IMG/VR virus record: IMGVR_UViG_3300028840_008185
Span: 124,001-188,000 of that record
Strand: one strand, 5' to 3'
DNA: 64,000 bases
Shown here: positions 1 through 64,000 of the stretch, one piece after another
Layout of the letters: each line of letters starts with the position of its first letter
How positions within the stretch are numbered: position 1 is the stretch's first letter
Made by a program: the position numbers and the translations under genes
The notes under the pieces: generated by a model
Seen by the model: only the letters and a program-made list of their open reading frames with translations
Database searches by the model: none
What the model was told of the DNA's origin: nothing

Positions 1-426
1 TACAATATCCCCAATCGCCGGGGCAAGTATGACGGCAACTCCGAGAAACCCCATCACGCAGCCGACAAAAGCATTCTTCGAAAGCTTCTCTCCCCTTCTC
101 CTGGCTATGAAGACAACCAGAAGTAATGGCCAGAGATAGTTGGCAAGAATGGCGTATTGAATTGTGAGACAGAAATAGATGGCCAGGAGAACAAAGATGT
201 CGTAAAAGCCGTTGAGAAGCGCCAGCTTAAAGAACTTGCCCCTATCTACTTGCACTTTTGATTCGCCCTTAGCGAAACCTATGAAGCACAATATAGAGGC
301 TGCGATGCCGTTATACATAGTAGCCACAGCAGCCCAATCTCCGTTCGAACAGACAAGCATCTGTTTTACAAAGGGGCTCGCTGAAGCCCAGACGATAATT
401 ATGAACCAAAAAAGGATGTGAAACAT
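1..426 (-). CDS. EamA/DMT-family membrane transporter (3' end runs off window)
   Basis: Manual translation from ATG at 426: MFHILFWFIIIVWASASPFVKQML...LLNGFYDIFVLLAIYF...YAILANYLWPLLLVVF...GEKLSKNAFVGCVMGFLGVAVIL. Five hydrophobic segments with the W-x-S, Y-L-W-P and (G)EKL...G..LGV..I pattern of one EamA repeat. Not in the ORF track. Confidence 0.75.
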   Translation of the reverse strand, partial: MFHILFWFIIIVWASASPFVKQMLVCSNGDWAAVATMYNGIAASILCFIGFAKGESKVQVDRGKFFKLALLNGFYDIFVLLAIYFCLTIQYAILANYLWPLLLVVFIARRRGEKLSKNAFVGCVMGFLGVAVILAPAIGDIV

Positions 427-742
427 TTCAACTCAGATCCGCACCGATGGGTTAAAGGCCCCGTATGTAATGGCCCAAAAATAACATACCGGCTCTTCCT
501 CCAGAGAGAATTCTCCACCAAGAGCAGGCCCATAAACGAAGTCCTAAACCCCGGCCAGGTCTTCACACGCCTGGATTTTATCTCCACAACAACACCAACT
601 CTCTTTCAAGCTCGCTTCTCAGTGGAAAGGAAATAATCGCCCTGAAAGGAGCACGACATCTATACTTCATATCTGCCCTCTTAAATACCACCTCACTTAC
701 AGACGCCTCAGCTGGATACATGAAAACTGGTTCAATAACCAT
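399..742 (-). CDS. Two micro-ORF family members: 578..742 (MVIEPVF, 54 aa) and 399..587 (MEIKSRR, 62 aa)
   Basis: Coupled overlaps and family N-terminus; 578..742 translated manually. Confidence 0.6.
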
Positions 743-1172
743 ATTTCATTTCATAAGCTCGCTCGCGAGCATCCTCCGCAAGAAACTGCAAATAATCGTT
801 GTACCTTTCCAGCACTTTTTCGTCTGCAAGCTTCTCATCAATCTCGGGCACCACCCTCTTTCCATTACACTCATAACAAGGAACATCATAGAAACCGGAC
901 ATATAGTTTTCTCGATCCTCGTAGCTCCAGTCTCGATCCCATTCATCGCCCGTGATTCCATGCGAGTCGATACTTGGATTCACATGCTTCCCTTTACCCT
1001 CGCAAGTCGGACAGACCTCAAACCTAATGGGAACTCTAACCTCCTCCTCACAATCGCCACCACCGCACTCACAATCCTCACCACAAGGCAGCGTAAGAGT
1101 GGCCATTAGTCTATTTTCATCAATACTATTCCACCATTTACCTTTGAGCGCTGCAAAATCTCTACAGTCCAT
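732..1172 (-). CDS. Hypothetical phage protein with DnaJ-like CxxCxGxG zinc motifs
   Basis: CPTCEGKG and CYECNGKR motifs. Confidence 0.7.
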   Translation of the reverse strand: MDCRDFAALKGKWWNSIDENRLMATLTLPCGEDCECGGGDCEEEVRVPIRFEVCPTCEGKGKHVNPSIDSHGITGDEWDRDWSYEDRENYMSGFYDVPCYECNGKRVVPEIDEKLADEKVLERYNDYLQFLAEDARERAYEMKYGY

Positions 1173-1713
1173 TTTTCTTCTCCCTGATTTCCTCCCGTGC
1201 CAACTCTATTTCATTCTGAGCGTCTTGTAGGGCCCACATCACACAATCTTCGCGTCCCTCTTCAGCATACTCCTCAAGAGCACTGCCAAGTTCCTTGATG
1301 GCATTGCCTACACGCTTGATGAATTCCGTGTCCATGGCATCTCCTTTAGTTCTTTGCCTCTGAAGATATGAATGGGGCCAGTGCGCCGTGTGGCCAAATC
1401 TTTTGCAAGAGCTTCAGCCTCTATATAAGTATCCACAACTTTGTAGAACAGGCCATCACTATGAATTGGGTCGTCGGCGTAAGCAGCAATTACCAAATAC
1501 CTATCATCCATTTTCCTACACCCCTATCCTACAACTCATCCAAAGAAAAGGTGCCAGTGTCATTAACGACTAAAACGCGCTTTCTACAGCCAGAGCAAGT
1601 GGCCCAAAAACAAGCCTCTCTAAACCTTTGCACATAGTCGGGCTCACCCTCGTAAGGCCCCTCAACTTCATCGTGCATACATTCTTCCAACTCTCTTTCT
1701 TCCATCATATCTC

Positions 1714-2520
1714 CTAAGCGAAAATAGCTATGATTTCTTTGACCTCTTTTCTACCACCCGCCTTGGCGGAGATAGACCTCCTAACACTTACCTCTACGAT
1801 ATTAGCGCCCTCGTAAAGCTGCCTGGTAAATTCAGTGTCGTGATTGCTGATTAAAACTGTCGCTCCTCTTTCACAAGCCTTTCTGGCCAGTTCAGCCAAT
1901 TCCTCTTGATCCTCTTTGGAGAACCCAACACCAGAATAGTTCGTAAAGCCGCTTTCATTGAGCGGCACGTAAGGCGGATCGCAATAGATTACATCCCTAT
2001 TGTTGGCTCGCCTCAAAGCCAGCTTGTAGTCATCATACATATCCACTTGATTCCCCATCAGTTTGTCGTGGAAATCCCCAAGCTCTTTCTCTGGAAAATA
2101 GATTGTTTTGTATTTCCCAAAGGGGACGTTGAACTCACCCCTTTTGTTCAGACGAAATAAGCCGTTAAAGCAGTGGCGGTTAAGATAGATAAATAGAACT
2201 GCTTTCCTGTAGCCCCAATCAAGACTATTAAATTCGTTCCTAAGCCTGTAGTATCTCTCAGGATCATTGCCGTTGTTAAAAAGAATTTGAGCTGCCTTTA
2301 TGAAGTGGCTGCCATAAACCTCAAGATACTTAAACACTGCTATAGTATTACAATCGGCTATAACATATCGCGAGAAGTTAGTGTTGAGAAACACAACTCC
2401 AGAGCCCGCAAAGGGCTCGATAAACTTCGTCCTTCTGTGTGTAGGGAAAAGAGGGATAAGTTCATCGAGCAGACGATACTTCCCGCCTGGCCACTTAAGA
2501 AACGGCTTCTTGTATTTCAT
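1714..2520 (-). CDS. dam: DNA adenine methyltransferase (Dam / D12 class)
   Basis: FLKWPGGK, IEPFAGSG (SAM binding), YLNRHCFNGL.R.N..G.FNVPFG, DPPY catalytic motif, ISNHD, RRSIS. Confidence 0.95.
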   Translation of the reverse strand: MKYKKPFLKWPGGKYRLLDELIPLFPTHRRTKFIEPFAGSGVVFLNTNFSRYVIADCNTIAVFKYLEVYGSHFIKAAQILFNNGNDPERYYRLRNEFNSLDWGYRKAVLFIYLNRHCFNGLFRLNKRGEFNVPFGKYKTIYFPEKELGDFHDKLMGNQVDMYDDYKLALRRANNRDVIYCDPPYVPLNESGFTNYSGVGFSKEDQEELAELARKACERGATVLISNHDTEFTRQLYEGANIVEVSVRRSISAKAGGRKEVKEIIAIFA

Positions 2521-2648
2521 TTTCTCTATTCCTCAACCCAACCGAAAGCAGGATTTTAATAAGGGCCGCTTTTTCTTCGGCACTCAAATCACCCCTAAAA
2601 GAACTGCGGAATTTTAGTAGCTTATCATACAAAAGATCGAGTTCGATA

Positions 2649-3254
2649 TTATCCATAGAGTTCACAACAATCCTCAACTGCGGCTTCGATGCCACAAGTA
2701 TAGTCTTCATGGCAAACATCAATACCGTAAAGGGCGTGATTTAGAATCATAACCTCTATGGCTCTCATCGATGCAATATATCTATCGTCCTCTTCCAGCG
2801 GCGTATCATCTGTAAGATCACTCTGAAGAATTCTGCCGTATCCCCCAGTTCGATTAATCAACAGTTGGATCCCAAAGCAAGGTAGGGCGATAATGTCGCC
2901 AGCCCCAATCTCAATCCTTCCATCTGGCAATACCTCTTCAATAGGCTCTTTTTCTGCTGGAATCATTTGATATTCCACGTAAGGCGGCGGCTCTTTATGC
3001 TCGGTCACTTTATACTTCGCGTATGGTGGAGACACCTGAGTTTCCCAGGGCTTAAAGAAAATGGCTTCATATAGGGCCTCTTTAAGAAGTTTCCTTGCGT
3101 CGTCGCAATTGTCTGGATCAAATGTGATTATGGCCTCGTAATGCCTGATTTTCTTAGCAAGATCGTCAGAACTATCCTCAGCCCACTGCTTTCCTAAAGG
3201 TGGAAGTACTCCTCTAAGATTGTCTATGTTATGCTCCAAAATGTCCTGGTTCAT
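2649..3254 (-). CDS. Hypothetical protein
   Basis: 201 aa ORF with GGAGG RBS, coupled to neighbours. Confidence 0.7.
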   Translation of the reverse strand: MNQDILEHNIDNLRGVLPPLGKQWAEDSSDDLAKKIRHYEAIITFDPDNCDDARKLLKEALYEAIFFKPWETQVSPPYAKYKVTEHKEPPPYVEYQMIPAEKEPIEEVLPDGRIEIGAGDIIALPCFGIQLLINRTGGYGRILQSDLTDDTPLEEDDRYIASMRAIEVMILNHALYGIDVCHEDYTCGIEAAVEDCCELYG

Positions 3255-3610
3255 TTCCTCCTCCTCGATTTAAGCGCCTTGATTGCCTTCATAAGACGTA
3301 TTTCTCGAACATTAAACCTAATGATTTTCTCATATATTTTGCGCAGTCTTTTGTTGAAACCTGGATAGATGATGTTGCCGTTGATGTATACGAACCCAGC
3401 CTCATCAATATCAATTGCTACTTTATTCACTGTCAATGTAATTCTAGGAGTGCAGGAGCCACAGAACCTTTTTGTTTTCCAATCTGCTTTCGGGATCTTC
3501 TCCAACTCTGTAATAAGCTCACCAAGAAGACTGCTTTTAGAATTGGCAGGAATACTGTAGCTCGTCAAAGCTAAAACCAAAACTAAGAAAACCGCATGTT
3601 TTATAGACAC
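3251..3610 (-). CDS. Hypothetical protein with signal peptide
   Basis: Hydrophobic N-terminus ending in PANS. Confidence 0.6.
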   Translation of the reverse strand: MSIKHAVFLVLVLALTSYSIPANSKSSLLGELITELEKIPKADWKTKRFCGSCTPRITLTVNKVAIDIDEAGFVYINGNIIYPGFNKRLRKIYEKIIRFNVREIRLMKAIKALKSRRRK

Positions 3611-3613
3611 TCA

Positions 3614-4192
3614 TCACCTCGTAAATATCTGGACAAAGAGAGCTTCGCGCTCGCTGATGCTCTTCTCTTCACCAACCTCTGGATACATTAGCTCCTCCTC
3701 TTGATCAGAGTGCCAATGACCCAGAAGTACATGGCCAATCTCGTGAAGAATTACGGTTTTGAACAATCTCTTTTCGACTATAAATATATCCCCAGAGGCT
3801 ATGATTGCAACACCTAACACATCTGGATCCTCTCTGTATTTCGCCACTGCCCTCTCCCAACTCCAGACAGATTGGGCATTGTAGATTGTGGATATACCAT
3901 CCTTTTTCCAATCAATTACTTCAGAGAAAGGGACATCATCCACAAAACTGTTCAGTTTTACGTAGCCATTTGTGGAGATTTCCCATTCTTTAAGGGCGCG
4001 TTGAATCAGGAAAATCTCCTGAGTAGAAAAAGAACTGTCAATTCGAAATTCCACCACCCTTCTTGTTAATAGCCAACTGGCCTGCTGCTTGCTAGATGCC
4101 CTAATACCAACAACCATCAGCATAACCAACATGCAGGAAAACAAAATAGAAAGCGCTACTACAGCCTCGCGAAAGCGCATAATGTCAAACAT
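3614..4192 (-). CDS. Matrixin/M10-like (metzincin) zinc metallopeptidase, N-terminally anchored
   Basis: HEIGHVLLGHWHS zinc motif followed by LMYP Met-turn; N-terminal TM segment. Confidence 0.85.
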   Translation of the reverse strand: MFDIMRFREAVVALSILFSCMLVMLMVVGIRASSKQQASWLLTRRVVEFRIDSSFSTQEIFLIQRALKEWEISTNGYVKLNSFVDDVPFSEVIDWKKDGISTIYNAQSVWSWERAVAKYREDPDVLGVAIIASGDIFIVEKRLFKTVILHEIGHVLLGHWHSDQEEELMYPEVGEEKSISEREALFVQIFTR

Positions 4193-4363
4193 CCTTTAAT
4201 CACAAGACCAGTGCCCATAACAAGCATACCAATGATCATGATTTTTTCGTATAGCTTAAGAGACTTCCAGGTGTCTCTAAGAGCCTTTGTTTTTCCCTTT
4301 AGTTCTTTCCTACGCTCTGCTTGTCGCTCCTCTAGTTTTTTGAGGAGTCCGAACCAGTCCATT

Positions 4364-5821
4364 CTATTCCCTCGCACCCACAAAGGGGAAGATCTCCTCA
4401 AGCCGGTCATAAATCCTATAACCATAGGCGTCAAAATCCACAAGCTCTTTGTCGCTACAGAAAGAAGATGGCCCGGCTTTCCCGGTAACCAAATCAATAT
4501 ACATGCTGAAAGCTCCCTCAGTTCTATGAACGAAGAGATCATTGACCCCAGCAGCTTTCAACTCATCGCGGAACTCACTGGCCAGAGGAGTATCAATAGA
4601 GATACTAGGGCACTTGTTCTCCTCTCTGAGGCGCACAATAATATCTACCCAATCCTTATAATCTGTGGGCTTGAAGAAAGAGCCCCTTCCAGTGTCTTTA
4701 TATCCAAGCAGAACGATAGTGCGACCACAATTATGCGCCTTCTCCAGAAGTGGCCCCAGTCTTGAGGAAGTGCCTAGAACGTGATGGAGCACTGGCCTTC
4801 TCCAAATGTTTTGAGGCTTATACACTCGCACAAGGGCGTCGAAATAACTAATGTCTTCTGGGCTGGTCACCGAATAGGCGAAGGTGCCCATGGCCTTGAA
4901 TATTCTTTCTCTGTTCTCGTCGTTCTTTTCCATCCACTTAAGCGTGCCCGTGGAAAAGCTGGGCACGATTCCATGCTCACGAAAATCCTCAAGAATATCT
5001 GCGAATCTGGGATGGTCGGTTGGTTCGCCACCACCAATAGCCACTTCAAATACTTTCATATCGCTAAGGGCTTTTAGAAATGAATACATACTCCCAGAAC
5101 CACAGGGCCGCGAATAACTAGCAGACCTCCCCCAATCTGCGTGCTTGCCGAATGGAGAAGAGTTTTGGTAGCAGTAGTTACATCCCTTTTCACAGAAGTC
5201 GGTGATCTTAATGTCGATTAGTTCAGGAGTAGTAGAACAGTCTGGCCTAGCTCGTCTCGTTCCATCTTCAGCAAAACTAAACCTGATCTTTGAGCCGCTT
5301 CCACGGTTGTAGAGCGTCCAAAATCCCTGTGGATCCTTCTTGGACACCCATTCACTAGAGCCCTCATCCATGGGCATCGGAAGATTGAAAGCGCTGCCGT
5401 CGGCCAGTGGATGGCCGTCTTCATTGTCATTGCCGCCGAGAATTACCAGATCTTCCCTGGTCATAAACTCCGTGAATTCTTTGACGAATTCATAGTCCAG
5501 ACCCTTGCCACTCCAATTATACGGCAGCGTATATAGACTTTGGTGGTCAATGTGTCCATTTTCTATCGCCTGAACAGCTACATCGCCCAGAAGACCCTTA
5601 GCCACCAAACAAGCCGTCTCATGATCCACCACTTCTCTGAGGGCAGAAGCAATCTGTAGAGCTACGTATCCCCTTTTGGCCGTATCAGAGGCGGCCATAA
5701 AGTTGTTCCAGCCAAAATCGAAGTCTTCAACATCAGAATCCACGGCATTGGCCAGAAAAATTAGCGAGTGCGCAGAACTGCTATTTGTGGCAAATCCCAA
5801 ACGAACATTGTGAAGAATCAT
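4364..5821 (-). CDS. Radical SAM protein with N-terminal RxGFxTNSSS domain
   Basis: CEKGCNYC (CxxxCxxC) and IGGGEPT; N-terminus RLGFATNSSSAHS. Confidence 0.9.
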   Translation of the reverse strand: MILHNVRLGFATNSSSAHSLIFLANAVDSDVEDFDFGWNNFMAASDTAKRGYVALQIASALREVVDHETACLVAKGLLGDVAVQAIENGHIDHQSLYTLPYNWSGKGLDYEFVKEFTEFMTREDLVILGGNDNEDGHPLADGSAFNLPMPMDEGSSEWVSKKDPQGFWTLYNRGSGSKIRFSFAEDGTRRARPDCSTTPELIDIKITDFCEKGCNYCYQNSSPFGKHADWGRSASYSRPCGSGSMYSFLKALSDMKVFEVAIGGGEPTDHPRFADILEDFREHGIVPSFSTGTLKWMEKNDENRERIFKAMGTFAYSVTSPEDISYFDALVRVYKPQNIWRRPVLHHVLGTSSRLGPLLEKAHNCGRTIVLLGYKDTGRGSFFKPTDYKDWVDIIVRLREENKCPSISIDTPLASEFRDELKAAGVNDLFVHRTEGAFSMYIDLVTGKAGPSSFCSDKELVDFDAYGYRIYDRLEEIFPFVGARE

Positions 5822-7422
5822 TATTCCTCCGTGGTTACATCGCTGCGGTTTATGATTTGCGCGAAAGCGTGAAGCTTTCTATCACTTCCACCATCGAGTT
5901 CGTTAATTATAGCATCCACTTGGCCAGCGTGACAATCATCTTCAAGCTCAAGATATTCTGCCAGTTCGCAGACCAGAGTGAAATCGTCCTCCAAAAACTC
6001 TGCCCGCAAAAAATCTAGCATCTCGCCCCAACGATTCCAGGTGCTTTCGTTGTAATAGAACTTACGAACATTGGCGACAGTGACCTCTGCCTCGCCCCCA
6101 AAAATCCTAACGAACTCGCGCACACCGCAATCTGGAACAGCATACGAACCTGCCAAAAATCTTGCGCTCAACTTTTTAGCCATCTTTCTCTCCAAGGAGC
6201 GCGGAGAGGGATTTGAACCCCCGACATCGAAAAGCTCTGCCAGCCTGAGCTACCCGCGCAAAAAGGCCCCCTGGAGAACCAGGGGGCATTAAAAACTCTT
6301 ACGACTACTGCTGAAGATCAAGCCACTTCTCAATCACCAGCACAACAGTGGGCGCAGACTCGGTGATAGGCATTGTTTCTAGCTTATCTCGAATCTCATC
6401 AACAACATCGGTGTTATCGCGGCATCTTTCACAGAACGTAATACCCAAGCTCTCAGCAAGCTCATCCTCATCGAGTTCATAGAGAGCATCGCAATTTCCC
6501 ATCTCTTCCAGAATGTCGTACACAGACATGCCCGACTTGTTCATGAAGGTTCTTAGCGTCTGCTCGTTCAACTCCACAACATCATTGCCAAATGCCTTGG
6601 CAAAAGTCTCAAGCAGGCAGGGATAGGATTCGCAGAAATCCGATCCTAACAAAACCAAATCCTTAAGTGAGGTTTTCATATTATTCCTCCTCCCCGTCTT
6701 CAAGCTGCTTCATCATATCCCCAACAAACATCGCCAGAAGCTGGTCTTTGGTTCGATTATTGGTCAGCTTGGTCGCAACCGCAGGCTTTAGATCGCCACG
6801 AGCAACGCAGTTCTCGCAGAACTCCAGTTTGAAATGCCCAGCAAGCTCTGTGATCTGCTCATCAGTGAGCTTGTTTGTGACCATGCGGGCGAGTTGCTCC
6901 TTATTGTAATCAGCACCAACCACCTTCCCGAGGTTCTGTGGAGTCGCCTCCATCTCGTTGCCAAATTCCCTAGCAAATTGCTTAGCTCGGTCACCCGCGC
7001 CAAAAGCTTTGATAAAGTTGGCCAAGGTAATAGTTTCCATTTTAGCCCTCCATAGCCTTCAGCGTAGCCTTGAGCGTCTCAAGATACGCCGTGTTTCTCT
7101 TCTTCTGTGGGGAGAGATACGATAGAGCCTGGGCAGTATCATCAAGGATGTCATGATGATAGTCGTCAAAGCAGCATTCACAGAAAGGAACCTCTAAGCG
7201 CTCTGCGAGCGCCTTGAAAGCATCCTCATCATGCTGGCTAAGCTTCTCCAACAAAATACCAGCAACATCCCCACCATCAAAGGTGTCCAGCAGTTTGGTC
7301 ATACCTGCGTCGGTAAGCGGAAGCTCATCACCGATCTGCTCGGCAAAATCCATGAGAGCACTGCCGCAAACGTCGTGCTCAAACTTCAAAACAACATCCG
7401 ACAACTTAAGCACTTCAGCCAT
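5821..7422 (-). CDS. Four tandem paralogous acidic ~120 aa proteins (5821..6183, 6305..6679, 6681..7040, 7042..7422)
   Basis: Shared F..(A/E/I)FG.E.E.T..N segment and LA(E/G).(L/F)..(F)CE.C motif: LAESLGITFCERC, LAGHFKLEFCENC, LAERLEVPFCECC, LAEYLELEDDC. Confidence 0.75.
6196..6259 (-). ncRNA. tRNA-like RNA lacking an anticodon arm (64 nt)
   Basis: Acceptor GCGCGGG/TCCGCGC, D-arm GCTC-AGGCTGGCA-GAGC, T-arm GGGGG-TTCAAAT-CCCTC. Only TTTTCGATGTC lies between the D- and T-arms. Confidence 0.75.
6260..6287 (-). terminator. Intrinsic terminator
   Basis: GCCCCCTGG-TTCT-CCAGGGGGC followed by CTTTTT on the minus strand. Confidence 0.8.
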
Positions 7423-8465
7423 TTCCTCCTCCTTTTGAAAGATTAATCTTTCTTCTCAATTCGGTCAAGAGTTTGTTGATTTGCTCGTCTAATAATTTAA
7501 ACCTCAAAATGTATCTATCAGCCCGACCCTCCTTTTTTGGAGTTTCCTTTTTAGTCTTTCTAATCAATGATCCTATTGTTTGGTGAGCACTCACCTCTTC
7601 CACTTGGACATAATAGCGTCTTTTCTTCATCGTCTAACGAAAACAAAAGAGAAGACGGCAATAAGACAGAATACCAAACCCAAAACAGCTCTCATTAATT
7701 CAACTCCTTTTCTTCTTTTGGATTGAGGCCAGAGCAATAGTCGCCCGTGGCCGTCATTGATCCCTCCTTTAATCGTTGATCGATTGCCGCCTTGATTTCT
7801 GGAGAATCCTTGGCGCACATCCAGCCACCAGAGCCAGCCGTCAAATAGGCACACGCTCCCTTATTTCCCCCGAGACAAACCGCTTTCACATGCTCCTTTG
7901 GGATATTATCACTCACTCAACACCTCAAATCTTATTGTGTTATGCGACACGCCATAAGCATAGATACATTTGACTGGCGAGTAGCTAATACAAAGTTCTT
8001 CTTTTCGCAGCCCAATCATATACATTCCATCTTCTTCGCATCGCCACAGGCCAAAGCTAGGATGGAAGTCATCTTCAGCTAGTTCTTTGCGCATCCGATC
8101 CTTGTTCATCAACCCTCCTCACCTCTATTTCTGGTGGCTTTTCAAGAGATTTCTTGAGCCTCCACATAGTATAGCCGGGTATATATCTCCCAACCCTATT
8201 GGCTATATTGACAAAAAGATATTTGAAAGAATAGCGGCGCTCGTTGCCCATGAAATAACCTAACTGTCCGTCATCGCCAAAGGGCAGCGACATCACCTTT
8301 ACCGTCACATATTCTCTGGAAAACAGCTTGTCGCGGACGTTGAGAAGCAGGTTCTTGAAACTTCTTTCTTGCTTCTTGATACGACCCATGGGTTTACCAG
8401 CATCCCAATCAGTTATTTCAATCTCCTCCCCACCATACCGGCGAGCAATTTCTTCATTCGGTCGC

Positions 8466-8825
8466 TCAAATATAGAAAGCAAATTCTTCTTCCAGGCTTT
8501 CATCTTCATTTTTGCTTTGAACTTCATCACCCTGACGCTCATATTCTTCGTCTCCTGGCCTGACCACAGAATCAATCAGATACATATTTTTGCCGTTCTT
8601 CCAGAGAACAGACTCTCTCATGACCCTAAGTGCAGCTCGTCTTTCACTAACCACCCAAACTTCAAGCTCGCCACATATCTTGATGCGCTCGGCAAAAGGA
8701 GAATCGTATAGCAAAACCTTAGACTTGGGGTCTGCTACGCTAACAAACTCAAGCAGCCCGATCATTCGGCTCGCCTCCTGATATAGATCCCGTTCATTTC
8801 TCCATTCTTCATGTAGCAACTGCAC
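8466..8825 (-). CDS. Hypothetical protein
   Basis: 119 aa ORF with acidic tail; start uncertain. Confidence 0.5.
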   Translation of the reverse strand: MQLLHEEWRNERDLYQEASRMIGLLEFVSVADPKSKVLLYDSPFAERIKICGELEVWVVSERRAALRVMRESVLWKNGKNMYLIDSVVRPGDEEYERQGDEVQSKNEDESLEEEFAFYI

Positions 8826-9016
8826 CTGATTACGTGCCTCTTATTTTTGCTCCCCCAATGATCATATTCGCCCGCTACACATCTATTCTTCCAGACAGCC
8901 ACACACCCGGAAGTACATCTCTGGTCGTAGGATTTGTAGTCATTCAGCCCGCAGAATCCACAACTTCCCAGAACCACGGAAAGAACCAGTATGATTAGTA
9001 TGCTTGAGTATTTCAT
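8762..9016 (-). CDS. Cys-rich putative lipoprotein
   Basis: Lipobox-like VLGSC followed by several Cys. Confidence 0.6.
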   Translation of the reverse strand: MKYSSILIILVLSVVLGSCGFCGLNDYKSYDQRCTSGCVAVWKNRCVAGEYDHWGSKNKRHVIRCSCYMKNGEMNGIYIRRRAE

Positions 9017-11140
9017 GTTCCCATCCTGTAAGAATTTCGCCTAAAAGGGTTCGTCCAGTGGGGCTCCAAAAGTCTCCAATGGGTTGAAAAATTCTCTCCA
9101 TCTCAAGAGGCGGCCAAACTCTCTTAATAAATTGTTCCACAACATCATTACGATGTCTTAACTCTATCACGAGCTTTCTTCCTTCTTAAACCTTACCACG
9201 CTCACGAAGTCAAACCCCTCGTCTTTAGACGGCTCCTGAAGGAGCCCGGCAAACTTCATCATCAAATCGTCGGGCACTTTCCTATACTCTGGCCTGGACA
9301 GATTACGAGCCAGGCACACCGAGTAGGGCGTATCCAAAAAGATTGCCGACACATGAACGCCAGCATCCTTGGCTTTCCTTATATATTTATATCGAGTTTT
9401 TGGCGAAAGAAACATCGCGTCAAAAACCACAGTAGTATCTTCGTCGCTTTGGAGTAATTCGTCAAACATTTCATCGGCTTTTTTCCAGGCAATAACGGCG
9501 TCGTGAGTCGTCCAGCCACCATCCTCATAGCCAATGTGATCATCTGGCCTTACAATAACCGCGTCTTCAAAGCCGGCTTCAATCAAGGTTGTCTTACCTG
9601 AGGCTGGTAAGCCTATCAAAAGTATCAAGGATTTCATCTCTTATGTTCCTCACTTCTTACATCCACAATCTCTTGCGCACGCATCATACGTCTCTTTACA
9701 TTCTAAACTACAAGGATACCTTGCGCAGTCCCTTAAGCACTCATGCCATACATCATCACATTCCTCAAGGCAACTTGGAAGACAAGTGCTTGAGGCCGGA
9801 AGCATAGGAGTGATCAGCAAGAATAATGCGAATAGAAAGTTCATCCAATTTCTCCTCTAAATCCCACATCACCACTTTCATTCTGTTGCGAAATAAGTGG
9901 GAACCGTTATATATGCGACTGAGTATAACGCCCAGATACGGAGGCTCACAAGTCACATAGATTTCTTTCCTATCTAACATGCCAATTGCGATTTCCATCG
10001 AGCACCCCGCGCCAGATAATATCCCTACCCTCATACTCCTCAGTAAATATTTCAGGGCACAGAAGAAAAAGAATGTGGTTGCTTAATTTATCCCAACTAT
10101 AGGGCAGCTCCTCAACAATGCGACCCCGTATGTCATTGACAATCTCTATTCTCATCGCATCACCTTACACCAAAAGTCTCTCCCATCCATCCAACTGCTA
10201 TAGAGCCAAGGAACCTCAAAGAATATAGAAAATCGATCTACTAATAGATTAAATAAATCACCATCTATATATTTTCCGATTCTGGGGCCACCAAGGCGGC
10301 TTGTCTTAGAAACGATTCTCACAGCAGCTCATTCCTGGACAACACCTTCTTCACCCACCTGGCCACATCATAGAGGTAAGCCGCGTGAAGCGTTATTGTT
10401 GCTCCCTGCCTCTTCCTATAAGCTCCGCTGCTCTCCCTGAACTCAAAGAGCTGGACCCTCACAGAGCCAGAAGGCTTTGTGATAATTGGATACAGCTTTG
10501 TAAGGGGAGCCAGAATCTTATGTATTTCCACAGCCTTCTGGCCAGAAATCCTGAAGCTCTGGGAGCCGCCATACTTTTCGCCCTGGAACTGGGTGATCTG
10601 GATGGAAGTCTTCACTTCATCTGGGGAAGCAGGAACTTCCGGCTCTTCACTATTGGGGGTCTTCATTTCTCAAAGCATTCCTAAGCTGTACGCCAAACAG
10701 ATGTCTGGCCATACTGTTTTTTATGGGGTTAAGAGGCCACTCAAGATATATAGAACAGATATATATATCAGTCATGACAATCGCGAGCCTCTTGGCATGG
10801 TAATCTTTGTATTTTTTAAAATAAGAATCAATCTTCATCTTCGTCACGGACAGGATACTTATCCCTTAGCTCTTTCAAGCCGTCTGCCCCAAACTGATCA
10901 ATAAGCTCCCACATTCCCACCTCGATCTTCTGTCCTATGAGATGCGGATGAGGCTTAATGAATTTCAATGAGTTCCCCTTCTTGATGAAATAGGGTTCCA
11001 TGAAAAAACTCCTCCCACAAGCGGGCCTTAAAAATAGACTTCGTGAAAAACATATGATTCCATATGTGTCCACACCCATAAGGAGATACTACGGCAGCCC
11101 TATTAAAGAATGGCCGCCTCCTCACTTTTATTTCAGCCAC
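8940..11140 (-). CDS. Micro-ORF family cluster: 8940..9170, 9765..9998, 9970..10155, 10152..10322, 10650..10838, 10955..11140
   Basis: Starts MIELR, MEIAI, MRIEI, MRIVS, MKIDS, MAEIK; W/F-rich helical bodies; translational coupling. Confidence 0.6.
9167..9637 (-). CDS. P-loop kinase (AAA_33 / polynucleotide-kinase-like)
   Basis: LIGLPASGKTT Walker A, VVFDA, CLARN..R...VP, P...EGFD. Confidence 0.88.
   Translation of the reverse strand: MKSLILLIGLPASGKTTLIEAGFEDAVIVRPDDHIGYEDGGWTTHDAVIAWKKADEMFDELLQSDEDTTVVFDAMFLSPKTRYKYIRKAKDAGVHVSAIFLDTPYSVCLARNLSRPEYRKVPDDLMMKFAGLLQEPSKDEGFDFVSVVRFKKEESS
9650..9844 (-). CDS. Secreted Cys-rich peptide
   Basis: Signal peptide followed by 10 Cys with CxxxC spacing. 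Confidence 0.65.
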   Translation of the reverse strand: MNFLFALFLLITPMLPASSTCLPSCLEECDDVWHECLRDCARYPCSLECKETYDACARDCGCKK

Positions 11141-11746
11141 CTATCCCTCCAAAACCATAAAAGATCCGTATTCGTCTGGGTGAATGTGGTTGAAAATCTT
11201 CCTGAGTTTCTTTCCCATATGGCCAACGAAGGTTGGTGGACTTCCAGTCTTTTTACAGAAGTAATGGACCAGATGTAGGAAATCTGCGTCCATCTCTGAG
11301 GGGGTCCAAGGGGCGGAGCGACAGAAGAAAATTGCCTTTGCCGCATATGTGTAGTTCCTTACTGCCTTCTCGACTTCAAATTTGGGAACAATTTTCTTGA
11401 GGATTGAGATCCAATTCCCACAAGTGAGATCTGAATCAGGCCAGTAATCATCAAAGTGATGATCAAAGTCGGTGACAATCATATCATCGCTGTAGTGTCG
11501 CATAGCGACCTTGACCATTTCGGCGTGGCACTCTGCTACATACACAGGGATCTTTCTGGGAACCTTCAGCTCCTTGATTTCTTCAAGAACTTCTTTCCAT
11601 TCGGGAACCAGGAGGTTGAGCGCCCCACGGCCAGTCGGTGGCCTACTGTGAAGCCTCGCCGTGCAATAGCCGCAATGATTAGTATCATCTTCCTGACAGT
11701 CGCCTGTGATATAATCCCAGTCGATAGATAGAATACGATTAGCCAT
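11141..11746 (-). CDS. UPF0489/arginase-fold-like metalloprotein
   Basis: ILSIDWDY, ECH, DFDHHFD, CGNW and RS..WTP motifs. Confidence 0.6.
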   Translation of the reverse strand: MANRILSIDWDYITGDCQEDDTNHCGYCTARLHSRPPTGRGALNLLVPEWKEVLEEIKELKVPRKIPVYVAECHAEMVKVAMRHYSDDMIVTDFDHHFDDYWPDSDLTCGNWISILKKIVPKFEVEKAVRNYTYAAKAIFFCRSAPWTPSEMDADFLHLVHYFCKKTGSPPTFVGHMGKKLRKIFNHIHPDEYGSFMVLEG

Positions 11747-13129
11747 TAGGAATCCCTCATTTTTTCTACCCATGTCCACATACCAAAGGGTAATGATATA
11801 TTGCGCACAAGCCTGCCCCAAAGCTCGTTCAAGACAAGCCTATCTACATAAGAGTTATAGTTCTTGTGGAGCCGGTCATACGCACCCACCTTATCTCGAA
11901 CACTTATCATTATACCACCAGCAAAAGAAGCACAACAAGCCCAATACTTAAGACAAGCCACAAGTATAGCTCCCACTTGGAACTATACATGCCCATAAAC
12001 TTCTTGAACCATTCATTATTATCGGACATCAGATCCTCCTGTCATTCCTTCCTATTAACTCCGCCACCAGATTGGCTGCTCCCCAGAAGGCCCGCGAGCG
12101 GGCAATATCCATGGCTCCAATCCTCTTGTCGGTGAAGCATTTGGCGTTGTGAGCAGCACTCTCGCTTAGTTTTCTAAAGTTGTTCTCAAGCTCATGAAGC
12201 TGTAGCAATCTCTCTGCACTTGGAAATGCTAAGCCCATCATCTTATCTTCCTTATTAGGTCTACTGCTAAGGTTTCGCCCATTTGTTCATAGATTTCCTT
12301 GTTAAGATCGCCCCAAAAATCAGACTTAAGGCACCCACAGATCTGGTTCCAGAGCCATGAATAACCGGAGCCGCAGGAACACGTTAAGTGTTCTTTGCAA
12401 CTGTTATTAAAGCTCATGCTAAAGTTCATGTAGCTCACCCGTGATTGTGTGTTCCGCCCACTGCTCAAAATGCTGATGCCGCATAGGGGGCAGCTTCAGT
12501 ACGAGAAGTCCCAGGGCGGAACGCACTGGATCGCTCTCACTTAGCGTCCAAAGATCCCAGCAAATTTTTCGCTTTTCAATACGCATTTCGAATTCCTGCA
12601 AGCCTACGAAACATCGGAGCAAAAATGTGTGCGAAAAAGAAATATTCCGGTGCAATCCACATAGGCATCTCACAGATCTGATCCCTGATCTGCGGGCCTA
12701 TTCGACCATACCTATCTTTTTTACTCTGTATATGGATAATCATCTTTGTTCCAGGTAAGTGGGCCGCGATCTCCATCGCCGCCGTGTTTCCACTTTCTTA
12801 TAACTTTCCAATAGTTATAATAGAAGGGCCACGTAAATAACAAATCATCAGCGCCCTCAAACTCATCTTCAAAGCCCAGCAGCTTAAAGCCACACTGTTC
12901 GTCCATGAAATAAAGAAGGCGGATCTCAAGCTGGTGTTTGTATTTAACGCGTATAGTCATCTCTAATGTCTCTATCCACATTGCTGAAAGATCCATACAC
13001 CGGCAAAAAAGATCTCCATAGGACATCAAACTCATCGCGAAGCTTGCCGCCTAGCCCACAGTCAAGGGAGCATCCAAGATTGACAATCTCCGTTCTAATA
13101 CCAACGGATCTTTTAAACCTCAAACTCAT
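11746..13129 (-). CDS. Micro-ORF array: 11746..11910, 12029..12241, 12238..12429, 12419..12586, 12576..12743, 12721..12960, 12944..13129
   Basis: Overlapping 54-79 aa ORFs, e.g. SWLWNQICGCLKSDFWGDLNKEIYEQM and NELWGRL. Confidence 0.65.
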
Positions 13130-13697
13130 CTACATATCCCCGCTGTTCTTTCAGCAGATCTCCAATGGGAAGCACAGGATCCAAACCAGCAAGCTGGCGT
13201 TTGATCAAGCGGTCATAGAGAACAAGATACACAGCCGCCGCAAGATTGACGCAGTAGTGTGTTGGAATCACCACAAAGCGGTGGCAATGTCGCAAGTAAG
13301 TCTGCGGAATGCTTCCATCTTCCGGGCCAAAAACATACAGAGCATTTTCGGGATGCTCGAATTGAGGTAGAAGTTCAGCGTTCTGCCTCAACTCTATGGC
13401 CACCGGAGTAGCAATCCCCTCAAATTCATCAAAGATATAGTCAAACTGCCTCAGCTCCACATCCTTATACCCCTTCATCCGTTCTTCGCGAGGCAGACGC
13501 TTTTTCATTTCAAGGTCAAGTTGAACTCTATTGCCGCTATACCAAAGCTGCTTTATCCCAAAACAAGAAGCAGCCCTCAAGGCTGCTCCAACATTATGGG
13601 CGAATTTAGGATTGCTTAATGCTATTGCTGGCGTGATCCCAGACTTCTTCTTGTTCTTTCCGTATGTCGCTGATACGATTTCACCTGAGGAAGTCAT
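13113..13697 (-). CDS. SpoU/TrmH-family (SPOUT) RNA 2'-O-methyltransferase
   Basis: NPKFAHNVGAALRAASCFG (motif 1), VFGPEDGSI (motif 2), VIP...CVNLAAAV (motif 3). Confidence 0.9.
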   Translation of the reverse strand: MTSSGEIVSATYGKNKKKSGITPAIALSNPKFAHNVGAALRAASCFGIKQLWYSGNRVQLDLEMKKRLPREERMKGYKDVELRQFDYIFDEFEGIATPVAIELRQNAELLPQFEHPENALYVFGPEDGSIPQTYLRHCHRFVVIPTHYCVNLAAAVYLVLYDRLIKRQLAGLDPVLPIGDLLKEQRGYVDEFEV

Positions 13698-14578
13698 CCA
13701 TCACCACCCCTCTGGCCCAGCTCCATAGGACATGGGCGGCAATAAGAAAATCTCCGAACCCTTCAATCTCGTAATCATCAAACTCGGACTCGTCTAAACC
13801 GAAATTGTCGCACAAGAAATCAGCGACTCTGTGCTTTATTAGACAATGACTAATTGGTTCTATCATGTAGGTATTTCCTAATTCCCAAGTATGTTTGTTT
13901 TCTCAGCAATGTCCTGAGGCTTACAACAGCATCTCCGTCCCTATTCACGCCAAGCTTTTCGCGCATTTCTATCCTAACTATCCAGTTATAATCCCACGGC
14001 ATCTCTGGACTCCTCATGTCAATTTTCATCGAGAAGCTCCTTGTATTCCAATAGCTTGTCTTCTCTACTGTCCCTGCCGAGCTTACAAAATTCTCCGCCC
14101 AAGATAAGCATAGCTGCATCCTGGCCTACTCCTACCCAACATATACAGAGAATATCACAAACACAAAGATGCCCTCTTGTCTCTTGGCCATAGCCACTGA
14201 CGCATAGTTCAGTCTTGCCGCAGATGACTGGAGTATCTTGGAAGTCTGTGATGTCGCTACATTCGTATTGGAAAGTCGGTGGAGGCTCCAAGTTTCCATC
14301 GCCGCAAGTAACCAGACATAAAACGGCGGAAAAAGCAATGGGCCTCGTTAGGAAGTATGATACGCCATGGAAGCGGCACAAATTGTTTTCTTTCCCACTT
14401 AACACCCTTTATCTCCATCTTAAATTAACGAGCCTTTCATATAAAGGAGTCTTTCATATAGCATTTCCCAAAGCACATGAAAACAATCCTCGCCCCAATT
14501 ATCAATTGCTATATCAACAATCTCCCCGCCATAGGAAACAACAACCCTGAAATCAGTGGATTGTTTAGCTTCTATCAC
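13681..14578 (-). CDS. Micro-ORFs 13681..13866, 13850..14029 and 14420..14578 flanking a Cys-rich lipoprotein-like gene (14019..~14360)
   Basis: Starts MIEPI, MKIDM, MIEAK; lipoprotein segment LCLVTCGDG. Confidence 0.55.
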
Positions 14579-15137
14579 AATCCACCAATAGCGTATATGG
14601 TTTGACGCACCGCACCTCGCACATAATCATCAATGGCCACAAACCCGAAAGCCCTGAGAGAAATCTCCACCTGGTCAAAAGTTAGACCCTCGTGGTCAAT
14701 GGGGAGCCATCGCTCACTGTCGGAATGAAACCTGGCCATAGAGAAATTCCCGTTTTCATGTTGATTAAGTCTGTAGATCATTATTGGGCTCCTGCTCTAA
14801 CATCCAATTGAAGATGGCTCATATCACAATAAACAATCTTCTCTTCTTTGCCCTGTCTGTAGGCATCGCCAAGCGGCTGAACCATTCTAAGCTCAAGAAC
14901 AAGAGCTAGGGTTTCTGGGTCATCAAGCAGGTATTTGTTATGCTGAAGCATTTTGCTTGTGTCTTCAGCGAATCTTTTCGCCATCTCTGTGTATTTCATT
15001 TCATCACATCCTATCAAGATTGTCTTCTTTTGCAGAGCCACCTTTTTTCTGGAGCACTTTTAGCAGCAAACCAACCGGCAAAAGGATTACATAGAGGGCA
15101 GCATCTTTAACTTTCTCAATAATCATATCAAGCTCCG

Positions 15138-15467
15138 TCATCTCCGCCTCCTCCTAGTCCCGATGTCCCCAGAACTTAGCCGCCTACGCTGCCTGAGAGG
15201 CCGCATGGGGCGCTTTGGAAGGTTTCTCTTCTTACTTCCTGTGCTAAGCCCCTGGCGTCTCCTGCGGCCTTTAACGCCCGGAGGAGTAGTACCTGGACCT
15301 CTACTACCACGATTCTTCTTGGCCTTGAAGGTTCCATAGCGAGACTTCTTCTGCCTGCGCCCCGTATGCCCCTGCTTAGGCCCCATCTTGATATAGTTTT
15401 TGCCCTTCCTAGCCTTCTTCGCTGCTTTCCTAATCTCAGAGCGTTTCTTCTTGGCAGTCTTGCCCAT
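15138..15467 (-). CDS. Highly basic Lys/Arg-rich protein
   Basis: K/R runs throughout, almost no acidic residues; GGAGGG RBS. Confidence 0.7.
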   Translation of the reverse strand: MGKTAKKKRSEIRKAAKKARKGKNYIKMGPKQGHTGRRQKKSRYGTFKAKKNRGSRGPGTTPPGVKGRRRRQGLSTGSKKRNLPKRPMRPLRQRRRLSSGDIGTRRRRR

Positions 15468-15679
15468 TTATCCCTCCGTGGTGATCCGAAACTTCGGGAA
15501 AGACTGAATTTCAGATATAGGATGGTGTTTGCCGACAAAAGCCATATGTGGCATGCCCATGAACTTTTTACTATCAGCATAGGCTTCCAAAAACATATGT
15601 TCATGTCTGGGCTTGTGGTCGTTTTCATCCTTCCATACGACAGTGATCCAAACATCTCTATCATGGGTGGTAGTTAAAC

Positions 15680-16048
15680 TCATATCTTTTCCTTTTTGCA
15701 AGCTCGGCAGACAAAGAATCTATTGCCGCCAGCATAATTCTCTTTGAGGTCGGGGCTGGAGCAAGAACAGAAAGAGACTGTATTCACGACCCTACTGGGC
15801 TCATCCTCAATCTCTTCTATTACAGCAGTGCAATCATGGGCAATTCCAAGATTATAATCATACTCGCCCTCATAGAGATCTAGCAGTGTCCAGACCCAAT
15901 CATCAGGGTCGTAGTGTTCCCGTCTTTCTTCGGGCACCTCCTCAAAATCTACCACAACCCCAGGACCATAGTGCTCGCCGCAACAATCGAATACATCTAC
16001 AAAGTTGTCTCCAGGCTTCAGGTCACCCAACCTCACTGTTGTCGCCAT
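15680..16048 (-). CDS. Hypothetical protein with shared C-terminal zinc ribbon
   Basis: CSCSSPDLKENYAGGNRFFVCRACKKE. Confidence 0.7.
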   Translation of the reverse strand: MATTVRLGDLKPGDNFVDVFDCCGEHYGPGVVVDFEEVPEERREHYDPDDWVWTLLDLYEGEYDYNLGIAHDCTAVIEEIEDEPSRVVNTVSFCSCSSPDLKENYAGGNRFFVCRACKKEKI

Positions 16049-16247
16049 CCTTCTTCACCTTTGGCTTGTTCTTCAGATCCTCGATCCTCTTGGCAAGCTT
16101 GGCCCGTTCTTTCTTGGCTCCCTTCCCTTTACCAAGCATATCATCCAGCCTAGCCAGTTGCTCTTGGGGCGTGCGCCCTTCAGCAGCTTCTTTACGCTCC
16201 TTGGCTCGTTCTCGCCGTTCTTCTCTGTTTCTAGTCTTTCTAGCCAT
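16023..16247 (-). CDS. Small basic phage protein (RTPQEQLARLD...GAKKERAKL)
   Basis: AGGAGGA RBS; paralogous to the N-terminal part of 56602..56931. Confidence 0.75.
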   Translation of the reverse strand: MARKTRNREERRERAKERKEAAEGRTPQEQLARLDDMLGKGKGAKKERAKLAKRIEDLKNKPKVKKDGDNSEVG

Positions 16248-16268
16248 TGTCTCCTCCTTGTTTCCAAT

Positions 16269-16424
16269 TCACCAGAGTGGCTTCTTTTTGGGGTGAATTT
16301 GTTTTTCCAACAGGCGCGTCAACGTTATAAGAAGATCGTCGCTCAACCTCTTTACTGTCCACAAATAAAAGTAATGCTCCATGGTGGAACTTCACTCGGG
16401 CCACACATAACGCAGGTCAATCAT
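16269..16424 (-). pseudogene. Micro-ORF family member with in-frame TGA at codon 11
   Basis: MIDLRYVWPE*SSTMEHYFYLWTVKRLSDDLL...PLW*. Same MIDLR start as 16791..16988. Confidence 0.5.
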
Positions 16425-16988
16425 CACGACCCTCCCCTAGAACATCAGCAAGAATAAACAGGATCACATCTTCGCTACACTCCCTCTTCAACTGGCCCCC
16501 TATAAAACTGAAGGTGTGAGCAGGCATTATCTCAAACCACCGCTTATTGAGGTGGCTGTGCGGGTTCCAATAGTGGTTGCGCGGAAACTTCCGCGTAAAG
16601 TAAGTGCTTACTTCCATGATCTATACACCTTTGCCAATCAAACGTATGTAGGAAATCCCAGAAAAAAGTCTCACATCGAAGTTGTATTTCATCCTGGAAG
16701 TCATCCCACAAGACATATCTTATAGGTCGCCAAAAATTTTCATCAAAAAACAGCCAATCAACACCAGGTCGGCCACGGGCAAAGTAAGTGCTAATCTCCA
16801 ATTTCTCTCTCCCACAAATCAGAGTAGATTATGCTATTGTTGACTCTGGACAATAAGAAGTGTGCTCCTCCCCACAAGTTTCTAAACCTGACCCTAAGCC
16901 CATTGTTAAACCAAAATCCTCCCCCTTTGTTATACCAACTGTAGTAAATGAAATCTTGCACATTGTTGAGGGAGCGTAGGTCAATCAC
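16417..16988 (-). CDS. Micro-ORF array: 16417..16617, 16544..16801, 16791..16988
   Basis: MEVSTYF/MEISTYF near-duplicate starts; YVLWDDFQDEI..FFWDFL. Confidence 0.65.
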
Positions 16989-17629
16989 AAGTATCCCTTA
17001 TCCTTCCCATTTTCAATCAACCTAATGGCACAGTTCGGTGGGTTGGGTTCCGCATCAAACCACTCAGGAGTGAGATGGCACCACATCATCACGAACGCAC
17101 GAAGCGTAACACCGTGACAAATCACGATGATGTTTCTGACCCCATACTTGTCGTGATCTCTATGGAAGGTACCGAAAGCCTGATGAACCCTGGTGGCCAC
17201 ATCAAAGCGGCTCTCGCCAAGCGGCATACGAGCCCAGAATCTACCCCCAAACTCCTCGCACTTGTTATAGAAAGCATGCTCATCTGGATAGACCTTAGCA
17301 AGCTCTTCGTTAGTCAATCCATCAAACAAGCCAAACTGCTGCTCGCATAGGAGGATGTGCTCCTTTCTATCCTCGATCCAACGGTCAGCGGCTTTCTGGA
17401 TCTCGTCAGCGGTTTCTCGGGTTCTACAATATGGGCTGGTCCAAAGTCGGCAGGATTTATGGGGTAGGTAATCATGACTTAAATATTCATTAAGCTTTTC
17501 GCCAGCCTTTCTCGCCTGCTCCCTTCCTTTTGGAGATAGGGGAATAGCGTGGTCGGCTGTGGTTTTGTGGAGGGATTTATCTACGTTGGAAGCGGATTCA
17601 CCATGCCTCACGAGATATATCTTCAACAT
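16985..17629 (-). CDS. Histidine phosphatase (phosphoglycerate mutase family)
   Basis: LVRHGES, SPY.RT.ET, EQQFG, GES..DV..R, CHG, NC motifs. Confidence 0.93.
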   Translation of the reverse strand: MLKIYLVRHGESASNVDKSLHKTTADHAIPLSPKGREQARKAGEKLNEYLSHDYLPHKSCRLWTSPYCRTRETADEIQKAADRWIEDRKEHILLCEQQFGLFDGLTNEELAKVYPDEHAFYNKCEEFGGRFWARMPLGESRFDVATRVHQAFGTFHRDHDKYGVRNIIVICHGVTLRAFVMMWCHLTPEWFDAEPNPPNCAIRLIENGKDKGYL

Positions 17630-17896
17630 ATTAAACTCTTAGACTTTTCTCGACTATCAAGATGTCCCTACGAAGCTTGGAGACAGCCTTACAATAGGGA
17701 ACCGCCTCTTTGAAGATCTCTGCCCGCTCTGGCTGATCAACTCTCATACCAGCCTTATGAAGCCGATCCTTCTCTGCCTCTTGCTTTCGAAGCTCGCGGC
17801 GAAGAGAAGAGAGTTTTTGCTCAAGCTCTTTGTTTGTTTTCTTCTCGACCTTAGCGACTAGGGTTCCATCAATCTCTACATTCTTAGGGTCTTCTT

Positions 17897-19185
17897 TCAT
17901 TGCTTTCTTGCTCCTTTAAATAGCCAACCTTTTAGTTGTGATACAAGTGGAAAGCTCACGCCTCTAAAGAAAGCGAAAATCTTTCCCTCAAGACGAAGAA
18001 CATAACCGGGATACAATTTGAGTGAGCACACATCTGATATTATATCTGATAGATCTTCCCACTTTCTATTCTCAATTGTCTTCATATCCAAGCGCTCTCC
18101 AAATGGGATGAAAATAACTCCAGCCAAATGTGCGTAAATCTGCGCCCCAGCTTCTACCTATCAGATCAAAGGTCACATAACAACAACCAAAAGATTCCTC
18201 AACAAACCCAATCTCAAGCATCTGATCCCAAAACTCATTGGCGGAAGATAAAGGCTTAGTCGTTAAGCTCATCTTTTACCTTGTTTCTTAACTTCAAAAA
18301 GCATCTTGTTATGAGACTATCCACAGTGAAATTATCTATGGGTAGAAGTGGTTGATGATCCCTGTTCAGCCGCCAATCTATCTTCTCGAAAGAGTCATAG
18401 ATGCCGTTAAAAAATCTGGTTCTAATCATCGGAATGCCCAGTTGAAAAGGATGCTGCGCAACACATTAGTCCCATCGCCCCTTCTAACAATCGCAAATTC
18501 AAGTCCGCTGCGCAAAAGAAAGTTAAAAAGCTCATTGCCCAAACGATATTGCTCAATAGCTCCTAAGTGCTGCTTTAATTGACCCCACACTCTTCTCCTG
18601 CGTCTCAAAGAATCGTTGGCCAAAAGCATTCATCACCTCGTAGGCGGATCAAGCGCCTCAAACATCCACTCCCAGAGTTCATAGTGAAACCTGCCTATTT
18701 GACCACCAGCAAGGCTGTCGTAGAATTCATGAGCATCAATCGTGAAGTCATCCACGAAGTCTTCGTTCCACTGCCTACGCATAAACGTAATAAGGCGATG
18801 CCTCACCGGCATCGCCCTGTCGCTTGAGAAGTAAAGTTCAACTTTCATCTATCCGCCTCTCGCCTTATAATGTCGTAGAGTTGATCGTAGAACATGCGTG
18901 TGGGAATGATGAATCGAAACATATCGTCAAGCCTAGATAGGTTGTAGAAATTAGGAGGGAAATCCCAGGAATTAAACCAATCGTTAATTATATTCCTAAG
19001 CTCTTGAGATTTGATCACTTTCATCTGCCTCACAATCCCAGCACTAAACACATTCTCCGTCTCAAAGCCGAACACAGCTGATCCTTGTTGAGCCGCGACA
19101 TGAGAAGCCAGTCGGATATTAATTCACAACTGCGAAGTTCGTTTAAAACCCTCGCCCACGTCATCTTTCTGGGAGCTATTTCCAT
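17897..19185 (-). CDS. Micro-ORF array of 7: 17897..18085, 18072..18272, 18256..18429, 18426..18629, 18633..18848, 18845..19024, 19030..19185
   Basis: Consecutive coupled 51-71 aa ORFs with EFWDQM, RVWGQL, YELWEWM and FYDQLYDII segments. Confidence 0.65.
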
Positions 19186-19259
19186 TGTCCATGTCCTTGG
19201 TGGAGCGCCGAGCTACGACACTCATAGGGCTTAACCCGCGCTCCTTTGGCTACTGTTGG

Positions 19260-19586
19260 TTAGTCAACCACCCGACGCCAACCTTCGGGGGTAAACTCCT
19301 GCTGCCTACGGATCTCGTAGTCACCAGGGGGCAGAATGTTGGTCCCATGATCCTCGTGATCGATGTGGACCTCCTGGAGAGCCCGCAGATACATCTGCGT
19401 GCCGACCATCAGCAACATGGCCTTCTTCGCAGCCAGATCGCTACTGCGGATACGATGAGCGTGGCCAGTGACCTCGCCCTCCACAAGCACAGTCTCGCCA
19501 GCCTGCTCCTTGGCGCCCTCGGGAACCGCGTCCACGGGAACGATCAGAACATCGCCCTGCCTCTGAATACCTCTTTCTTTACTCAT
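19260..19586 (-). CDS. RQGD / GEVTGHAH protein (usual neighbour of DUF6745 genes)
   Basis: RQGDVLI...LVEGEVTGHAH...HEDH...LPPGDYEIRRQQEF...RRVVD; strong AGGAGG RBS; GC-rich codon usage. Confidence 0.85.
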   Translation of the reverse strand: MSKERGIQRQGDVLIVPVDAVPEGAKEQAGETVLVEGEVTGHAHRIRSSDLAAKKAMLLMVGTQMYLRALQEVHIDHEDHGTNILPPGDYEIRRQQEFTPEGWRRVVD

Positions 19587-19836
19587 TGCTTCCTCCTTTT
19601 ACAGTCGTCGCGACAACGTGGAGTAATTCTCCACTAGTGGGATCACGATATAAGTTGTGAGCCACCATACTACTAATCCATCCTCTTTGACCAGGGAAAG
19701 GCCAATAATAGTTATTCATCATATCAGCACTGTCCCAAAACTCAAGTATAAAAAAGCTAGTTTTTGCTACACCCTTACATGCTTTTATTAGTATATTTCA
19801 CCTCCCAGCCACTTTTAATTGGCTATTTCTTATCCC

Positions 19837-20547
19837 TTAAAAACCTCCTTCTCCCCCGTCAAGTCCCGGAAATTCAAGCTCTTCCTTATCAAGCTCTTCT
19901 TTAGACTTCCCTCGTTTCTTCTTTTCCGGCACTTCCATATCCTCATCGTATCCGGCCCTCTTGTAGATGAAGTCTGAGATGCCGTGAAGCCAGCCGGAAA
20001 TGAGGTCGTAGATGTATCGCCAAGGTTCGTCAACAATAGACCACAGCATAGAGAATGGCCAAAAGACTCCCCAGGTGATAATCTTAGCCTTATTCTCCCT
20101 GGGCAACGGCTTCTGACTTCCCCTACGATAGTTGGCAAAGTTCTTCACCTGCCGTGCCCATTTTTCCTTCAGTTTTTCAGGCACTTTAGTGTTGACAGTG
20201 GCCTCTGCCAAGCCTTCTCCCTTAAGCCATTCTAGCCTCATTTCTTTGTAGCGAGTGGCGTGCCGATTGACATACAGGAACCACTTGATAAAGATCCACA
20301 CCGTTCCAATCGCAAAGAAGGCTGGAAGCCCGAAATAAAGAACGGCGGGGTGCTCCCTCACATAAGAGAAGAAATTCGCGTCTCCGAAGAAATGGAGCGC
20401 CGCCAAATAGACAGCAATGGTGACGCCTGCCGCGATTGCCTTCTCGCTATGAATCTCCCATAGCAGCACAACTACAAACAGGGCAGTCAGCAGCCAGAAC
20501 CAAATGCCGCCTAGAATAAAGAATTCAACCCACATTTTTATCTCCAA
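19837..20547 (-). CDS. Multi-pass membrane protein
   Basis: About four hydrophobic segments; WPFS.LW motif; begins with the family-type MEIK. Confidence 0.75.
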   Translation of the reverse strand: MEIKMWVEFFILGGIWFWLLTALFVVVLLWEIHSEKAIAAGVTIAVYLAALHFFGDANFFSYVREHPAVLYFGLPAFFAIGTVWIFIKWFLYVNRHATRYKEMRLEWLKGEGLAEATVNTKVPEKLKEKWARQVKNFANYRRGSQKPLPRENKAKIITWGVFWPFSMLWSIVDEPWRYIYDLISGWLHGISDFIYKRAGYDEDMEVPEKKKRGKSKEELDKEELEFPGLDGGEGGF

Positions 20548-22572
20548 TCAAGGTTTCTAAAATGACGCATGAACCACAACGAAGAGCCCATTCTCCCAAC
20601 CACGGGAGTCAAAACACCCCAGAAAAACCTGGCATCATAGTAATCAAGACCAAATCTTCTTTCAAGACCTACTGATAATCCATGACGCGCAGGATTCCTA
20701 TTCGCCTCTATCCTACGTCTGGACAACAGGGTTATACTCATCGGTCGTCATGTTAAAACCACGAGCCACGCCCTCATGTGCCGTATTGACATCGTTCGGA
20801 ACGCAGAGCACATAGATTCTACCCGTAGTAGGACAAGTCACCCGCACAAAGCGCACCCTACCATCATCGCTCTCCAACTCCAGAAGCTCGCCATAGTTGT
20901 CCTGCTGAAGAACCTTGGCACCGCAAGCTTCAACCACTTTGTCCCAGCCGACAATCTCGCAAAGTGCTCGTCTCTGCTCCACGTTCGGGTGGGTAAAGGC
21001 TTCCTTGGGATCGATAGTCTCAGGATTCTCGATCCAATCCTTCTCGATCTGAACACCGTGCCACCAATACTGAGGCTCCTCCTTGCCCCAGATGATTGCT
21101 GGGCCAGTCTCCCGGTGGATACGGAGATCCTCATCCCGATAAGCCTCGGGGCGCATGACGCCAACCAGAAGGGAACCGAGATTGATGAGGAACCCAAGGC
21201 CAGCCTCGAAAGCCTCAAAGAGACTCTGCTCAAAGAACTCCTGGTCTTCCTCGCTCAGCTTGCTCTTGTCGGGAAGCTGCGAGTAGGCGGACTCATAGAA
21301 TGCCATGTCGTAGTAGTCCCAGATACAGGAGTAAGCTTCCTTGAGCTTGTCGAGTGTTTCTTTCTCCAGCTCCTCGACGCCCATCACCTCTTTTGCTCCC
21401 TCAAGAATAGCTTCGGTGGCTTCCTTGGGGGAATCGACCACGCGCACCACAACGCCTTCTTTCTTATACTGGCGCTTCTGGAGTTGCTCCAACACGGCGT
21501 CCTTGTTATACTTTCCGTCGAGAGAGAAAGCATCCAGCCACCGCTGGGCCTCCTTGCTTGCAGCTTCCAGAATCCTGTCTTTCTCAGCCTGATCCATTTG
21601 TCCTTCCTCCTTGGTTAAAAAGATGGCTCCATGCCAAAAAACATCCAATAGGCATCGCAATTAAAACTCGGACGAAACTTATCATTAAGCCCCGCATGGT
21701 AGAACGGGCAGAACGAAAAGTGAAGATCTATCCAATCTCTTAGATCAATCCTCATCATCAAACTCGATGTCGAAATAACTTTCGTAAAGAACATCCACTA
21801 ATGATTCCCGATTCATATCCTCCATTCCATTTGCTAAAATATTTACCATGAAGGGCATCACGAGCCCGCCCTCCCAATAGTAACAGCGGTCAGCCATGTC
21901 AATAGCCCTAATCAGCTCAACCCTCATCGTCAAATCCCGTCAAGCCAAAGTAGAACTCTCCCTTCTCTGTGTCAAACTCAGGGGAATAGTCAAACTCATC
22001 CTTGGGCGCGGGCCAAACATCCTCCCACTTGCTCTCTTCAATCATCTCGCCCCATCTCTGGTCAGTCGCTTCACCGTAGTCATGCTCCAGATACATCCCG
22101 CCCTCACGCCTGATCCCCTTAGCTCTGATTAGGAAAACCGAGAGGCAGGTAAAGATCATAGGGCCAGAACTCCAAGGTTCCGCCTGAACCACTTCCCTCA
22201 CATACTTTCCGTCTGGCCTACGCCATTCACCGAGACTCACTTCCTCACCGAACATGCCTCCTGTCCAGTTCTCGCTATTCTCCACCCTATCCCACTGCTC
22301 CGTCATTTTCTCTGCTTTTGCGGTGAGGCCAATATATTGCGTAGAGCGAGACATCTTTAACTCCTTCTGTTCCTCAAGGTTCTGTTCTCCTGCTGGAGAA
22401 TCTTCATACAGCCAAAGAAAAAGTTATGCCCGTTTAGATCGTAGAAGTGCTGCCTACTTCTAAGCAGAAGTGGCGTGATCGTGGGCCCAAGTATGTGCTT
22501 CAAGTCGTAATCATTTACCGGACTTGGACTCAAAGAGCCTCTAACATTAAAGGTTTGCCTCGGCTCAATCAT
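20538..22572 (-). CDS. Micro-ORFs flanking DUF6745: 20538..20741, 21615..21755, 21745..21927, 22357..22572
   Basis: Starts MSITL, MRIDL, MRVEL, MIEPR. Confidence 0.6.
20713..21597 (-). CDS. DUF6745-domain protein lacking the internal repeat tract
   Basis: VVDSP; RIHRETGPAIIW...YWWHGV; NVEQRR...IVGW; VRVTCPTTGRIYVLCVP...AHEGVA.GF...EY.P..QT. Start reassigned to the ATG at 21597 after AAGGAGG. Confidence 0.8.
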   Translation of the reverse strand: MDQAEKDRILEAASKEAQRWLDAFSLDGKYNKDAVLEQLQKRQYKKEGVVVRVVDSPKEATEAILEGAKEVMGVEELEKETLDKLKEAYSCIWDYYDMAFYESAYSQLPDKSKLSEEDQEFFEQSLFEAFEAGLGFLINLGSLLVGVMRPEAYRDEDLRIHRETGPAIIWGKEEPQYWWHGVQIEKDWIENPETIDPKEAFTHPNVEQRRALCEIVGWDKVVEACGAKVLQQDNYGELLELESDDGRVRFVRVTCPTTGRIYVLCVPNDVNTAHEGVARGFNMTTDEYNPVVQT

Positions 22573-23029
22573 CTTCAATCCCATGGAAAACCTTGAGAAC
22601 CTTCCTGTAAGCCAGACGGTTGGGAGTATAACGCGGTGAGCCATACATCCCGCCGCCGCTGAAGAACTGATCATCATTGCCGTTAAAGAACTTCGCAATT
22701 GCGGCAGCCACGCCAGCGCTTCTGCTCTGGCCAGCATCGCAATGGACAATAATAGTATTAATCTCACTAAAGTTATTCACGAAATTAACAATATTCTGGG
22801 CCATTTGGTTGTCGAAGAGAATGATGGGACCGAACGCGAGGCTTGTGGCCACAGATGGCTCGCCGTCAAGGTCGTGAAAAGGCACAAAGAATAGCGCCTC
22901 TGTGTTGTCATTTGTCACCACTTTCGGCTCCGAGTCCCCAGGGGTGAAGATAGAAATGATGATGTGCTTGTCTTGAACTTCGTTGCTCGTCTCTACCTGC
23001 TTCCTATTCCTTACGATCAGCTTCTTCAT
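22565..23029 (-). CDS. Protein-tyrosine/dual-specificity phosphatase-like protein
   Basis: IVHCDAGQSRSA (HCxxGxxR), FHD general-acid loop, C-terminal PN. Confidence 0.9.
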   Translation of the reverse strand: MKKLIVRNRKQVETSNEVQDKHIIISIFTPGDSEPKVVTNDNTEALFFVPFHDLDGEPSVATSLAFGPIILFDNQMAQNIVNFVNNFSEINTIIVHCDAGQSRSAGVAAAIAKFFNGNDDQFFSGGGMYGSPRYTPNRLAYRKVLKVFHGIEDD

Positions 23030-23498
23030 CTTTTTTCCTCGGCTTCGCCACATGGGGCGTTTGCCTATTCGCTATTTTCTTGATGAGCTTATCTGCTGCG
23101 CCGTCAAGAATCTTTCTAAGTTCTTCTTCAGCCTCAGATCTTTTCTTTTCCATTGTTCTTATTCTCCTGTAATACCAACCAGCGATTTTCTTAAAGCTGG
23201 TGTGGCATCTATTACGTGGGGGACGATGTTCATTTCTTTTTCTCTTCACAGCGGCATTTGGTCCCATGTGGTTTGATTTCACCACAACGGGAACAATCTT
23301 TCACCCAAACGCCTCCCTGAAGCCAATAGCCATCTTTAATCAGCCGTTCTGGATTCATACTCATCTCTGAACCTCCTATCGATCCACTTTTCGTATGCGG
23401 GGCAATTAACATCCCCTAGCTCAAGGCCAAGCTTACACTCGGCCAAATAGTCTGGATCATCCTCCTGCATACATTCGTAATAGAGATTTTCGCAATCA

Positions 23499-25072
23499 TC
23501 ACAAGGTCTTGGTGTGTTCATCCAGAATCTCCTTAACCATATGTAAAAGTGTTATACGCTCCTGAGGCTTCCACCAAAAATTACGCACAAAGACCACCAT
23601 AACTCCCAAGCTAAACAGCCTGAAAAAGATTGGTTTTTCGCTATTCTTCTGAGGCTCTAATCTCATCCCTCAACCTATCAAAAGCGTGTTCTGGAACAAC
23701 ATGCCCAGCTTTCCTGTGTTCTTCAAGATGTTCAAGAGCTTCTTCTGCTGTCTTCATCAAGGTGTTCTTGTGCATCGTACAGTTTGGGCATTCCACCTTG
23801 CCACCTCCACCCTTACAGTTAGGACACCAGCAGCTCTCGCACACTTCTCCGTCGCAGTCTGGGCAGTGATCATAGGGGCTAAAACCAACCTTTCCTGGTT
23901 TCTCGCCTTTCTCCTTGGCCTTATCTGACAGGCGAACATACTCCTGCCATCGCAAGCCGCCAGTGAAAATCGTATTCCCAAGAGGAGCCAAGCGACAAGC
24001 GCAGCACTCAAAGCCACCTTCAAATGTCTCGAACAGATATACATCACCATTCGAAAATCTACAGTAAGCCATTCTTAACCTCCTCTCTCGTCAGCTCTAG
24101 GAACTCCCAAGCAACAGGCTCTTCATTCCAAAAATCCCTGGGCTCGTAGTACAGCATAAATATCTGCTCAAGGACATTGAAAAGAACATCTTCATCGTTG
24201 CGAGGGGTTTTACGGATTTCGATTTTCATTGGCCTTGTCCAAAGAACGCTCTAAAATCAGATAGAAAACCATGGGTTCGAGAAGATCCAACGAAAGCACC
24301 GACTCGGAAATATCCCACCACTCATCATCGCCGCATGAATCGTAAAGCCAGTCGTGAGCTGCATATGGATCATGACTTCTAATCTCAATCTTCATCGAGC
24401 CCATCCGATAGTGTTGTCTCTAGTTCTATGCGACAGATTTCGGCTACAAGGTCAAGAACCTCGTGTAGCTTCGAAGTCTTATCCAGCATAGGTATGTCGT
24501 AGTAATACCACAACCAGTCATCCCAAACAATTGGGTCATGTTTTCTGACTTCAAGCTTCATGATGAGGAACCTCCGGAGCATTATACGTGGGGAGCACCT
24601 TGGCCCCCAAACATTCCAGCGTATTTCTAAGAAAGAGAATCATACCCTCAAATATATCGCCCAGGGGTTCAGGATGCTCATCGAATTTCAAGACCCCAGA
24701 CTTCTCAGATCTGCGGGCTCTACAGAGTTCTATCATCAAGTCTTAACTCTCTTTCAAGCATGTCGTTAAGCTCCAGCGCAACGGGATCTAACTCACTAAT
24801 AATCTCATTAACAGCGTCATCAAAATTGTATCCATCAATGACACGGAGATGTTCATCTCTTTTAGTGTCCCAGTGACCTGGGCCAATTAAAACTTTGATT
24901 TCCATAGTGATTTCTCATGTGTTCCGCTAAGCACGAGCTTCTCAACCATGTCAAGCAACTGTGATAAAGTGGGATCTAGTGGTCCGATGACATTACCTAT
25001 TACGCCTTCTATGTTAATATCGACATGGAACAAACTCCTGTGCGTTGGACCAAACCTTTTCTTTATTTCCAT
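23499..25072 (-). CDS. Micro-ORF array: 23499..23666, 24059..24229, 24210..24395, 24385..24561, 24551..24739, 24720..24905, 24887..25072
   Basis: Starts MRLEP, MKIEIRK, MKIEIRSHDP, MKLEVRKHDP, MIELC, MEIKV, MEIKK; adjacent pairs visibly homologous. Confidence 0.7.
23641..24072 (-). CDS. Hypothetical Cys/His-rich phage protein
   Basis: MAYCRFS..DVY...CCAC...HLEEHRKAGH.VP; CxxC insert. Confidence 0.7.
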   Translation of the reverse strand: MAYCRFSNGDVYLFETFEGGFECCACRLAPLGNTIFTGGLRWQEYVRLSDKAKEKGEKPGKVGFSPYDHCPDCDGEVCESCWCPNCKGGGGKVECPNCTMHKNTLMKTAEEALEHLEEHRKAGHVVPEHAFDRLRDEIRASEE

Positions 25073-25082
25073 TTTGTTCCTC

Positions 25083-25159
25083 GGCACCCCCGGAGAGATT
25101 TGAACTCCCGACCAAAAGCTTAGAAGGCTTCTGCTCCATCCTGGCTGAGCTACGGGGGC
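25083..25159 (-). tRNA. tRNA-Arg(UCU)
   Basis: Full cloverleaf; anticodon arm GAAGC-CTTCTAA-GCTTT; T-loop TTCAAAT. Confidence 0.92.
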
Positions 25160-25332
25160 GGGTAAGCTATTTACGTCGCCATTGTTTCCTAAAATATCTC
25201 CTCAGTGTTGGACGAAAGACTGTTATTAGGTATGCGTCCAACATTCTCCACACCGCTGCCCCTGCAAAACTCCTGTTGCTTTTCAGCATATTGAAAATCC
25301 TGGCACCAGGGCGTCTTGACTCAATCATGGCC

Positions 25333-25884
25333 TCACTTCTTACGAATCAGGACCGTTGCCGCACCACTGCGCACCACACGATTTTTCTCATAATCGACCT
25401 TGACCGGGCCAGGATAGACTGTCACCTTCGTCTCAACATAAACAGGCTCAAGATTCCCAGCTTCTCCAAGACACATAACCCAGGTGGCTGCCGTGTTCTT
25501 AGAAGCAAAGATTCCGTTGGGTTCCGCCTGCTCGATGCTCGTTATGGAGTGATGGGAATGCCCTGTGGGCATAAGTGGGTTCGTTAGGCTCGTGTCGTAT
25601 GGAATCCCGTAGCCATAGCTCGGGCAATCTCCCTCAATCATACCACGATCCGACCGCCATACGGAATGAGTGGCTGCCTTTTGATTGCGCACCTTATACA
25701 GCTCAACCACAAGGTGGCGTTCCAAAGACCAGTCAAAGCTCGGAATCGGCTGGCCTTTTGAATACTGGCTCTGCTGCCGCTGCACCCTCTTTACGTCTTG
25801 CTCTTCCGCACTGTCCTGCACTTTACAAGACGCAGCGACCAACATTACGACTGCAATAGCGATTGTCAAGATTGTTGTCTTCAT
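25333..25884 (-). CDS. Putative lipoprotein (QAEPNG motif)
   Basis: Lipobox AASC; GYGIPY, QAEPNGIF and TWVMC motifs. Confidence 0.75.
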   Translation of the reverse strand: MKTTILTIAIAVVMLVAASCKVQDSAEEQDVKRVQRQQSQYSKGQPIPSFDWSLERHLVVELYKVRNQKAATHSVWRSDRGMIEGDCPSYGYGIPYDTSLTNPLMPTGHSHHSITSIEQAEPNGIFASKNTAATWVMCLGEAGNLEPVYVETKVTVYPGPVKVDYEKNRVVRSGAATVLIRKK

Positions 25885-26231
25885 AGCAAACCTCTCAGCT
25901 TTCTCTCAGCGGTTTTGATGCGGATGCGGGCGGCTGTCGCCTGCGCTTCCAGATTATAGCGAGTATCCTCGTCCAGTCTTGGGTTCCTAAGCTTGGCCTC
26001 GATCTCTGCCAGCACAGCTTTGTCAGTGGCAATCTGCGACTTCAGGGCCTCGACACGCTGGTATGAATTCTCAAACACCTTGCGTTCCACCACCGTATCG
26101 CCAAAGACACCGAGACTTCTCAGGCCAAAGCCCACAGCACCCAGAACCACAACAGCAATGACCACAAGCCCCAAGATGCGCCAGAAGGTCCAGCGCACAA
26201 CTTTCATGTCGGATCGGTAATCGTCATACAT
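25881..26231 (-). CDS. Membrane-anchored coiled-coil partner of the lipoprotein
   Basis: TM segment, R.VFE.S motif, ATGA coupling. Confidence 0.7.
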   Translation of the reverse strand: MYDDYRSDMKVVRWTFWRILGLVVIAVVVLGAVGFGLRSLGVFGDTVVERKVFENSYQRVEALKSQIATDKAVLAEIEAKLRNPRLDEDTRYNLEAQATAARIRIKTAERKLRGLL

Positions 26232-27753
26232 CCTTTTCCTCCGCCTTCTTGTCGTAGTATTCCGCTACGGCCTTAAGAATTGCCTCTGTGTATGCTCCGT
26301 TAGAAGCCCAGAGATGCTTCCACACGTTCCTCTCAGCCTCTCGCGCAGCGAGATATGCCCCCACGTCATCCCTGATGCTACGCACAATGGAAGCCATATC
26401 GCTGTGGTCAAGTTGAACTTTCATTTCTTTTTCTTCTCCTCCGAGGGCAAAAACCTTTTATAGTAGGAGAGCTTGTTGTATGAGTGAGAAGGTATAATAT
26501 CTCTCCAGGCTTCTCGCCACCGTTCTGCTAGCGCCTCCACTGAATTCTCAGGCAGTTCTTTACACCTTTCGTCGCAACCCTCACAGTTATGCAGCCTCTC
26601 AAGATCCGTCTCAGCGAAGGCACAATAGAAGGATGAGACGAATAGGCACTCGCCATATAGGCTTGTCAATCGGTCAAACTCGCCTGTCCTAATGCCCTCT
26701 CTAACTACACCGATATGATGCAGCCACCGCTCTATCACCCATTTAGGCTTAACAACCATCGGCTTGTGGCCATTGAGGATGGCATATTGATCAGAGTTCC
26801 CAATTCCCGTCAACCTTGGCCAAGCAAGGGGACAGCCAGGGCTACCAGCCCAAATACCAGGTGCGTAGACCATCTGTTATCCTTCCAGGCTTTCATCTTA
26901 TTCGATCTCATTTCCATCTTCATCGAAGATTTCACCAGCTGGAATAAAGGCTAGGCACTTTCCTTGCTTATCATGCACGGTGAATTGAGTTTCCTCATCG
27001 GTAAAGCTGGATTTAGATGCAAGCTCCCTAGCCTCGTCCAGATCTTCCACCTCAACTTCAACGACCCCTGGATAACAAATATCTCCATAAAATCTGACTT
27101 TCATTATCGCCCCTTCTTACCGAAGTCTTCCCTCAAATCATCAATCTTCTCTTCCATCTCACTACACTTCTTTGCCCCTTCCTTATCATTGGCATTGCCC
27201 GCCCTGTGGCCAGCCTGCTTAACATACTGCTTGGCCATGTCTAGATCGTCATCGATTTGCTTGAGAGTCTTGTTAGGCATTTGTTTCCTCCTGCATTATA
27301 AAATGAATCCATCTTGCGCTCGCATTCCACAAATTGTTTCTAATTTTATACGCCTGGCAGCGAGCATAAAACTCCAACATATCGAACCTGCTTTTGGCAC
27401 GAATGGTGTCTATGGGTGTTATTTCTCCTGTAGCTCGCAATCCTCGCACTCCTTAGCATCTCGTTCCCTCTTAGCAAACGGGCAATCCTTATACTTGAGC
27501 CCGTGATGCCAGAGAATATGCGGAGAGCCAGGGCAATAGAAGTGCCCATGTTTGTTAGGCTTCCCACCGATCTTAATCTTTCGTTTCTTCAAACCTTTCC
27601 TCCTTTTATAACCTTGGAAATAAGTAGGCACTTCCAGCGATGAAAGCGAAGAAAAGAACGTATAGGAATCCCGCAGTCACAACGGACGCTTGTTGAGTGG
27701 CCAGAACCAAGAACAGACATGCGACCATGGCGCATAGGATCCCGAGAGCTATT

Positions 27754-28338
27754 CTAATCATTCCCATTTTTCCTCTTCCATTCTCTCCATTCTAACATAC
27801 TATTCAACGCATACATCATGAGGTTGGGGCGGCTAGAAAAGTTCAGGCTTAGCTTAGAATAGAGGATGCGCTCTATAATGGAAAGTTTGGCTTGCACACC
27901 CCAAATCATATAGCGAAAGGGACCTCTGTGTTTTATTTCCACACTACACCCAAGGCCCCATGGACGGCCACACTCCATATTTGATCCTCTCAAACATGGC
28001 ACCTGGCTCCCAACTACGCAAAGTTCTTAAGATTTCGCTGAACCATGGAGAAAAGCACCTAATCCACATATCCCTTTGTATATGCTCCATGCTCCCTTCA
28101 AACGATTCTCTTTCCCAAGGCTTCCAGGCAGTCACAGTTAAAGGCTTCCATTTTCCTACTTTGATTTCCATATCGCATCCGCAAGCCAAGTGAAGTCCAT
28201 CAGTGTGGAAAGATGTATGGGCGCCAGCCTGCGGCGTCCGTCAAGACGCCGATAAAAACGATTCTCATCAGGCGACGGCCATAGTTCCAAAAAGAAAATG
28301 CTTCTCCTATTGTGAGGAGGAATTAGTCTAATTTCCAT
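27754..28338 (-). CDS. Micro-ORF array: 27754..27942, 27944..28171, 28156..28338
   Basis: Starts MEIKH, MEIKV, MEIRL. Confidence 0.65.
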
Positions 28339-28340
28339 AA

Positions 28341-28378
28341 TAAAAATGGGGCCATGACCCCAATTGGTCATGGCCCCG
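28341..28378 (-). terminator. Intrinsic terminator
   Basis: GGGGCCATGACC-AATTGG-GGTCATGGCCCC followed by ATTTTT. Confidence 0.85.
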
Positions 28379-28384
28379 TGGGTT

Positions 28385-28738
28385 TTACGCCGAGGCGCCA
28401 AGCAGCTTCTTAGCCGCAGCGTCCGCATCGAACTTGGGCTTCTCAGCCTTCTTCTCGGGCTCCTCAGCGGGAGCATCAACAAGCACAGAGCCAATGTCGT
28501 TCAGAACGACATTCACAAAGGCAGTCAGGTTCCCGTTCTTAGAGATCCGCACCGGACCTTCGAACACAACCTCTTCCTTAGTCTCGGGATCAATCAGAAC
28601 CTTCCTGAGCTTACAAACCTTACCGTCATCGCGCTCAACGATGGCTTCCTTGACCTCCTGGTTCATGGTCTTCTTGGTTCCGCTAAGAGTAAGGTGACCA
28701 CTCAGACGACCCTTCAACTTCACATTCTCGTTACTCAT
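28385..28738 (-). CDS. Hypothetical, probably abundant protein
   Basis: Strong RBS, GC3-rich codons, own terminator and long leader. Confidence 0.75.
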   Translation of the reverse strand: MSNENVKLKGRLSGHLTLSGTKKTMNQEVKEAIVERDDGKVCKLRKVLIDPETKEEVVFEGPVRISKNGNLTAFVNVVLNDIGSVLVDAPAEEPEKKAEKPKFDADAAAKKLLGASA

Positions 28739-30197
28739 GTTCCTTCTCCTTGTGGGTTGGTTTGCGCCAACCAGTCGTGCTGTATCGGCCCCGCGTATTA
28801 GGGTGCGGGTAGGTTTCCAGCAATTGCCCATCGGCCTTTATTTTTATCCTGGCATCGCCTATGCTTTCGCCAGCTTCCTCGCGAGCTTTCTCACGACAAG
28901 AGCGAAAAAAGCTCGATCTCCCCCTCTACATGCGCAATTTTTTAATCTACCAACGCGTCTTCTCTTCTTCGTCAAAGCTAAGATCCTCGCCCGTATCCGC
29001 AAGAATCTGATTGATGAGAGCCTCGACTTCCTCCAAGCTAACGCCATTAGAAAACAGATCTCTTGCGAACCCCAGAGCCATCAATTGCTCGGGATATTCG
29101 TCAAACCCACTTGCCTTGAGAAATTGTTTCAGTTTGTTCATGGCTCACACACCGGACAGTGTTTTACATTTTGGAAAGGTTCTTTGAGAGGCCGGTTACA
29201 CTTAGCGCACCGCGTTGCGTTATGCCTGCTGTTGAGCCTCTTCAATTCCTTATCGGTGAAATCTATTTCTGGAGCAACATCGGCACGAATGAGCATGGGC
29301 ACCTTAGATTGACTTCCACATCCTTCTTCGTTAATGCCCCTTGTTTGGATGCCTCCGTTATGATGTTCCAGCCCAACTTCCCAAAATTCATCGCACCTTC
29401 TAACCCATACCACAAAAAAGAGATCCTTTGCCACGTTATAAGAAGAAACGTTCAAGAAGTAATCGGGGTGCCACCTCACCCTTGTTTTAACCCCAGCCAA
29501 CTCCCTGAGTTCTTTCAAAGTCAAGTGTTCCATGTTTTCTACCTTAACTGCTCGCTCTTTCTTTCACCATCCCGTCAAACTCTTGGAGTTAATGACGCGG
29601 CGCTCCACAAGCTTCCTCTCTTCGTCTTTGTTAGTCCAATACACCATGAGCTTAATCCCATCACCACACGGCTCAATCTCAAGTGTATGGCCAGGGCAAA
29701 GCTCCCGAATGATCCTCTCTTCGCCATCCCACTTAATCTCTTTCATTGGCTCCCCCTGAGCAAAGCGCCAAACATATACATAAGCTGGCGATGCTCGTTT
29801 GATATTGCGCCAAACTTACCGAAGTAAGCCTCTGCTAAACCCTCCCAAGGATCCCGGCTAGAATCGTCCAGGATGTCTATGACATCATTCCACGGCAACC
29901 CCAAAAGCTCAGCCACTAGCTTGGCGCTAAACTTGGGGTTGTCTTCTTCAAGCAAGTCACCAGACACAGAGCACGCATGAAACTTATTGGCTCTAAGCAT
30001 CTCAAGAATCCAGGACAAAACCGACCTGTCTTCCACATCCTCTTCCATATGAACATCAATACGAAAAGAATGTGTAGTGCCAGTCATCCTTCTGCCCAAA
30101 GTTCTGTAAGGCATCTCACCACCCCGCCGCGATGTGTCGCACTATCGGCCACAAGTAAATACCAAAGCCCGCTCCAAAAGCAAAGCCTATGAGAAAC

Positions 30198-30605
30198 TTA
30201 ATCATTTCTTTCTCCATGTCTTTTGACGTAATAATATGTGAGTGCTCGCTTGAGAACCTTTCCCTTTTTTCTTTTAACTACGTGGAGATCTCGATAGTGG
30301 CTCCATTTGTTATAAAGATTATCATGGCTAACCACAACGACCTCAACGCTTCTCCATTGTGGCCTAAATGCAATCCCATATGTAGGATCTCCATTGCGGT
30401 TCTTATCTGTCACAAGGATCGTCCAGCCGTTTTTAGGCCAGTAGACTTGTCTATCCCAGCCCATAAGAAACTCAAGCATCACATCGTCAAGATCAGGAAT
30501 CTCCTGCGGGCCAGTTTTCTCAACCCTTTCCTGAGCCTTTTTCAGCTCGACAACCAAGGCATTGTTCTGTGCCATAGCTGCGCTCAGGTTGTCTTTATAG
30601 GTCAT
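30198..30605 (-). CDS. Hypothetical protein with YKD/YRD coiled-coil N-terminus
   Basis: MTYKDNLSAAMAQNNAL. Confidence 0.65.
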   Translation of the reverse strand: MTYKDNLSAAMAQNNALVVELKKAQERVEKTGPQEIPDLDDVMLEFLMGWDRQVYWPKNGWTILVTDKNRNGDPTYGIAFRPQWRSVEVVVVSHDNLYNKWSHYRDLHVVKRKKGKVLKRALTYYYVKRHGERND

Positions 30606-30810
30606 CTCAAGTCTCGTTGATTTTACAGAAGTCTCCAGTAGCACGGATGATTTTAACAGCCACTATATCTCTAAACCTATAGGGATCAAGCTCTTTGGAC
30701 AGCATTTCAGCTACATCCCCGGATGTTGCAGCGACCACTGCGAAATCCACGCAGCCGCCATCAGCAAAGAAATAGTGGGCTGCCCAAAGAAACCTTGGCT
30801 TAATCATCTC

Positions 30811-31239
30811 CTACTCCTCCACCCAGACATACCCTTGCCGGGGAACATCGCCCTCACGCTCTTCGGGCTTGATTTCGTTGGCACGAATAACGAGAACGTG
30901 ATCCTGTTTCTCGTATTCCGCGAGAGGGATGAGGCGTGCATCCCTATTGTATCTCTTATCCGGCTTTTCGATGTATTTCCCCTTCTCACTGTCATAGGCA
31001 CAGTTCCGGTGGTAGCCGCTGAGCTGCCTGAGAGATTTTTCCTCTGAGATAGAGTAGTCGCTGCCACAACAAGTACAACTCACACGCTCAGGATTGTGGC
31101 CAAAGCGATTATAGAAAATCACCTTAGCTTCTTCCTCGGGGGCCTCGATATAGATCTCAGCCCAATCCTCTTTACAGCCACCACCACTATGCATGTCCCA
31201 AAACAGAGTCCAAGACATATTAAATCCTCCTCGCCACAT
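30811..31239 (-). CDS. Conserved-looking phage hypothetical protein
   Basis: FWDMHSGGG.KE, FYNRFG.NP.RV.CTCCG.DY. Confidence 0.7.
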   Translation of the reverse strand: MWRGGFNMSWTLFWDMHSGGGCKEDWAEIYIEAPEEEAKVIFYNRFGHNPERVSCTCCGSDYSISEEKSLRQLSGYHRNCAYDSEKGKYIEKPDKRYNRDARLIPLAEYEKQDHVLVIRANEIKPEEREGDVPRQGYVWVEE

Positions 31240-31597
31240 CGGGCGGCACGCAGAGCATCAGGGTTCTGCCGTTGTCCCACTTCACACCATACTGGGTAAA
31301 AGACTGGCCAGGACCCATATTCACAGGGTTCTTGCCGGTAATCGTTCCCCTACTTCCCGAAGGGAGAGGAGAAGGATCATCGGGCATAGAAATCAATTCA
31401 ATCCTGTCGCCTACATCAAACATCCTACCAACCTCCAGCTTCTTTGTCGGCTCGTTGTTTCTTTCGTCTCAGAGTCTTGGCTTTATTCTTAGCCCGCCGC
31501 ATCTGCTTCTCACGCTTTTTATACTTGATTTCTTCTTCTCTGGCCAGTTCCATTTCTTCCTCAGCAACGGCGAGCGTCATATAGTATTCATCTTCGG

Positions 31598-32089
31598 TCA
31601 TCGCAGATATTCCTGATACTGTTCGAAGTGCCTACCCCAGTCCTCAACGAACTCTTTCGACTCCTTGAGGCCCACATCATTGAGTCCTCGATGAACCTTG
31701 ATGGCCTGAATCTTCTTGCCCGAACGCATAGCGTGAGCTGCCTCTCCAGTCAAGCCACCACAGCCAAGACAAGTCTCGCAGTGCTCAAGAGCCAAAGGGC
31801 GCCCATCTATAGTTTTGCGGGCACAGTAACCTGGAGCCCTCTTGCTGGGATCCGCAGACACCTGGCTCTCACGTATGGAACTCAGCATATTGAGAGCTTC
31901 ACTAATGGCCGTGCAGAAATTATCAAACTCGGGGCCGGTCAAAGTGATTTCAATTTTGTCATCCTCATCTGTCTCATCTTCACAGATAAAGGAGACGTTA
32001 GGCATCTCAGGATCCCCGACCATCAAGAGATCCCTGAAGAACCCACAGTTCTCGAAAGCCAAACACAAATCAATGCTTTTAAGCTTCAT
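31598..32089 (-). CDS. Protein with C-terminal ribosomal L7/L12-CTD-like motif
   Basis: GKKIQAIKVHRGLNDVGLKESKEFVE preceded by HCETCLGCGGL. Confidence 0.7.
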   Translation of the reverse strand: MKLKSIDLCLAFENCGFFRDLLMVGDPEMPNVSFICEDETDEDDKIEITLTGPEFDNFCTAISEALNMLSSIRESQVSADPSKRAPGYCARKTIDGRPLALEHCETCLGCGGLTGEAAHAMRSGKKIQAIKVHRGLNDVGLKESKEFVEDWGRHFEQYQEYLR

Positions 32090-32957
32090 TGGTCATATCT
32101 CCTACGTGGCCCTCCTCCTGGCTCCACAGGAGCCTGAGGTTATGAACAAAGGGCGAAGAATGAAGTGCAACCAAATCCATCTCTTCGTAACACACCGACC
32201 AGCACTTTTTGTCCCAGTCATTTGTGTATTCGTAGATGGCCAGACATCGGGGGTCGCCCGGATAAACTCCATCATTATCCAGCATTTCCCTAATGATTTT
32301 TGCCGAATCGATTGTTGCCATCTCAACCTCCCAGGAAAATGATTTCTACTTCTCGCTCGCTGAGAGAATACCCAATCCTATCATCAAGATTGGGAAGAAG
32401 CAACTCAGCCTTCTCAGCCCTAGCATTGTCTCGCCTACACCGTGCCTCGCACGCGGCAAGATCCTCTCGCGAAGCCATCCCAGCTTCCGCCCAGGACATA
32501 AGGCCAGCGTATCGACTTGTTGGGAAGTGACCTGCGAAGAACCTTTTGCCAGCATAGCTCTCAAGAGCTTTTCTGATCTCAGAGCCCTTGATGATGAAAA
32601 TGGGGCCATTCATAGAAAAAGGCACACCCTTTTCAACCATCAAGCATTCCGTTTTAGTTGGCAGCTTTTTCATTTCAGACTCTCCAGACACTTGGCCATC
32701 ATCTCTCTCAATCCCTCGGGAGAGATTTCGGCACAATCAAAGCCCCGATTGACGTGCTTATACCAGTCCGCCCAGAAATCCCCCAGCTTGTAATCGAAGC
32801 AAGGCGGACAGCCATCTTCGTGGCCTGACCTGGTGTCATCACACCAACAGTAGGCGTGCATAGAAAACACGTCGTTCTCAAACTCAGTCCCGCTATTGCT
32901 AGCTGGACTCTCCATCCCCTTTAGCTGACCAACAAGGTCGGCAAGGAAAGCCATAGC

Positions 32958-33009
32958 TGACTCAGCGGTGTAGTTTCTGCCTATTTTTGACTCAGCGGTG
33001 TAGTTTCTG
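32958..33009. repeat. 22-bp direct repeat (period 30) in the 5' end of ORF 32670..33026
   Basis: tgactcagcggtgtagtttctg at 32958-32979 and 32988-33009, giving RNYTAES twice. Confidence 0.9.
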
Positions 33010-33022
33010 TCCATTGGAAACC

Positions 33023-33409
33023 TCAAAAAGTAAAGGTTGGTCTTTCTCTCTTACAAATGCGGCAGAAGAGAAACTCCTTGCCCGCCACGGTATTCTTCAC
33101 AAGGTCGGGCTCTTTACAGCGACACGGCTCGTATCCCAAGACTTCATCTGGCGGGAGCAGCTCATTCCAGCGCACAAAATCTTTCAAGCAATATCCACCA
33201 TCTTGCTGAGTCGTGCCCGGATCCCACTTAACATCAATGAACCACTCATCACTAAGCTCAATCTTGTATGGCTCTCGCGTGACAGTAGCTCCGTGCCCAT
33301 CAGTGACAGAGAAATCATCGTATCCACCATCACTGAGATGCCACTTCAGCCTATCCCCAACCTTTACTTCATTGAGATTCAGCATCCTCATCCTCCCCGG
33401 CGTAGTCAA
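33023..33409 (-). CDS. Hypothetical protein with shared C-terminal zinc ribbon
   Basis: CRCKEPDLVKNTVAGKEFLFCRICKRE. Confidence 0.7.
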   Translation of the reverse strand: MTTPGRMRMLNLNEVKVGDRLKWHLSDGGYDDFSVTDGHGATVTREPYKIELSDEWFIDVKWDPGTTQQDGGYCLKDFVRWNELLPPDEVLGYEPCRCKEPDLVKNTVAGKEFLFCRICKRERPTFTF

Positions 33410-34868
33410 ACCACGCAGAGTTGTAGTAGCTGTCTTTCTGTCCGTTCCACTCCGGGTCGTCTTTATTCCAAATTACCTCGATGTATTTTACATTGCCCTC
33501 ATACTTCACGCCAACTACTCTACCCGTAGCTCCAATATCAACGCCAGGAAAAAAGCCCATGGCAAGCTTGACTTCATCGCCAGCCTCAAAGGGAGGATAA
33601 GTATGGACCCCAGAACAAATCAATCCTCTGCCCGGATCAATGGCAGTTCCGACATGCTCACAAGTCACCAGGTCATTTGGGTAGGCTCCGAAACCACAGG
33701 CCGCAACAGCATCTTCCTCGTTGGCCGCAACTACGACAACTTCCTGCCAGTCATCGCCGCCATCGTGCCGCCAATCGTATGTAAGCCGATAGATATTCAT
33801 GGCTCTCTCACCTTCTTATTCACTATGTTCCTCCAAGCGTCAGGGAAACATATACGATGGAAGTAGCTAGGGCAAGCAAGATGGCGAGGCAAATAAAGAA
33901 ACCAAACGTCTCTTCCCCGCCCATTGGCTCAGTAAGAATAGCTCCCATGAAAATCACATCAACAACGACCATAATGCCAAGTAGGCATAGCACAACAATA
34001 CCAAAAGCCAACATCTTGTTCTCCTATTGCGTTACTCCCCAGAACCCTACGATATAAAACAGAGAAGCCAGGAACAGAACAGACTGAAGAATAAAAGGAA
34101 ACCGCACCCTTCTACCTCTCAACTGATCCATTCTTTGCTCCTTAGAACCCTGATATTTCACAGCATAGATGGCTCTCCCAACAAGCATCAAGGCGGAACC
34201 AGAAAGCAAAATCCAGGCAAGGATCTTGCCCATAAATATAATCGCAGCAGTGTTCATTCTATCCTCCCACGTAGGAAAGCGATAAGAGAATGTATGTGCC
34301 GATTGAGCCATAGAAAAGGATGCTCACAAAAATCGGCCAGAACATATCCTCTTCTTTCGCTGAACCGATGAAGTTAAGGATTAAAAGAAGACAAGTGAGA
34401 ATTAAAACAACAATTCCAAAGGCATACATTTCCCCTCCTATTTTGCAAGCCCGCTGACAACGCGAGCGATGTTTCGTTGGAACCTATCTACATCTCCCAA
34501 CACTTCCTTGACCAACTCAGGATTCTCAGCCTTGGCCAACTCCATCAGCCGGTCATGAGCCAGCTTACCAGGAAGACATCTCGTATCCGTATTGAGAGCG
34601 GCACGAACAAGCCAATCCACGACAGCGTATTGTGCCTTTTGTTCCCAGTGAGAATAGGGCTTGTTGTTGAAGCGCTTCCTCCCGGCAATTATATCGTCAA
34701 ACTTCTCCATCTTCCTATGGCCTTTCTGTTTGCCTCTGGCTCTCGTTTTGGTAGGGCGTAAGCTCGACTAAGCAGTGATGGCCAAAGAAGTAGGTGCCCA
34801 GGATAAGGATCCCAAGCACAACCAGCCCAAGTATCTTTGCTTTTCTTGTGTCTTCTTTTTCGCTCATC

Positions 34869-35528
34869 TTAACCTCTACAGATGTTCTTTCCTTCAGTTG
34901 TGATCTTACAGCCAGCAAGGTCATAGTATCTATACATCTCGGGATACTTGCCCTTGTAGATTGGCTTGTCATACTTGTGAGGGCTCTTGCCCTTGTGAGG
35001 CTTTAGCCAGCCCTTCTCCACAAGCATCTCAAACTCTTCCGTCGTCACCTTAAGCTCGTGGAGAGGATCCTGACGGTAGGCAGCCTTGAGTCCAACGAAA
35101 ACATCAAGGATCTTCTTGGCCCTATCCATATCCACACCGCTGGGAGCTTCGGGCAGAAGGGCAGCTTGGTGGGCAGGATTGAGAGTCATCTTCACCCAAG
35201 ACTTTTTCCAGTGCCTCGTAATCTCTACAACAGCCACGTTCTCTGGAAGGTTGGTGTTTAGCTTACCTCCAGCGGCTTTGGCAGACTTACTATCGGAAAA
35301 CATCATAGCGGAGCTTCCGCCATAGCTTCCAGTCCATCCACCAAGCGGGCCATCGTTGTTAAACGCCTGAACATCCTTCCTCACACGATCATCGAACGAG
35401 GCTCCGAGCCTCTCGATGCTCTCAGCAAACACCACCTCGATTTCCCACAGCTTTTCGCGGTAAAGCAAGTCGCGAACATGACCAAGGAATCCAACCTTAG
35501 GAAGCTCTTTAGCTCTCACGTATGGCAT
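34869..35528 (-). CDS. Hypothetical protein
   Basis: 219 aa intact ORF with RBS. Confidence 0.7.
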   Translation of the reverse strand: MPYVRAKELPKVGFLGHVRDLLYREKLWEIEVVFAESIERLGASFDDRVRKDVQAFNNDGPLGGWTGSYGGSSAMMFSDSKSAKAAGGKLNTNLPENVAVVEITRHWKKSWVKMTLNPAHQAALLPEAPSGVDMDRAKKILDVFVGLKAAYRQDPLHELKVTTEEFEMLVEKGWLKPHKGKSPHKYDKPIYKGKYPEMYRYYDLAGCKITTEGKNICRG

Positions 35529-35688
35529 TTCTTTTCACCTTACAAAAAGCAGAGCGAGAAAAACTGGCCAGAAAAGAACAACATAAATCAGGCGCAACAC
35601 GCTCTTGGTTTTTAGATGCTCATCTCCAGAAAACAATCCGGCCAAAATAAGTCCGGTTATGAGATAGGTAATTACCAGTGACACCCAA

Positions 35689-36420
35689 TTAGCCATCTCC
35701 CTCTTCCACTAGAGCCTCAGCCTCTTTCAGCTTTCTCTCAGCGTTTTCAAGACCCTTGCGCTGCATTTCCGCAATGATCTTCGCCCACTTCAGGTTCTCT
35801 TCTGGCGTAGCCTTTTCTCCATAAGGCCACGGATGCTTTTCCAGCCAGCTATTACAAAAATCCCGAAGCTGTTTCACCTTCTTGTGATCCAAGCCAGCAC
35901 AATCGAACTGGCCATAGCTGCTCTTGTGGCCAAAGATATACTTGATCCCATACCACAGCCGCTTCCAAAATCCGTAGTAGTAATTGAGATGAACATTCAC
36001 ATAGATCTCGGACCAGTCGGGATCATCCTCCCAAGTAAAGCGGAGAAGATGGTGCTCGGAGTCACAGTAGCACTCAATATATTCGTGTTTCACTTCTTCA
36101 CTCCGCCTTTCTTCCGCAGCTTCTACCATCTCTGGAAACTGCGGATTCTCTTTTGCTCGCTCATCAATGTAGTCTTCCAAGTCATCTCTGACCCAGCGAT
36201 ACTGCAAGTCTGGCTCCGCTCTACACTCCACCAACCCCTCATCCTCCAAGGCTCCCAGCAGATCGAACATCATGCTGCCTATGGGAGTATCACTCCACCA
36301 CAGATGTTTTGTATCTGTCTGAAAATTGTCGTCTTCAGATATAACCCCTAAAACCTTAGCCAGCTCATACTGGGCCACATCAACGTCCGTCCAGTCTTTA
36401 AGCGCCTCTTTTAGAGTCAT
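35689..36420 (-). CDS. Hypothetical multidomain protein
   Basis: 243 aa from MTLKEAL; CYCDSEHH module in the second half. Confidence 0.65.
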   Translation of the reverse strand: MTLKEALKDWTDVDVAQYELAKVLGVISEDDNFQTDTKHLWWSDTPIGSMMFDLLGALEDEGLVECRAEPDLQYRWVRDDLEDYIDERAKENPQFPEMVEAAEERRSEEVKHEYIECYCDSEHHLLRFTWEDDPDWSEIYVNVHLNYYYGFWKRLWYGIKYIFGHKSSYGQFDCAGLDHKKVKQLRDFCNSWLEKHPWPYGEKATPEENLKWAKIIAEMQRKGLENAERKLKEAEALVEEGDG

Positions 36421-36880
36421 TTTTAACTCCAAGCCACGGTCAAGTGGGTCGCAAGATACTTGATCAAGGCGGCAAGAAAATTGGACACCATGAAAGTGAA
36501 TATGGGGATAAGAACCATCGCCGCAAGCCCAAGGCCTCCACTGGTTCCAGGGGCACAATCCCTCGTCTCATACTTGACGAATATGATGCCCAGGATTAAA
36601 AGACCAAGACCACCAAGACCCACATACACAGAATAATCAGTGTAGACGGCTATGGGAATAGACGGGGCGGCACAAAGAAGTAATACAGAAATAATAAGTG
36701 GCATCTCAAAACCCAAAGTAGTTTAGATGTTGATAGTCAGCCAGACGCTCATCGATTTCTTCTTCCACTTGCTTGTAAGCAGCGTCCATGGCAGCATACC
36801 ACTCAATATCTTTATACTTAGCGATTCTCTCTCGCTTTGCCTTGACAATTTTCTGGAGTCTCTCAAGCTCTTTCATCGCT

Positions 36881-37516
36881 TCACCTCAAGATAACCTGTT
36901 CGCCACTGGACTGACGATCCACATAGGAAGAATCCCGTTTCCTCTTGGGATTCTTCATCCAGATCTCACCATCGGGAAGCTGGACAGCGGGGATGTAAAT
37001 GATGTCGGAGCCATCATCGCACTCCTCAAGGTGAAACTTGGAGCCATCGGGGAAGGGAAACTCTTCCGTGTTAGATGCCCAACTCGGCTTGTTGAACCCA
37101 TAACCAGGACCAATGTCGATCCTGTCCATAGCATCCATCACAAGCTCAAGAGTGCAGGCAGAAGCGAAGAAGGTGTAGCCCCTCTCATAGGACTCTGGGT
37201 TGTCGGTCATGGAAACATCCAGACACGGACCAAACCCAAACCTGTTCATCGCACCAGCCCGAGAAGACCACGGACCCCTCAGAGCTTTCTTAGAGCCATC
37301 CTTCATCGTGATGTTGAAAACCCTACCACCGAAGCCATCACCGGGCCTCACGTAGTAGTAGAAAGACACATAGCCACCAAGCTCAGCATAGTAGAGCCCT
37401 TCTCGCTCCTCATACCGCAAGTCAGCGAGATCTGGCATCTTGTCTACCAGAATTTTAATAGTGGGCTCATTGGCCCAGCCATCTGCCCAATCAACTTTTC
37501 CCTTCAGGATATTCAT
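36881..37516 (-). CDS. Hypothetical phage protein
   Basis: GFGGR.F.I.MKDG....L.GPWSSR motif. Confidence 0.75.
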   Translation of the reverse strand: MNILKGKVDWADGWANEPTIKILVDKMPDLADLRYEEREGLYYAELGGYVSFYYYVRPGDGFGGRVFNITMKDGSKKALRGPWSSRAGAMNRFGFGPCLDVSMTDNPESYERGYTFFASACTLELVMDAMDRIDIGPGYGFNKPSWASNTEEFPFPDGSKFHLEECDDGSDIIYIPAVQLPDGEIWMKNPKRKRDSSYVDRQSSGEQVILR

Positions 37517-37956
37517 TGTATCTCCTTGATGCAGTTCTTACAAACCTTAACCGGCTTGAAATCGATTGTCACTGTTGTTTCTATTGGCTTGGGACACGAA
37601 CAATGCTCTGTGTCCTCCTCTTCCGCAACTTCCCCCACAGCTATGAAAACGGGGATGTTTCTATACCTGTGAAGGTTTGCGTCTGCGGCTAAAGCCAGAC
37701 GATGCTCACCAGAACCCAATATCTCCATACTATAACTTCCAGCACCAGCGGCAAACTTAACTCGCAAACCTGGCTCAGAAGCGCCGCTATTTCCATCATG
37801 AACGATAATAGACTCTGTGGAATACACCGTCAAGACCCTGCCCTTAATGTCTCGTGGAAAGTAGTTGTTTCCCTTCCACCAGACATCAAGAAAATGCGGA
37901 TTAAGGCAGACCGTTTTACCAGATTCTATCTGTGAGGCTTTCATCATCCTACCCAA
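37513..37956 (-). CDS. Hypothetical protein with divergent shared C-terminal zinc ribbon
   Basis: CSCPKP...VCKNCIKEI. Confidence 0.65.
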   Translation of the reverse strand: MGRMMKASQIESGKTVCLNPHFLDVWWKGNNYFPRDIKGRVLTVYSTESIIVHDGNSGASEPGLRVKFAAGAGSYSMEILGSGEHRLALAADANLHRYRNIPVFIAVGEVAEEEDTEHCSCPKPIETTVTIDFKPVKVCKNCIKEIQ

Positions 37957-39075
37957 TAATTCACTATGTAGTCAGCCTCCCAATTGGCGAACCCCAGGGC
38001 TTCAACCGCATCGAAAGCATCCTGATCCTCAAGCTCGCCCTCGCCAATCTTCAACAGCACATTGTCGAGATCCTCAACGATGTTGGGGTTGTCTCGCTTG
38101 ATTCTCTGCTCGCTTACCCAAACCCCAAAGTAGCGCTCATAGGAAAGAGGCATTTTCTCAACAGTATCGTAGAGAGCATCGGGGGAGACATAAAAGGGCA
38201 TCGTCCACCCATCCCCGTGCTGCACCTTGATACAGACAATCTTCTCACCGCCGGCATAAAACTCCGCTTCCAGAAGTTCAACCGGCAGCCAAAAGGTCTT
38301 CTTCTTGCCAGTGGCGTCAGCGAGATAGGTTGTAGCTAGTAGCGCTTCCATATCACCACCCAATCCTTTTTAAAGCAAACCAAACTCTAGATCTCATTTG
38401 GTTTTTGAAAAAGTGAAAACCGCCCGGATGGCCCTTGTTGCTCCTAACCCTGCCGCCGATGTTGCGCCAGAGTCTCAGCCATTTCTCATCCCAGCCATGA
38501 AAGGCAAAGCCCAACCGCTTCCAAAGCCTATCTTGTTCGATGGGCTCTATACCTGGGCCAGGAACGTTTGCCACTCTTGCTCCTCCTGATCTTTTCGCGC
38601 CAACTTCATCTCTCTACGCCTCATGTCTTTTATTTCCGCAACCTTTCTCTTTAGCGCCATGTCGGCAACGGCTTCTGACTGGGCAACATCAGCATGTAGT
38701 TCAAGAACGTGCTTGTCGTCTTTTGTGGCCAACTCGCCCTCAATCATCGGACAATGACCCTCATGAAGAGTAACGACATGGCCAGGATAAACCTTGCTGA
38801 AGATCAGCATGTCTTCCAAGCATCGCTCCTCAGTCCCGTGGCAAGAAAGGGCAGGGAAAAGACCCGCAGCGTCATAGACCATACAAGGGCTCTGTCCATC
38901 AATTAGCCAGTGAAACATCTACCTCTCCTTGTTCATTCGCTTCAGCACTTTACTTCGTAGCTTCCGAAGCTGTTCGCGAGCACCCTCCGCACTTTCCCTA
39001 TTTGGGTCGGCATATTCAGCCTGCTCGTCCAGCCACTTCTTAATGACTGCATCTTCAAACTTTTCAAGCAGTTTC

Positions 39076-39459
39076 TTATCGGTCATCTTCACTTTCCTGT
39101 TTGATTAGCGCAGGCTCCATCTGCTCCCAAGACTCAAACTTCTTGAATTGAATCGACTCCTGCCCCTCGTATAGTGCCTTGGCAATCCGGTGCATACCGT
39201 CTGCAATTCCCCAATTTGGAGCGATGATTATCGGGTAGTTCAGGTCTGCCTGCCTAATCCTTTCCATGTGTCCCCGCGTGTCATCGCTCGTTTCGAGAAT
39301 TTCCGCTGGGCTTTTATCACCACTCCAACACTTAGCTTGCATGTAGTCGTGCCAATCAAGAGCTTCGATCCCAAGCTCTTGAGTTAAAAGCCCCTCAGCA
39401 AGCTCCCATAGCTTAAACACATCGTAGGTTTTATCTTCGTGGCTATAAGTATGCGTCAT
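39076..39459 (-). CDS. ParB/Srx-like N-terminal domain protein
   Basis: H..RI..ADL.YPII...IADGMHRIAKA. Confidence 0.8.
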   Translation of the reverse strand: MTHTYSHEDKTYDVFKLWELAEGLLTQELGIEALDWHDYMQAKCWSGDKSPAEILETSDDTRGHMERIRQADLNYPIIIAPNWGIADGMHRIAKALYEGQESIQFKKFESWEQMEPALIKQESEDDR

Positions 39460-39918
39460 CTTCCCACAAACCTCCACAAAGCGTAATCTGATCGGCAATA
39501 GGAACACTGACAGGGGCGCGGCTGAATCCATCTTCCATCCTCTTTACAGCATTGATTCTTGTGAGGAACCAACCCCTTTAGGCACTTTGGGACAGAATCT
39601 TTACCGGGCACGCCGAAGTCTGCATGGGGGCAGCCTTGACAGTATTCTTTCTTAGCAGCGTCCCAAGCAAGCTCAAGATCCCTCTTGGTTGGGCGCTCTG
39701 GGTCCTGGCGATAGGGGCTGCTCATTAGTCTTCTTCCATGTAGCAGAAGTGCCCACAAGCAGGACACTCTCCCTCTGGGATGATTGCGCCAGGGGCAGCC
39801 AACTCGTTAAGGTCTTCAGCGCTCAGGGTTAGTTCAGCAGGATCGTAACGAGCACCACAATTCTCGCAGACAGCCAATCGCTCTCCATCCATTAGTCGTC
39901 CCTGTTCCTTTCCATTTG

Positions 39919-40000
39919 TGACCGGGGAGGGATTCGAACCCTCACACCCAGAGGTAGGGGATTTTAAGTCCCCGATGTCTACCAGTTCCATCACCCGGCC
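39919..40000 (-). tRNA. tRNA-Leu(UAA)
   Basis: Cloverleaf with long variable arm; GGGGA-CTTAAAA-TCCCC; GAGGG-TTCGAAT-CCCTC. Confidence 0.93.
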
Positions 40001-40008
40001 ATAATCTA

Positions 40009-41242
40009 TTAAAGCCGCCCTGTCCAATACTTCACGTAAAGCGTCCACGCTGATTGCCAAAGCTCATCTAATATGCGCCTCAAGGGCCACGCTAAGCAAA
40101 CCTCCAGGGATCGCTTTAAGACTTCATCTTTCAGCGGCCCTCCCATGTCATTTTCTCTAGGTTCGATTATCATTGCCCCAGAAACTTTCCCCACAGTTTC
40201 AGGTCATCACACAGCTCAAGAATGTGGCTCTCTAAGCCAAAGCCCAACCTCTCCATAATGGTTGGAAAGAGGCCAGAGTGCATGAACAAACCCCAAAGCT
40301 CATTTCGACCTATAGCCCTCGGCTCAATCACCATAATGGCCCCGAGTATCCCAGATTCATGCGCAGAAAGTCGTAGAACCAGAGAAGGTTAGTGACCATT
40401 GGGTTAAGACCACCGCGCAACCGATATGCGACTCCACCCCAGAGCTTACCGAAGGGAAGCGCCATATCTACACAAAGCAAATCGCTCTTGCCGCTTCTTC
40501 CTAAGTTAATCTCCATGGTCTAACTCTTTCATGCAGGGTATTAGTCCGCTTGACCTGAGACGATGAATGTGCGAGCCTATTGCCCTATCAAACTGGCGAA
40601 TGAGTCTCCTCCGCACAAATTCAGCAACAGTCATACTAGGGTAATGTGGCCACAACCTAAGCTGACCCCAAAGCTGATGGAAAAGCTTGTGCCCAATCCC
40701 ATCTCTTTCGCCGTTGTATCGGTTCTTTATCTCCATCAATCAGGCAGCCTCTTATACTTGTAGCCACGAGCCATGATGGAGAATACAGAACCAATCCTGG
40801 CCCCGCAAACCCAAGCCCGAATGTCGTAGTTGTCTGGGTGTCGCTCAAGCACCTCCTCACGGGTGACTTCCCTTTGTCCCTTTTCCGCTCCGGTTCTTGG
40901 ATCTAGTTCAGTTTCCAGAAACATTTGTTCCAGCCTTTCCTGCAAATTCACGAAGTTCGTCCCAGAGACGAACCTTCCATTTGTGCCAAAGCTCTCCAGC
41001 CCAAGGCGCTTTGCGTCTAGCCTTCCCCAAAGTATGATTAAAGAGAAAAGCGTGACCCATTCGATATATGTAGTTACTCCTGGGCTCAATCACCATAACT
41101 TATATCTCCTTATGTAAGAATCAAAGTTATGGCGAGTGATTCCCATAAGGTATTCGTTAATGCTCGCCATAAAATAAAGGCCGTGAATATTCCACAGACT
41201 TGCCTTACGACAACCCCTATTACGCTGCGCCTTGATCTCCAC
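40009..41242 (-). CDS. Micro-ORF array: 40009..40173, 40170..40334, 40328..40516, 40506..40739, 40908..41096, 41090..41242
   Basis: Starts MIIEPR, MVIEPR (x2), MEINL, MEIKN, MEIKA; segments LFHQLWGQL, ELWG, KLWGGV, RLWDEL. Confidence 0.7.
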
Positions 41243-42075
41243 TAAGCAACCCTCCTCACTTCCCGCTTCCCACTATTCACCACCACGCAAGTCTTATGCT
41301 GTGCCTTGGGAGCCCCACAATACCAGCACTTTCCGTCATCGTCGCTGTATGCATGGTTCTCTGGCCTCAAGCTCTCCAGGTTCTCCCGAAGGGTCACACG
41401 ATCCTGCTTGGAAAAACCGGTGCCCTCCTTCTCCGCCAAACGCTTCCTGTTTCTCAACGCCTCAGTGATAAAGCTCATTTAATCCTCCTCTGGCTTAGAG
41501 AGTCCACCAAAATCTACAGTGAAGCTCCTCGTTGGCTTTAACCCAGCGATCCAAGACATCATCGCCGTCGCAGTCTTCACAGGTCATAAAGTTGCACACG
41601 CCCCAGGTCTTACCGTCAAGGTCTTTAACTTGTCTGTTGTCGCCATAAACCCAACGCCAAACATCCCCGACCTTGAACTTATATCCACACAAATAGCAGC
41701 GGAACTTTTCCCCTGGCCCATGTCCACCCCATTTGGCCTTAAGGTCTCTCTCCGTAGCCACTTGCGGCTTTTGGTCCGTGAAGCTCATTTCTTTAATCCT
41801 AATTTACAAGTAGCGCCCACCAGCACCAGCCTGCGAATGCTGCTAAGGCTATTGCCAAAACAACCTTCCCAAACATAATCAAATCGTCCATTTATCACTT
41901 AGCCATCGCCTGCGCTGCACGGTGGTAGTCCGCCTCGATCTTCTTCATGGCGTCGGTGGCAGAGACAAGGCCACGGGTTCCAGTCGAGATGGTCTCGATC
42001 ACCCTGTTGCCGTCCATGACCTTGATTTCCTTGTTCCCTTCCCAGAGAAGTTCAAGGCCAAAGGCTTCCAGTCGT

Positions 42076-43991
42076 CTACGGATCATAGGTTTCATTTGCT
42101 TCCTCCTCCAGAAAACGGATTAACTCTTCCAGTTCTTCTTCGGTGGGTTCTCTTTGAGGTTCCTGGTTGAGGCGGGGAGAGCCCAACTCCCTTTCCACAT
42201 CTTCATCAAATCTCCGACCCAAACGCCGATCAAGTTCGGTGTCGTAAGTTACTTGTCCCCAGTAATGAACTATCCAATAGGCAGCCTCAAGAAGCTGGAG
42301 ATGTAATTCATTTATAACATCACGAACTTTGAACATATTTTTAAGTCTAATCTCCATCAGTCCTCAACCAGATAGTATTCCACATTCCACCACAGCTCGT
42401 TATCATCTTCGGGCAGACCAAGCCAACCAGCAGCCATAGATTCCGAGTATGCCTCCCATGCCGCCTGAGCATCAGCCGGGCTCAGAATGTACCCACGCGT
42501 AGCAGCGATGCGCACAATACGCTCGACATCATGCTGATATTCGCCCTCCGCCTTATTCTTGAATCTCAGAGTTTTCATGTGCTCTCCAAGGTAGGCGTGG
42601 GCACATACGTGTGTGCCCACGCCTTTGGGTGCTACTCCTCAGCTTCCTCCTCCGAGCTTTCCTCTGCCTCGGGCTCCTCCTCCTGCTTCTGGCCCTGTCC
42701 GCCGCCCTGGATCTTGCCAACGATTTTGCCCAACTCCTTGTTGAACTTTTTCCTTTGCTTCTCGAACTCTCTTTCGGCTTGGACCATCTTCTCGCGCAGC
42801 TCGAAAGCCTGACGCATTAGGCCCAGTGCCTTATCCTTAGCCTTTTCTGCACGCTCCTTGTTGATTTCCTTGAGAGCTTCCTCAAGGACATCGCTCGTTT
42901 TCATTGGCTTGGCTGCGTCAAACCCAACCAAATCCTCCAAACGTGCCGATGGATCTTTCGTCTCTTTTGCCATTACTTCACTCCTTGCCGTCAAGAATGT
43001 TTTGGATTGAGTCGATGCCCTTCCGAACTTTCTCGGAGTCCTCGACAACTCTTTCTGCCTTAGAGACGCTAGCCTTCATGCCCAACAGGGCCATACGTAG
43101 CTCACTGATGGGATCCGGCGAAGCCTTAGACAAAACCCTATCTTTAAGGTCACTAAACATCTTACCCAAAATCTCCTGGTCTTCGGGGAGGCAGGAATGG
43201 CTCAGTCTCCAGGTAAGCCCCTTCTTCTTGGCCCGGAAGATGCCCCTGATAGCGTGGCTTACAGGAACCTCGTTCGCCTGCCGCCTCATTGCTGTGAAAA
43301 CTTCTCCCTCGATCTCGGCGTCGGATTTACTCTCGATCTTTCTCACACCTGCAAGAGCTTCCTTTGCGGCGTTGTAAATCCAGATAAGATCCTCGGGCGT
43401 TAGTTTCTTGTTATGGTGTGCTAAATGCATATTGTATCTCATCCTCCTATTTCGGCGTGCGAGGCGCATGTTTACTCTTTGTTCTTCCAAACATCCCGCA
43501 GCCGCACGTACAGGAATGGTGGAATGGCCATGCGATCAATGTAGTCTCTCAAGACCACAACCTTAACGGTGTGAATCACGTTGCCAAGTTGCTTCAACGC
43601 TTCGCCCCAGATGTTCCTCGGTTCTGGCACTTTGATTTCCATTTTGTCTAAGTCCCATTTCCAGTGCAAAAGGTGAATCGAAAGCCCATCCCCACTACCA
43701 GCCAAGGGTGTATAAGCTCCTGGATATATATACTGCAACATGATCCACATTCTATTACTAACCACATTCCAAGGATATTTTACTTCGCCCATATCCTTTT
43801 TGGGGCGTATAGGTTTAATTTCCATGTGGATTCCAGAAGCCTAACCAAGCAGTAAAGCGAAGACGCAGCACTTCCGAAAGCGACTGAACCCCACCGCCGA
43901 ACCTATAATACAACTCCAAGGTCAAGTGTCTCCAGACTGCATCAGGAATTCGGGGAATGCGGTTGAGGGTTATTCGCGGCTCAATCCTCAT
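42076..43991 (-). CDS. Last micro-ORFs: 42076..42357, 43472..43825 (two fused units), 43815..43991
   Basis: Starts MEIRL, MEIKP...MEIKV, MRIEP. Confidence 0.65.
42593..42624. terminator. Strong hairpin downstream of 42632 ORF
   Basis: aggcgtgggcaca(ta)cg(tg)tgtgcccacgcct inverted repeat; no U-tract on the minus strand. Confidence 0.55.
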
Positions 43992-44828
43992 CAACCGCTT
44001 CCCACTTCAGCCTAACTATGGCTTCTGGGCCCAAACCAATGGGTTGAAACTCCTCATAGAAATCACCGTCCCACACCGATTTGGTTCTTGATGGAGCTAT
44101 TTGTCCGTGGTCACGCAGATAAGAATAAGTGACGACTACCTTTTCTGCACCATCAGGCGAATATCCGGTGCCCCAGATAATTACCCTTTGTCCTTTGTGG
44201 ATATGAATCGGCCAGCCCTTTTCACGCTGCTCGCCGCCAATTCTGACGCCCACGCCCATTACTCTTTCACCTCTTTCAAAGGCTCGCCGCGCAGCATCTT
44301 CACGCCGCCGTGCTCCGCGACACCCACATGCCCATGAACCTCAATCTCGTTTCCGTCTGGACCCTTGATCAGGTAGTAAGGTTCGTTATGAATATCGACT
44401 TCCTTCTTGCAGAACAGACACAAAGGTTTCTTTTTGCTCATCTTTTCACCACTCTCTCGCAGCAGCAATGGCGGCTAAAATGATATAGCCTCCCGGTATT
44501 TCTTCAGGTTCGTTTGGCTTCCTATTCCTGAACTTTTTGAGTATCTTGAGTGCCTCTTGAAACTCGTCTTCCGAACAGTTAGGTGCGTAAAGTCCCCTTT
44601 TCCTTTCCCTCACTGATGCGTTGAGATAAAGCAAATGGCCAAGGAAAACCTTGGCCGCGTCAAAGGCAGACATCTCATTAATCCTCCTCCTCTGCTGGCC
44701 AGCCGTAGATCTGGTCCCTCAAGTAGTCTCTGGCTGGCAGGCAGCCATCTTTGATCAAGATGGCGAATCCAAATATATGGTGTATTGTCCAAGCCGCCAA
44801 GGCGGCCACTGCCTCACCCAGTCTCATC

Positions 44829-45245
44829 TTACGTCAACTGGGCTTTACAGGAAGAAGGAACATTTGCATTCTGGAAATCGGTGCAAGACATCGCCTTGAT
44901 TGCTGGGAAGCAAACGGTATATAGCTCTACACCATCCCGTAGCGATGTGATGCTGGGACAATCCCATGCATCTTCCAGATCTTTTTGGAACTTGGCTGCC
45001 GCTGTCGCATCTCCACTGCACGCCAACATCTTGTCTCCCAGCACCCTGGCAATGTCATAGCACGCCTGAACCGGGTCAACGTTGGACGGCAGCGGCGGCA
45101 GATCCGTCTCAGGCGGCGAAGCATCGGGCAGTAACACATCAGCAACGCTCCCATCCGGTAGCACAGAGGGCGCTGGCTCGTCAGACGTGTCGCCACAGGC
45201 CAAAAGAAACAGGCTAATGAATCCAAGAACAATTGCTTTTCTCAT
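44829..45245 (-). CDS. Myxobacterial-style Cys-containing lipoprotein
   Basis: LLACGD lipobox, Pro/Asp-rich linker (PDGSVAD..PDA), six further Cys. Confidence 0.8.
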   Translation of the reverse strand: MRKAIVLGFISLFLLACGDTSDEPAPSVLPDGSVADVLLPDASPPETDLPPLPSNVDPVQACYDIARVLGDKMLACSGDATAAAKFQKDLEDAWDCPSITSLRDGVELYTVCFPAIKAMSCTDFQNANVPSSCKAQLT

Positions 45246-45785
45246 CTCACTTAATCCTTCCTGTTGATGTTACTGTGGATCTACTTTACTTTTGTCTCTC
45301 TTCAAGAGTGCCTCCGCGTTGGTGCAGAGAATATCAAGATCCCTGGCGTCCTGCTGGTCGATCAGCGGCACAATGCCGTCTTTCATTTTGAACATCAGCG
45401 CCCAACCAATCAGTTCGCAGGAGGCAGCGGCGCTTGTATCCCACTGCACACAGCCCGACTTAAGAAGGGCTCCATAGCAGGACGTAAACTTCTCCTGCAA
45501 CTTATCCATCGCCTTGCAGGGTTCAGCCGCCATGTATTTCCTGAGACTCATTTCACCCTCTCATTTTCCTCCAGAGCAGCATTGCCCCAGTCCAAAGAAG
45601 AACTCCCAAAGCCAGAAGCCCCTCGCCAATTCCCATACAACAGCAGAAAAGCATCACCCACCTAGAAGCTGAAGAAGTTGCAGTGCTTAATCAGGAAGAT
45701 CCCACCAACGATGAGGCCAATCCAGACCATCACCATAATGACCAACATACTCCCAAAAAACCTACTCATCTGCATTGTTTCCTCC

Positions 45786-46238
45786 TTATTCTGTCGCAGC
45801 CTCAAAAACCTTGAGAGTTTCAATCCTCTCCATCTCGTCTTTTATCTGCGAGCTAAACTTGAAAATCCGCTGTGCTGGGCTCGTGAGTTCCATCTCGCCA
45901 TTATCCATTATTCCATTGTATTTCTTCTTGACAGGGAAAACGAGAACGGAAAGGAAACGTTCAACAACAGCGAGCTTGTTCTTGTAGACAAAACCAGACT
46001 TGCCATAGCCCACTCCTGTATAAATGCTTTTCTCATACCTCCAATGCTCAGGAGCATTCTCCATGAGCTTCAGGATGGTTTCGCCAAGGTGGGGCTCGGG
46101 CTGGGGAGCAGGTGGAACATCCTCCAGTATAGAGTCTGCCAGCTCCCTGGTTTCCAACTTAAGCTTCAGCTTGGCAGCTTCAGCCTCCGCAGCCTCAGCC
46201 CTCAGAATCGCTGCGCCGTGATCATTTCGATAAGACAT
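45786..46238 (-). CDS. Hypothetical protein with YRND coiled-coil N-terminus
   Basis: MSYRNDHGAAILRAEAAEAE. Confidence 0.65.
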   Translation of the reverse strand: MSYRNDHGAAILRAEAAEAEAAKLKLKLETRELADSILEDVPPAPQPEPHLGETILKLMENAPEHWRYEKSIYTGVGYGKSGFVYKNKLAVVERFLSVLVFPVKKKYNGIMDNGEMELTSPAQRIFKFSSQIKDEMERIETLKVFEAATE

Positions 46239-47400
46239 TTGCCCTCCTAAAAGGCCGGAACATCTGTTACTTTCTGCCTGGTGCGCTCCGTCCATTCAAT
46301 CTTACCACACCGCTTGCACTCCCTAAACCACCGCTTGATCTCCTGGCGAGGCACATCCATAGGCAAGCGCCGATCCACCCCCATAGTCCCCGGAGGATCC
46401 CCTGGATCGCGATAAGCCTCGTGGATGATCGGATCGTATACCGGCTCCGTCCAGTCGTGCTTGCAGGCTTTCTCTATCAATTCCAGCTTGGCTTTCTCCT
46501 GCTCCCACTCCTCTTTTAGCTGGGCAACCCTGCGACGAAGCCGCCTCGGATCCTCACAGGCCATGTCCATGCTTTTTAGCTGATCCCCAGATGTCATTCG
46601 CACGTCTCCTCGTATTTCCTCAGAAGGTGGAGGAAGTCATCACCGCACCACAGCTTCCCGATTCCTGGGCTGGTCATCAGATAATACCCAAGTGGGGTTT
46701 CTGTGGAGAACCTGGCCGTTTCTGTCCGAGGCGCGACCTTCAGAGCCTCTTCCTCATCGTAGTCATCAGCCATACAGTCGATGCCCTTATAGCAATTAAC
46801 CACAACGATTTCAAAGCTTTCGGGGGGCAAGGTTCACCATGTAGTGCTCGAAAGAGTTTATCTCACCGATGAGATTCATAACCTCATCGAGTCGTTCGTT
46901 TACGCCCATTTCCCTTCTCTCTTGAGCTTCCTGAAGTTCCTATCCGTCACCAGCCACTTGTGCAGGAAGTTAGGCCTCCACACCCAAGACCTAAGCTTGC
47001 CGGTTCGTGGATGAGAGCACACCACACAATAGGTTATGGTTTCAGGAGCAGGATGACCACCAGTCCAAGCAGACTCGCAGTTCGGGCAAACCTCAGTGAA
47101 GAGATTAACGAAGAAGTGTTTAATCCTCTCCATCCTCATCTCCTCTGAACGTCTGGTTCCACTCGGCTGGAGTGATGCCGCTGATCAGGAACTCACGCTC
47201 ATCGGCAGAACGGTGGGGTAGAATCATCTGGATGTTTCGTCTGTCTGGGCTCGCCATCTCCTCAGCTTGAGCGATGGTGATGCTGACCTCATAGCGCTCA
47301 CCAGTCACGCTACAGGTCTTACTGATCACAACCCTGTCATTCTTGTGGTCGTAGTTTTTCTCAAGACTGTGAAAACCGAGAAGCATTGTTTCCTCCTTTA

Positions 47401-47898
47401 TCACCTAAGAGCGTCGTAAGCCTCGCCCCAATTCTTGATGAGCTTTGCCTGGGCAGGACTCGGCCTAAAGATTACTATTTCTACTCCCTCATTTTCAACG
47501 ATGCACTTGCATCCAATGGCTCGCAGAATGTTGCCATTATTAGTCGCATAGATCGTATCTCTGTAGCCAATGATATGTCTATGCTTAAACTTCTTACTAC
47601 ATCCTTGCTCGCACATCTTCCCAAGCAGCTCGGTTCTTTTGTTGGAGAATTCCATCCTGAGCTTGGAATCATCACTACAGTCTTTCATAGCGACCACAAA
47701 GAACGCAACGAGTCCGAGAGCCGCCATTACGCCCGCCCACATGCCAGCACGTTTGGCCAGCTTAATTTTTGATTCACGAGTCATCCTGGGCTTCTCCTTG
47801 GGCTTCTTCTTCGCGGCTATTGCCGCCTTTAGCTCCAGGTTCTCCCGCTCCAGCGTGTCGTTTCGAACAAGCTGTGCTTGTAAGTCATCTTTATACAT
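47401..47898 (-). CDS. Membrane protein with YKDD coiled-coil N-terminus
   Basis: MYKDDLQAQLVRNDTLERENLELK, then a TM segment and a Cys-containing outer domain. Confidence 0.7.
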   Translation of the reverse strand: MYKDDLQAQLVRNDTLERENLELKAAIAAKKKPKEKPRMTRESKIKLAKRAGMWAGVMAALGLVAFFVVAMKDCSDDSKLRMEFSNKRTELLGKMCEQGCSKKFKHRHIIGYRDTIYATNNGNILRAIGCKCIVENEGVEIVIFRPSPAQAKLIKNWGEAYDALR

Positions 47899-48184
47899 TA
47901 TAGCCCCTATCGAAATGGGCCGTTGGCCCGTTTTCTCTCACCAAGGATATAATCTATGATGTTTTGAGCCATGTCATTATCACAATATTTTGCTATACTT
48001 TCCTTGTCTTCTGGCTTCACTTTACCCCTAATGTTCCAACAGAGTTCCACCTTGGTATGCATGGGCTCGCCGGTGTTGTATTGGTAATGCTGGTCTTCCC
48101 AAATGAGAAGGTCTAAGCTCCACCCAGACTTCTCCAGCGGAATGGATAGAAGTGTCTCCGAGCCCCAGATTTTCTCTTTTCCCA

Positions 48185-48646
48185 TCACATCCCCGCGTTG
48201 TAGTTCTTGAGATCCGTGATGCTGACCAAACACCCATAGCCCTCAACATCGCAGCGAGCCACTGGCCCAGTGATAGGGGCGTTGCGTATCGGCAAACCTG
48301 TAAGTTTGGTGAAGTAAGCTTGATTCTCGCAGCATGGACACCACATCTTCTTTTTGTGCCCACAGTTGCCGCACTCCCCGACCTCATCGAAGTAGTCCGT
48401 CTCGCCACACTCCTCGCAGGCTTTAGGGTCGAACTCCTCAGCCTTACACTTCTCCAGAGGCCACTCGCCCTGAATCTGCCCGCACTCAAGGCACCAGTCG
48501 AACTCCACGTAGTCGCCACCACCAACTCCCATGTCGCCGGGAACGTAGTCGCTCTTATCGTATTCCCCGATGGAAGTGCCACAACAATCCGCGCACTTGG
48601 CGGTAATGCTGGCAACCCTTTCGCTTCCACAGTTTTTACACTTCAT
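48185..48646 (-). CDS. Multi-zinc-ribbon protein
   Basis: Several CxxC pairs; GGGDY..F.WCL.CGQIQG motif. Confidence 0.7.
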   Translation of the reverse strand: MKCKNCGSERVASITAKCADCCGTSIGEYDKSDYVPGDMGVGGGDYVEFDWCLECGQIQGEWPLEKCKAEEFDPKACEECGETDYFDEVGECGNCGHKKKMWCPCCENQAYFTKLTGLPIRNAPITGPVARCDVEGYGCLVSITDLKNYNAGM

Positions 48647-49164
48647 TCTCTCGCCCTTTCAAGCATTTATAGCACAGTGTATCATCCTGAAAATAAGGAT
48701 GGTGATGGTCTTTTGATACAGCCAATCTCCCACAATGACATCTGAGGGGATTATCCGCATCCTTAGTGCGACACACTTTTACACAATAGCCATCAGGGCC
48801 CATATCAAAACACCACCCTCTTTTGAGGATGTCAGCCATAGCAATATGAAGTCCGGGAGCTACAATGCCACCTTTTTGATGATATTTATCACTCATTTCT
48901 TCTTTTCCTCTTTCAATTCCTTCCTGCCCCAAACCTCAACGATTTCCCAGCCTTCTTCGGTCTTACCAGTATCGGGATGGACCACAGGAACAACGTTTCC
49001 CAACTTTGCGTGTTTCTCTTTGAGCCAAAGAACCGTGTAAAAGTAAGACTGGCCTCCGTCCAGCGGAATCTCTTTCCATCTGCTTCCGCACGAGGAGCCA
49101 GAACCCTTTGGATTTCTTAGCTTACACTGGACTATAATCTTCTTTTTCTTGGCCATATTCCCTC

Positions 49165-49344
49165 AAAAAGCTCAGTCGTCAGCCCCACCACCGACAGTTG
49201 AGCACGCACTACACCTTATCTACTCGTCCCTACACTGGACAGGATTCACTCAGGCGCGGAGAGAGAGGCGTAGGAATCATCTCCACTTAGAGTTGTAGCG
49301 CTCCCTGTGGCGACTCTCTGGCGGGATCAAACCAGAGTAGCGCC
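49165..49344 (-). ncRNA. Candidate structured intergenic RNA with kissing loops and terminator
   Basis: 5' hairpin, three-way junction closed by GCGCTACA/TGTAGTGC, loop-loop complement CCTACGC/GTGTAGG, then GCTCA..TGAGC-TTTTT. Confidence 0.55.
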
Positions 49345-49352
49345 GTTGCCTT

Positions 49353-49538
49353 TTACTTGCTCTTCTTGGGCGGCTCCTCCAGAACCTTCTTCACCCTCTC
49401 GGCTTTCTCGAACACCGCCTCGCCGTGCTTGATCACGGGCTCGCTGTATTTGTTATACACCGTCACCGCACCCACCACAGCCAGCACCAACACGCCAAGA
49501 ATCATCAGCTTACGGAACGTGCTTTTTCGTCTCGCCAT
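49353..49538 (-). CDS. Small single-pass membrane protein, paralog of 61098..61340
   Basis: MARRK...IL.VL.LAV.G.V.(V/I)Y..Y..PV..H. Confidence 0.75.
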   Translation of the reverse strand: MARRKSTFRKLMILGVLVLAVVGAVTVYNKYSEPVIKHGEAVFEKAERVKKVLEEPPKKSK

Positions 49539-50072
49539 CTTTACTCTCCTTGATTGCTACGCACCCACACTCATAGCGCGGAATGTTGTGGACACCACAG
49601 ACTCCACAGCTCCAGTGTCCAAACTCTCCAGCCTTTTCACAAGCAATCCTCTCGGCATTGTCCATGTCGGCTGGCGAAACATCGCGGACATTTACCAGAA
49701 ACAATTGGTTATGGCCAAGTTCCAAAACCAGTTGGTTTTCGTGAATAACAACCTTGCTTTTTCTGATTGCTGGATGCTTGCCAGTCAAAACAGCTTCAAT
49801 GACGCTGGCAACTTCTTTAGCGTCCATCGCCCCACCTCTTCAGGAGGGCCAAGACTGCCTTGCCGCTCTCAGTAAGTCTGTAGCCTTTACTGTTGCACCA
49901 CTCACACTTGCCATCATCGGAATTGTAGGGGTATTTGCTCCCCGTCTTTCCAGACACCCCTTTACAACTCCAGCACTCTTCCTCAAGGTAAAGGGGCTCT
50001 GCGAGCCCTGGCCAATACAGCTTGGCGCACTCGTTATCGTGTTCGTCTCTCCAGTAGCTCATTCTATTCTCC

Positions 50073-50948
50073 TTAGAACAGGATTGAAGCCGGGCTATTC
50101 CAGGAGGTATATAGGTGTCCATCCTCCTGGAAAACCAGCGACCGAATCCCTCCAGCCTCAGCTCGCTCCTGAACGCAGTAGTCGCTATGTGCGATGGAAA
50201 TCCCTTCCAAATCCCAGAGTTCTGTGCCTTCGTTTAGTGTGCGAATCTTTCTGCCACGCTTTCGAAGCAACCTCTCCAGATTATACACCACTCCGCCATA
50301 TTCCTCATCGCTAAGTCCATTGTCCTCGATCCACTTGGCGACCTCTGGATCGACATGGTGTTCAGGAGAGACGATCCTTCTAAGCGTAAGTTGCCTTACG
50401 CCATTCTCTATACAATAAGAAACCAGTTGCGCCGCGCTGCGGTCCAACTTCTTGGTGAGATTAACCGTTAGGCGAACTACCATGCCGAAGTGATTGATTC
50501 TCTTTATCAGCGGGATATACTGACTGAACTGCCTATCGTTGTCCATAGAAAGAGCAATCACATTAAAGCCAGCACGATCCAGCCTCAGTACCAGATCGTC
50601 GTATTCACCGTGCGGTGTCACGGGGAGCCAGTTTTCTGGCGCAAGTGACTTGAGCAACTGAACACCGTTGGTCTGGATTTCAAGTGGAAACTCTCTAAAG
50701 TGCTCAGCCACAGACCGCACAAAATCCAGGTTCAGCACTGGTTCGCCCTTGCCAGTGAACAGGACCGATGTGACTCCAGCTGCTTTGGCTACAGCTTTCA
50801 CCTTCTCCAAGTTGCGAAACATCAGGCTGGTGTTCGACTCCATCAGCCCGGTGAGCTTAGCCACGCAGTAGGGACAGTTCTTATCGCATCTTGGGTCAGC
50901 ACTCGGAACACTAATGGTCAGATTCTCAGCCTGTAGATCTCTACTCAT
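50073..50948 (-). CDS. Radical SAM protein
   Basis: CDKNCPYC, FTGKGEP, IQTNG. Confidence 0.9.
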   Translation of the reverse strand: MSRDLQAENLTISVPSADPRCDKNCPYCVAKLTGLMESNTSLMFRNLEKVKAVAKAAGVTSVLFTGKGEPVLNLDFVRSVAEHFREFPLEIQTNGVQLLKSLAPENWLPVTPHGEYDDLVLRLDRAGFNVIALSMDNDRQFSQYIPLIKRINHFGMVVRLTVNLTKKLDRSAAQLVSYCIENGVRQLTLRRIVSPEHHVDPEVAKWIEDNGLSDEEYGGVVYNLERLLRKRGRKIRTLNEGTELWDLEGISIAHSDYCVQERAEAGGIRSLVFQEDGHLYTSWNSPASILF

Positions 50949-51499
50949 GATTTCATCCCCAATTTCTCCCGGAGTTCCTGGATAAGATCCAGATACACCG
51001 GAATATACGTCCTCATCATCCTCGCAAGAGAGGGCGAGGTTTTAGGATGTGCGATATTCCTGCGATAGTTCCGAACGATAGCTCGGTAGTTACGAATCAT
51101 TCCAGCATAGAACTCATGGGAGCCGGGATAAGGCTTGCCTTTAGTCCAGTGCTCCAACAGATCCGTCACCACTGTTTGCATCTCTGGACTCGGTTTCATA
51201 CTGGCCTCTTGTGATTCCAGTGGTAGAGGTCCAGCGCATCCCTGAGAACCAAGTGCAGCGCGGCGTCATAAGAGATGCTCTTGTCTTCAGCCACTTCCAT
51301 TACCATCTTCACATCCTTATCGCTGAAAGTGAAGTTGGTTTTGTGCTCCACAACTGGATTGACCGCAGTGATTTCATCATCGTCGAATTCTACTTCCATC
51401 TCTGCGGTAGGAGTCTTCTCTTCGGCAAAGGCCTTCTCAGGTCTTACAACCTTGTTCTCTGGAACAGTCGGTCTCATCTCTGTCTCCTTTATTAAGTAG

Positions 51500-51574
51500 T
51501 GACCCCAACGGGATTTGAACCCGTGTCGCTGGCGTGAAAGGCCAGTGTCCTTGACCAAGCTAGACGATGGGGCC
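51500..51574 (-). tRNA. tRNA-Glu(UUC)
   Basis: Cloverleaf; CTGGC-CTTTCAC-GCCAG. Confidence 0.92.
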
Positions 51575-51592
51575 AAGGCTGCGTAGCAGCCG

Positions 51593-52333
51593 TTAAGCTC
51601 TTTCTTTCTTACAACTGCGGCAATACTTAAAATCCTTGCCGTCAGCTATGTTCTTCATTAAGTCAGGCTTGCTGCAAACACAGAAGTCAGAAATATCGGC
51701 GGCAGAAGAAACATCCCAGTGAACCAGCGAAGTATAGTCATGGAGCCCATACCACTGGGGGATATCTGTGAACCAGTCAAACTTGGCATTGGGTTCAATT
51801 ATCTTCTTGCCGTGTTTGTGCCAGAACTTCTCGCTCCCCGTACAACCACCCCAGCCCTCACCGACCAGAATCATCGGCAAGCCGAGATCACCAAGCTCGC
51901 AGTCAAGCTCACTCTCGTAGGGAATCCACGAGGCAAAGATTATATCCGGCTTGAACCGAGACACAGCATCCATCGCCTCCATCTCCACGACCCACTTCTG
52001 GCTGAACATCTCGTATTGGTTGTTCTTTCCAACAACCTTGTCAGTCGCAGTCCACTTGCAGCCACGACGCTTGTTCATCAGCTTCGTGACCCAGCCGCTA
52101 CCAGCACAAACCTCCAGAACGTGCTTGCCTTTGGTGAGTCTTTCCAGAGAGTCGAGCCACTCCTTTGTGATGACAATCCAGGAGTGCTTGGACAGCTTTC
52201 TGCGCAGTTGGTAGCTTTGACTATACTCACTGTTGAACTCTGCTTCAGTGAGCCTGCCGCTAGTCATCTTGCGAAAAAGCTCGTCAGTTACACGCTCAAG
52301 CTCGTGCTCATTGCAGTAGAGTTCATCTAGCAT
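51593..52333 (-). CDS. Class I SAM-dependent methyltransferase-like protein with shared C-terminal zinc ribbon
   Basis: VLEVCAGSGW, ATD, SWIPY, GEGWGGCTG; C-terminus CVCSKPDLMKNIADGKDFKYCRSCKKE. Confidence 0.8.
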   Translation of the reverse strand: MLDELYCNEHELERVTDELFRKMTSGRLTEAEFNSEYSQSYQLRRKLSKHSWIVITKEWLDSLERLTKGKHVLEVCAGSGWVTKLMNKRRGCKWTATDKVVGKNNQYEMFSQKWVVEMEAMDAVSRFKPDIIFASWIPYESELDCELGDLGLPMILVGEGWGGCTGSEKFWHKHGKKIIEPNAKFDWFTDIPQWYGLHDYTSLVHWDVSSAADISDFCVCSKPDLMKNIADGKDFKYCRSCKKERA

Positions 52334-53609
52334 AGTCGTTGCCTCCTTTACTCCGCGTCAGCAGGCGGAGCCTTCTTGTTCCGCTCCAGAGTGAGCCCCT
52401 TGCCCGTCTTCAAAGCCCTACCGAGAAAACGGATAAAACCCTGAATGATCCCGTGGTGCTTCCGCACCTGTGGATCCCTGAATCCGCCCATGCGAGCCAG
52501 GTAGAGTTTCATGGTCGCCGCCTCATTGACGGTCATCTCACCAGTGCCCTCCAGCTCACCATCGAAGCGGGCCTCCTTGAGAGCCTTGTTCAGCGCCTTG
52601 AGCCCGTAGCCGTGGACCTTAAACTCGTTGCCGTCTGCGTCTTTGATCTTCGTAAGCATTTCCTTCTCTCCTTGTTGTTAGTTGGGCAGGCTCTCGGGAG
52701 AGCCAAAAATCTGGTCATAGTTGTTCCGATACTCCTGTGTCGCCACCTTAGGTGGCCCCTTGGAGCCATTACCCTTGAGAGACATCCTACTCTGGACATC
52801 GTAGACTGAGGGGTTTGCGGTGGGAGAAATCGCCATGAGTTCATCTCCGTGGATGGGCTGGCCCTCCTTCAAGGTGGCAACCATCCCCGCCTCACGCACC
52901 TCTCCAGCCTCGTCAACCAGAACCGCCTTCGACTCTCCATCAGCCGAAAGCGGCTCAAGAATAACAACTCTCTCTTTGCTCATCGCAACCTCCTAGTAAT
53001 GCCCCAAGTAGCCAGGGAAATCAACCTCTTCCGCCGTGCCCCGAATGTCTACGCTCTCCTCAGTTGGCTTCAACCCGAACTCGATCACATCCTCCGGGTC
53101 ATTCACGCAGAAGGAGTAAGTGATCAGCCGTCCATCGGGCAGGAGAGCAACGGAGAATTCATGGCTGGCGTTGTGCCCAACCTTGTGAAGCTCAACCTCG
53201 ATCTCCTTGCCCTCAACTTCGATCACCTTCTTACTTGAGCAGTAGCCATACCAGCCGGTATAGTTATGCTTTGCCTGCAAGACGATGAGATTGAACGCCT
53301 GTTTTCCGGTCATCTTGACCCTCTTTCTTGCCTCTTCGACTTCTCGGGAGAGCTGCTTCAATGCTTCAATGGCTTCCATGTTTTCCTCCTAGGAGCGCAA
53401 ATACTCAACATCTTTGCGGTGGAAAAGATCAAGTGCCTCTCGCTCGGTCAACCCGATGAACTCGTCAGGGAAGAAACTTAGTTCATCGTGATAGTAACTG
53501 AAAACCATTCCCTCTTCGCCATCATCAAATTTGACCATAACTTTGGCTTTGTCGCCCCAATATTGAGGCGGCAAAATCTTTGCTGATACAATCTTTCTCA
53601 CGTTGTCTC

Positions 53610-53954
53610 CTAGAAGGTTGGGGTTGAACGTTTCTCGGCCTGAACTAGTCGAGACTTCAAGCGTTTCATTAAGTAGCGGGCAACATCCAAGTGCCCGTTC
53701 TCAATCGCATCGTTCAGCGCATCGTATTGGTATACTGTGTCGTCAGCCTTATACTTCTTGATCAGGTGCTTAACGACCATCAGCAATCCACCACGAGCGG
53801 CTAAGCGGAGAGGGAAGTCAAGGCACTCCCTTGGATCTGCACCAGTCTTGACCAGCTTATCAATTCCAGCACAGACCTTTTCCTCCGTGTCTTCTTTCTC
53901 GGGATTAAAATAACTTATCAATTCCCTTAGTGGAACCTGTAGTTCGAGATTCAT
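53610..53954 (-). CDS. Ankyrin-repeat protein
   Basis: PLRLAARGGLLMVVKHLI..ADD; ALNDAIENGHLDVARYLM. Confidence 0.85.
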   Translation of the reverse strand: MNLELQVPLRELISYFNPEKEDTEEKVCAGIDKLVKTGADPRECLDFPLRLAARGGLLMVVKHLIKKYKADDTVYQYDALNDAIENGHLDVARYLMKRLKSRLVQAEKRSTPTF

Positions 53955-54517
53955 CTTAAAAGCTCTCTTGTGTGAACGGCAAATCTGTAAAGCCCTACCG
54001 CCAGAGCAACAAAGCCCAAGACATTCGCGGTTAAAGCTCTACCTTTGGACAACTGACGAATACTGTTCCAATCTCCACTATAGGCATAGCCCTTAGCAAA
54101 GTCCACGAGAGGAGCCGCCATGCCGAACAGGTAGAGCGTAGTGCCCCAGAAAGTCTTGATGTTCACTGCCCCAGAACTTAGCATGGAGTCGGTTGCAGCA
54201 AATATCACCACATCCATCACATACGGAGCTACGTAGAAAGCTAATTCCTGATTCTGGCTTGGAGGTGGATTGCCTGTCCAGCCATCCACTCTGCCTAAAT
54301 AGAAGCCTCCATCGTGCATATGTGGATACGGCTTGAAGCTCGCTACATCACGGCCCATCAGCTTAACACTAAGAGCGTGGAAACTCTCATGCAAAACAGT
54401 GTGAGCGGGAATAACAATCGGCGTAAAAGAGAACGCCCAGAGATTATCATTGTCCTCGGCGTATGCTGTGGCGGTGAAAAGCAGAAGAAAGACCAGAGCT
54501 TTGACAGTAGTTTTCAT
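53951..54517 (-). CDS. HExxH membrane zinc peptidase (M50B-like)
   Basis: Signal peptide, LHESFHAL, VAPY, GD near C-terminal TM segments. Confidence 0.7.
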   Translation of the reverse strand: MKTTVKALVFLLLFTATAYAEDNDNLWAFSFTPIVIPAHTVLHESFHALSVKLMGRDVASFKPYPHMHDGGFYLGRVDGWTGNPPPSQNQELAFYVAPYVMDVVIFAATDSMLSSGAVNIKTFWGTTLYLFGMAAPLVDFAKGYAYSGDWNSIRQLSKGRALTANVLGFVALAVGLYRFAVHTRELLR

Positions 54518-56022
54518 TTGCAGAACTCTTCCACACTGTCCCTGGTCACAATGATCTCCGTATCATCCAAGCGAACCCAGACACAATCTCCTTCAGCCCG
54601 CGAAACAACACCAACTCGACCCTCAAATGAGGGCCTGGGAAGGTGTGTCTTTCCTCCAATTGCTCCTTCTCTTACCCGCACCAGTATCATGTTGAAGCCG
54701 CGAGCAGAAGCACAGGAGAAGTCGCAAGGATGATCCACGCCCTTATGATGACAGGAACCCATTTGTGCTATTCCACAATGTTCTTTGAAAGGGCATTCAT
54801 CTCCCTTTAGTATCAGTCCGTTGACTAGCATTGTCTATCTCCACGCATTTAAACGTGACTACTTCCGCCACATCCCCAAACGATTTCACTAAGCGCTCAG
54901 CCGTGGCCCGGTCTGCAAACAAGGCATTTCGTGTGGGAGGTTCTCTTGCATCCGAAAAGTCTCCACCGAAGCGCCCAGGCTCAAACCATTCCCCGTCTGG
55001 ATACTCCTCACCCGGAGGCCAGCAGGTAGTCTTCACCCGAACTGCGAAAAGCTCAAACTCCATTGTCTATCTCCCCGCTGATGATGGGAGTGCTCGCAGC
55101 ACATTTGTAGTTAGGGTTAAAGAAAACCAGTGGGTTTTTCCACCACCTCATCCTAACCACCCTGGGTTGAAGTCTCTTGAGCTTTTGCTTGCCGTTGTCG
55201 TATCTGGCGGGAGGGGGATCCACGTCAAAGCGAAGCCAGTGATCCATGTCTGCGTTCCACATAGGAGTATCAAGTCCAGGAATAATGATGCCCATCTCAG
55301 CATCACTTTCGCTGGGACCAACAGTCTTGAAAGTCATCACTCTATCTCCTTGTGCGACGAATCCTGTCCACCAGGTCTATCGGCAAAGCTCCACGCGGAA
55401 AACGGAATGGGCGGCGCGGCGCATCGACAGTAACAACCTTCGCCTCACAACCTCGCCTGCCAGCCGCCTCAAGCTCATCAAGCACAGCCAACGCTGGGGT
55501 AAGCATCTGATGGAACAGCACCACACGCTCCACTCGCCCATCAGGGTGTCTCACATCAAGGTCCACTCTGTCGAACATTGCCATATCTCCTATTTGCTGA
55601 AGTCAAACCACACGCAGGCATGAGCCAGCGTGGAGATGATCCACAGCCCAAGTCCACAGAACAAAAGCGTGAGAAGGAACGGAGGGAACCAACTTCCGCT
55701 ATGGTTGCTCATCGTCATCCTCCTCCCGCTTCGACTCAGCCAGCCCGACCCCAACCAACGCCGCTTTTACCACGTTGGTCGTGTTTTGCTCAACCGTGTC
55801 GCAGTGGCTATGAAACTCGTCGCTCCATGCCTGATACAACTTCTGGGCACTACCTCTGATTTCGGCTGACAGATCCCACAGCCTACTCGCCAAGCCCTTC
55901 AGTCCCAGATGCTCGGCTGAATCGGCCAGATTCCCAAGCTCCCTGACCGCCTCCGTCATCCTCCATCTGGCGCTGTTTGCATCGTCGATGGTGTTCTTTT
56001 CCATTGTTTTCTCCTGAACAAT

Positions 56023-56099
56023 TGGTGCGCCCAGCAGGAATTGAACCTGCGGCCAACGGATTAAAAGTCCGCTGCTCTACCTGGCTGAGCTATGGACGC
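56023..56099 (-). tRNA. tRNA-Lys(UUU)
   Basis: Cloverleaf; GCGGA-CTTTTAA-TCCGT; encoded CCA. Confidence 0.95.
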
Positions 56100-56102
56100 A
56101 TC

Positions 56103-56126
56103 GGGGGAGCCCCGAAGGGCTCCCCC
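56103..56126. terminator. GC-rich hairpin between 56133 gene and tRNA-Lys
   Basis: gggggagccc-cgaa-gggctccccc. Confidence 0.65.
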
Positions 56127-56132
56127 TGTTTA

Positions 56133-56375
56133 CTACTCGGCCTCCTCCTCGGGCAGCTCCTTCGAACCGATGACGGTGACATTCAGCCCCACCTGGCAGG
56201 CCACGACCTTGCCATTGATGGTGAGATTCACCTTACCGCCCGCGTGGTAACCCATCGAACCCGTCTTGAACTGCTTGGGCTCGGCCAGCAGGTTCATACC
56301 CGCCAGCTCCACGGTCAGTGCGTCTGCGTGCTCGTTGAACTCCGCCCTCTGAATCGGACATTCCTTCTTCGCCAT
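56133..56375 (-). CDS. Small beta-rich protein (PKxF(K/S)(T/S)GSxGY family), paralog of 63840 gene
   Basis: AAGGAGG RBS; PKQFKTGSMGYHAGGKV...QVGLNVTVIGSKE. Confidence 0.85.
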   Translation of the reverse strand: MAKKECPIQRAEFNEHADALTVELAGMNLLAEPKQFKTGSMGYHAGGKVNLTINGKVVACQVGLNVTVIGSKELPEEEAE

Positions 56376-56469
56376 GGTTTTCCTCCTTGGCTATTTGGGG
56401 GCCTACCCCCTGTCGTTGGAGCATTATGCTCCCCTTTGTGACCATAATTGGTCACTGTGGTCGTAAAAA

Positions 56470-56596
56470 CGGGAAGGCTACGCCGTGTAAGAAGCCCTGA
56501 TCATAAGTCACAGAACCAACGGCACTTAATCGCGGAGAGGAACCTCCCAATAAGCTCTGATCGACCGGGAGGGTCGGCTCAGTATGTAGCTCCCCG
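56470..56596 (-). ncRNA. Candidate four-way-junction RNA with loop-loop pairing
   Basis: Closing stem CGGGGAGCTAC/GTAGCCTTCCCG followed by TTTTT; three internal hairpins; CTCCC loop complementary to GGGAG. Confidence 0.55.
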
Positions 56597-56601
56597 ATAT
56601 G

Positions 56602-56931
56602 TTAGAAGCTAAACAAGTTGCAGTGAGCGATGAGAAAGATGGCCCCACCAATGACAGCAACCCAGAAAAGGATGAAAGCAATCACCACTATCAACTCCAT
56701 AGCTGTGAAGCCACCCTCCAGCCTCGCCCTCTCCTTCACAGCCCGATGTCCAGCAGCGTTCAGCCGTGCAAGCTGCTCCTCCGAACTGCGCTGCTTCGCA
56801 GCCTCCACACGGGCTTTCGCGTTGGCAATCTTCGCCTTCTGTTTGGCCCTGTAGGCTGCTCTCGCTTTGGCATTCGCCTCGGCGGTGAGGTGGCGGCGGG
56901 AAAACTGCTCCTTGCTATTGGCCTTAGCCAT
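56602..56931 (-). CDS. Basic protein with C-terminal type IV prepilin-like cleavage/methylation motif
   Basis: ...KERARLEGG|FTAMELIVVIAFILFWVAVIGG; AGGAGG RBS. Confidence 0.75.
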   Translation of the reverse strand: MAKANSKEQFSRRHLTAEANAKARAAYRAKQKAKIANAKARVEAAKQRSSEEQLARLNAAGHRAVKERARLEGGFTAMELIVVIAFILFWVAVIGGAIFLIAHCNLFSF

Positions 56932-57427
56932 TGTTGCTTTCCTCCTTGTTGGCGTTGCGCTCGGCTCTCCGTGCCTCTTTGCGCTTCATCTTCATGGTGG
57001 TGATGCAGTTGCGGAGCACCATTGCTGGATAATCCTGCTTAGTGTCCTTGAGCCTTGCCTCCAGCTCCCTGATATTCCTGTCACATTGTTTGGTAGTCAT
57101 CCCTCTTCTCCTTGGGTTGGCAATAACTTGTTTTTCGCGTCCGCCAGCGCCGCTGCTTGCTCGATGGAACATTGCGCCAGAAACTCATCGTTGATGAATA
57201 CCATTCGGTCTCCCGTTTCGGCGTACACTGCGTCCCCTATCTTCACACAGAGAGTCCCAGAGTCAGCCAGGAGACAGTTATCCGCGATTTCCTTGAACCT
57301 TTCGCGAGTCTCACGCTGCTTCCAGCCGAACATGTCTCTTGCTATTAACATCACCTGCACCTTGCTCAACGGAGACTGAAGCAGCGCAGCAATGGCTAGT
57401 CTTTTGTAGTAATCGTTTTCCATTGTC

Positions 57428-58276
57428 TTATTCCCTTCGTGGCCTACGACGAACAGGAGGCGCAGGAGAAGTCTCTTCTCTCCGAGCCCATCTGTTCATC
57501 CAAGCCTCAACGGTTTCCTTGGCCTCCCTGAGATCCGGACACTCAACTCCGTCGGTTTCGTTGGCCCAGATCCGCAGGTTCTTGATGGCTTGGATTTTCT
57601 TCCCCTGGCGAGCCTGAGAAACAGCAGTTCCCGGCAGACCACCACAGCCGATGCAGGCATCGCAATGGTCCCAAGGGATCTCTCTGTAAGCGCAGTCCAT
57701 GTCCCCGTCAAAACAGGCAGCCTGCACTCTATTCGCCCCCTCCCTTATGCGCCTACTGATGAGGTCAGCCGCGCCACTTCTGCCATCCCTGACCGCCCGA
57801 CTGAGATCCTCAGACAGTTCAGCAGCACTGCGAGGATCATCTGGAAGGCTCCCATCCATGACATCAGACACTTCATCCACGAAAGTCTGCATGTGCCTCA
57901 CTTCTTCAGCACAGTCAAAGCAGAGTTCGGTTCCGTAAACCTCAGCGCCGCAGTTGTCACAAGTCTCTTCCTCGGGGCGCGGCTCAGCCAAACCGGAAGC
58001 GCCAATGTTGACGGTATTGGCGAGAAGAGCCTGGTTGATGGCCTCAACGTCCACGCCACGGTCCTTGATATCGCCACGCAGAACGCCCAAGTGCTCCAGC
58101 ACCGTCTCAAGCTGGCTCATCGCAGAGATCAAGTCGTGCTCAAGCATTGGCAGTTCTTTGCCATCGCTCAGCTTCAAGATGATAGTGGGCTCCTTGAGAC
58201 TTCCCCTGAGCACGGAGCTGACAAAACAACCGGCGTTCTCAAGCTTAAAGTTGAGTTCTATGCGGGAAAGTTTCAT
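57428..58276 (-). CDS. Protein with C-terminal L7/L12-CTD-like motif, paralog of 31598 gene
   Basis: HCDACIGCGGL..GKKIQAIKNLR...LREAKETVE. Confidence 0.7.
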   Translation of the reverse strand: MKLSRIELNFKLENAGCFVSSVLRGSLKEPTIILKLSDGKELPMLEHDLISAMSQLETVLEHLGVLRGDIKDRGVDVEAINQALLANTVNIGASGLAEPRPEEETCDNCGAEVYGTELCFDCAEEVRHMQTFVDEVSDVMDGSLPDDPRSAAELSEDLSRAVRDGRSGAADLISRRIREGANRVQAACFDGDMDCAYREIPWDHCDACIGCGGLPGTAVSQARQGKKIQAIKNLRIWANETDGVECPDLREAKETVEAWMNRWARREETSPAPPVRRRPRRE

Positions 58277-59304
58277 TGGTCGTCTCCTTAGCCTGCACAA
58301 CCTACGGCTTTTCTTGGTCCGTTGTCCATCCTGCTCAAGAGCAGCACTTCTTCACGAGTGTGGAGAATCACCTTGACGTTGCCGGGGATGTGCTCAATGG
58401 GACACTCCCTAGCATACTCGTGAGCCTTAACCTCAGTATCGAACTCCTGGATGGACCAAATGTTCCAGAAACCATCACCGCAATCGTATTTGATTTCAAC
58501 GCTGTAGGTTTTCATTCTCTCGTCTTCCGTGAAACTCGGGAGTCTTATACACCGGGGGCTCAGCAAACTCCAGAGCTACAGGGCCTTCATACTCAAACTC
58601 GCCCCAACTGTCTTGCCAACTGTCGTTATGCTCCTGCCACCAGATAGAATACCTGTTGGTCCAGACAGCAAGCTCGCCACAATGCGGACATTTCCAGAGA
58701 ACCCAGAATTCCGGGTCGTCACCAACATCCTCCGGGCTGAAGACATATGTGAAGCCATCCCAAGAGGTTATATTCAACTCCTCGTAATGTCCGTTCTTAC
58801 AGAGAACTTGGATATAACCTTGGTAGCTCATAACGTCTCCTTTATAGCCTGAATTCCTCAGGAATCTTGTCAGCGTTTTCCTGCATGGCTTTGCCCAGCC
58901 TAGCGCTCAGCCACCAATCGAAAAGCTCGCCCTCGTTGTTGAAACCATCTGCGATGGCTGAAGCAACCAGGTCGGCAATGGCAGAGAGCGTGTCCGCTTT
59001 CATCTGGATTTCCCTGGCAAAGTGAGCGACGTGTTCCATGAGCTTGTCTTCTTTGGCATACTCAATGTCGCTCAAGTCTTCCCGGCTGGGACGGTCACGG
59101 TTAGTGAATTCCTCCCAGGTGAAGTGTGGCTCTGTAGGCATCACCTCTTTGGGAATGATGATGCCGATTTCCTGGTAGTTATTTTGGTCCACCAGACCAA
59201 AATCGCCCTTGCGAATCTGGGTGAGCATGCCATCACGTTGGGCCACTACTAAGTCCCAACCCTTAACGGGCTCACAAATCGTCAGCGTTCCAGCAATGCA
59301 AAGC

Positions 59305-60117
59305 TCACACATCTTTGTTTCTCCTTGCCTTATTCCAAACCCTCAAACAAGTTGAGCAGTTTGGAATGAACTCCGAATAGAACACCCCGGTGAACTCCTT
59401 GAACCTTTCACTGAATCCACCGTCAAGATACTCAGACACATCAGCATACTCCCAGGCACCGAACGGGCACTTAGATATTATGCCCTCTTCGTTGATGAGA
59501 AAGCTATATTTCCTATCAGGTTTACCACAGTATCTTGAGAACGAACCGTAAAGGTTATACTCAAACCGGGATCTTCCAACAGGAACAACCGACTCTTCTT
59601 TTGTCTGCTCCTCGGTTGCTACTCTGTGTGGGATGTTGTTTCTGGAGCAGAACTCCTCAGCGGCAGCCACGTTCTTGTTGGTGTGCCACCGGTCTTTGGA
59701 GATGGCGAAGATTATCAGGTGTGAGTTGGCAAGTTGCTTAACTCGTTCGCTCTCTGTCTCCACCCAATCTCCATTAGTAGCGATTCTCACCACCTCAACT
59801 CCATCACACAGAGTTGAGATGACATCAAACCACTCGGGGTGCAAAAAGAACTCACCACCCATTATGTTAATGTATGAGATGTTATTGCTTACAAGAAACC
59901 TACTCACTTCTCTCGCCACATCAAGAGACATGAAGTTGTCTCCTTTGGGCGAGCAAGAGAAGCAGCAATGACTACAAGACTGCGTGCATTTGGTAGTGAT
60001 TCTGATTGTGGGGGTTAGAACTCTGTGGCAAATGTCCCTTTTGTCACATGCCTCACAGTTGCAGCACTGCTTACCATCACACGCAGGGTCAACACAAATG
60101 TCGCACCTTGATGTCAT
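59305..60117 (-). CDS. Radical SAM protein with Cys-rich N-terminus and SPASM/twitch-like C-terminus
   Basis: CTQSCSHC, MGGEFF, ATNG, C...I..EG.I.KC...C..C. Confidence 0.9.
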   Translation of the reverse strand: MTSRCDICVDPACDGKQCCNCEACDKRDICHRVLTPTIRITTKCTQSCSHCCFSCSPKGDNFMSLDVAREVSRFLVSNNISYINIMGGEFFLHPEWFDVISTLCDGVEVVRIATNGDWVETESERVKQLANSHLIIFAISKDRWHTNKNVAAAEEFCSRNNIPHRVATEEQTKEESVVPVGRSRFEYNLYGSFSRYCGKPDRKYSFLINEEGIISKCPFGAWEYADVSEYLDGGFSERFKEFTGVFYSEFIPNCSTCLRVWNKARRNKDV

Positions 60118-60129
60118 TGTTCTCCTTTG

Positions 60130-60203
60130 TGGGCCCTCTGGGATTCGAACCCAGGATCGACCGGTTATGAGCCGGCGGCAGTAGACCGCTGTGCTAAGGG
60201 CCC
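60130..60203 (-). tRNA. tRNA with CAU anticodon, probably Ile2 (lysidine type)
   Basis: GCCGG-CTCATAA-CCGGT; GGGCCCT acceptor with paired 1:72 and no 3 G-C initiator pairs. Elongator Met not excluded. Confidence 0.85.
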
Positions 60204-60620
60204 ATAGTTACTAGGTGGGGCGACGGGAGATGTAGTGCTTCGTGCCGCACTTGTCGCAGCGCACCCAGGTGCCGATGAAACGAGCCTTCATGGGGGTCTT
60301 GCACTTCATACACTCGATCATTGTTTCCTCCTTTAAGCCGCCATTGCTAAGGCTGACTCTTGGTTGACGATGTTATAGAAACCCCTGAAACGGTGCTCTT
60401 CCGGGGGAATCCACCCGTCTTGAATGAAGCTCATGTACAACTCATCACGGCGGTCGCACAGGTGGTCAACCCTGTCCCATTGCTTCCAGAACCGCAAGGT
60501 GCCCACAATCGACATAACACTGCCAAAAAGAATGAGCGCGGCAATGAGAGCACCGATGAAGTATGCAAAATTCAACATGGATTCATACATTTGTTCCTCC
60601 GTTGTTGTTCTTCTTCTTAG

Positions 60621-60755
60621 AGACCAGCGTAGGATTCGAACCCACTGTATGCCTAACTCACCACCGTTCGGCATACCATCCTTCCGGGGGCTTTGAGAAG
60701 CTAGCAGCAGGGGTGAGATCTGCACTAGCCGCAACGGCTCCACCGGAGACTGGCC
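60621..60755 (-). ncRNA. tRNA-like RNA (acceptor + T-arm) with non-canonical ~100 nt multi-hairpin body
   Basis: GGCCAGT/GCTGGTC acceptor, GTGGG-TTCGAAT-CCTAC T-arm, internal stems GCTAG/CTAGC and GTATGCC/GGCATAC. Confidence 0.65.
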
Positions 60756-61097
60756 CATATGCTAAGTCCTAAAACGCACAGCCTAAGTAGACGATAGTGT
60801 TGACGGTGGGAAGTAAGAGCAAAGTCCCTATCCACCCCATCTCGCCCTCATCGTGGAGGGCACCAGCAACGATCATGATGAGCCATGCCAGAGCTTCCAC
60901 CGACATCAGGATCAACGCCACAATCCCGAGAGCAAGCGGAGCCTTGTCGATGAACGTCAGCCCGACGTAGGTCCCAGCCACGAGCATGGGCAGCGCAAAG
61001 AGCAGAGCGAATGGGCTTTCCGTGAACCCTTGGTAGAGGAAAAACAGGAGCATCAGCCCCAAAAGCGAAGCGGAAACTATAGTGTATGCAAACATTC

Positions 61098-61340
61098 CTA
61101 CTCCTCCTCCAGAATCTTCTTCAGCTCCTCCAGCGCCTCCACCACCTCATCACGACCCTCATCGACGCCCTCGCTCACATGCTCCACCGCCTTCTCGGTA
61201 TGCTTCACCGCCTCGGTGGTGTGCTCCCTCACGGGCTTGTTATACTGCTTGTAGATGGCAACGCCACCGAACACTGCGAGAGCCAGCACACTGAGAACCA
61301 GAATCATGCTGAGCAAGCCCTTCTTCTTACGTCGCGCCAT
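61098..61340 (-). CDS. Small single-pass membrane protein, paralog of 49353..49538
   Basis: Shared N-terminal 40 aa pattern. Confidence 0.75.
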   Translation of the reverse strand: MARRKKKGLLSMILVLSVLALAVFGGVAIYKQYNKPVREHTTEAVKHTEKAVEHVSEGVDEGRDEVVEALEELKKILEEE

Positions 61341-61357
61341 TATCTTCTCCTTGTTGG

Positions 61358-61759
61358 TTAAATCAAATCCCTGTCCGCAAACGACACGAATTTGTCGGAA
61401 GCGGAAATAACTATGTGATCCAGAAGTGTAATCCCTAATAGCTCACCAGCTTGCACTAACCGCTGGGTCAAGCTTTTGTCGTCTTTGCTTGGCTCAGTGT
61501 CACCAGACGGATGATTGTGAGCCACGATTACCGCTACGGCGTTCCTCTTTACTGCCTCCCTAAACACATCCCGAGGATGAACCTCAACCGTATTTGCGCT
61601 GCCCATAGCGATCATCGCGGGGCTGCCAATTGGCTGATGAAGTCCATTTAAGCTAAGGACAACAAAGCACTCCTGAATGCCCAGAGATTCCTCTGGAAAT
61701 CCAGGGCGAACGGCAGCGGCTGCTTCAGAGGCGCAGCTTACCTTGCCGCCACTCATCAT
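61358..61759 (-). CDS. RadC-like JAB/MPN domain protein
   Basis: QE.F.V, VHPRDVF, AHNHPSGD..PS.DD, LLDHIVI. Confidence 0.93.
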   Translation of the reverse strand: MMSGGKVSCASEAAAAVRPGFPEESLGIQECFVVLSLNGLHQPIGSPAMIAMGSANTVEVHPRDVFREAVKRNAVAVIVAHNHPSGDTEPSKDDKSLTQRLVQAGELLGITLLDHIVISASDKFVSFADRDLI

Positions 61760-63389
61760 TCCACCAGCGACAGACCAAAGAACTCTATCGCCGCCTTGTG
61801 CTCGGGATGATCGACTTCCCACGGGAGAACATCCCAGCGGATCTCCCCAAGTCCATTGATGGAAATGAGATGCACGGGGCCATGCTCTGGGTGAGTGAAG
61901 ATTGCACGCGAGGGGTCACGGGGCTCCACAATCACGAAGCTATTACACTTCTCGCTCCAGAACACATCGCTCGGGTTGCTGTAGCTGATAAGCTCCACGT
62001 CCACGCCGTGGCCACCATACTTGTAAACGCCCATCTTTTCACCATCCTCTCTCGTGCAGTGCAGTCTCCAGCCGATTCCGCACGCCGTTCCAATAGTCCC
62101 AATCCTTCGCCCAGTCTCTGCTCAGTTCCTCGATTGTCGAGTCACCCAGAGGGCTATAGGGATGGTAATTCCAGCGGTTGTCCTCCTCGCCAAAGTCCAC
62201 GCCCATACCACCCTCGGTTAGGAGCTTCTGCGCCTCCTCTTTCGAGAGAACGTAGGGGGAGCAGCCGTTGAAGATCATCCAGTCCCAATGGTCAACGTCA
62301 ACAGCCCAGACACCACCCGGATGGTTATGGTCACCAGCGAGAAAGATTTTCTTGTCGGACATGCTTATACCTCCTCGACGAAGAACTCGTTGTATATCGC
62401 ATCATCATCCCAACGCCCTTGGGCATCAAGACAGGTTCGGCTGTAGAGCACAACCTCATGCTGGGGGAAGCGAGCCTTCCACTTGCGAGCCTGAGCCCTC
62501 ATCTCCTCCAACGTCCCCGCGCAAGGTTGGTGCATGTCGCAAGCCCAGTCGAAGTCCTCGTCATTATCGGTCAACGACGGCAGGTGGCAAGGGGAAATAC
62601 CATCAGCCTCAAAGGTGTAACGCTGACCGTAGAGCGCGTTATGAGCATGAGCCCACTTCGCCGTGCCCCAGGAATTCATGAGGTCTTCTTGTGTATACTT
62701 CATTGTCTCTCCTCCCAGAGCTTTACGTGAGCGTCGTAGTAGTCCTCGCGGCGGTGGTGAGAAGTGAATTCCTTCCAGCCGTCCTGGTAGTCACGAGTCA
62801 GAGCCTCTCGCCAGGTAATCTCTGGGGGCAGCACTGACCAGTCCACCTTGCCCATAGCGAAAGCACAGTCAGCAAGGCGCACAGCACCAAGTCCATGCCG
62901 CGAGTAGCAGATCCCTGCGTGCTTCCATCCCAGCTTGTAGAGGTCAGAACGCATCATTTCTCCTTGATGTCGAACTTGTCGAGAAGGTCGCTGATCAGAC
63001 CATTGCAACCGTGCTCGCCCAAGTCATAGTCCACGAGAATGTCGTAGAGCTTGTTCCGTACTTCGTTGTCCTTGTCACACAAGCAGGACGCTCGCTTGCA
63101 GTCGAGGCAGATGTGCTTCGCTCCACACCAGCACTGTAGACGGGGAGCACTGCAATAGAGGCAGTTTCCCTGCTCGTCGCAAGTCGGGAACCTCATCACT
63201 CATCCCCGTCCTTCGCGACCTTGTGGTGGTCGCAGATGCACTTGTCACCCACCTTCTTCACCTTCCCCTTGGGGATGGCCTTCCGGCAGATGTAGCAGTA
63301 GGAACCGGACAGCTTGATTCTCAGGCGCTGCTTGTAGGGAACCAGCGGCATATCTTTCCTCCGTTGTTTTGGGTTTTGTCCTTCAAACT

Positions 63390-63553
63390 TGGTAGTACGA
63401 GCTGGATTCGAACCTGCATCTCCTAGGATGACTGCCCTCGTCACCACCCCTACCTCCTCCATCAGCTCAGTCCGCAGAACCAATGGGGGTTTCAGAGTAA
63501 TGGCTCAAACAGCCAGCGGACACCTAGGCGTCTTACCATTAGACCATCGCACA
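63390..63553 (-). ncRNA. tRNA-like RNA A (164 nt) with 95-nt insert in the anticodon loop
   Basis: Acceptor TGTGCGA/TCGTACT+A+CCA, D-arm GTCT-AATGGTA-AGAC, stem CCTAGG/CCTAGG, AGAT, T-arm GCAGG-TTCGAAT-CCAGC. Confidence 0.85.
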
Positions 63554-63558
63554 TATCT

Positions 63559-63699
63559 TGGCTGCGTGTGTTGGACTCGAACCAACATCTCCCGGAACAG
63601 CCATGCCTACCTCCTCACCTATGCACCCACGACATAGGCAAGGGCTCAGCATGACTGGTGGGTTTCCTCCGGGCGTCTTGCCAATTAGACCACCACGCC
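63559..63699 (-). ncRNA. tRNA-like RNA B (141 nt) with 71-nt insert in the anticodon loop
   Basis: Acceptor GGCGTGG/ACACGCA+G+CCA, D-arm GTCT-AATTGGCA-AGAC, stem CCCGGA/TCCGGG, AGAT, T-arm GTTGG-TTCGAGT-CCAAC. Confidence 0.85.
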
Positions 63700-63839
63700 G
63701 TATGTTGCTATACCTCAAAACGAAAACCAAAACACTTCATCGGACTCTCCGTTTCGCTGCCCCCCGACAATGGGCAACGCAGAAAGAGGTTTGAGGTTTG
63801 GGCTCTCCGAGCCCTGAAGCCCGGAGAGCCACTGTTCCT

Positions 63840-64000
63840 TTACTCCTTGGCCTCCTTGCTCCCGATGACCGTCAGGTTCAGCCCGAGCTGGAGGGGAACC
63901 ACCACCCCGTCCACCACCACGCTCACCTTGCCGGTGGCGTAGTAGCCCACGGAACCGCTGCTGAACGAGCGGGGGCTGAGGTCGAAGGTCTGACCGGCGA
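63840..64000 (-). CDS. Partial paralog of 56133..56375 (start outside window)
   Basis: Manual translation: AGQTFDLSPRSFSSGSVGYYATGKVSVVVDGVVVPLQLGLNLTVIGSKEAKE*. Confidence 0.85.
   Translation of the reverse strand, partial: AGQTFDLSPRSFSSGSVGYYATGKVSVVVDGVVVPLQLGLNLTVIGSKEAKE

What the first reader, a model, noticed from the sequence alone, without database searches (positions are those of the whole stretch)
399..43991. Library of ~50 hypervariable micro-proteins that may supply the missing repeat tract of a DUF6745 scaffold in trans
Seen: about 50-55 minus-strand ORFs of 46-90 aa occur in arrays of 2-7 between ordinary genes. Most begin with a short beta-strand-like M-[EKRV]-I-[KED] motif (MEIK, MKIE, MRIE, MIEP), followed by an aromatic amphipathic body with ~4/8-residue periodicity: LFHQLWGQL (40506), RVWGQL (18426), WLWNQI...DFWGDL..EIYEQM (12238), NELWGRL (11746), RLWDEL (40908), VLWDDF (16544). 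They look more AT-rich than their neighbours, are densest around the DUF6745 (20713..21597) + RQGD (19260..19586) pair, and stop after 44 kb. In this DUF6745 only ~30 non-repetitive residues lie between VVDSP and the WDYY..AFY helix. Recalled knowledge: bacterial DUF6745 proteins typically carry xLWxQL/xVWxQV repeat tracts at this position and sit next to RQGD genes. Inference: a split, plug-in system with one conserved scaffold, one partner and dozens of interchangeable specificity subunits docking through the N-terminal strand, e.g. a diversified anti-defence or target-recognition repertoire.
Basis: partly seen in the sequence, partly recalled or inferred. Interest (0 to 1): 0.92.

Follow-up and report, generated by a model that had tools for sequence, protein, structure and literature searches.

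The report
Detached repeat micro-proteins beside phage DUF6745
A huge phage carries about 35 tiny, very fast-evolving genes that look like the split-off and degenerated middle piece (a four-residue repeat tract) of a widespread but unstudied two-gene phage module, which gives a concrete way to find out what that module does.

Summary
The window is the all-minus-strand accessory region of a 318-kb phage contig. The micro-ORFs are real. Thirty-four ORFs of 46-117 aa start with M-[EKR]-I-[KED]-x-R or M(x)IE[PL]: 35 of 137 gene starts before 44 kb against 1 of 59 after. They are 3 GC points below their surroundings and almost unalignable to each other.

Long DUF6745 proteins, found in prophages of many phyla, carry 9-70 in-phase x-x-[Q/S/N]-[L/V] tetrapeptide repeats exactly at the VDSP/WDYY joint. 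An RQGD gene (phrog_27831) lies beside them.

The new result is that repeat-less DUF6745 lineages keep the tract as separate tandem micro-ORFs: 12 of 23 short-form lineages against 0 of 38 long-form ones, with at least two independent fissions. All three N-terminal classes seen in the window sit on pure repeats in relatives: MEIV... in a 79%-identical phage, MIE[LP]E.Q, and MKIDLI.

The window's own ORFs have lost the repeat. Their profile shows no similarity to it (P 0.74), and only two ORFs reach E about 0.01. Docking through the N-terminal strand and an anti-defence role remain untested inference. The only functional precedent is non-homologous: mycobacteriophage Tweety gp54.

The parts
20713..21597 (-). 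Short (repeat-less) DUF6745 protein, 294 aa. The tract position is occupied by about 35 non-repetitive residues between VVDSP and CIWDYY.
   Evidence: Pfam PF20530 E 1.6e-20. There are 30 full-length homologues, mostly 281-335 aa. It falls in a 100%-supported clade of short forms.
19260..19586 (-). RQGD protein, 108 aa, the constant partner of DUF6745. It is all-beta, with invariant Q10, G11, H44, H80 and a C-terminal Asp.
   Evidence: phrog_27831 E 8e-18. Alignment A3. AF2 pLDDT 90.9. No PDB fold match.
21615..21927 (-). Two motif micro-ORFs directly upstream of DUF6745: MRVELIRAI.. (21745-21927) and MRIDLRDW.. (21615-21755).
   Evidence: This slot has no nucleotide homology to the 82%-identical relative L006, which has a different MKIELIDV.. 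ORF there.
19806..20741 (-). Variable slot between DUF6745 and RQGD. It holds a 67-aa W/F/R-rich ORF (20538-20741) and a 236-aa membrane ORF (19837-20547).
   Evidence: Window 19806-20621 is absent from relative L087 and 19806-20714 is non-homologous in L006.
18426..19075 (-). Micro-ORFs directly downstream of RQGD: 18845-19075 (internal MKVIKSQ..), 18633-18848 (MKVELYF..) and 18426-18629 (RRVWGQLKQHLGAIEQYRLGNELFNF, period-4 L).
24059..25328 (-). Largest array, seven motif ORFs of 53-61 aa: MKIEIRK, MKIEIRS, MKLEVRK, MIELCRA, MEIKVLI, MEIKKRF and, after tRNA-Arg, MIESRRP.
   Evidence: These include the only BLAST-detectable pairs, 24720/24887 and 24210/24385.
40170..41242 (-). Array of five: MVIEPRA, MEINLGR, MEIKNRY (40506-40736, KLFHQLWGQLRLW), MVIEPRS (40908-41096, VRLWDEL) and MEIKAQR.
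   Evidence: 40506 hits the repeat-micro-ORF HMM at E 0.0078. It has no homologue among 5.8 billion proteins except a 99% copy.
42076..42357 (-). MEIRLKN.. micro-ORF, 93 aa.
43472..43991 (-). MRIEPRI.. (43815-43991) and a 117-aa ORF made of two MEIK units in frame (43472-43825). These are the last members; the family stops here.
27754..28338 (-). Array of three: MEIRLIP, MEIKVGK and MEIKHRG.
   Evidence: 27944-28171 has period-4 p 0.0015.
22357..22572 (-). MIEPRQT.. micro-ORF, 71 aa.
23499..23666 (-). MRLEPQKN.. micro-ORF. Its N-terminus matches L007 MKIKPQKN.
13681..14578 (-). Four members: MIEPISH, MKIDMRS, MEIKGVK (this one overlaps a longer ORF) and MIEAKQS.
12238..12586 (-). 12238-12438 has no N-terminal motif but nine in-phase units (WLWN QICG CLKS DFWG DLNK EIYE QMGE TLAV DLIR). 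12419-12586 starts MRIEKRK...
   Evidence: Period-4 p 0.002. HMM E 0.011.
16544..16801 (-). MEISTYF.. micro-ORF, 85 aa (YVLWDDF).
8940..10838 (-). Scattered members: MIELRHR (8940-9170), MRIEIVN (9970-10155) and MKIDSYF (10650-10838). The first two overlap other ORF calls.
399..742 (-). MVIEPVF.. and MEIKSRR.. pair at the window's low end.
38353..38574 (-). Motif-less candidate, 73 aa (DRLWKRLGFAFHGWDEKWLRLW).
   Evidence: Period-4 p 0.04. Ranked 4th with the combined repeat HMM at E 0.5. Weak.
11746..11976 (-). Candidate ORF with VLNELWGRLV. It overlaps the 226-aa ORF 11141-11821, so the call is uncertain.

Best explanation
The micro-ORFs are a diversified paralogous family descended from stand-alone tetrapeptide-repeat proteins. 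Those proteins are the detached middle module of DUF6745 proteins.

Shown: DUF6745 + RQGD is a conserved phage/prophage gene pair. In temperate phages the DUF6745 protein has three parts: an N-domain, a helical tract of 9-70 x-x-[Q/S/N]-[L/V] units, and a C-domain. In several lytic or huge-phage lineages the tract is missing from the protein and is encoded next to the pair as 1-18 tandem micro-ORFs.

Inferred: in this phage the detached module was amplified to at least 34 copies spread over 44 kb. It diverged so fast that only the N-terminal hexapeptide, Trp/Phe/Leu/Arg richness and a faint period of four survive.

Inferred, weaker: each micro-protein is a short amphipathic helix or hairpin. 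It acts with the DUF6745-RQGD core, for example by packing on the helical stump left at the joint, as an exchangeable arm that sets which host or rival-phage protein the core engages. The likely setting is counter-defence or inter-phage conflict.
For: - Pair and tract.
- Split forms: L002/L003/L005 have 7-18 pure (xxQV)n ORFs after DUF6745-RQGD. L048 runs DUF6745, an 84-aa DQLR-repeat ORF, then RQGD. L085/86 have (SWAS)n ORFs. L138 has four MKIDLIGKSV(xxSL)n ORFs, then RQGD, then a short DUF6745. L092 has four MIE[LP]E.Q(xSQL)n ORFs. L068, L011, L007 and L069 are further cases.
- Co-occurrence: 12 of 23 short-form lineages against 0 of 38 long-form lineages have such ORFs (Fisher p 8e-7).
- Independent fissions: the C-domain tree needs at least 2 (best estimate 4) long/short changes. 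The window's 100%-supported clade spans pure to fully degenerate micro-ORFs.
- Degenerate forms are homologous to repeats: L007/L069 MK[IL]KPQ ORFs against repeat ORFs give hhalign probability 92%, P 6e-7, over 59 columns.
- Link to the window: L087 is 79% identical in nucleotides and encodes MEIVRRNRNQFCWYQLWDQFRSQSFWSQLGDQLWDQL. Window ORFs 40506 and 12238 hit the repeat HMM at E about 0.01. A PWM built from relatives' N-termini scores 6 of 90 window small genes at or above 4 bits, against 0 of 41 after 44 kb and 1 of 258 on the non-coding strand. Period-4 signal.
- Hypervariability: slots are replaced between 80%-identical genomes, and one tested member is an ORFan.
- The tract is predicted helical, inserted between two confident domains.
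- Prophage context of the long forms.
Against: - The window family profile against pure repeats gives P 0.74, and against L007/L069 only the first 8 columns align (P 0.0075).
- HMMs from relatives do not retrieve most window members.
- Gln, the hallmark residue of the repeats, is depleted in the window family (1.8%).
- M-K-I-E-like N-termini are not rare in proteins generally.
- Most members lie far from the DUF6745/RQGD pair.
- Eleven short-form lineages show no micro-ORF in the DNA available.
- No physical interaction, expression or phenotype data exist.
- PADLOC, NCBIfam and the PDB give no functional hint.
Confidence: 0.5

Rival explanations
1. The micro-ORFs are an independent, fast-evolving paralogue family of early accessory proteins (host take-over or anti-defence singletons). 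They share an N-terminus only through tandem duplication. Their nearness to DUF6745/RQGD is coincidental in a region made almost wholly of small genes.
For: No profile similarity to the repeats. Members are dispersed over 44 kb, and the largest arrays are 3-20 kb from the pair. Small genes make up most of the region anyway. The bodies are ORFans.
Against: The same three N-terminal classes head pure tetrapeptide repeats beside DUF6745/RQGD in L087, L092 and L138. The L007/L069 intermediates are homologous to repeats. Micro-ORFs sit directly beside the pair in 12 lineages and never beside long forms.
Confidence: 0.25
2. They are packaged internal proteins of the T4 IP type. The conserved N-terminal hexapeptide would be a capsid-targeting or protease-cleavage signal, and the variable body an injected anti-restriction or anti-defence effector.
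For: A conserved short N-terminus with a hypervariable body and cassette-like replacement between close relatives resembles the T4 IP loci (own knowledge).
Against: No head or protease genes lie nearby. Relatives put the same N-termini on simple repeats next to DUF6745/RQGD. Prophage long forms fuse the repeats into a cytoplasmic-looking two-domain protein. MEIKxR lacks the (L/I)-x-E cleavage pattern.
Confidence: 0.07
3. They are precursor peptides (RiPP-like substrates). A short N-terminal recognition motif would be read by DUF6745/RQGD or by the window's radical-SAM enzymes, and the variable cores would be modified.
For: Many tandem small ORFs with a shared N-terminus and variable cores. RQGD has invariant His/Glu/Asp residues that suggest catalysis. 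Radical-SAM genes lie at 4364-5821 and 50073-50948.
Against: A six-residue 'leader' is far shorter than known leaders. In long forms the same tract is an internal segment between two folded domains. The radical-SAM genes are not adjacent to the arrays, and the cores are not Cys/Ser/Thr-rich.
Confidence: 0.05
4. The ORFs are not genes. The repeated start motif would be a DNA- or RNA-level element such as a promoter or RBS cassette, as in the PeSL units of T4-type phages.
For: Two 'MEIK/MELK' starts (19837-20547 and 35689-36558) are in fact GGAG-N6-ATG ribosome-binding sites. Only 19 of 35 members have a clear SD.
Against: There is no conserved sequence upstream of the start. Synonymous codons vary within the motif. 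The ORFs tile one strand with ATGA overlaps at 95% density. Open frames with the same N-terminal type persist in replaced slots of relatives.
Confidence: 0.03

Closest known systems
Long-form DUF6745 proteins (Pfam PF20530) with an internal tetrapeptide tract, paired with phrog_27831 (RQGD), in prophages of Alphaproteobacteria, Actinomycetes, Planctomycetota and others
   Same: The C-domain and N-domain are the same, and so is the RQGD neighbour. The tract is of the same chemistry as the micro-ORFs of relatives.
   Different: In the long forms the tract is covalently inserted, at 9-70 units. In the window the DUF6745 has none, and the presumed descendants are separate, amplified and no longer repetitive. 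No function is known for either form; no paper in the library mentions DUF6745.
Mycobacteriophage Tweety gp54 and its relatives Che8 gp57 and PMC gp51
   Same: It is a phage accessory protein whose core is 15-48 tetrapeptide (A-A-x-x) repeats between unique N- and C-terminal regions. The gene is non-essential and hypervariable. Changes in repeat number tune counter-defence against the Phrann gp29/gp30 abortive-infection system (PMC2884959; PMC9262239 section 14).
   Different: gp54 has no DUF6745 domain and no RQGD-family neighbour was detected (gp55 has no Pfam hit and was not scanned against the RQGD profile). It is a single fused protein, not a split one. It is an analogue and the only functional precedent, not a relative.
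Central conserved region of Type I restriction HsdS subunits (for example the EcoR124 TAEL repeats)
   Same: A four-residue repeat in a helical coiled coil acts as a molecular ruler between two recognition domains (own knowledge). The L015 tract hits the PADLOC HsdS model in that region at 3.8e-7.
   Different: The hit is probably compositional. HsdS has only 2-3 repeats, and no DNA-binding domains are present here.
T4-type internal proteins and hyperplastic-region cassettes
   Same: Small, non-essential, rapidly replaced genes with a short conserved N-terminus (own knowledge).
   Different: No capsid or protease link. Here the N-terminus heads a repeat module tied to DUF6745/RQGD.
Bordetella phage BMP-1 bbp36 VR2
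   Same: A variable-copy short repeat inside a non-essential phage gene, cited as a parallel to Tweety gp54 (PMC2884959).
   Different: Its unit is 24 bp. It was not examined here, and no relation to DUF6745 is known.

Membership tests
DUF6745 (PF20530) | Match to the Pfam model above its gathering score | tested here: met
   Window 20713-21660: 73.7 bits against a cut-off of 27, E 1.6e-20, profile positions 54-206.
DUF6745 long form | In-phase tetrapeptide tract between the N-domain strand (..V.V.SP) and the W..FY helix | tested here: not met
   The longest in-phase Q run is 1-2 in the window protein and its 11-member clade, against 9-70 in long forms.
RQGD family (phrog_27831) | Profile match, plus the invariant Q-G-[DE] N-terminal motif, the TGHxH motif and a C-terminal Asp | tested here: met
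   E 8e-18. The invariant columns are present in the window sequence.
DUF6745-RQGD gene pair | The two genes lie on one strand within a few kb | tested here: met
   They are 1.1 kb apart in the window. They are adjacent in 32 bacterial loci and in most phage loci.
Stand-alone tetrapeptide-repeat micro-ORFs (defined here) | ORF of 35-120 aa with at least 5 in-phase x-x-[Q/S/N]-[L/V] units | tested here: not met
   No window ORF qualifies. TRF finds no 12-nt arrays. hhalign P is 0.74. Only 40506 and 12238 reach HMM E about 0.01.
Stand-alone tetrapeptide-repeat micro-ORFs (defined here) | N-terminal class shared with repeat-bearing members (MEI.xR, MIE[LP], MKI[DE]) | tested here: met
   L087, L092 and L138 against the window classes. 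PWM transfer.
Stand-alone tetrapeptide-repeat micro-ORFs (defined here) | Position directly beside a short DUF6745 and/or RQGD, on the same strand | tested here: met
   21615-21927 and 18426-19075 flank the pair. Most members, however, lie 3-20 kb away.
Tweety gp54 family | Sequence homology of the N- and C-terminal regions, plus A-A-x-x repeats | tested here: not met
   gp54 has no DUF6745. Its sequence is unlike the window proteins.
T4-type internal proteins | Capsid-targeting sequence ending in an (L/I)-x-E cleavage site, and packaging into heads | not testable with these tools
   The motif M-E-I-K-x-R lacks the pattern and some MKIE/MRIE members are ambiguous. There are no virion data.
Known anti-phage defence or anti-defence families | Match to PADLOC or NCBIfam models | tested here: not met
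   No hits for DUF6745, RQGD or the membrane ORF.

The most novel reading that the evidence does not exclude
One invariant DUF6745-RQGD core is loaded in trans with any of dozens of interchangeable helical micro-proteins, and each retargets the core to a different host defence or rival-phage protein. This would be a germ-line-encoded specificity library in a phage. The evolutionary intermediates, from fused tract through detached pure repeats to diversified micro-proteins, are all still visible in nature.
Probability: 0.2. Interest if true: 0.9.

Novelty: new variant of a known kind. Interest (0 to 1): 0.72.

Why it matters
DUF6745 and its RQGD partner are abundant. The pair occurs in prophages of several bacterial phyla and in cultured phages such as Microcystis phage Ma-LMM01. 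No paper in the library mentions the domain.

The repeat tract exists either fused or as separate micro-genes, and fission happened more than once with the pieces kept next to the pair. That argues the tract is a functional module needed by the pair. It also gives natural 'cis versus trans' experiments.

If the only functional precedent for phage tetrapeptide repeats applies (Tweety gp54, a tunable counter-defence protein), this would be a large unexplored class of tunable phage-host conflict genes. This phage would be its most expanded repertoire. The case also shows how arrays of ORFan micro-genes in huge phages can arise: by detachment, amplification and decay of an internal repeat.

Tried and rejected
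- All-vs-all BLAST of window ORFs links only two micro-ORF pairs.
- An HMM from the 24-25 kb array finds no other member.
- An HMM from the L007 micro-ORFs has its best window hit at E 0.077. The combined iterative search does not grow, with a best E of 0.075.
- hhalign of the window family against pure repeats is negative.
- TRF finds no repeat DNA in the window.
- Megablast of 6 kb against 50,697 phage records gives no match. tblastn of DUF6745 finds two distant phage hits.
- The first genome scan with a 31-sequence alignment failed for lack of a conserved stretch.
- A PDB sequence search with the RQGD profile and PDB Foldseek searches with the RQGD and DUF6745 models give nothing significant. 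BFVD returns only other DUF6745 proteins.
- PADLOC and NCBIfam give nothing for DUF6745 or RQGD.
- Tweety gp54 was tested as a possible DUF6745 member and rejected.
- A search of 5.8 billion proteins with micro-ORF 40506 returns only a 99% copy. Its contigs are 99.95% identical to the window, so no dN/dS could be computed.
- A DNA-level cassette reading (PeSL-like) was considered and rejected, because nothing upstream is conserved and the codons vary.

Full report
WHAT THE WINDOW IS. All 64 kb is coding on the minus strand. A simple gene call gives 197 genes at 95% density, mostly under 150 aa, with five tRNA genes and a steady negative GC skew. The window is part of IMGVR_UViG_3300028840_008185, a 318-kb phage contig. 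Nothing in 50,697 GenBank phage records is close. Recognisable genes are accessory enzymes: two radical-SAM proteins, a SpoU methylase, a histidine phosphatase and a DSP-like phosphatase.

CHECK OF THE OBSERVATION. Thirty-four ORFs of 46-117 aa begin with one of three related N-termini:
- MEI[KRNS].. (14 occurrences)
- M(x)IE[PLAS].. (9 occurrences)
- M[KR][IVL][EDK].. (12 occurrences)
The total is 35 occurrences, because the 117-aa ORF 43472-43825 contains two units in frame.

The statistics support a real family:
- The motif is on 35 of 137 gene starts before 44 kb and on 1 of 59 after (Fisher p 1.4e-5). About 4 would be expected by chance.
- Codons at the motif positions vary synonymously and nothing upstream is conserved. 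The constraint is therefore on the peptide, not on a DNA cassette.
- The ORFs are 3.3 GC points below their local surroundings (p 2e-6).
- They have twice the Trp content of other genes. Phe, His, Leu, Arg, Ile and Pro are enriched; Ala, Lys, Gly and Gln are depleted.

The bodies are almost unalignable. BLAST links only two pairs, and an HMM of the largest array retrieves no other member. Period-4 hydrophobicity is a weak collective signal: combined p is 5e-4 at T=4.0 against 0.25 at T=3.6, and there is no signal in small genes beyond 44 kb.

Three points are overstated. 'Most' should be about 40% of the small genes. The arrays are not densest at the DUF6745/RQGD pair, although motif ORFs do flank both genes. 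A few members overlap other ORF calls.

THE RECALLED KNOWLEDGE IS CORRECT.
- ORF 20713-21597 is a DUF6745 protein. It has 30 full-length homologues, mostly 281-335 aa, so the repeat-less architecture is a conserved subfamily and not a truncation.
- A repeat-rich micro-ORF found next to a homologue (L011) was searched against 1.84 billion representative proteins. It gave 375 hits. The top 150 are mostly 350-550-aa proteins with the matching tract at about residues 80-250, and 121 of them have a DUF6745 C-domain. Pfam confirms this.
- In 54 bacterial loci the long forms carry 9-70 in-phase units of x-x-Q-[LV]. Other chemistries also occur: xxSV, xxNL, xxSL, and AAxx or SWAS in GC-rich genomes.
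- The tract lies between the '..V.V.SP' strand and the 'W..FY' helix, the joint where the window protein has about 35 non-repetitive residues.
- An RQGD-family gene is adjacent on the same strand in 32 of these loci. Both the window and the L002 versions are phrog_27831.
- The bacterial loci are prophages, with integrase, ERF, YqaJ and HTH genes nearby.

THE SPLIT IS REAL IN OTHER PHAGES. Beside short DUF6745 + RQGD, the tract reappears as separate small genes:
- L002, L003 and L005: 7-18 tandem ORFs of 49-78 aa that are pure (xxQV)n.
- L048: DUF6745, then an 84-aa DQLR-repeat ORF, then a 58-aa ORF, then RQGD.
- L085/86: four (SWAS)n ORFs.
- L138: four MKIDLIGKSV(xxSL)n ORFs, then RQGD, then a short DUF6745.
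- L092: four MIE[LP]E.Q(xSQL)n ORFs.
- L011 has two and L068 has one.
- L007 has nine MKI[KERN]xQ ORFs inserted between DUF6745 and RQGD, plus one directly upstream. L069 has MKLKPQ ORFs.

Such ORFs were found in 12 of 23 short-form lineages and in 0 of 38 long-form loci (Fisher p 8e-7). The lineages are not fully independent. A C-domain tree needs four long/short changes, of which at least two are forced by well-supported branches. L002/L005 and L048 nest among long forms. Independent fissions that keep the pieces next to the pair argue that the tract is a functional module needed by DUF6745/RQGD.

IS THE WINDOW'S FAMILY THAT MODULE? Evidence for:
- The window belongs to a 100%-supported clade of 11 short forms. 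Its micro-ORFs run from pure repeats (L092, L011) through semi-pure (L068) and degenerate (L007, L069) to the window.
- The degenerate L007/L069 ORFs are homologous to the repeat ORFs: hhalign probability 92%, P 6e-7, over 59 columns.
- L087 is 79% identical to the window across DUF6745 and RQGD. It encodes MEIVRRNRNQFCWYQLWDQFRSQSFWSQLGDQLWDQL.., a window-type N-terminus on canonical repeats.
- The other two window classes head pure repeats in L092 (MIE[LP]) and L138 (MKIDLI).
- Window ORFs 40506 and 12238 hit the repeat HMM at E about 0.01. The top five hits of a combined HMM are all window micro-ORFs.
- A PWM built only from relatives' N-termini transfers to the window.

Evidence against:
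- The window family profile shows nothing against the repeats (P 0.74), and only eight N-terminal columns align with L007/L069 (P 0.0075).
- Gln is depleted, and there is no 12-nt repeat DNA.
- Most members lie far from the pair.

I put descent from the detached module at about 0.5-0.6.

HYPERVARIABILITY. L006 is a relative with 82% nucleotide identity in DUF6745 and 74-83% in flanking genes. Against it, the micro-ORF slots (window 21617-21938 and 19806-20714) have no detectable nucleotide homology, yet each genome has an open frame with the family N-terminus there. L087 lacks 816 nt that include the 236-aa membrane ORF. Micro-ORF 40506 has no relative among 5.8 billion proteins except a 99% copy, whereas the DUF6745 gene has 30.

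STRUCTURE AND FUNCTION.
- AF2 of a long form (L026, 42-sequence alignment) gives confident N- and C-domains and a helical hairpin for the tract at low confidence, pLDDT 49-73.
- RQGD is a confident all-beta fold (pLDDT 90.9) with invariant Gln, His, His and a C-terminal Asp.
- Neither model matches any PDB structure. BFVD returns only other DUF6745 proteins.
- PADLOC and NCBIfam give nothing, apart from a probably compositional hit of the tract to the coiled-coil centre of Type I HsdS.
- No paper in the library mentions DUF6745.

The only functional precedent for phage tetrapeptide repeats is Tweety gp54. There, changes in repeat number tune counter-defence against Phrann gp29/gp30 (PMC2884959; PMC9262239). 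gp54 has no DUF6745 domain, so it is an analogue only.

The proposed mechanism is therefore inference, and was not tested: helical micro-proteins acting as exchangeable arms of a DUF6745-RQGD core in phage-host or phage-phage conflict.

VERDICT. The recalled background is verified. The 'split scaffold' idea is strongly supported for the family at large and moderately for this window. The docking mode and the anti-defence role are open.

Noticed in passing
window 25083-25159, 39918-40000, 51499-51574, 56023-56099, 60129-60203: Five tRNA genes (Arg-TCT, Leu-TAA, Glu-TTC, Lys-TTT, Met-CAT) are scattered among the small genes on the minus strand. tRNA-Arg interrupts the largest micro-ORF array.
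   Followed up: no
window 1-64000: GC content rises steadily from about 0.43 to 0.56 along the window, while GC skew stays negative throughout.
   Followed up: no
window 43472-43825: One 117-aa ORF contains two complete MEIK units in frame (MEIKPIR.. and MEIKVPEPR..). It looks like a fusion of two neighbouring micro-ORFs.
   Followed up: partly
window 19806-20621 (ORF 19837-20547): A 236-aa predicted membrane protein lies between DUF6745 and RQGD. It is absent from the 79%-identical relative L087, which has an HNH endonuclease after RQGD instead. Its apparent 'MEIK' start is really a GGAG-N6-ATG ribosome-binding site.
   Followed up: partly
window 15680-16048, 33023-33409, 51593-52333; 31598-32089 and 57428-58300; 49353-49538 and 61098-61340; 56133-56375 and 63840-63950: Other paralogue sets, unrelated to the micro-ORF family, share 35-60% identity over 30-80 residues.
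   Followed up: no
window 4364-5821, 50073-50948, 13113-13697, 16985-17629, 22565-23053: Accessory enzymes: two radical-SAM proteins, a SpoU-type methylase, a histidine phosphatase and a weak (below Pfam cut-off) dual-specificity-phosphatase-like protein.
   Followed up: no
L159, L048, L015, L018, L021, L124 (N-termini of DUF6745 proteins): DUF6745 proteins themselves start M-x-K-I-x-K-L-T-x-E-Q (for example MKIDRLAPHQ and MIEKLTSEQ), which resembles the micro-ORF N-termini (MKIDLI, MIELEAQ, MKIEKQ). The micro-ORFs may have arisen by a deletion joining the first codons of a long-form gene to its repeat tract.
   Followed up: no
L085/L086 6664-7243; P0030; L072 (Tweety gp54): Repeat chemistry tracks genome GC. 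AT-richer phages use xxQV, xxQL or xxSL. GC-rich ones use SWAS, AAxx or ATRA units like those of Tweety gp54, although gp54 lacks DUF6745.
   Followed up: partly
L007 12642-13079, 3092-4360, 10476-11243: The related huge phage encodes a ribosomal protein S12/S23-like gene, adenylosuccinate synthase and Thy1 near its DUF6745 module.
   Followed up: no
L093, L094, L095: The same phage is present in at least three other metagenome records: 99.95% identical over 2.4 kb in JGI 3300018080 and ENA ERZ27256796, and as a 143-kb contig (Ga0180438_10000161) matched at 100% over the RQGD protein only.
   Followed up: partly
L015 repeat tract (protein residues 90-157): The tetrapeptide tract matches the PADLOC Type I HsdS model in its central coiled-coil region (E 3.8e-7). 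The hit is probably compositional, but it fits a helical 'ruler'.
   Followed up: no

What the first reader, a model, noticed from the sequence alone, without database searches (positions are those of the whole stretch)
732..43991. Micro-ORF start motif encodes the upstream gene's stop codon (self-coupling 11-nt overlap)
ATG-NNN-NTT-[AG]A/AG places TAA/TGA/TAG in the upstream frame. Upstream genes therefore end in stereotyped tails: YGY* (732, MVIE), DED* (10828 MKID; 21745 MRID; 24385 MKIE; 43981 MRIE), NAY* (12576, MRIE), DEN* (14019, MKID), IGD* (16791, MEIS), DEG* (21917, MRVE), HEA* (24551, MKLE), HGD* (40506, MEIN), HGN* (43815, MEIK). Each unit thus brings a stop for its predecessor plus translational coupling. 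Inference: this lets cassettes be duplicated or shuffled by microhomology at the 5' motif without breaking the operon. The N-terminal conservation may therefore be partly at nucleotide level.
Basis: partly seen in the sequence, partly recalled or inferred. Interest (0 to 1): 0.6.

Follow-up and report, generated by a model that had tools for sequence, protein, structure and literature searches.

The report
Micro-gene start carries neighbour's stop
In a giant phage genome, dozens of tiny fast-evolving genes begin with the same few amino acids, and the codons for that beginning also contain the stop codon of the gene in front. Related phages swap these tiny genes as cassettes at that junction, but the 11-base overlap itself follows from the shared protein start and dense packing.

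Summary
All 12 sites have a start codon (ATG; TTG at 16801), then NNN, NTT and GA/AA/AG, with the upstream frame's stop at bases 9-11 and the quoted tails. Public gene callers predict nearly all partner ORFs.

In my 605-gene model, 11-nt overlaps occur at 11 of 64 family-like starts against 14 of 540 others (p=1e-5). Half of all 25 lie in window 1-45000.

The cause is a peptide motif, M-(K/R/E)-(I/V/L)-(E/D/K/N). It heads at least 45 otherwise unalignable micro-ORFs of about 53-62 aa. With a hydrophobic codon 3, an 8-nt overlap is impossible, so 11 nt is the shortest overlap in that phase.

Conservation sits on codon positions 1-2. An unbiased test of ATT at codon 3 is weak (9/14, p=0.09).

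Relatives at 68-86% identity support the cassette idea. Flanking genes align at 71-90%, while micro-ORF slots hold unrelated, reshuffled or absent cassettes. The breaks fall from about 20 nt before the micro-ORF start codon to 12 nt after it. The predecessor's last codons and stop change with the cassette.

Translational coupling is plausible because Shine-Dalgarno sites are weak, but it is untested. Microhomology-driven shuffling is unproven.

The parts
732..742 (-). 11-nt junction: start of the 54-aa micro-ORF (MVIE, 578-742) and stop of the 146-aa gene (732-1172)
   Evidence: both partners have good coding scores and are called by public pipelines
10828..10838 (-). 11-nt junction: MKID micro-ORF (10650-10838) and the 57-aa gene (10828-11001)
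   Evidence: The 11-base motif is identical in relative L019 (about 71% nt identity). There the upstream protein is 91% identical and the micro-ORF 63%.
12576..12586 (-). 11-nt junction: MRIE ORF (12419-12586) and a 66-aa ORF (12576-12776)
   Evidence: Both ORFs are called publicly, but both have weak coding scores.
14019..14029 (-). 11-nt junction: MKID micro-ORF (13850-14029) and the upstream ORF 14019-14405
   Evidence: the start of the upstream ORF is uncertain
16791..16801 (-). 11-nt junction with a TTG start (85-aa ORF 16544-16801) and the 65-aa gene 16791-16988
   Evidence: ENA calls the downstream ORF; JGI calls its paralog 16417-16617 instead.
21745..21755 (-). 11-nt junction: micro-ORF B (MRID, 21615-21755) and micro-ORF A (21745-21927)
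   Evidence: Micro-ORF B has an ortholog in L024.
21917..21927 (-). 11-nt junction: micro-ORF A (MRVE, 21745-21927) and the 145-aa gene (21917-22354)
   Evidence: The junction type is kept in relatives L023 and L025, while the cassette body is unalignable.
24385..24395 (-). 11-nt junction inside the six-unit array: MKIE unit (24210-24395) and MKLE unit (24385-24561)
24551..24561 (-). 11-nt junction inside the six-unit array: MKLE unit and MIEL unit (24551-24736)
40506..40516 (-). 11-nt junction: MEIN ORF (40328-40516) and a 76-aa ORF (40506-40736)
   Evidence: weak coding scores
43815..43825 (-). 11-nt junction: MEIK ORF (43472-43825) and MRIE ORF (43815-43991)
43981..43991 (-). 11-nt junction: MRIE ORF (43815-43991) and the 92-aa gene (43981-44259)
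24059..25072 (-). Array of six family micro-ORFs (56-61 aa). Starts are spaced 157-175 nt apart and successive overlaps are 19, 17, 11, 11 and 20 nt. The array lies between tRNA-Arg and the 143-aa gene.
   Evidence: Relative L020 has a single unit here, the likely ortholog of 24059-24229.
22357..22572 (-). 71-aa micro-ORF (MIEPR) that overlaps the 154-aa gene by 8 nt (or 20 nt from the upstream ATG at 22585)
   Evidence: The ortholog is in L024; an unrelated allele occupies the slot in L020 and L023.
21615..21927 (-). Variable slot between the 145-aa gene and the DUF6745 gene, holding micro-ORFs A and B. An 18-of-21 direct repeat that includes the start motif bounds the 172-nt unit A.

Best explanation
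The window is part of a giant phage genome (a 318-kb record; the same DNA lies in 452-kb contigs). All of its genes are on the minus strand.

The genome carries at least 45 micro-ORFs of about 53-62 codons. They share only a size and an N-terminal peptide, M-(K/R/E or nothing)-(I/V/L)-(E/D/K/N)-(P/L/I/V)-(R/K). They sit in hypervariable slots between conserved larger genes.

Because codon 3 is ATT, GTT or CTT and codon 4 begins GA, AA or AG, bases 9-11 read TGA or TAA in the upstream frame. Codon 3 begins with AT, GT or CT, so no stop is possible at bases 6-8. Eleven nt is therefore the shortest overlap possible in that phase, and the upstream gene runs on until it meets that stop.

The unit that is exchanged between related phages runs roughly from the micro-ORF start codon to the start codon of the next gene. 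The predecessor's last few codons and its stop therefore travel with the cassette. Tandem growth of arrays copies the same junction.

The micro-ORFs, which often lack a good Shine-Dalgarno site, are probably translated by ribosomes that terminate 8 nt downstream of their start codon (termination-reinitiation).

Shown: the motif, the overlaps, the enrichment, the peptide-level conservation, the cassette turnover and where the breaks fall. Inferred: the coupling, and how the exchange happens.
For: - Sequence of the 12 sites.
- Independent gene calls.
- Census of 605 genes: -4 68, -8 43, -1 41, -11 25, -14 17. The -11 class holds 11 of 64 family-like starts against 14 of 540 others (p=1e-5). Family-like starts have -8 only 3 times, against 40 in the others.
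- Motif matrix: information sits at bases 1-3, 7-8, 10-11, 13-14 and 16. Bases 6, 12, 15 and 18 are free, and nothing is conserved upstream of the ATG.
- Family bodies are unalignable: mean column identity is 12%, and only two blastp pairs are found among them.
- The left flank is 71-80% identical and the DUF6745 flank 87-90% (z 7-18). Micro-ORF A bodies score no better than shuffled sequence (z -1.2 to 0.3), and A is absent in L020.
- The junction motif with an 11-nt overlap is kept in the window, L023 and L025, and at 10838 in L019.
- The slot before the 145-aa gene has two unrelated alleles, the window with L024 against L020 with L023. This cuts across the similarity order of the 145-aa protein. 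The breaks lie just after a shared ATG and at the next gene's ATG.
- The window has six units where L020 has one.
- Shine-Dalgarno pairing energy: median -5.3 for family starts and about -4.2 for the 12 sites, against -6.4 for other genes, -7.7 for non-family -11 junctions and -2.8 at random positions.
- Promoter-like and terminator-like sites are not above chance inside the arrays.
- The literature model is that an overlap ends at the first in-frame stop in the neighbouring gene, and that -8/-11/-14 is the commoner long phase (PMC3887535; PMC10666635).
Against: - Some signals hint at more than a by-product. T at base 9 is 10 of 14 (p=0.02). Among starts that close both alternative frames, the predecessor ends at the phase-1 stop in 9 of 10 (p=0.02). 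The same junction is kept in front of unrelated cassettes in three relatives.
- Paralogs are not independent, so these p-values are optimistic.
- Coupling is not tested. Experiments on termination-reinitiation cover -4 and -1 overlaps and positive distances, not -11.
- Several of the 12 ORF pairs have weak coding scores.
- Only three or four slots could be compared with relatives, all through short contigs.
Confidence: 0.6

Rival explanations
1. The motif is a selected plug-and-play module acting at the nucleotide level. ATG-ARR-ATT-GA closes both alternative frames and places a restart codon beside the stop. It also serves as the short homology at which cassettes are inserted, duplicated or deleted. 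On this view the 11-nt overlap is the purpose of the motif, not a side effect.
For: - Both alternative frames are closed within the first 14 nt in 33% of family-like starts, against 14% of other genes and 4% of in-body windows.
- T at base 9 is 10 of 14.
- The phase-1 stop is used in 9 of 10 both-closed starts.
- The junction motif persists in front of unrelated cassettes in the window, L023 and L025.
- Unit A is bounded by an 18-of-21 direct repeat that includes the motif.
- The difference of five units from L020 is bounded by two start motifs.
Against: - Third codon positions and the bases upstream of the ATG are not conserved.
- ATT at codon 3 is not significantly above usage (9 of 14, p=0.09).
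- The M-I-E subtype prefers ATA, which adds only a redundant stop (9 of 12).
- T at base 9 also occurs where no upstream ORF needs it: the L020 unit that follows a tRNA, and L024 micro-ORF B, which follows a 15-nt gap.
- Orthologous junctions change type between relatives (0 against -4/-1, and -11 against -20/-17).
- No array variants were seen in three metagenome runs.
Confidence: 0.22
2. Annotation artefact. Many of the micro-ORFs are chance or decaying frames in a fast-changing region, so the overlaps join ORFs that are not genes.
For: - Coding scores are weak for one or both partners at 12576, 40506, 24551 (upstream), 43815 (upstream) and 16791 (downstream).
- No Pfam, PHROG or sequence relatives were found, and the atlas model is poor (pLDDT 0.54).
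- Orthologs change equally at all three codon positions.
- ENA and JGI disagree at 16544-16801.
Against: - The motif with a following ORF of at least 35 codons occurs 34 times on the coding strand and 6 on the other.
- Sizes are tightly 53-62 aa.
- Four micro-ORFs stay open and keep their length in relatives at 53-74% nt identity, with conserved blocks.
- Coding scores are significant at 732, 21745, 21917 and 24385.
- Three pipelines call the same ends.
Confidence: 0.08
3. Programmed frameshifting. The upstream and downstream frames are joined by a +1 shift at the stop, so each pair makes a fusion protein rather than two proteins.
For: The downstream frame is +1 relative to the upstream frame, and the stop lies inside the overlap.
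Against: - The codons before the stop (GAT, GGT, AAT, TAT, GCT) give no re-pairing in the +1 frame.
- No Shine-Dalgarno-like stimulator sits at a fixed short distance upstream.
- The micro-ORF begins with its own conserved start codon. The same N-terminal motif is also used after a tRNA gene or after gaps, where there is nothing to fuse to.
Confidence: 0.02

Closest known systems
Short same-strand gene overlaps of the -8/-11/-14 phase in prokaryotic genomes (Fonseca et al. 2014, PMC3887535; Huber et al. 2023, PMC10666635)
   Same: Both genes are on the same strand, and the upstream stop lies in the first codons of the downstream gene. The overlap ends at the first in-frame stop available. This phase is the commoner one among longer overlaps.
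   Different: Here one overlap length is tied to one gene family through its N-terminal peptide. In that family -11 outnumbers -8 (11 against 3), while the rest of the genome has -8 above -11 (40 against 14).
Translational coupling by termination-reinitiation at ATGA and TGATG junctions (Huber et al. 2019, PMC6728339; 2023, PMC10666635)
   Same: The stop and start lie within a ribosome footprint. The downstream starts have weak Shine-Dalgarno sites. Promoter-like and terminator-like sites between units are not above chance.
   Different: The start lies 8 nt upstream of the stop rather than overlapping it. The published experiments cover -4, -1 and positive distances, so efficiency at -11 is unknown. 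Nothing was measured here.
Hyperplastic regions and mosaic exchange at gene boundaries in phage genomes, such as T4-type small-ORF regions flanked by promoter-stem-loop repeats and lambdoid boundary sequences
   Same: Conserved flanking genes enclose slots with unrelated, absent or reshuffled small genes in relatives. The breaks lie at gene starts.
   Different: No promoter or stem-loop repeat flanks the units. The only repeated element is the coding start motif itself, and the exchanged unit includes the predecessor's last codons and stop.
T-even phage internal-protein loci, where otherwise unrelated small proteins share a short N-terminal leader
   Same: Unrelated small proteins in a polymorphic locus keep a short common N-terminus.
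   Different: The T4 leader is about 10 residues and ends in a protease site of the form L/I-x-E. The motif here is 4-6 residues with I-E adjacent. No head protease link was tested. This is a lead only.

Membership tests
Phase-1 short unidirectional gene overlap (-8/-11/-14 class) | Two same-strand ORFs, with the upstream stop inside the downstream gene's first codons at 3n+2 nt | tested here: met
   The stop lies at bases 9-11 of the downstream ORF at all 12 sites. My model finds 25 such junctions genome-wide, and JGI calls give 5 in 20 kb.
Phase-1 short unidirectional gene overlap (-8/-11/-14 class) | Both ORFs are real genes | tested here: inconclusive
   Support is good at 732, 10828, 21745, 21917 and 24385 (coding score or conservation in relatives). 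It is weak at 12576 and 40506. All are called by public pipelines.
Translational coupling by termination-reinitiation | Stop and restart codon within a few nt, on one transcript | tested here: met
   The start is 8 nt upstream of the stop. All genes are on one strand, and promoter-like and terminator-like sites in 20500-26500 are not above chance.
Translational coupling by termination-reinitiation | Downstream translation depends on translation of the upstream gene | not testable with these tools
   This needs a reporter assay or ribosome profiling. The only indirect support is the weaker Shine-Dalgarno pairing at family starts (median -5.3 against -6.4).
Phage hypervariable cassette region (mosaic exchange at gene boundaries) | Conserved flanks with non-homologous or absent inserts in related genomes | tested here: met
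   Flanks are 71-90% identical, micro-ORF A bodies are at shuffle level, and A is absent in L020. The window has six units where L020 has one. One slot has two alleles, distributed against the flank phylogeny.
Phage hypervariable cassette region (mosaic exchange at gene boundaries) | A repeated non-coding element (promoter or stem-loop) flanking each cassette, as in T4-type regions | tested here: not met
   The repeat search found only the coding start motif (families D7, D8, D13). Promoter-like and terminator-like sites are at chance level.
Programmed +1 frameshift site (prfB type) | A slippery codon before an in-frame stop, plus an upstream Shine-Dalgarno-like stimulator | tested here: not met
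   The codons before the stop are GAT, GGT, AAT, TAT or GCT, with no +1 re-pairing, and there is no fixed stimulator.
Any described protein family for the micro-ORFs (Pfam, PHROGs) | A significant profile match | tested here: not met
   No Pfam match at E up to 1 beyond noise. PHROGs gave no match for the one family micro-ORF scanned, 24059-24229. The word search found only the query itself, and atlas neighbours score under 0.9.
Site-specific cassette system (integron-like) | A recombinase gene and imperfect inverted-repeat recombination sites at the cassette ends | not tested
   No dedicated search was made. The motif matrix shows no conserved non-coding bases beside the start.

The most novel reading that the evidence does not exclude
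The start motif is a dedicated junction module of a cassette-diversification system in megaphages. Micro-protein cassettes bounded by start motifs would be inserted, multiplied and deleted by recombination at the motif. The motif would close the other two frames and provide a restart codon, so that any cassette can be plugged behind any gene without its own ribosome-binding site.
Probability: 0.15. Interest if true: 0.75.

Novelty: new variant of a known kind. Interest (0 to 1): 0.45.

Why it matters
Phages carry regions of small, fast-changing genes, many of which probably deal with host defences. How new genes are slotted into a tightly packed, one-strand genome without breaking their neighbours is poorly described.

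Here the exchanged unit starts at the small gene's own start codon. It therefore carries the end of the gene in front with it. The conserved neighbours tolerate variable, mostly acidic tails.

If the junction also drives restart of translation, a cassette would need no ribosome-binding site of its own. That is directly testable. It would give a simple rule for annotating micro-genes in giant phages, where gene callers disagree.

The 11-nt overlap alone is not surprising once the shared N-terminal peptide is recognised.

Tried and rejected
- Close relatives in the phage GenBank collection: none.
- IMG/VR scans with three window proteins: only relatives at 55% identity or less, and these lack the family.
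- Word search with one micro-ORF: only the query itself.
- Exact-sequence contigs: the same strain, at 99.9-100% identity, so uninformative for indels.
- Three metagenome runs laid on 20600-26500: no joints at the motifs and no array variants. One run only has low coverage of the same strain. This does not argue against past exchange.
- A family HMM retrieved mostly its own members. A 29-sequence alignment shows nothing conserved beyond the N-terminus, so I did not run a structure prediction on it.
- PHROGs on the upstream genes: one usable hit, and it does not reach the C-terminus.
- The JGI metagenome scan with DUF6745 gave only the same phage and relatives at 41-44% identity.
- Frameshift fusion was considered and rejected on the sequence of the sites.
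- The first codon test on my first gene model (30 of 62 T-ending, p=0.007) was not specific to small genes. It was replaced by the protein-ascertained test.
- The big representative search and the complex prediction were not used, because no claim here rests on them.

Full report
**What the window is.** The window is bases 124001-188000 of a 318,373-bp viral record. Identical DNA lies in contigs of up to 452 kb from sediment and seawater metagenomes. Long ORFs and coding potential are almost wholly on the minus strand. With a 3-periodic Markov model, 473 minus-strand ORFs score above 5, against 19 plus-strand ORFs. Larger genes in the window include two radical SAM proteins, a Dam-type methylase, a histidine phosphatase and a DUF6745 protein. 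There are also five tRNA genes. Most genes have an AGGAG-type ribosome-binding site.

**Check of the observation.** On the minus strand each of the 12 sites reads start codon, NNN, NTT, then GA, AA or AG.
- The start at 16801 is TTG, not ATG.
- By coding score, both partners are well supported at 732, 21745, 21917 and 24385. One partner is weak at 10828, 14019, 16791, 24551, 43815 and 43981. Both are weak at 12576 and 40506.
- Nearly all partner ORFs with these exact ends are called genes in JGI, ENA or Logan annotations of the same phage. The JGI and ENA gene tables show the same chains of overlaps.

**Is it more than chance?**
- The nucleotide pattern occurs 117 times on the coding strand and 44 times on the other strand. 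With ORFs of at least 40 codons on both sides, the counts are 23 and 3.
- I built a gene model from coding score, start codon and Shine-Dalgarno pairing. It reproduces 60 of 67 JGI calls exactly in a 20-kb test region.
- Over the genome the model gives 605 genes, with overlaps of -4 (68), -8 (43), -1 (41), -11 (25) and -14 (17).
- Twelve of the 25 overlaps of 11 nt lie in window 1-45000, which holds 24% of the genes (p=0.008). Nineteen of the 25 have NTT at codon 3 (p=0.006 against the share seen at codon 3 of all genes).
- Starts with a family-like N-terminus have an 11-nt overlap in 11 of 64 cases, against 14 of 540 for the rest (p=1e-5). They overlap their predecessor in 42 of 64 cases, against 219 of 540 (p=2e-4).

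**What the downstream genes are.**
- A protein-level pattern, M, optional K/R/E/V/Q, I/V/L, D/E/K, P/I/V/L/M, R/I/V/K, followed by at least 35 open codons, occurs 34 times on the coding strand and 6 on the other. Nearly all coding-strand hits head ORFs of 40-117 codons, mostly 53-62.
- With looser members and those in public calls (for example MIELCR, MRLEPQ, MIDLRY), there are at least 45, spread over the left half of the genome and dense in window 1-45000.
- Beyond the N-terminus they do not align. Mean column identity is 12%, and only two blastp pairs are found among them.
- They have no Pfam or PHROG match and no word-sharing relatives, and the atlas model is of low confidence.
- About 170 kb of more distant phage contigs contain almost no such starts.

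**Peptide or nucleotide conservation?**
- I ascertained starts at the protein level, blind to codon choice. Information then sits at bases 1-3, 7-8, 10-11, 13-14 and 16. Bases 6, 12, 15 and 18, and everything upstream of the ATG, are close to background. This is the signature of selection on the peptide.
- The one exception is base 9. It is T in 10 of 14 (p=0.02), and ATT is 9 of 14 against 43% in gene bodies (p=0.09).
- The subtype without residue 2 (M-I-E) uses ATA in 9 of 12 (p=0.006). ATA adds only a second stop in a frame that ATGA already closes. It is never the stop that the predecessor uses.
- T at base 9 also occurs where there is no upstream ORF to stop.
- Paralogs made by tandem duplication are not independent, so these tests overstate the evidence.

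**Why 11 nt?** In this phase a stop can end at base 8, 11, 14 and so on. A stop at bases 6-8 needs codon 3 to begin AA, AG or GA, which a hydrophobic codon 3 excludes. With M-x-(I/V/L)-(E/D/K/N), the first possible stop is therefore at bases 9-11. It is present whenever codon 3 ends in T.
- The published model says an overlap ends at the first in-frame stop inside the neighbouring gene, and most overlaps arise by 3' extension of the upstream gene (PMC3887535).
- A survey of 1,695 species finds -4, -1 and -8 commonest. Among longer overlaps the -8/-11/-14 phase is several-fold commoner than -7/-10/-13 (PMC10666635).
- The family fits this model. It has -11 eleven times and -8 three times, while the rest of the genome has -8 forty times and -11 fourteen times.
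- The stereotyped tails (D-E-D and the like) are simply the downstream N-terminus read one base out of frame.

**Related phages.** The 145-aa gene upstream of site 21917 has a graded series of homologs, and I fetched their contigs. Distant homologs (110-130 aa) end right after a conserved G-x-F/Y-W/Y-V. The window protein and its closer relatives (55-86% identity) carry a further acidic tail of 9-14 residues.
- That tail differs with what follows: GFDDEG* in the window, TEEYED* in L023 (86%), GFDDED* in L025 (76%), GFDGDDDTTV* in L024 (77%) and EIDDEHENEQK* in L020 (81%).
- In the window, L023 and L025 the next gene is a family micro-ORF joined by an 11-nt overlap (M-R-V-E, M-K-I-E and M-K-I-K; the stop is TGA, TGA and TAA). 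In L024 it starts M-M-I-Q-P with a 20- or 17-nt overlap. L020 has no micro-ORF A at all.
[quoted passage not shown] The micro-ORF A bodies score no better than shuffled sequence (z -1.2 to 0.3).
- Similarity to the window ends right after the motif in L025, just before the ATG in L024 and about 20 nt before it in L023. It resumes some 10 nt before the start of micro-ORF B, which is orthologous in L024.
- In the window, unit A (172 nt) is bounded by an 18-of-21 direct repeat that contains the motif.

**Two more slots show the same behaviour.**
- Between the 154-aa and 145-aa genes, the window and L024 share one micro-ORF (M-I-E-P-R and M-I-E-V-R, both 71 aa, with an 8-nt overlap). L020 and L023 share an unrelated one. 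In L020 it starts M-E-A-K, again with an 11-nt overlap, here through GCT-AA.
- This distribution cuts across the similarity order of the 145-aa protein, so the slot has been exchanged by recombination. The alleles diverge immediately after an ATG that lies in the conserved end of the 154-aa gene. They converge again at the ATG of the 145-aa gene. The 154-aa gene ends IEDD* with one allele and S* with the other.
- Between tRNA-Arg and the 143-aa gene, the window has six family units (starts 157-175 nt apart; overlaps of 19, 17, 11, 11 and 20 nt, then 14 nt with the 143-aa gene). L020 has 138 nt with one unit. That unit starts with TTG and is the likely ortholog of the last window unit: 43% identity, a shared E-P-R-D-F-W block and the same 14-nt overlap with the next gene.
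- A 982-nt contig from another relative (L019, about 71% nt identity) is collinear with window 10600-11600. It keeps the 11-base junction at 10838 unchanged while the bases around it vary. A neighbouring family micro-ORF changes its junction from a gap of 0 to ATGA.

**How the micro-ORFs evolve.** Between relatives the 145-aa and 57-aa genes change mainly at third codon positions (20/19/64, 19/16/61 and 7/0/21). The four micro-ORF orthologs change about equally at all three positions (11/16/22, 18/19/18, 14/11/19 and 27/16/33). Even so they stay open, keep their length and retain conserved blocks. They are real, fast-evolving small genes, under either diversifying selection or weak constraint.

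**Translation.**
It is -2.8 at random positions.
- Promoter-like and terminator-like sites inside 20500-26500 are not above chance.
- The start codon lies 8 nt upstream of the stop, inside the footprint of a terminating ribosome.
- Coupling by termination-reinitiation is therefore plausible. But published tests cover -4, -1 and positive distances, and nothing was measured here.

**Verdict.**
- The length of the overlap and the stereotyped tails follow from a conserved N-terminal peptide in a densely packed genome. Nucleotide-level selection on the motif and recombination by microhomology remain unproven.
- What the N-terminal motif does for the proteins is unknown.
- More distant relatives carry arrays of about 62-aa micro-ORFs with another stereotyped start (M-R-L, ATGAGACT), joined by 4-nt or 1-nt overlaps. 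Stereotyped starts at overlapping junctions may therefore be a general habit of this phage group rather than a property of one motif.

Noticed in passing
window 25083-25159, 39918-40000, 51499-51574, 56023-56099, 60129-60203 (minus strand): Five tRNA genes (Arg-tct, Leu-taa, Glu-ttc, Lys-ttt, Met-cat). The tRNA-Arg gene is the upstream boundary of the six-unit micro-ORF array and is conserved at 88% in relative L020.
   Followed up: partly
L030:868-1056, L032:4462-4713, 4713-4901, 5394-5582 and neighbours: More distant relatives (DUF6745 at 41-44% identity) carry arrays of about 62-aa micro-ORFs with a different stereotyped start, ATGAGACT (M-R-L). These are joined to the predecessor by ATGA or TAATG overlaps.
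   Followed up: no
whole genome G000, micro-ORF starts from window -120000 to 44000: The M-I-E subtype of the family, mostly left of the window, uses ATA for Ile in 9 of 12 cases. The M-x-I-E subtype, mostly in the window, uses ATT in 9 of 14. ATC is rare in both.
   Followed up: partly
window 16417-16801: Two paralogous micro-ORFs (EISTYFARGRP and EVSTYFTRKFP) overlap by 74 nt. The first has a TTG start and a negative coding score. ENA calls the first and JGI the second, so one may be decaying.
   Followed up: partly
window 21917-22354 and L006-L012, L020-L026: The 145-aa protein family has a conserved core (SRSTQYIG, PWSSGPMIF). The window clade has added about 25 residues internally and an acidic C-terminal tail that distant homologs lack. 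The function is unknown and there is no Pfam match.
   Followed up: partly
L020:6444-7499; L022:1-1400, 5902-7005, 15248-16846, 18978-20044: Relatives carry an HNH endonuclease where the window has none. They also carry PARP-like, TnpB-like, Cpn60, IF3 and peptide deformylase genes, which is giant-phage type content.
   Followed up: no
window 4364-5821 and 50073-50948: Two radical SAM proteins lie in a region rich in tiny ORFs. A link to peptide modification was considered. I dropped it because the micro-ORFs share only 4-6 N-terminal residues, far shorter than usual leader peptides.
   Followed up: no
G000 record as a whole: IMG/VR labels the 318-kb record a provirus (79% complete by CheckV). 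However, the same DNA sits in 452-kb contigs with every gene on one strand, which looks like a free giant phage genome.
   Followed up: no

Follow-up and report, generated by a model that had tools for sequence, protein, structure and literature searches.

A headless prepilin-like membrane module behind interchangeable leaders in a huge phage: a possible pilin mimic

We analyzed a 64,000-nucleotide stretch of DNA (the window), positions 124,001 to 188,000 of the IMG/VR virus record IMGVR_UViG_3300028840_008185, in which the gene at 56602..56931 encodes a 109-residue membrane protein of an environmental phage of about 450 kb. The features of this target gene, of the gene upstream of it and of two paralogous genes elsewhere in the window are as follows.

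56924..57100, minus strand: upstream gene encoding a 58-aa basic protein; its stop overlaps the start of the target gene by 8 nt
56941..56947, minus strand: Shine-Dalgarno sequence AAGGAGG of the target gene, 9 nt before the ATG and within the 3' end of the upstream gene
56602..56931, minus strand: target gene (P0001), 109 codons plus a TAA stop
56710..56931, minus strand: residues 1-74, putative leader and cytoplasmic basic domain (19 K/R versus 7 D/E)
56719..56790, minus strand: residues 48-71, conserved core RSSEEQLARLNAAGHRAVKERARL, common to the product of 16023..16247
56683..56715, minus strand: residues 73-83, GG/FTAMELIVV, class III (prepilin-type) signal motif with a putative cut at G74/F75 and E79 as Glu +5
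56626..56694, minus strand: residues 80-102, lone hydrophobic helix, mean Kyte-Doolittle value up to 2.96 over 19 residues
56605..56625, minus strand: residues 103-109, tail HCNLFSF, the most conserved stretch of the module
45662..45775, minus strand: paralogous 37-aa membrane peptide with the helix end and tail IFLIKHCNFFSF and AAGGAGG 5 nt before its ATG
16023..16247, minus strand: free-standing 74-aa paralogue of the basic domain (P0002)

Because 56602..56931 has a strong ribosome-binding site, is found on seven contigs and has dN/dS values of 0.15-0.4 relative to its orthologues, it is a real gene. The protein is identical on the seven contigs, which come from several assemblies and include contigs of 452,599 to 452,631 bp. 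Comparison of the window with the L006 orthologue gave a dN/dS of 0.24 for the whole gene, 0.15 for the basic part and 0.39 for the module (residues 73-109), and thus the basic part is under the stronger purifying selection; module values of about 0.2-0.5 indicate purifying selection there as well. The 8-nt overlap with the 58-aa gene suggests an arrangement of the kind typical of translational coupling. The upstream product itself contains a conserved ...RNCITTM... stretch. An AlphaFold2 model of the 109-residue protein (mean pLDDT 88.5) has helices at residues 17-47, 50-60 and 65-73, then 77-107, with the helix break at residues 74-76 (G-F-T) falling immediately before the membrane helix. 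A Foldseek search of the PDB with this model gave no match, as expected of an extended all-helix chain. The net charge of residues 1-74 is +12 and, by the positive-inside rule, we infer that the N-terminus is cytoplasmic.

The 318-kb IMG/VR record (318,373 bp, G000) that includes the window derives from a huge phage carrying tail, ribonucleotide reductase and tRNA nucleotidyltransferase genes plus at least 38 tRNA genes. All but four of the 104 ORFs of at least 250 aa (100/104) lie on one strand, the GC skew is negative throughout, and the sample labels are sediment, seawater and marine sediment. The contigs of 452,599-452,631 bp belong to three assemblies and carry the target gene at differing coordinates, which suggests that the genome is complete, circularly permuted and about 452.6 kb in length. 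Given these near-equal contigs with the gene at different coordinates, the IMG/VR label of 'provirus' (79% complete) is doubtful.

Searches of Pfam and PHROGs with the ten genes neighbouring the target gave no match. Seven genes downstream of the target, the 114-aa product of 53610..53954 (minus strand; L004:5978-6322) has a precomputed ankyrin-repeat match (PF12796). The 226-nt gap that follows the target (56376..56601, minus strand) folds better than its shuffles (z -2.8). Its last ~85 nt form three short GC-rich hairpins before the ribosome-binding site of the next gene and are kept in L023, and its first ~60 nt are kept in L007. The gap had no Rfam match and may act in termination or regulation. 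At 56103..56126, between an 80-aa gene and the tRNA-Lys gene, a perfect 10-bp GC-rich palindrome (GGGGGAGCCC cgaa GGGCTCCCCC) looks like a terminator or processing hairpin. Single tRNA genes are scattered among the small ORFs of the window at 56023..56099 (minus strand), 25083..25159, 39918..40000, 51499..51574, 60129..60203 and 6198..6259; they comprise Lys-ttt, Arg-tct, Leu-taa, Glu-ttc and Met-cat plus one weak Rfam-only match, and 33 further tRNA genes lie within the first 50 kb of the record. Elsewhere in the record a PrkA/YeaG-like serine kinase (G000:C1:244742-246682, minus strand, corresponding to L011:9745-11682) matched phrog_22605 (E 3e-139); its homologues share 37% identity with it in Thermus phages phiYS40 and TMA, and 31-36% in uncultured huge phages of 595-642 kb (LR756511, LR745206, LR756502). 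A 1,504-aa protein (G000:C1:201177-205691, minus strand, corresponding to L009:6180-10691) has a tRNA nucleotidyltransferase (CCA-adding) domain in mid-protein (phrog_2244, E 1.5e-52) and large flanking regions without a named match.

Class III signal peptides have a hydrophilic N-terminal leader, recorded at 6-51 residues, and prepilin peptidases require Gly at position -1 (PMC6916266). The prepilin-like module of the target, residues 73-109, is composed of GG/FTAMEL, a 23-residue hydrophobic helix and the tail HCNLFSF. The first-pass annotation had read the C-terminal 35 residues as a class III signal leading into a hydrophobic helix without a pilin head, and this description held: a prepilin-type cleavage and methylation motif precedes an alpha1N-like helix, with G74/F75-T-A-M-E79 followed by 23 hydrophobic residues and a seven-residue tail. 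G74 provides the Gly -1 directly before the hydrophobic tract, and F75 to A102 is mostly hydrophobic with E79 at +5, in keeping with class III signals (about 21 residues, Glu +5). Residues 80-102 would be equivalent to the alpha1N and transmembrane segment of a pilin. The putative mature part is exactly 35 aa, behind a 'leader' of 74 aa, and since only seven residues follow the hydrophobic helix there is no room for a pilin head. The 'lollipop' fold is missing: alpha1C and the beta-sheet head are absent, the model having the single helix 77-107.

When the 318-kb record was scanned in six frames, one such motif was found at the edge of a hydrophobic segment (rough expectation, 0.004), and the target was the sole TIGR02532 and PF07963 candidate. 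The window copy is under every curated cut-off, with 13.4-13.7 bits for TIGR02532 (cut-off 16.3 bits) and 7.9-9.8 bits for PF07963 (N_methyl; cut-off 21.2 bits), and is the most degenerate of the modules (A+3, M+4). As the window copy alone is a weak match, the case for pilin likeness is carried by the orthologues. The 318-kb record of the ~452.6-kb phage gave no Peptidase_A24 or T2SSE match over cut-off and no other N_methyl candidate; lacking an A24 peptidase in this record, the phage would leave any processing to its host. A complex prediction of residues 55-109 with Pseudomonas aeruginosa PilD (LEP4_PSEAE), run without controls, scored 0.00 and is no evidence either way. A lipobox was considered and dropped as His is unsuitable at -1, as were a CaaX box, the Cys being six residues from the end, and the Flp motif G/xxxxEY, for which FTAMEL after the Gly supplies Glu +5 but not Tyr +6.

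Relatives of the module were sought by an exhaustive profile search of 1.8 billion representatives plus contig look-ups. The same module was found at the corresponding loci of related phages, identified as the same locus by synteny, in four architectures with leaders of 5, 31, 60 or 74 aa.

Window and L006: 58-aa gene, then basic domain plus module; leader 74 aa
L007 (P0004): 58-aa gene, then shortened basic part plus module; leader 31 aa
L023 (P0040; 12 contigs): 58-aa homologue joined at its C-terminal Gly straight to YTLVEL...; leader 60 aa
L022 and a JGI contig (free forms P0034 and P0042): module alone, 40 aa; leader 5 aa

The L022 free form (MKEDG/FTLMEF) has the canonical layout and its own AGGAG ribosome-binding site. 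In L023 (L023:4001-4288) the 58-aa homologue is fused in frame to the module and the basic domain is deleted to give a 95-aa protein on the 12 contigs; this is a natural gene fusion linking the 58-aa product and the module. Typical prepilin leaders are basic, whereas those of the free forms, MKEDG and MNNGG, are not. Relative to the recorded range of 6-51 residues (PMC6916266), the leaders of the window copy (74) and P0040 (60) fall outside, that of P0004 (31) falls inside and those of P0034 and P0042 (5) are about in range.

The residues on which the first-pass reading turned, Gly, Phe and Glu at positions -1, +1 and +5, are largely retained. The six modules are 45-53% identical and all have Gly -1, F/Y +1 and Thr +2; Glu +5 is present in five and replaced by Ala in P0042. 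The fusion to the basic domain fared less well as a recurring trait: it is present in L006 and, shortened, in L007, but the basic domain has been replaced by the 58-aa neighbour in L023 and is absent from the two free 40-aa genes. As four of the six have a truncated or substituted basic domain, or none at all, it is the module that forms the constant of the locus and not this domain. Gly -1, the one residue required by prepilin peptidases, survives every change of leader, including the Gly-Tyr junction of P0040, and is in our view the most telling fact at this locus. The headless mini-pilin proposed in the first-pass annotation has become more credible, given a module that stands alone as a 40-aa gene with a five-residue leader and a Gly -1 that is invariant behind four leaders.

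Profile comparisons agreed with the motif. N_methyl was the top or sole notable Pfam match of all six modules and, although the window copy lies below the cut-off, P0040 exceeds the gathering cut-off (26.1 versus 21.2 bits, E 5.9e-6). The PF07963 scores of the other orthologues were below it (P0003, 20.2; P0004, 16.4; P0042, 15.0; P0034, 14.0 bits), and TIGR02532 scores outside the window reached 16.1 bits, just under 16.3. The NCBIfam matches were to pseudopilin and pilin models (GspH and GspG in five of six modules each, TIGR02532 in four, and also a ComG pilin). A profile of the six modules, run against 177,635 PDB sequences, gave 21 matches at E<=10, of which 20 were type IV pilins or pseudopilins, all 20 in register with profile position 6 at mature residue 1; the best were PilA 9laa (E 7.6e-4) and Geopilin (E 1.6e-3). 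The full-protein profile retrieved true pilin N-termini from the 1.8 billion representatives at E 2e-5 to 1e-3, and in the ESM Atlas N_methyl clusters were nearest the free 40-aa form, at 0.82, which serves as a lead. Judged by these alignments and the six-frame scan, the likeness to a pilin N-terminus is specific and unlikely to be due to chance, and the module is very probably derived from, or a mimic of, such an N-terminus.

The family is small, with five clusters at 50% identity plus one paralogue. In IMG/VR viral contigs the module profile found no relatives and the full profile found free basic-domain genes alone. JGI metagenome contigs searched for module relatives returned the same phage and nothing else, and the 185,579 GTDB species genomes held no module relatives. 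Queried by tblastn with either the whole protein or the most canonical module, 50,697 phage records yielded no match (E<=1 and E<=10).

Small basic phage proteins form a widespread family, so far unnamed, that includes residues 1-72 of the target. The first-pass annotation had linked the 74-residue leader to the free-standing product of 16023..16247, and this homology was borne out: BLASTP aligned residues 48-71 with residues 25-51 of that product (E 1e-5), and both proteins were placed in one family alignment. In profile searches residues 3-73 aligned end to end with ~40 small basic phage proteins (E 1e-9 to 1e-3). The family core is R(T/S)PxEQLARL(D/N)...G..A.KERA(K/R)L, to which long forms add an N-terminal (W/F)xSRRH (fSRRH), and all of these motifs lie within residues 9-71 of the target; the same short loop ...GHRAVKERARL... 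occurs in the free-standing members P0049, P0058 and P0035. Searches of Pfam and PHROGs found no entry for the family. It comprises about 70 metagenome proteins of 55-130 aa with the near-invariant core RTPQEQLARLD..(F/L)G.G.GA.KERAKL. On phage-sized contigs, members have small genes as neighbours, with ligase and helicase genes close by, and a Candidatus Kaiserbacteria record contains one member. Members are normally free-standing and lie in phage early or replication regions; fusion to a membrane module is seen only in the lineage of the target's phage.

These properties bear on a reading in which the fusion exists for the sake of the basic domain, with the module holding that domain at the membrane as a pro-form until the host prepilin peptidase frees an active cytoplasmic effector. 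The lower dN/dS of the basic part in the window-L006 comparison (0.15 versus 0.39), its status as a full-length member of a family that is usually free-standing, and the fusion of two different basic proteins before the same site are consistent with such a role. However, the domain is cut to 31 aa in L007 and absent from L023 and the free 40-aa genes, 16023..16247 already supplies the phage with a free copy, and the family, without a Pfam or PHROG entry, has no assigned function. We consider this reading quite improbable. It is the PilD-released basic effector put forward in the first-pass annotation, an idea that is weakened because four of the six orthologues lack the domain or carry it shortened or replaced, although with strong purifying selection on its basic domain (dN/dS 0.15) the target's own phage might still make use of one.

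The best-conserved stretch of the module is not the pilin motif but the helix end plus tail, IFL(I/L)(A/S)(H/R)CN(L/F)F(S/T)F, in which the Cys, the Asn and two Phe residues are invariant in seven of seven sequences. The paralogous peptide of 45662..45775 shares the tail, and hence the phage has two members of an undescribed 'HCNxFSF-tail' peptide family. This peptide lacks the G/FTxxE motif and has no N_methyl match, and searches of Pfam and PHROGs found nothing. As it keeps the tail without the pilin motif, the core function may be independent of the peptidase.

The main rival to a peptidase substrate is an uncleaved, tail-anchored protein that functions through its helix and HCNLFSF tail, either as an oligomeric or as a target-binding peptide, the pilin-like start being a relic or a convergent helix cap that anchors the upstream fusion. 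Besides the conserved tail and the motif-less paralogue, this rival draws on the sub-threshold scores of the window copy and on a leader length outside the known range (PMC6916266). It does not readily explain why Gly -1 and Thr +2 are invariant, and Glu +5 nearly so, across four unrelated leaders at 45-53% module identity, nor why PDB pilins match in register and one orthologue exceeds the Pfam cut-off. An acidic residue kept five positions into a membrane helix is also hard to account for otherwise. On balance we doubt this explanation while taking it seriously.

Pilin mimics encoded by phages have precedents. In P. aeruginosa, prophage FimU proteins become part of the pilus and block phages that bind its tip, and Sztanko et al. 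(Cell Rep 2026) also described PilA-like proteins of virulent phages, one family of which is cut down to the first 60 residues (PMC12952977). This truncated 'P-PilA' (~60 residues) is found in six virulent Pseudomonas phages; pilus incorporation or inhibition of assembly was proposed for it, with the exclusion of pilus-dependent phages as the benefit (PMC12952977). PfsE of the Pf phages is a 30-residue N-in inner-membrane peptide that blocks pili via PilC and gives superinfection exclusion (PMC8764522), and the pilins of an archaeal provirus (SNJ2) are assembled by the host (PMC12426801).

The target, if it acts in this way at all, would resemble these systems in function, but it is a sequence relative of none of them. 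It is set apart by its very short putative mature part, its non-pilin tail and its long interchangeable leaders. With P-PilA it shares the concept of a phage-borne conserved pilin N-terminus without the variable head, in non-temperate phages, and the motif. It differs from the description of P-PilA in a mature part of 35 residues, the tail HCNLFSF and leaders of 31-74 aa that are interchangeable; the BLAST-level similarity to the first ~60 residues of host PilA that defines P-PilA is not seen, nor was there a tblastn match in the 50,697 phage records. Pilins and T2SS pseudopilins (IPR012902, N_methyl, TIGR02532) have the same Gly -1, F/Y +1, Thr +2 and Glu +5 followed by a hydrophobic alpha1N, whereas the target lacks alpha1C, a head and nearby assembly genes and in the window has a leader beyond 6-51 residues. 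PfsE is likewise a tiny phage inner-membrane peptide, with an N-in topology that we infer for the target and a pilus effect that is proposed for it; PfsE acts on PilC through an aromatic YAWGW motif, absent from the target, and has no prepilin motif, and no sequence relation between the two is visible. The Flp/Tad pilins and Geobacter PilA-N (Geopilin domain 1) resemble the target in having very small mature subunits that are nearly all N-terminal helix. These are cellular proteins of 45-61 residues with dedicated machines and the Flp motif or a longer helix; the target is shorter and has a distinct tail.

The small size of these subunits raises the question of whether the target could be a genuine minimal pilin, built into the tip or shaft of host filaments without stopping them and altering the receptor surface as phage FimU does, or forming thin filaments of its own like Flp and the short Geobacter pilins. 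F/Y +1, Glu +5 and the alpha1N-like helix fit this idea, Geopilin (chains of 61-90 aa) is among the best PDB matches, and phage FimU and the SNJ2 pilins are assembled by host machines (PMC12952977; PMC12426801). Still, 35 residues without alpha1C or a head leave nothing past the membrane helix for a filament surface, the 318-kb record has no assembly genes and the Flp motif G/xxxxEY is absent, and we think a true subunit very unlikely.

Small single-pass phage peptides are often of the holin, antiholin or depolarising type, and the window encodes two such peptides. The target might likewise time lysis or perturb the membrane and be unconnected with type IV filaments. This would leave the conserved pilin motif unexplained, however, and the setting does not support it: there is no endolysin or spanin context (the ten neighbours tested had no Pfam or PHROG match), the C-terminal tail is not charged, and the gene sits within a block of small genes and tRNAs resembling an early region. 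We regard it as extremely unlikely.

The reading that we favour, tentatively and at somewhat under an even chance, is that the module is a headless pilin mimic that would be cut by the host prepilin peptidase, which would also methylate F75, and would interfere with type IV pili or type II secretion. Gly -1, F/Y +1 and Thr +2 in all six modules and Glu +5 in five, behind four leaders, favour it, as do the exact joining of P0040 at the Gly that prepilin peptidases require, the in-register PDB pilin matches, the P0040 score over the Pfam cut-off and the retrieval of pilin N-termini. Further support comes from the canonical free 40-aa form with its AGGAG, the helix break at residues 74-76, purifying selection on the module and the precedents of the phage FimU and PilA mimics (PMC12952977) and PfsE (PMC8764522). 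Against it count the window copy as the weakest match, under the curated cut-offs; a folded 74-residue leader that exceeds the 6-51 range (PMC6916266); a non-pilin tail that is the most conserved part and is kept without the motif at 45662..45775; and the absence of Glu +5 from P0042 and of basic leaders from the free forms (MKEDG, MNNGG).

The proposed protein would be a composite of the inner membrane, made of a borrowed basic three-helix domain and a 'headless prepilin' (cleavage site, alpha1N-like helix and seven-residue tail). Its translation would be coupled to that of the upstream 58-aa gene through the 8-nt overlap and the ribosome-binding site, and it would insert N-in with the C-terminus outside, as suggested by the +12 net charge of residues 1-74 and the single hydrophobic helix. 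We assume that the host has a prepilin peptidase and a type IV filament system. As the conserved motif suggests, the peptidase (PilD/GspO/ComC, family A24) would cut after G74 and methylate F75 and, by analogy, the 35-residue product could mimic the membrane-embedded N-terminus of a pilin or pseudopilin. Such a product could engage the host pilus, T2SS or competence pilus and block or cap assembly, or titrate the peptidase or the platform. The phage would probably gain by excluding competitors that depend on pili, or by shutting down motility or secretion. The basic domain would be a variable, dispensable leader that in the target's phage may also be set free in the cytoplasm.

An extension that we consider unlikely would make the prepilin peptidase a maturation protease for interchangeable cargoes: basic pro-forms (the EQLARL-KERARL domain or the 58-aa neighbour), anchored at the inner membrane by a portable 35-residue cassette, would be cut after the invariant Gly into two products, both active: a cytoplasmic effector and a minimal N-methylated alpha1N poison of type IV filament assembly. 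If this dual-product scheme were true, the target would have the longest known prepilin leader and be the shortest known prepilin-peptidase substrate, and it would be the first case of a prepilin peptidase releasing a cytoplasmic protein. Neither the HCNLFSF tail nor the unnamed basic family has been characterised, and both are frequent enough to merit a name. A peptide that is indeed cleaved and targets the pilus or the secretion machinery would define the minimum recognised by the prepilin peptidase and the assembly platform as 35 residues without a head; being naturally reduced to alpha1N, it would also be useful to type IV filament researchers as a probe or inhibitor. The headless mimic, if real, would carry the class of phage pilin mimics beyond temperate Pseudomonas phages into uncultured huge phages, as a modular cassette able to sit behind different proteins.

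What the first reader, a model, noticed from the sequence alone, without database searches (positions are those of the whole stretch)
60621..60756. Third architecture: acceptor/T-arm minihelix enclosing a multi-hairpin body
A canonical T-arm and a 7-8 bp acceptor close ~100 nt with no normal D or anticodon arm. Inside are CTCC/GGAG, GCTAG-GCAG/CTGC-CTAGC and a long GTATGCC/GGCATAC arm next to the T-stem. It is too short for tmRNA and has no tag ORF. With the other three, this gives four aberrant versus five normal tRNA-shaped genes, too many to dismiss easily as decay.
Basis: partly seen in the sequence, partly recalled or inferred. Interest (0 to 1): 0.6.

Follow-up and report, generated by a model that had tools for sequence, protein, structure and literature searches.

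The report
Non-decoding tRNA-shaped RNA in giant phage
A 135-base gene in a giant phage keeps only the acceptor/T-arm "top half" of a tRNA, which related phages preserve through compensating mutations, while its middle is a lineage-specific pair of hairpins; it is therefore a selected tRNA-derived RNA element, built like phage T4's still unexplained "species 1 RNA", and neither a decoder nor junk.

Summary
On the minus strand at 60621-60755, a 7-bp acceptor stem and a canonical T-arm close about 103 nt. That body folds into a long irregular hairpin and a 7-bp hairpin next to the T-arm, with no D arm or anticodon arm. ARAGORN (with introns and tmRNA) and Rfam (tRNA, tRNA-Sec, tmRNA, Y RNA) do not call it.

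It is not coding. Homologues of the downstream 85-aa gene all start at the internal ATG.

Four orthologous loci in other metagenomic phages carry the same minihelix just upstream of that gene. In these, 55 of 60 stem cells pair and four pairs show compensatory changes. All four orthologs encode N73-CCA, against 1 of 37 normal tRNAs in this phage. The body varies between orthologs (19, 19, 36, 53 and 103 nt) and cannot be aligned.

The full-size form has the same layout as T4 rnaC (acceptor, long hairpin, second hairpin, T-arm, complementary loops). A covariance model of rnaC matches only the T-arm.

The same phage record carries a reduced type-A RNase P RNA, CCA-adding enzyme homologues and RtcB.

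Best reading: a tRNA-derived, non-decoding processing module and stable RNA, recognised by RNase P. No RNA data were available, so expression is untested.

The parts
60749..60755 (-). Acceptor stem, 5' strand (GGCCAGU)
   Evidence: Pairs 7/7 with 60622-60628. Pairs 2-71, 5-68 and 6-67 change on both sides among five orthologs.
60683..60747 (-). Long irregular hairpin (arm 1). It is closed by UCCGG/CCGGA and has the apical loop AUCUCACCC.
   Evidence: Minimum-energy fold. Absent from orthologs L074, L075 and L196, and replaced by a 6-bp hairpin in L076. One G-to-A strain variant in its upper stem (L216).
60712..60717 (-). CUCACC in the apical loop of arm 1. It is complementary to GGUGAG in the loop of arm 2.
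   Evidence: Read directly from the sequence. Shuffled loops give a match of 6 nt or more in about 6% of trials, so this is only suggestive.
60647..60676 (-). Hairpin 2 (GUAUGCC / 16-nt loop / GGCAUAC), one A before the T-stem
   Evidence: A hairpin at this position is present in L076 and L196, and as a 3-bp remnant (GUG/CAC) in L074 and L075. Only its 3' strand can be aligned across orthologs.
60657..60662 (-). GGUGAG in the loop of hairpin 2, the partner of CUCACC
60629..60645 (-). T-arm GUGGG UUCGAAU CCUAC
   Evidence: The T-loop is identical in the five orthologs except for A/G at one position. Pair 49-65 shows a compensatory change. It is the only part matched by the T-even rnaC model, at 8.1 bits.
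60622..60628 (-). Acceptor stem, 3' strand (GCUGGUC)
60618..60621 (-). Discriminator U followed by CUA. The four orthologs have U/C followed by CCA.
60591..60617 (-). A-rich trailer with the Shine-Dalgarno sequence GGAGG (60596-60600) of the next gene
   Evidence: The same layout is found in all orthologs.
60333..60590 (-). Downstream 85-aa gene (starts MYESM...). It is the syntenic anchor of the element.
   Evidence: The close homologues are 82-85 aa, and the two found by the exhaustive search are 84 and 79 aa. All start at this ATG. Gene callers nevertheless extend it to 141 aa through the element (P0121).
60769..61095 (-). Upstream 108-aa membrane-like ORF. Its stop codon lies 13 nt before the element.
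   Evidence: Absent in ortholog L074, where the 80-aa ORF precedes the element.

Best explanation
The element is a tRNA-derived, non-decoding, tRNA-shaped RNA module inside a long minus-strand operon of a giant phage of about 450 kb.

Its functional core is the acceptor/T-arm minihelix. Relatives also encode CCA after it. This core is the minimal substrate of RNase P and of the tRNA 3'-end enzymes.

Inferred steps:
1. The element is transcribed together with its neighbours.
2. RNase P cuts at G1 (60755). The enzyme could be the host's or one built on the phage's own reduced RNase P RNA. The cut separates the upstream cistron.
3. The 3' side is either trimmed to release a compact RNA of about 135 nt, or left in place. 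If left, the base-paired minihelix caps the 5' end of the mRNA of the next gene.

The body (long hairpin, second hairpin, possible loop-loop pairing) is a lineage-specific addition. It keeps the RNA compact, as in T4 rnaC, but it is not what selection has preserved at this locus.

Shown here: the structure, the absence of decoding arms, the non-coding status, the orthology, and covariation in the minihelix. Inferred: every processing step.
For: Structure and absence of D and anticodon arms:
-.
- No call by ARAGORN, with introns up to 300 nt or in tmRNA mode.
- No Rfam match up to E = 10.

Not coding:
- Three homologues of the downstream protein (61-67% identity) are 82-85 aa. The two further ones from the exhaustive search are 84 and 79 aa. 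All start at the internal ATG.

Orthologs:
- L074, L075, L076 and L196 carry a homologous minihelix whose CCA ends about 17-30 nt before the same gene's ATG.
- 55 of 60 stem cells pair, against 16-29 of 60 when the partner is slid by one or two positions.
- Pairs 2-71, 5-68, 6-67 and 49-65 change on both sides.
- Bodies of 19 to 103 nt cannot be aligned.

Encoded CCA:
- Present in 4 of 4 orthologs, in elements B and C, and in one further aberrant element.
- Present in only 1 of 37 canonical tRNAs of this phage (Fisher p = 0.014).

Genomic context:
- A second, 48-nt bare minihelix with CCA abuts a Shine-Dalgarno sequence elsewhere in the genome.
- The element sits 13 nt after a stop codon, and its discriminator lies 27 nt before the next start codon. 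No promoter-like or terminator-like site is adjacent.
- The same record carries a 270-nt type-A RNase P RNA (145.8 bits, cut-off 100) inside its tRNA array. It keeps the conserved core and the GGU aligned with the CCA-binding loop.
- The record also carries two CCA-adding-type nucleotidyltransferase homologues and RtcB.

Established knowledge:
- Hairpins of acceptor stem, T-stem and T-loop are cut correctly by RNase P.
- CCA at the 3' end favours cleavage.
- RNase P also cuts operon mRNAs (PMC11143913).
Against: - No RNA data. No listed run is RNA, and only contigs could be laid. Expression, ends and cleavage are therefore all untested.
- Element A itself has CUA rather than CCA.
- If only the minihelix mattered, the well-folded 103-nt body with complementary loops would be unexplained. 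The bodies of L076 and L196 are also neat hairpins.
- Ordinary tRNAs already punctuate this operon, so a separate processing element is not obviously needed.
- The most distant homologue of the downstream gene (L197, 46% identity) has no such element.
- The phage RNase P RNA was not found in seven more distant phage records. It lies in a part of the record that IMG/VR labels as provirus.
Confidence: 0.55

Rival explanations
1. The element is a trans-acting tRNA mimic whose body is the active part, as may be the case for T4 rnaC. The minihelix only provides processing and stability. The kissing hairpins bind or decoy a host or phage factor, for example a tRNA-targeting defence nuclease, a tRNA-modifying enzyme or the ribosome.
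For: - The layout and size match T4 rnaC. Both have an acceptor stem, a long hairpin, a second hairpin directly before the T-arm, and 6-nt complementarity between the two apical loops.
- In T-even phages the loop-loop helix pairs in 7 of 7 homologues, with one compensatory change.
- The neighbouring element B keeps its insert, including a covarying pseudoknot, in a relative. Structured cargo on a tRNA frame is therefore under selection in this phage group.
- The body of A folds better than shuffled sequence (z = -2.1).
Against: - The body is not conserved at the orthologous locus. Two orthologs lack it, and L076 shows no clear loop-loop match.
- The loop complementarity in A arises in about 6% of shuffles.
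- The rnaC covariance model matches only the T-arm.
Confidence: 0.25
2. The element is a decaying tRNA pseudogene or a tRNA gene disrupted by an insertion, and it has no present function.
For: - No anticodon arm.
- CCA is mutated to CUA in A.
- The body is hypervariable.
- One strain variant breaks a pair in the long hairpin.
Against: - Acceptor stem and T-stem keep pairing through four double-sided changes, while everything around them has diverged beyond alignment.
- The T-loop is nearly invariant.
- The position relative to the downstream gene is kept in five lineages.
Confidence: 0.08
3. The element is a true decoding tRNA with unusual arms or introns. One such reading is a tRNA-Cys(GCA) with a 15-nt intron in the long hairpin, spliced with help from the phage's RtcB.
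For: - The phage set lacks a called tRNA-Cys.
- U-GCA-G sits in the long hairpin and could be flanked by a GGCUA/UAGCU stem if 15 nt are removed (reading).
- RtcB is encoded.
Against: - This reading requires a D arm with a 3-nt loop and a variable region of about 53 nt.
- ARAGORN with introns does not call it.
- Orthologs of 51 nt cannot decode.
- No bacterial or phage splicing endonuclease was identified here.
Confidence: 0.04
4. The stretch is the N-terminal coding part of a 141-aa protein (60333-60758), as automatic gene callers predict.
For: An open frame runs through the element in frame with the downstream gene. A cluster of this 141-aa product exists in the protein database.
Against: - All homologues are 79-85 aa and start at the internal ATG, which has a strong GGAGG 6 nt upstream.
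- In the orthologs the upstream stretch is 51-85 nt of minihelix, not an extension of the frame.
Confidence: 0.03

Closest known systems
Phage T4 rnaC (species 1 RNA, 139 nt; annotated at AF158101 70908-71046)
   Same: - Lies in a phage tRNA region and has a similar size.
- A 7-bp acceptor-like stem closes the molecule.
- A long irregular hairpin is followed by a second hairpin directly before a canonical T-arm (CCGGG UUCGAAU CCCGG).
- Six nucleotides are complementary between the two apical loops.
- Function unknown (PMC3014915, PMC9697503, PMC12685909).
- Absent from Rfam.
   Different: - No detectable sequence homology. The rnaC model matches only the T-arm of A.
- The rnaC body is conserved with covariation across T-even genera, whereas the body at the A locus is not conserved.
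- rnaC sits among tRNAs, while A sits between protein genes.
- The rnaC homologues do not encode CCA.
t-elements of plant mitochondria (tRNA-like acceptor/T-arm structures at mRNA ends)
   Same: Non-decoding tRNA-like structures next to protein genes. They are thought to be cut by RNase P and RNase Z to make mRNA ends (PMC1920247, abstract seen).
   Different: They occur in an organelle rather than a phage, and there is no sequence relation. Processing at A is inferred, not shown.
tRNA-like domain of tmRNA
   Same: Acceptor stem and T-arm without an anticodon arm. It is an RNase P substrate.
   Different: A has no tag reading frame, no set of pseudoknots and no G3-U70. It is far too short, and ARAGORN tmRNA mode finds nothing.
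Canonical phage tRNAs, including type II tRNAs with a long variable arm
   Same: The acceptor/T-arm geometry is 7/5. A hairpin directly before the T-arm sits where a long variable arm would be.
   Different: A has no D arm and no 7-nt anticodon loop, and it is not called by tRNA models.
Neighbouring tRNA-shaped elements B and C (window 63559-63699 and 63390-63553)
   Same: - Same phage and same strand.
- Imperfect acceptor stem, T-arm and encoded CCA.
- No credible anticodon loop.
- They share the short motif GGUGAG..UAGGCAU with hairpin 2 of A.
   Different: - B and C keep a D arm.
- Their extra structure sits in place of the anticodon loop.
- The insert of B is conserved, with a covarying pseudoknot, in a relative.

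Membership tests
Canonical tRNA (Rfam RF00005) | Cloverleaf with a D arm and an anticodon arm carrying a 7-nt loop | tested here: not met
   Fold and reading of the sequence. ARAGORN gives no call, with or without introns. No RF00005 match up to E = 10.
Canonical tRNA (Rfam RF00005) | 7-bp acceptor stem stacked on a 5-bp T-stem, with a GTTCRANYC-type T-loop | tested here: met
   Covariation in five orthologs.
tRNA-Sec / allo-tRNA | 8/5, 9/4, 8/4 or 9/3 acceptor/T geometry, a long variable arm, and a UCA or other anticodon in a proper loop | tested here: not met
   The geometry is 7/5 (8/5 only with a G-U to U73). There is no anticodon loop with U33. No RF01852 match up to E = 10.
tmRNA | tRNA-like domain plus a tag reading frame and pseudoknots, about 260-400 nt | tested here: not met
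   ARAGORN tmRNA mode finds nothing in the whole record. Rfam gives no match. The element is 135 nt.
Bacterial Y RNA (YrlA type) | A Ro-binding stem formed by the two ends, with the tRNA-like module at the far end | tested here: not met
   Here the two ends form the acceptor stem itself. No Rfam match. Whether the phage has an Rsr/Ro gene was not searched.
T4 rnaC (species 1 RNA) family | Detectable homology to T-even rnaC | tested here: not met
   Model R1, built from 7 T-even homologues, matches only the T-arm (60629-60646, 8.1 bits, E = 4.6) with filters off.
T4 rnaC (species 1 RNA) family | Layout: acceptor stem, long hairpin, second hairpin abutting the T-arm, T-arm | tested here: met
T4 rnaC (species 1 RNA) family | Loop-loop pairing between the two apical loops | tested here: inconclusive
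   A has CUCACC/GGUGAG, but about 6% of loop shuffles do as well. Ortholog L076 shows no clear match. In T-even phages the helix is 100% paired with one compensatory change.
T4 rnaC (species 1 RNA) family | Body conserved among relatives | tested here: not met
   The bodies of the five orthologs are 19-103 nt and cannot be aligned.
T4 rnaC (species 1 RNA) family | Accumulates as a small stable RNA during infection | not testable with these tools
   No RNA run holds the sequence.
t-element-like processing signal | Non-decoding acceptor/T-arm structure next to the end of a protein gene, conserved in position | tested here: met
   The element starts 13 nt after a stop codon, and its discriminator lies 27 nt before the next ATG. 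The same position before the same gene is kept in four orthologs.
t-element-like processing signal | Cleavage by RNase P and/or 3' tRNA nucleases in vivo | not testable with these tools
   This needs RNA end mapping or an enzyme assay.

The most novel reading that the evidence does not exclude
Giant phages of this group may use the tRNA top half (acceptor/T-arm minihelix with encoded CCA) as a portable handle that RNase P can recognise. The handle would be cut by a phage-encoded minimal RNase P RNA. It would serve two purposes: punctuating operon mRNAs, and releasing fast-evolving structured RNA cargo. The cargo would include A's paired hairpins, B's pseudoknotted insert and the bare 48-51-nt forms. 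On this reading T4 rnaC is the long-known but unrecognised first example of the same system.
Probability: 0.2. Interest if true: 0.85.

Novelty: new variant of a known kind. Interest (0 to 1): 0.6.

Why it matters
Phage tRNA regions have been known since the 1970s to encode tRNA-like stable RNAs of unknown function, such as T4 rnaC and rnaD.

This locus shows three things:
- The same layout exists in an unrelated giant phage from sediment and seawater.
- Selection acts on the acceptor/T-arm minihelix and its CCA, not on the body.
- The phage record itself carries an RNase P RNA.

Together these turn a vague class of aberrant tRNA genes into a testable idea: tRNA top halves act as processing handles for mRNAs and small RNAs.

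There is also a practical point for annotation. Gene callers read a 141-aa protein through the element, and tRNA finders miss it.

Tried and rejected
- blastn of 60000-61500 against the phage collection found no match.
- Two motif scans of IMG/VR, built from the motif shared by A, B and C plus a T-arm, gave only chance hits in coding DNA.
- Loci anchored on the neighbouring radical SAM gene (L002-L007, L043-L050, L072, L073) keep tRNA(CAU) next to that gene but not the A locus. They do contain other aberrant tRNA-shaped elements.
- The closest IMG/VR relative by a conserved 646-aa protein (G001, 72% identity) is a fragment without the tRNA region.
- A looser T-arm+CCA scan of IMG/VR returned mostly ordinary tRNAs: 64 of 81 hits, with 17 odd ones not followed up.
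- The single metagenome scan (T-arm plus the start of the downstream gene) found only the same phage in three samples. There was one G-to-A difference in the long hairpin.
- Sequencing runs: four DNA holders and no RNA holder. Laying contigs on 4,001 bases showed no variation and no joints.
- The MAFFT alignment of the five orthologs (A4) split the 5' acceptor strand, so pairs were counted by script instead.
- A TilS-like gene lies next to tRNA(CAU) in relatives but was not found in this record.
- RNase P RNA was not found in seven more distant phage records.
- No genetic code other than table 11 was used.
- The exhaustive protein search was used once, because the word search gave only three homologues of the anchor gene.

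Full report
**What is there**

The window is bases 124001-188000 of a 318-kb IMG/VR virus record. The same sequence also lies on a 452.6-kb metagenome contig. All genes run on the minus strand, and the record holds about 40 ordinary tRNA genes.

Read on the minus strand, the finding is a 135-nt unit:
- Acceptor strand GGCCAGU (60755-60749).
- One C.
- A long irregular hairpin closed by UCCGG/CCGGA, with the apical loop AUCUCACCC (60747-60683).
- A 6-nt linker.
- A 7-bp hairpin GUAUGCC/GGCAUAC with a 16-nt loop (60676-60647).
- One A.
- A textbook T-arm GUGGG UUCGAAU CCUAC (60645-60629).
- Acceptor strand GCUGGUC (60628-60622).
- Discriminator U, then CUA.

The small CUCC/GGAG hairpin competes with the pairing that closes the long hairpin. 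The whole stretch and the body alone both fold better than shuffled sequence (z about -2.1 to -2.2). The assembly is solid, because single contigs at about 170-180x span it without differences in two runs. Both runs may be the source sample.

**It is not a member of a described family**

ARAGORN does not call it, even with introns up to 300 nt or in tmRNA mode. Rfam gives nothing at the gathering thresholds. A permissive scan of 60300-61100 up to E = 10 also gives no match for tRNA, tRNA-Sec, tmRNA or Y RNA. The geometry is 7/5, not that of tRNA-Sec or allo-tRNA. No loop has the form of an anticodon loop.

**It is not coding**

An open frame of 141 aa runs through the element into the next gene, and public gene calls use it. 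However, the homologues of that gene are 82-85 aa in the word search and 84 and 79 aa in the exhaustive search. All begin at the internal ATG (60590), which has GGAGG 6 nt upstream.

**Orthologs**

Four contigs that carry this 85-aa gene (57-67% identity) have a homologous minihelix just before its ribosome-binding site. These are L074, L075, L076 and L196.

Across the five sequences, 55 of 60 stem cells form standard pairs. The figure drops to 16-29 of 60 when the 3' partner is slid by one or two positions. Pairs 2-71, 5-68, 6-67 and 49-65 change on both sides while keeping the pair. The T-loop differs at only one position.

The body between the acceptor strand and the T-stem is 103 nt in A and 53 nt in L076, where it forms two shorter hairpins. 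It is 36 nt in L196, with one 9-bp hairpin abutting the T-stem. It is 19 nt in L074 and L075, with a 3-bp remnant. Only the 3' strand of hairpin 2 can be aligned.

The most distant homologue of the gene (46% identity) has no element. Near-identical strains in three samples show one G-to-A change in the long hairpin.

Selection has therefore kept the minihelix and its position. It has not kept the multi-hairpin body.

**Encoded CCA**

All four orthologs have N73-CCA, while A has U-CUA. In this phage only 1 of 37 canonical tRNAs encodes CCA, although nearly all encode C74. Encoded CCA is also found in the tRNA-shaped elements B and C and in one further aberrant element (3 of 8 against 1 of 37, p = 0.014). 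A 48-nt bare minihelix with A-CCA directly abuts AGGAGG-N4-ATG at G000 193530-193577.

**Resemblance to T4 rnaC**

The T4 record annotates rnaC (species 1 RNA, 139 nt) in its tRNA cluster. It folds into the same layout as A:
- An acceptor-like stem.
- A long irregular hairpin.
- A second hairpin directly before CCGGG UUCGAAU CCCGG.
- The 3' acceptor strand.

An alignment of seven T-even homologues down to about 60-80% identity supports every helix by covariation. That includes a loop-loop helix UUGACG/CGUCAA, which becomes UUGAUG/CAUCAA in a Yersinia phage.

A has the analogous CUCACC/GGUGAG. By itself this is weak evidence, because it arises in about 6% of shuffles.

A covariance model of rnaC matches only the T-arm of A. 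The likeness is therefore one of architecture, not demonstrated homology. rnaC is not in Rfam, and papers up to 2025 state that its function is unknown.

**Context that bears on mechanism**

- The element sits 13 nt after a stop codon. Its discriminator lies 27 nt before the next start codon. No promoter-like or terminator-like site is next to it.
- The record carries a 270-nt class-A RNase P RNA inside the tRNA array (145.8 bits, cut-off 100). It keeps the conserved core and the GGU that aligns with the CCA-binding loop, but lacks most of P3, P12 and P13/14.
- The record also carries two CCA-adding-type nucleotidyltransferase homologues and RtcB.
- A review of RNase P states that acceptor/T-stem/T-loop hairpins are cut at the correct site, that 3' CCA favours cleavage, and that RNase P also cuts operon mRNAs (PMC11143913).
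- The neighbouring element B has an ortholog in L074. It shows compensatory changes in its long arm and in a pseudoknot, ACCCAC/GUGGGU becoming AACCAC/GUGGUU. Structured inserts on a tRNA frame can therefore be under selection in this phage group.

**Explanation and rivals**

The best-supported reading is a tRNA-derived, non-decoding module whose conserved minihelix acts as a handle for RNase P and for 3'-end enzymes. Cutting would separate the neighbouring cistrons. It would then either release a compact RNA of about 135 nt or leave a base-paired cap on the next mRNA. Every processing step is inferred.

The main rival is that the body is the active part, as may be true for rnaC. The layout and the good fold favour this. 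The lack of body conservation weighs against it.

Three further readings are unlikely:
- Neutral decay is contradicted by the covariation.
- A decoding tRNA with introns requires several anomalies and cannot apply to the 51-nt orthologs.
- The coding reading is contradicted by the lengths of the homologues.

**Novelty and limits**

tRNA-like stable RNAs in phage tRNA regions are a known but unexplained kind. New here are three points: a locus in an unrelated giant phage, the evidence that selection acts on the minihelix plus CCA while the body turns over, and the co-occurrence with an RNase P RNA in the same record.

The limits are:
- Only five orthologs.
- No RNA evidence.
- An unknown host.
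- IMG/VR labels the record a provirus, so the phage origin of the RNase P RNA rests on its position inside the one-strand tRNA array.

Noticed in passing
G000 7476-7745 (-), outside the window (locus L230:177-446): A 270-nt class-A RNase P RNA (145.8 bits, cut-off 100) lies inside the tRNA array of this virus record. It keeps the conserved core and lacks most of P3, P12 and P13/14. It was not found in seven more distant phage records. A search of the paper library found no paper pairing 'RNase P RNA' with jumbo or huge phages.
   Followed up: partly
window 63559-63699 (-) and L074:104-247: The tRNA-shaped element B has a D arm, a T-arm and encoded CCA, and a structured insert of about 64 nt in place of the anticodon loop. 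It is conserved in a relative, with compensatory changes in its long arm and in a pseudoknot (ACCCAC/GUGGGU becomes AACCAC/GUGGUU). ARAGORN's 'tRNA-Ser with intron' call lacks U33.
   Followed up: partly
window 63390-63553 (-): Element C is a diverged tandem paralog of B with a 90-nt insert. It has U1-U72 and A-A stem mismatches and a possible pseudoknot GUCCGC/GCGGAC. In L074 its place is taken by an open reading frame.
   Followed up: partly
window 6199-6259 (-): A 61-nt tRNA-shaped gene with acceptor stem, D arm and T-arm but no anticodon arm (Rfam tRNA, 37.8 bits). It lies about 15 nt before the Shine-Dalgarno sequence and ATG of the next gene.
   Followed up: no
G000 193530-193577 (-): A 48-nt bare minihelix with a perfect 7-bp acceptor stem, a 17-nt linker, a T-arm and A-CCA. 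It directly abuts AGGAGG-N4-ATG of the next gene.
   Followed up: partly
G000 42190-42272, 42102-42184, 33613-33685, 11992-12075 (-): Four further tRNA-shaped genes closed by a 7-bp acceptor stem and a T-arm, none called by ARAGORN. The one at 11992-12075 looks like a tRNA-Ser(GCU) with an odd D arm and encoded CCA. The two 83-nt ones seem to lack a D arm.
   Followed up: no
G000 31972-49384 (-), seven sites: The motif CCAAGGTC[CA]AG-N5-G[GA]GATACTTC occurs seven times on the gene strand and never on the other strand. Five copies are followed by tRNA-like bodies that lack a 5' acceptor strand. The 3' acceptor strand of these bodies pairs with sequence further downstream. This may be a phage promoter in front of truncated or permuted tRNA-like genes.
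   Followed up: no
G000, all 37 canonical tRNAs with a recognisable T-loop: Only one canonical tRNA (tRNA-Lys, window 56023-56099) encodes CCA, although nearly all encode C74. The record also encodes two CCA-adding-type nucleotidyltransferase homologues (G000 105043-105405 and 203310-203741) and RtcB (26298-27512).
   Followed up: partly
L051:1909-2047 (T4 rnaC) and homologues L052-L057: T-even rnaC has a covariation-supported tRNA-like fold. It includes a loop-loop helix (UUGACG/CGUCAA) with one compensatory change, in Yersinia phage TG1. The family is present in 748 phage records but is not in Rfam.
   Followed up: yes
L002-L007 (AT-rich phages of 94-186 kb with the same radical SAM gene): These loci hold dense tRNA arrays. 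A repeated motif, AAGAAGYCTAACAGCAA, precedes many tRNAs and several T-arm-only fragments.
   Followed up: no
L044:430-515, L048:3051-3120 and 4992-5066, L043:3169-3271: Relatives anchored on the radical SAM gene carry their own aberrant acceptor/T-arm elements of 70-103 nt without a normal cloverleaf.
   Followed up: no
window 4364-5821, 50073-50948, 59305-60117 (-): There are three radical SAM genes in the window. The third always follows a tRNA(CAU). In several relatives a TilS-like gene (PF01171) precedes that tRNA, which suggests it is a tRNA-Ile2 rather than a tRNA-Met. No TilS-like gene was found in this record.
   Followed up: partly
whole record: IMG/VR lists the record as a 318-kb provirus that is 79% complete. 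The same sequence lies on a 452.6-kb contig (L211) and on contigs from three or four sediment and seawater samples.
   Followed up: partly
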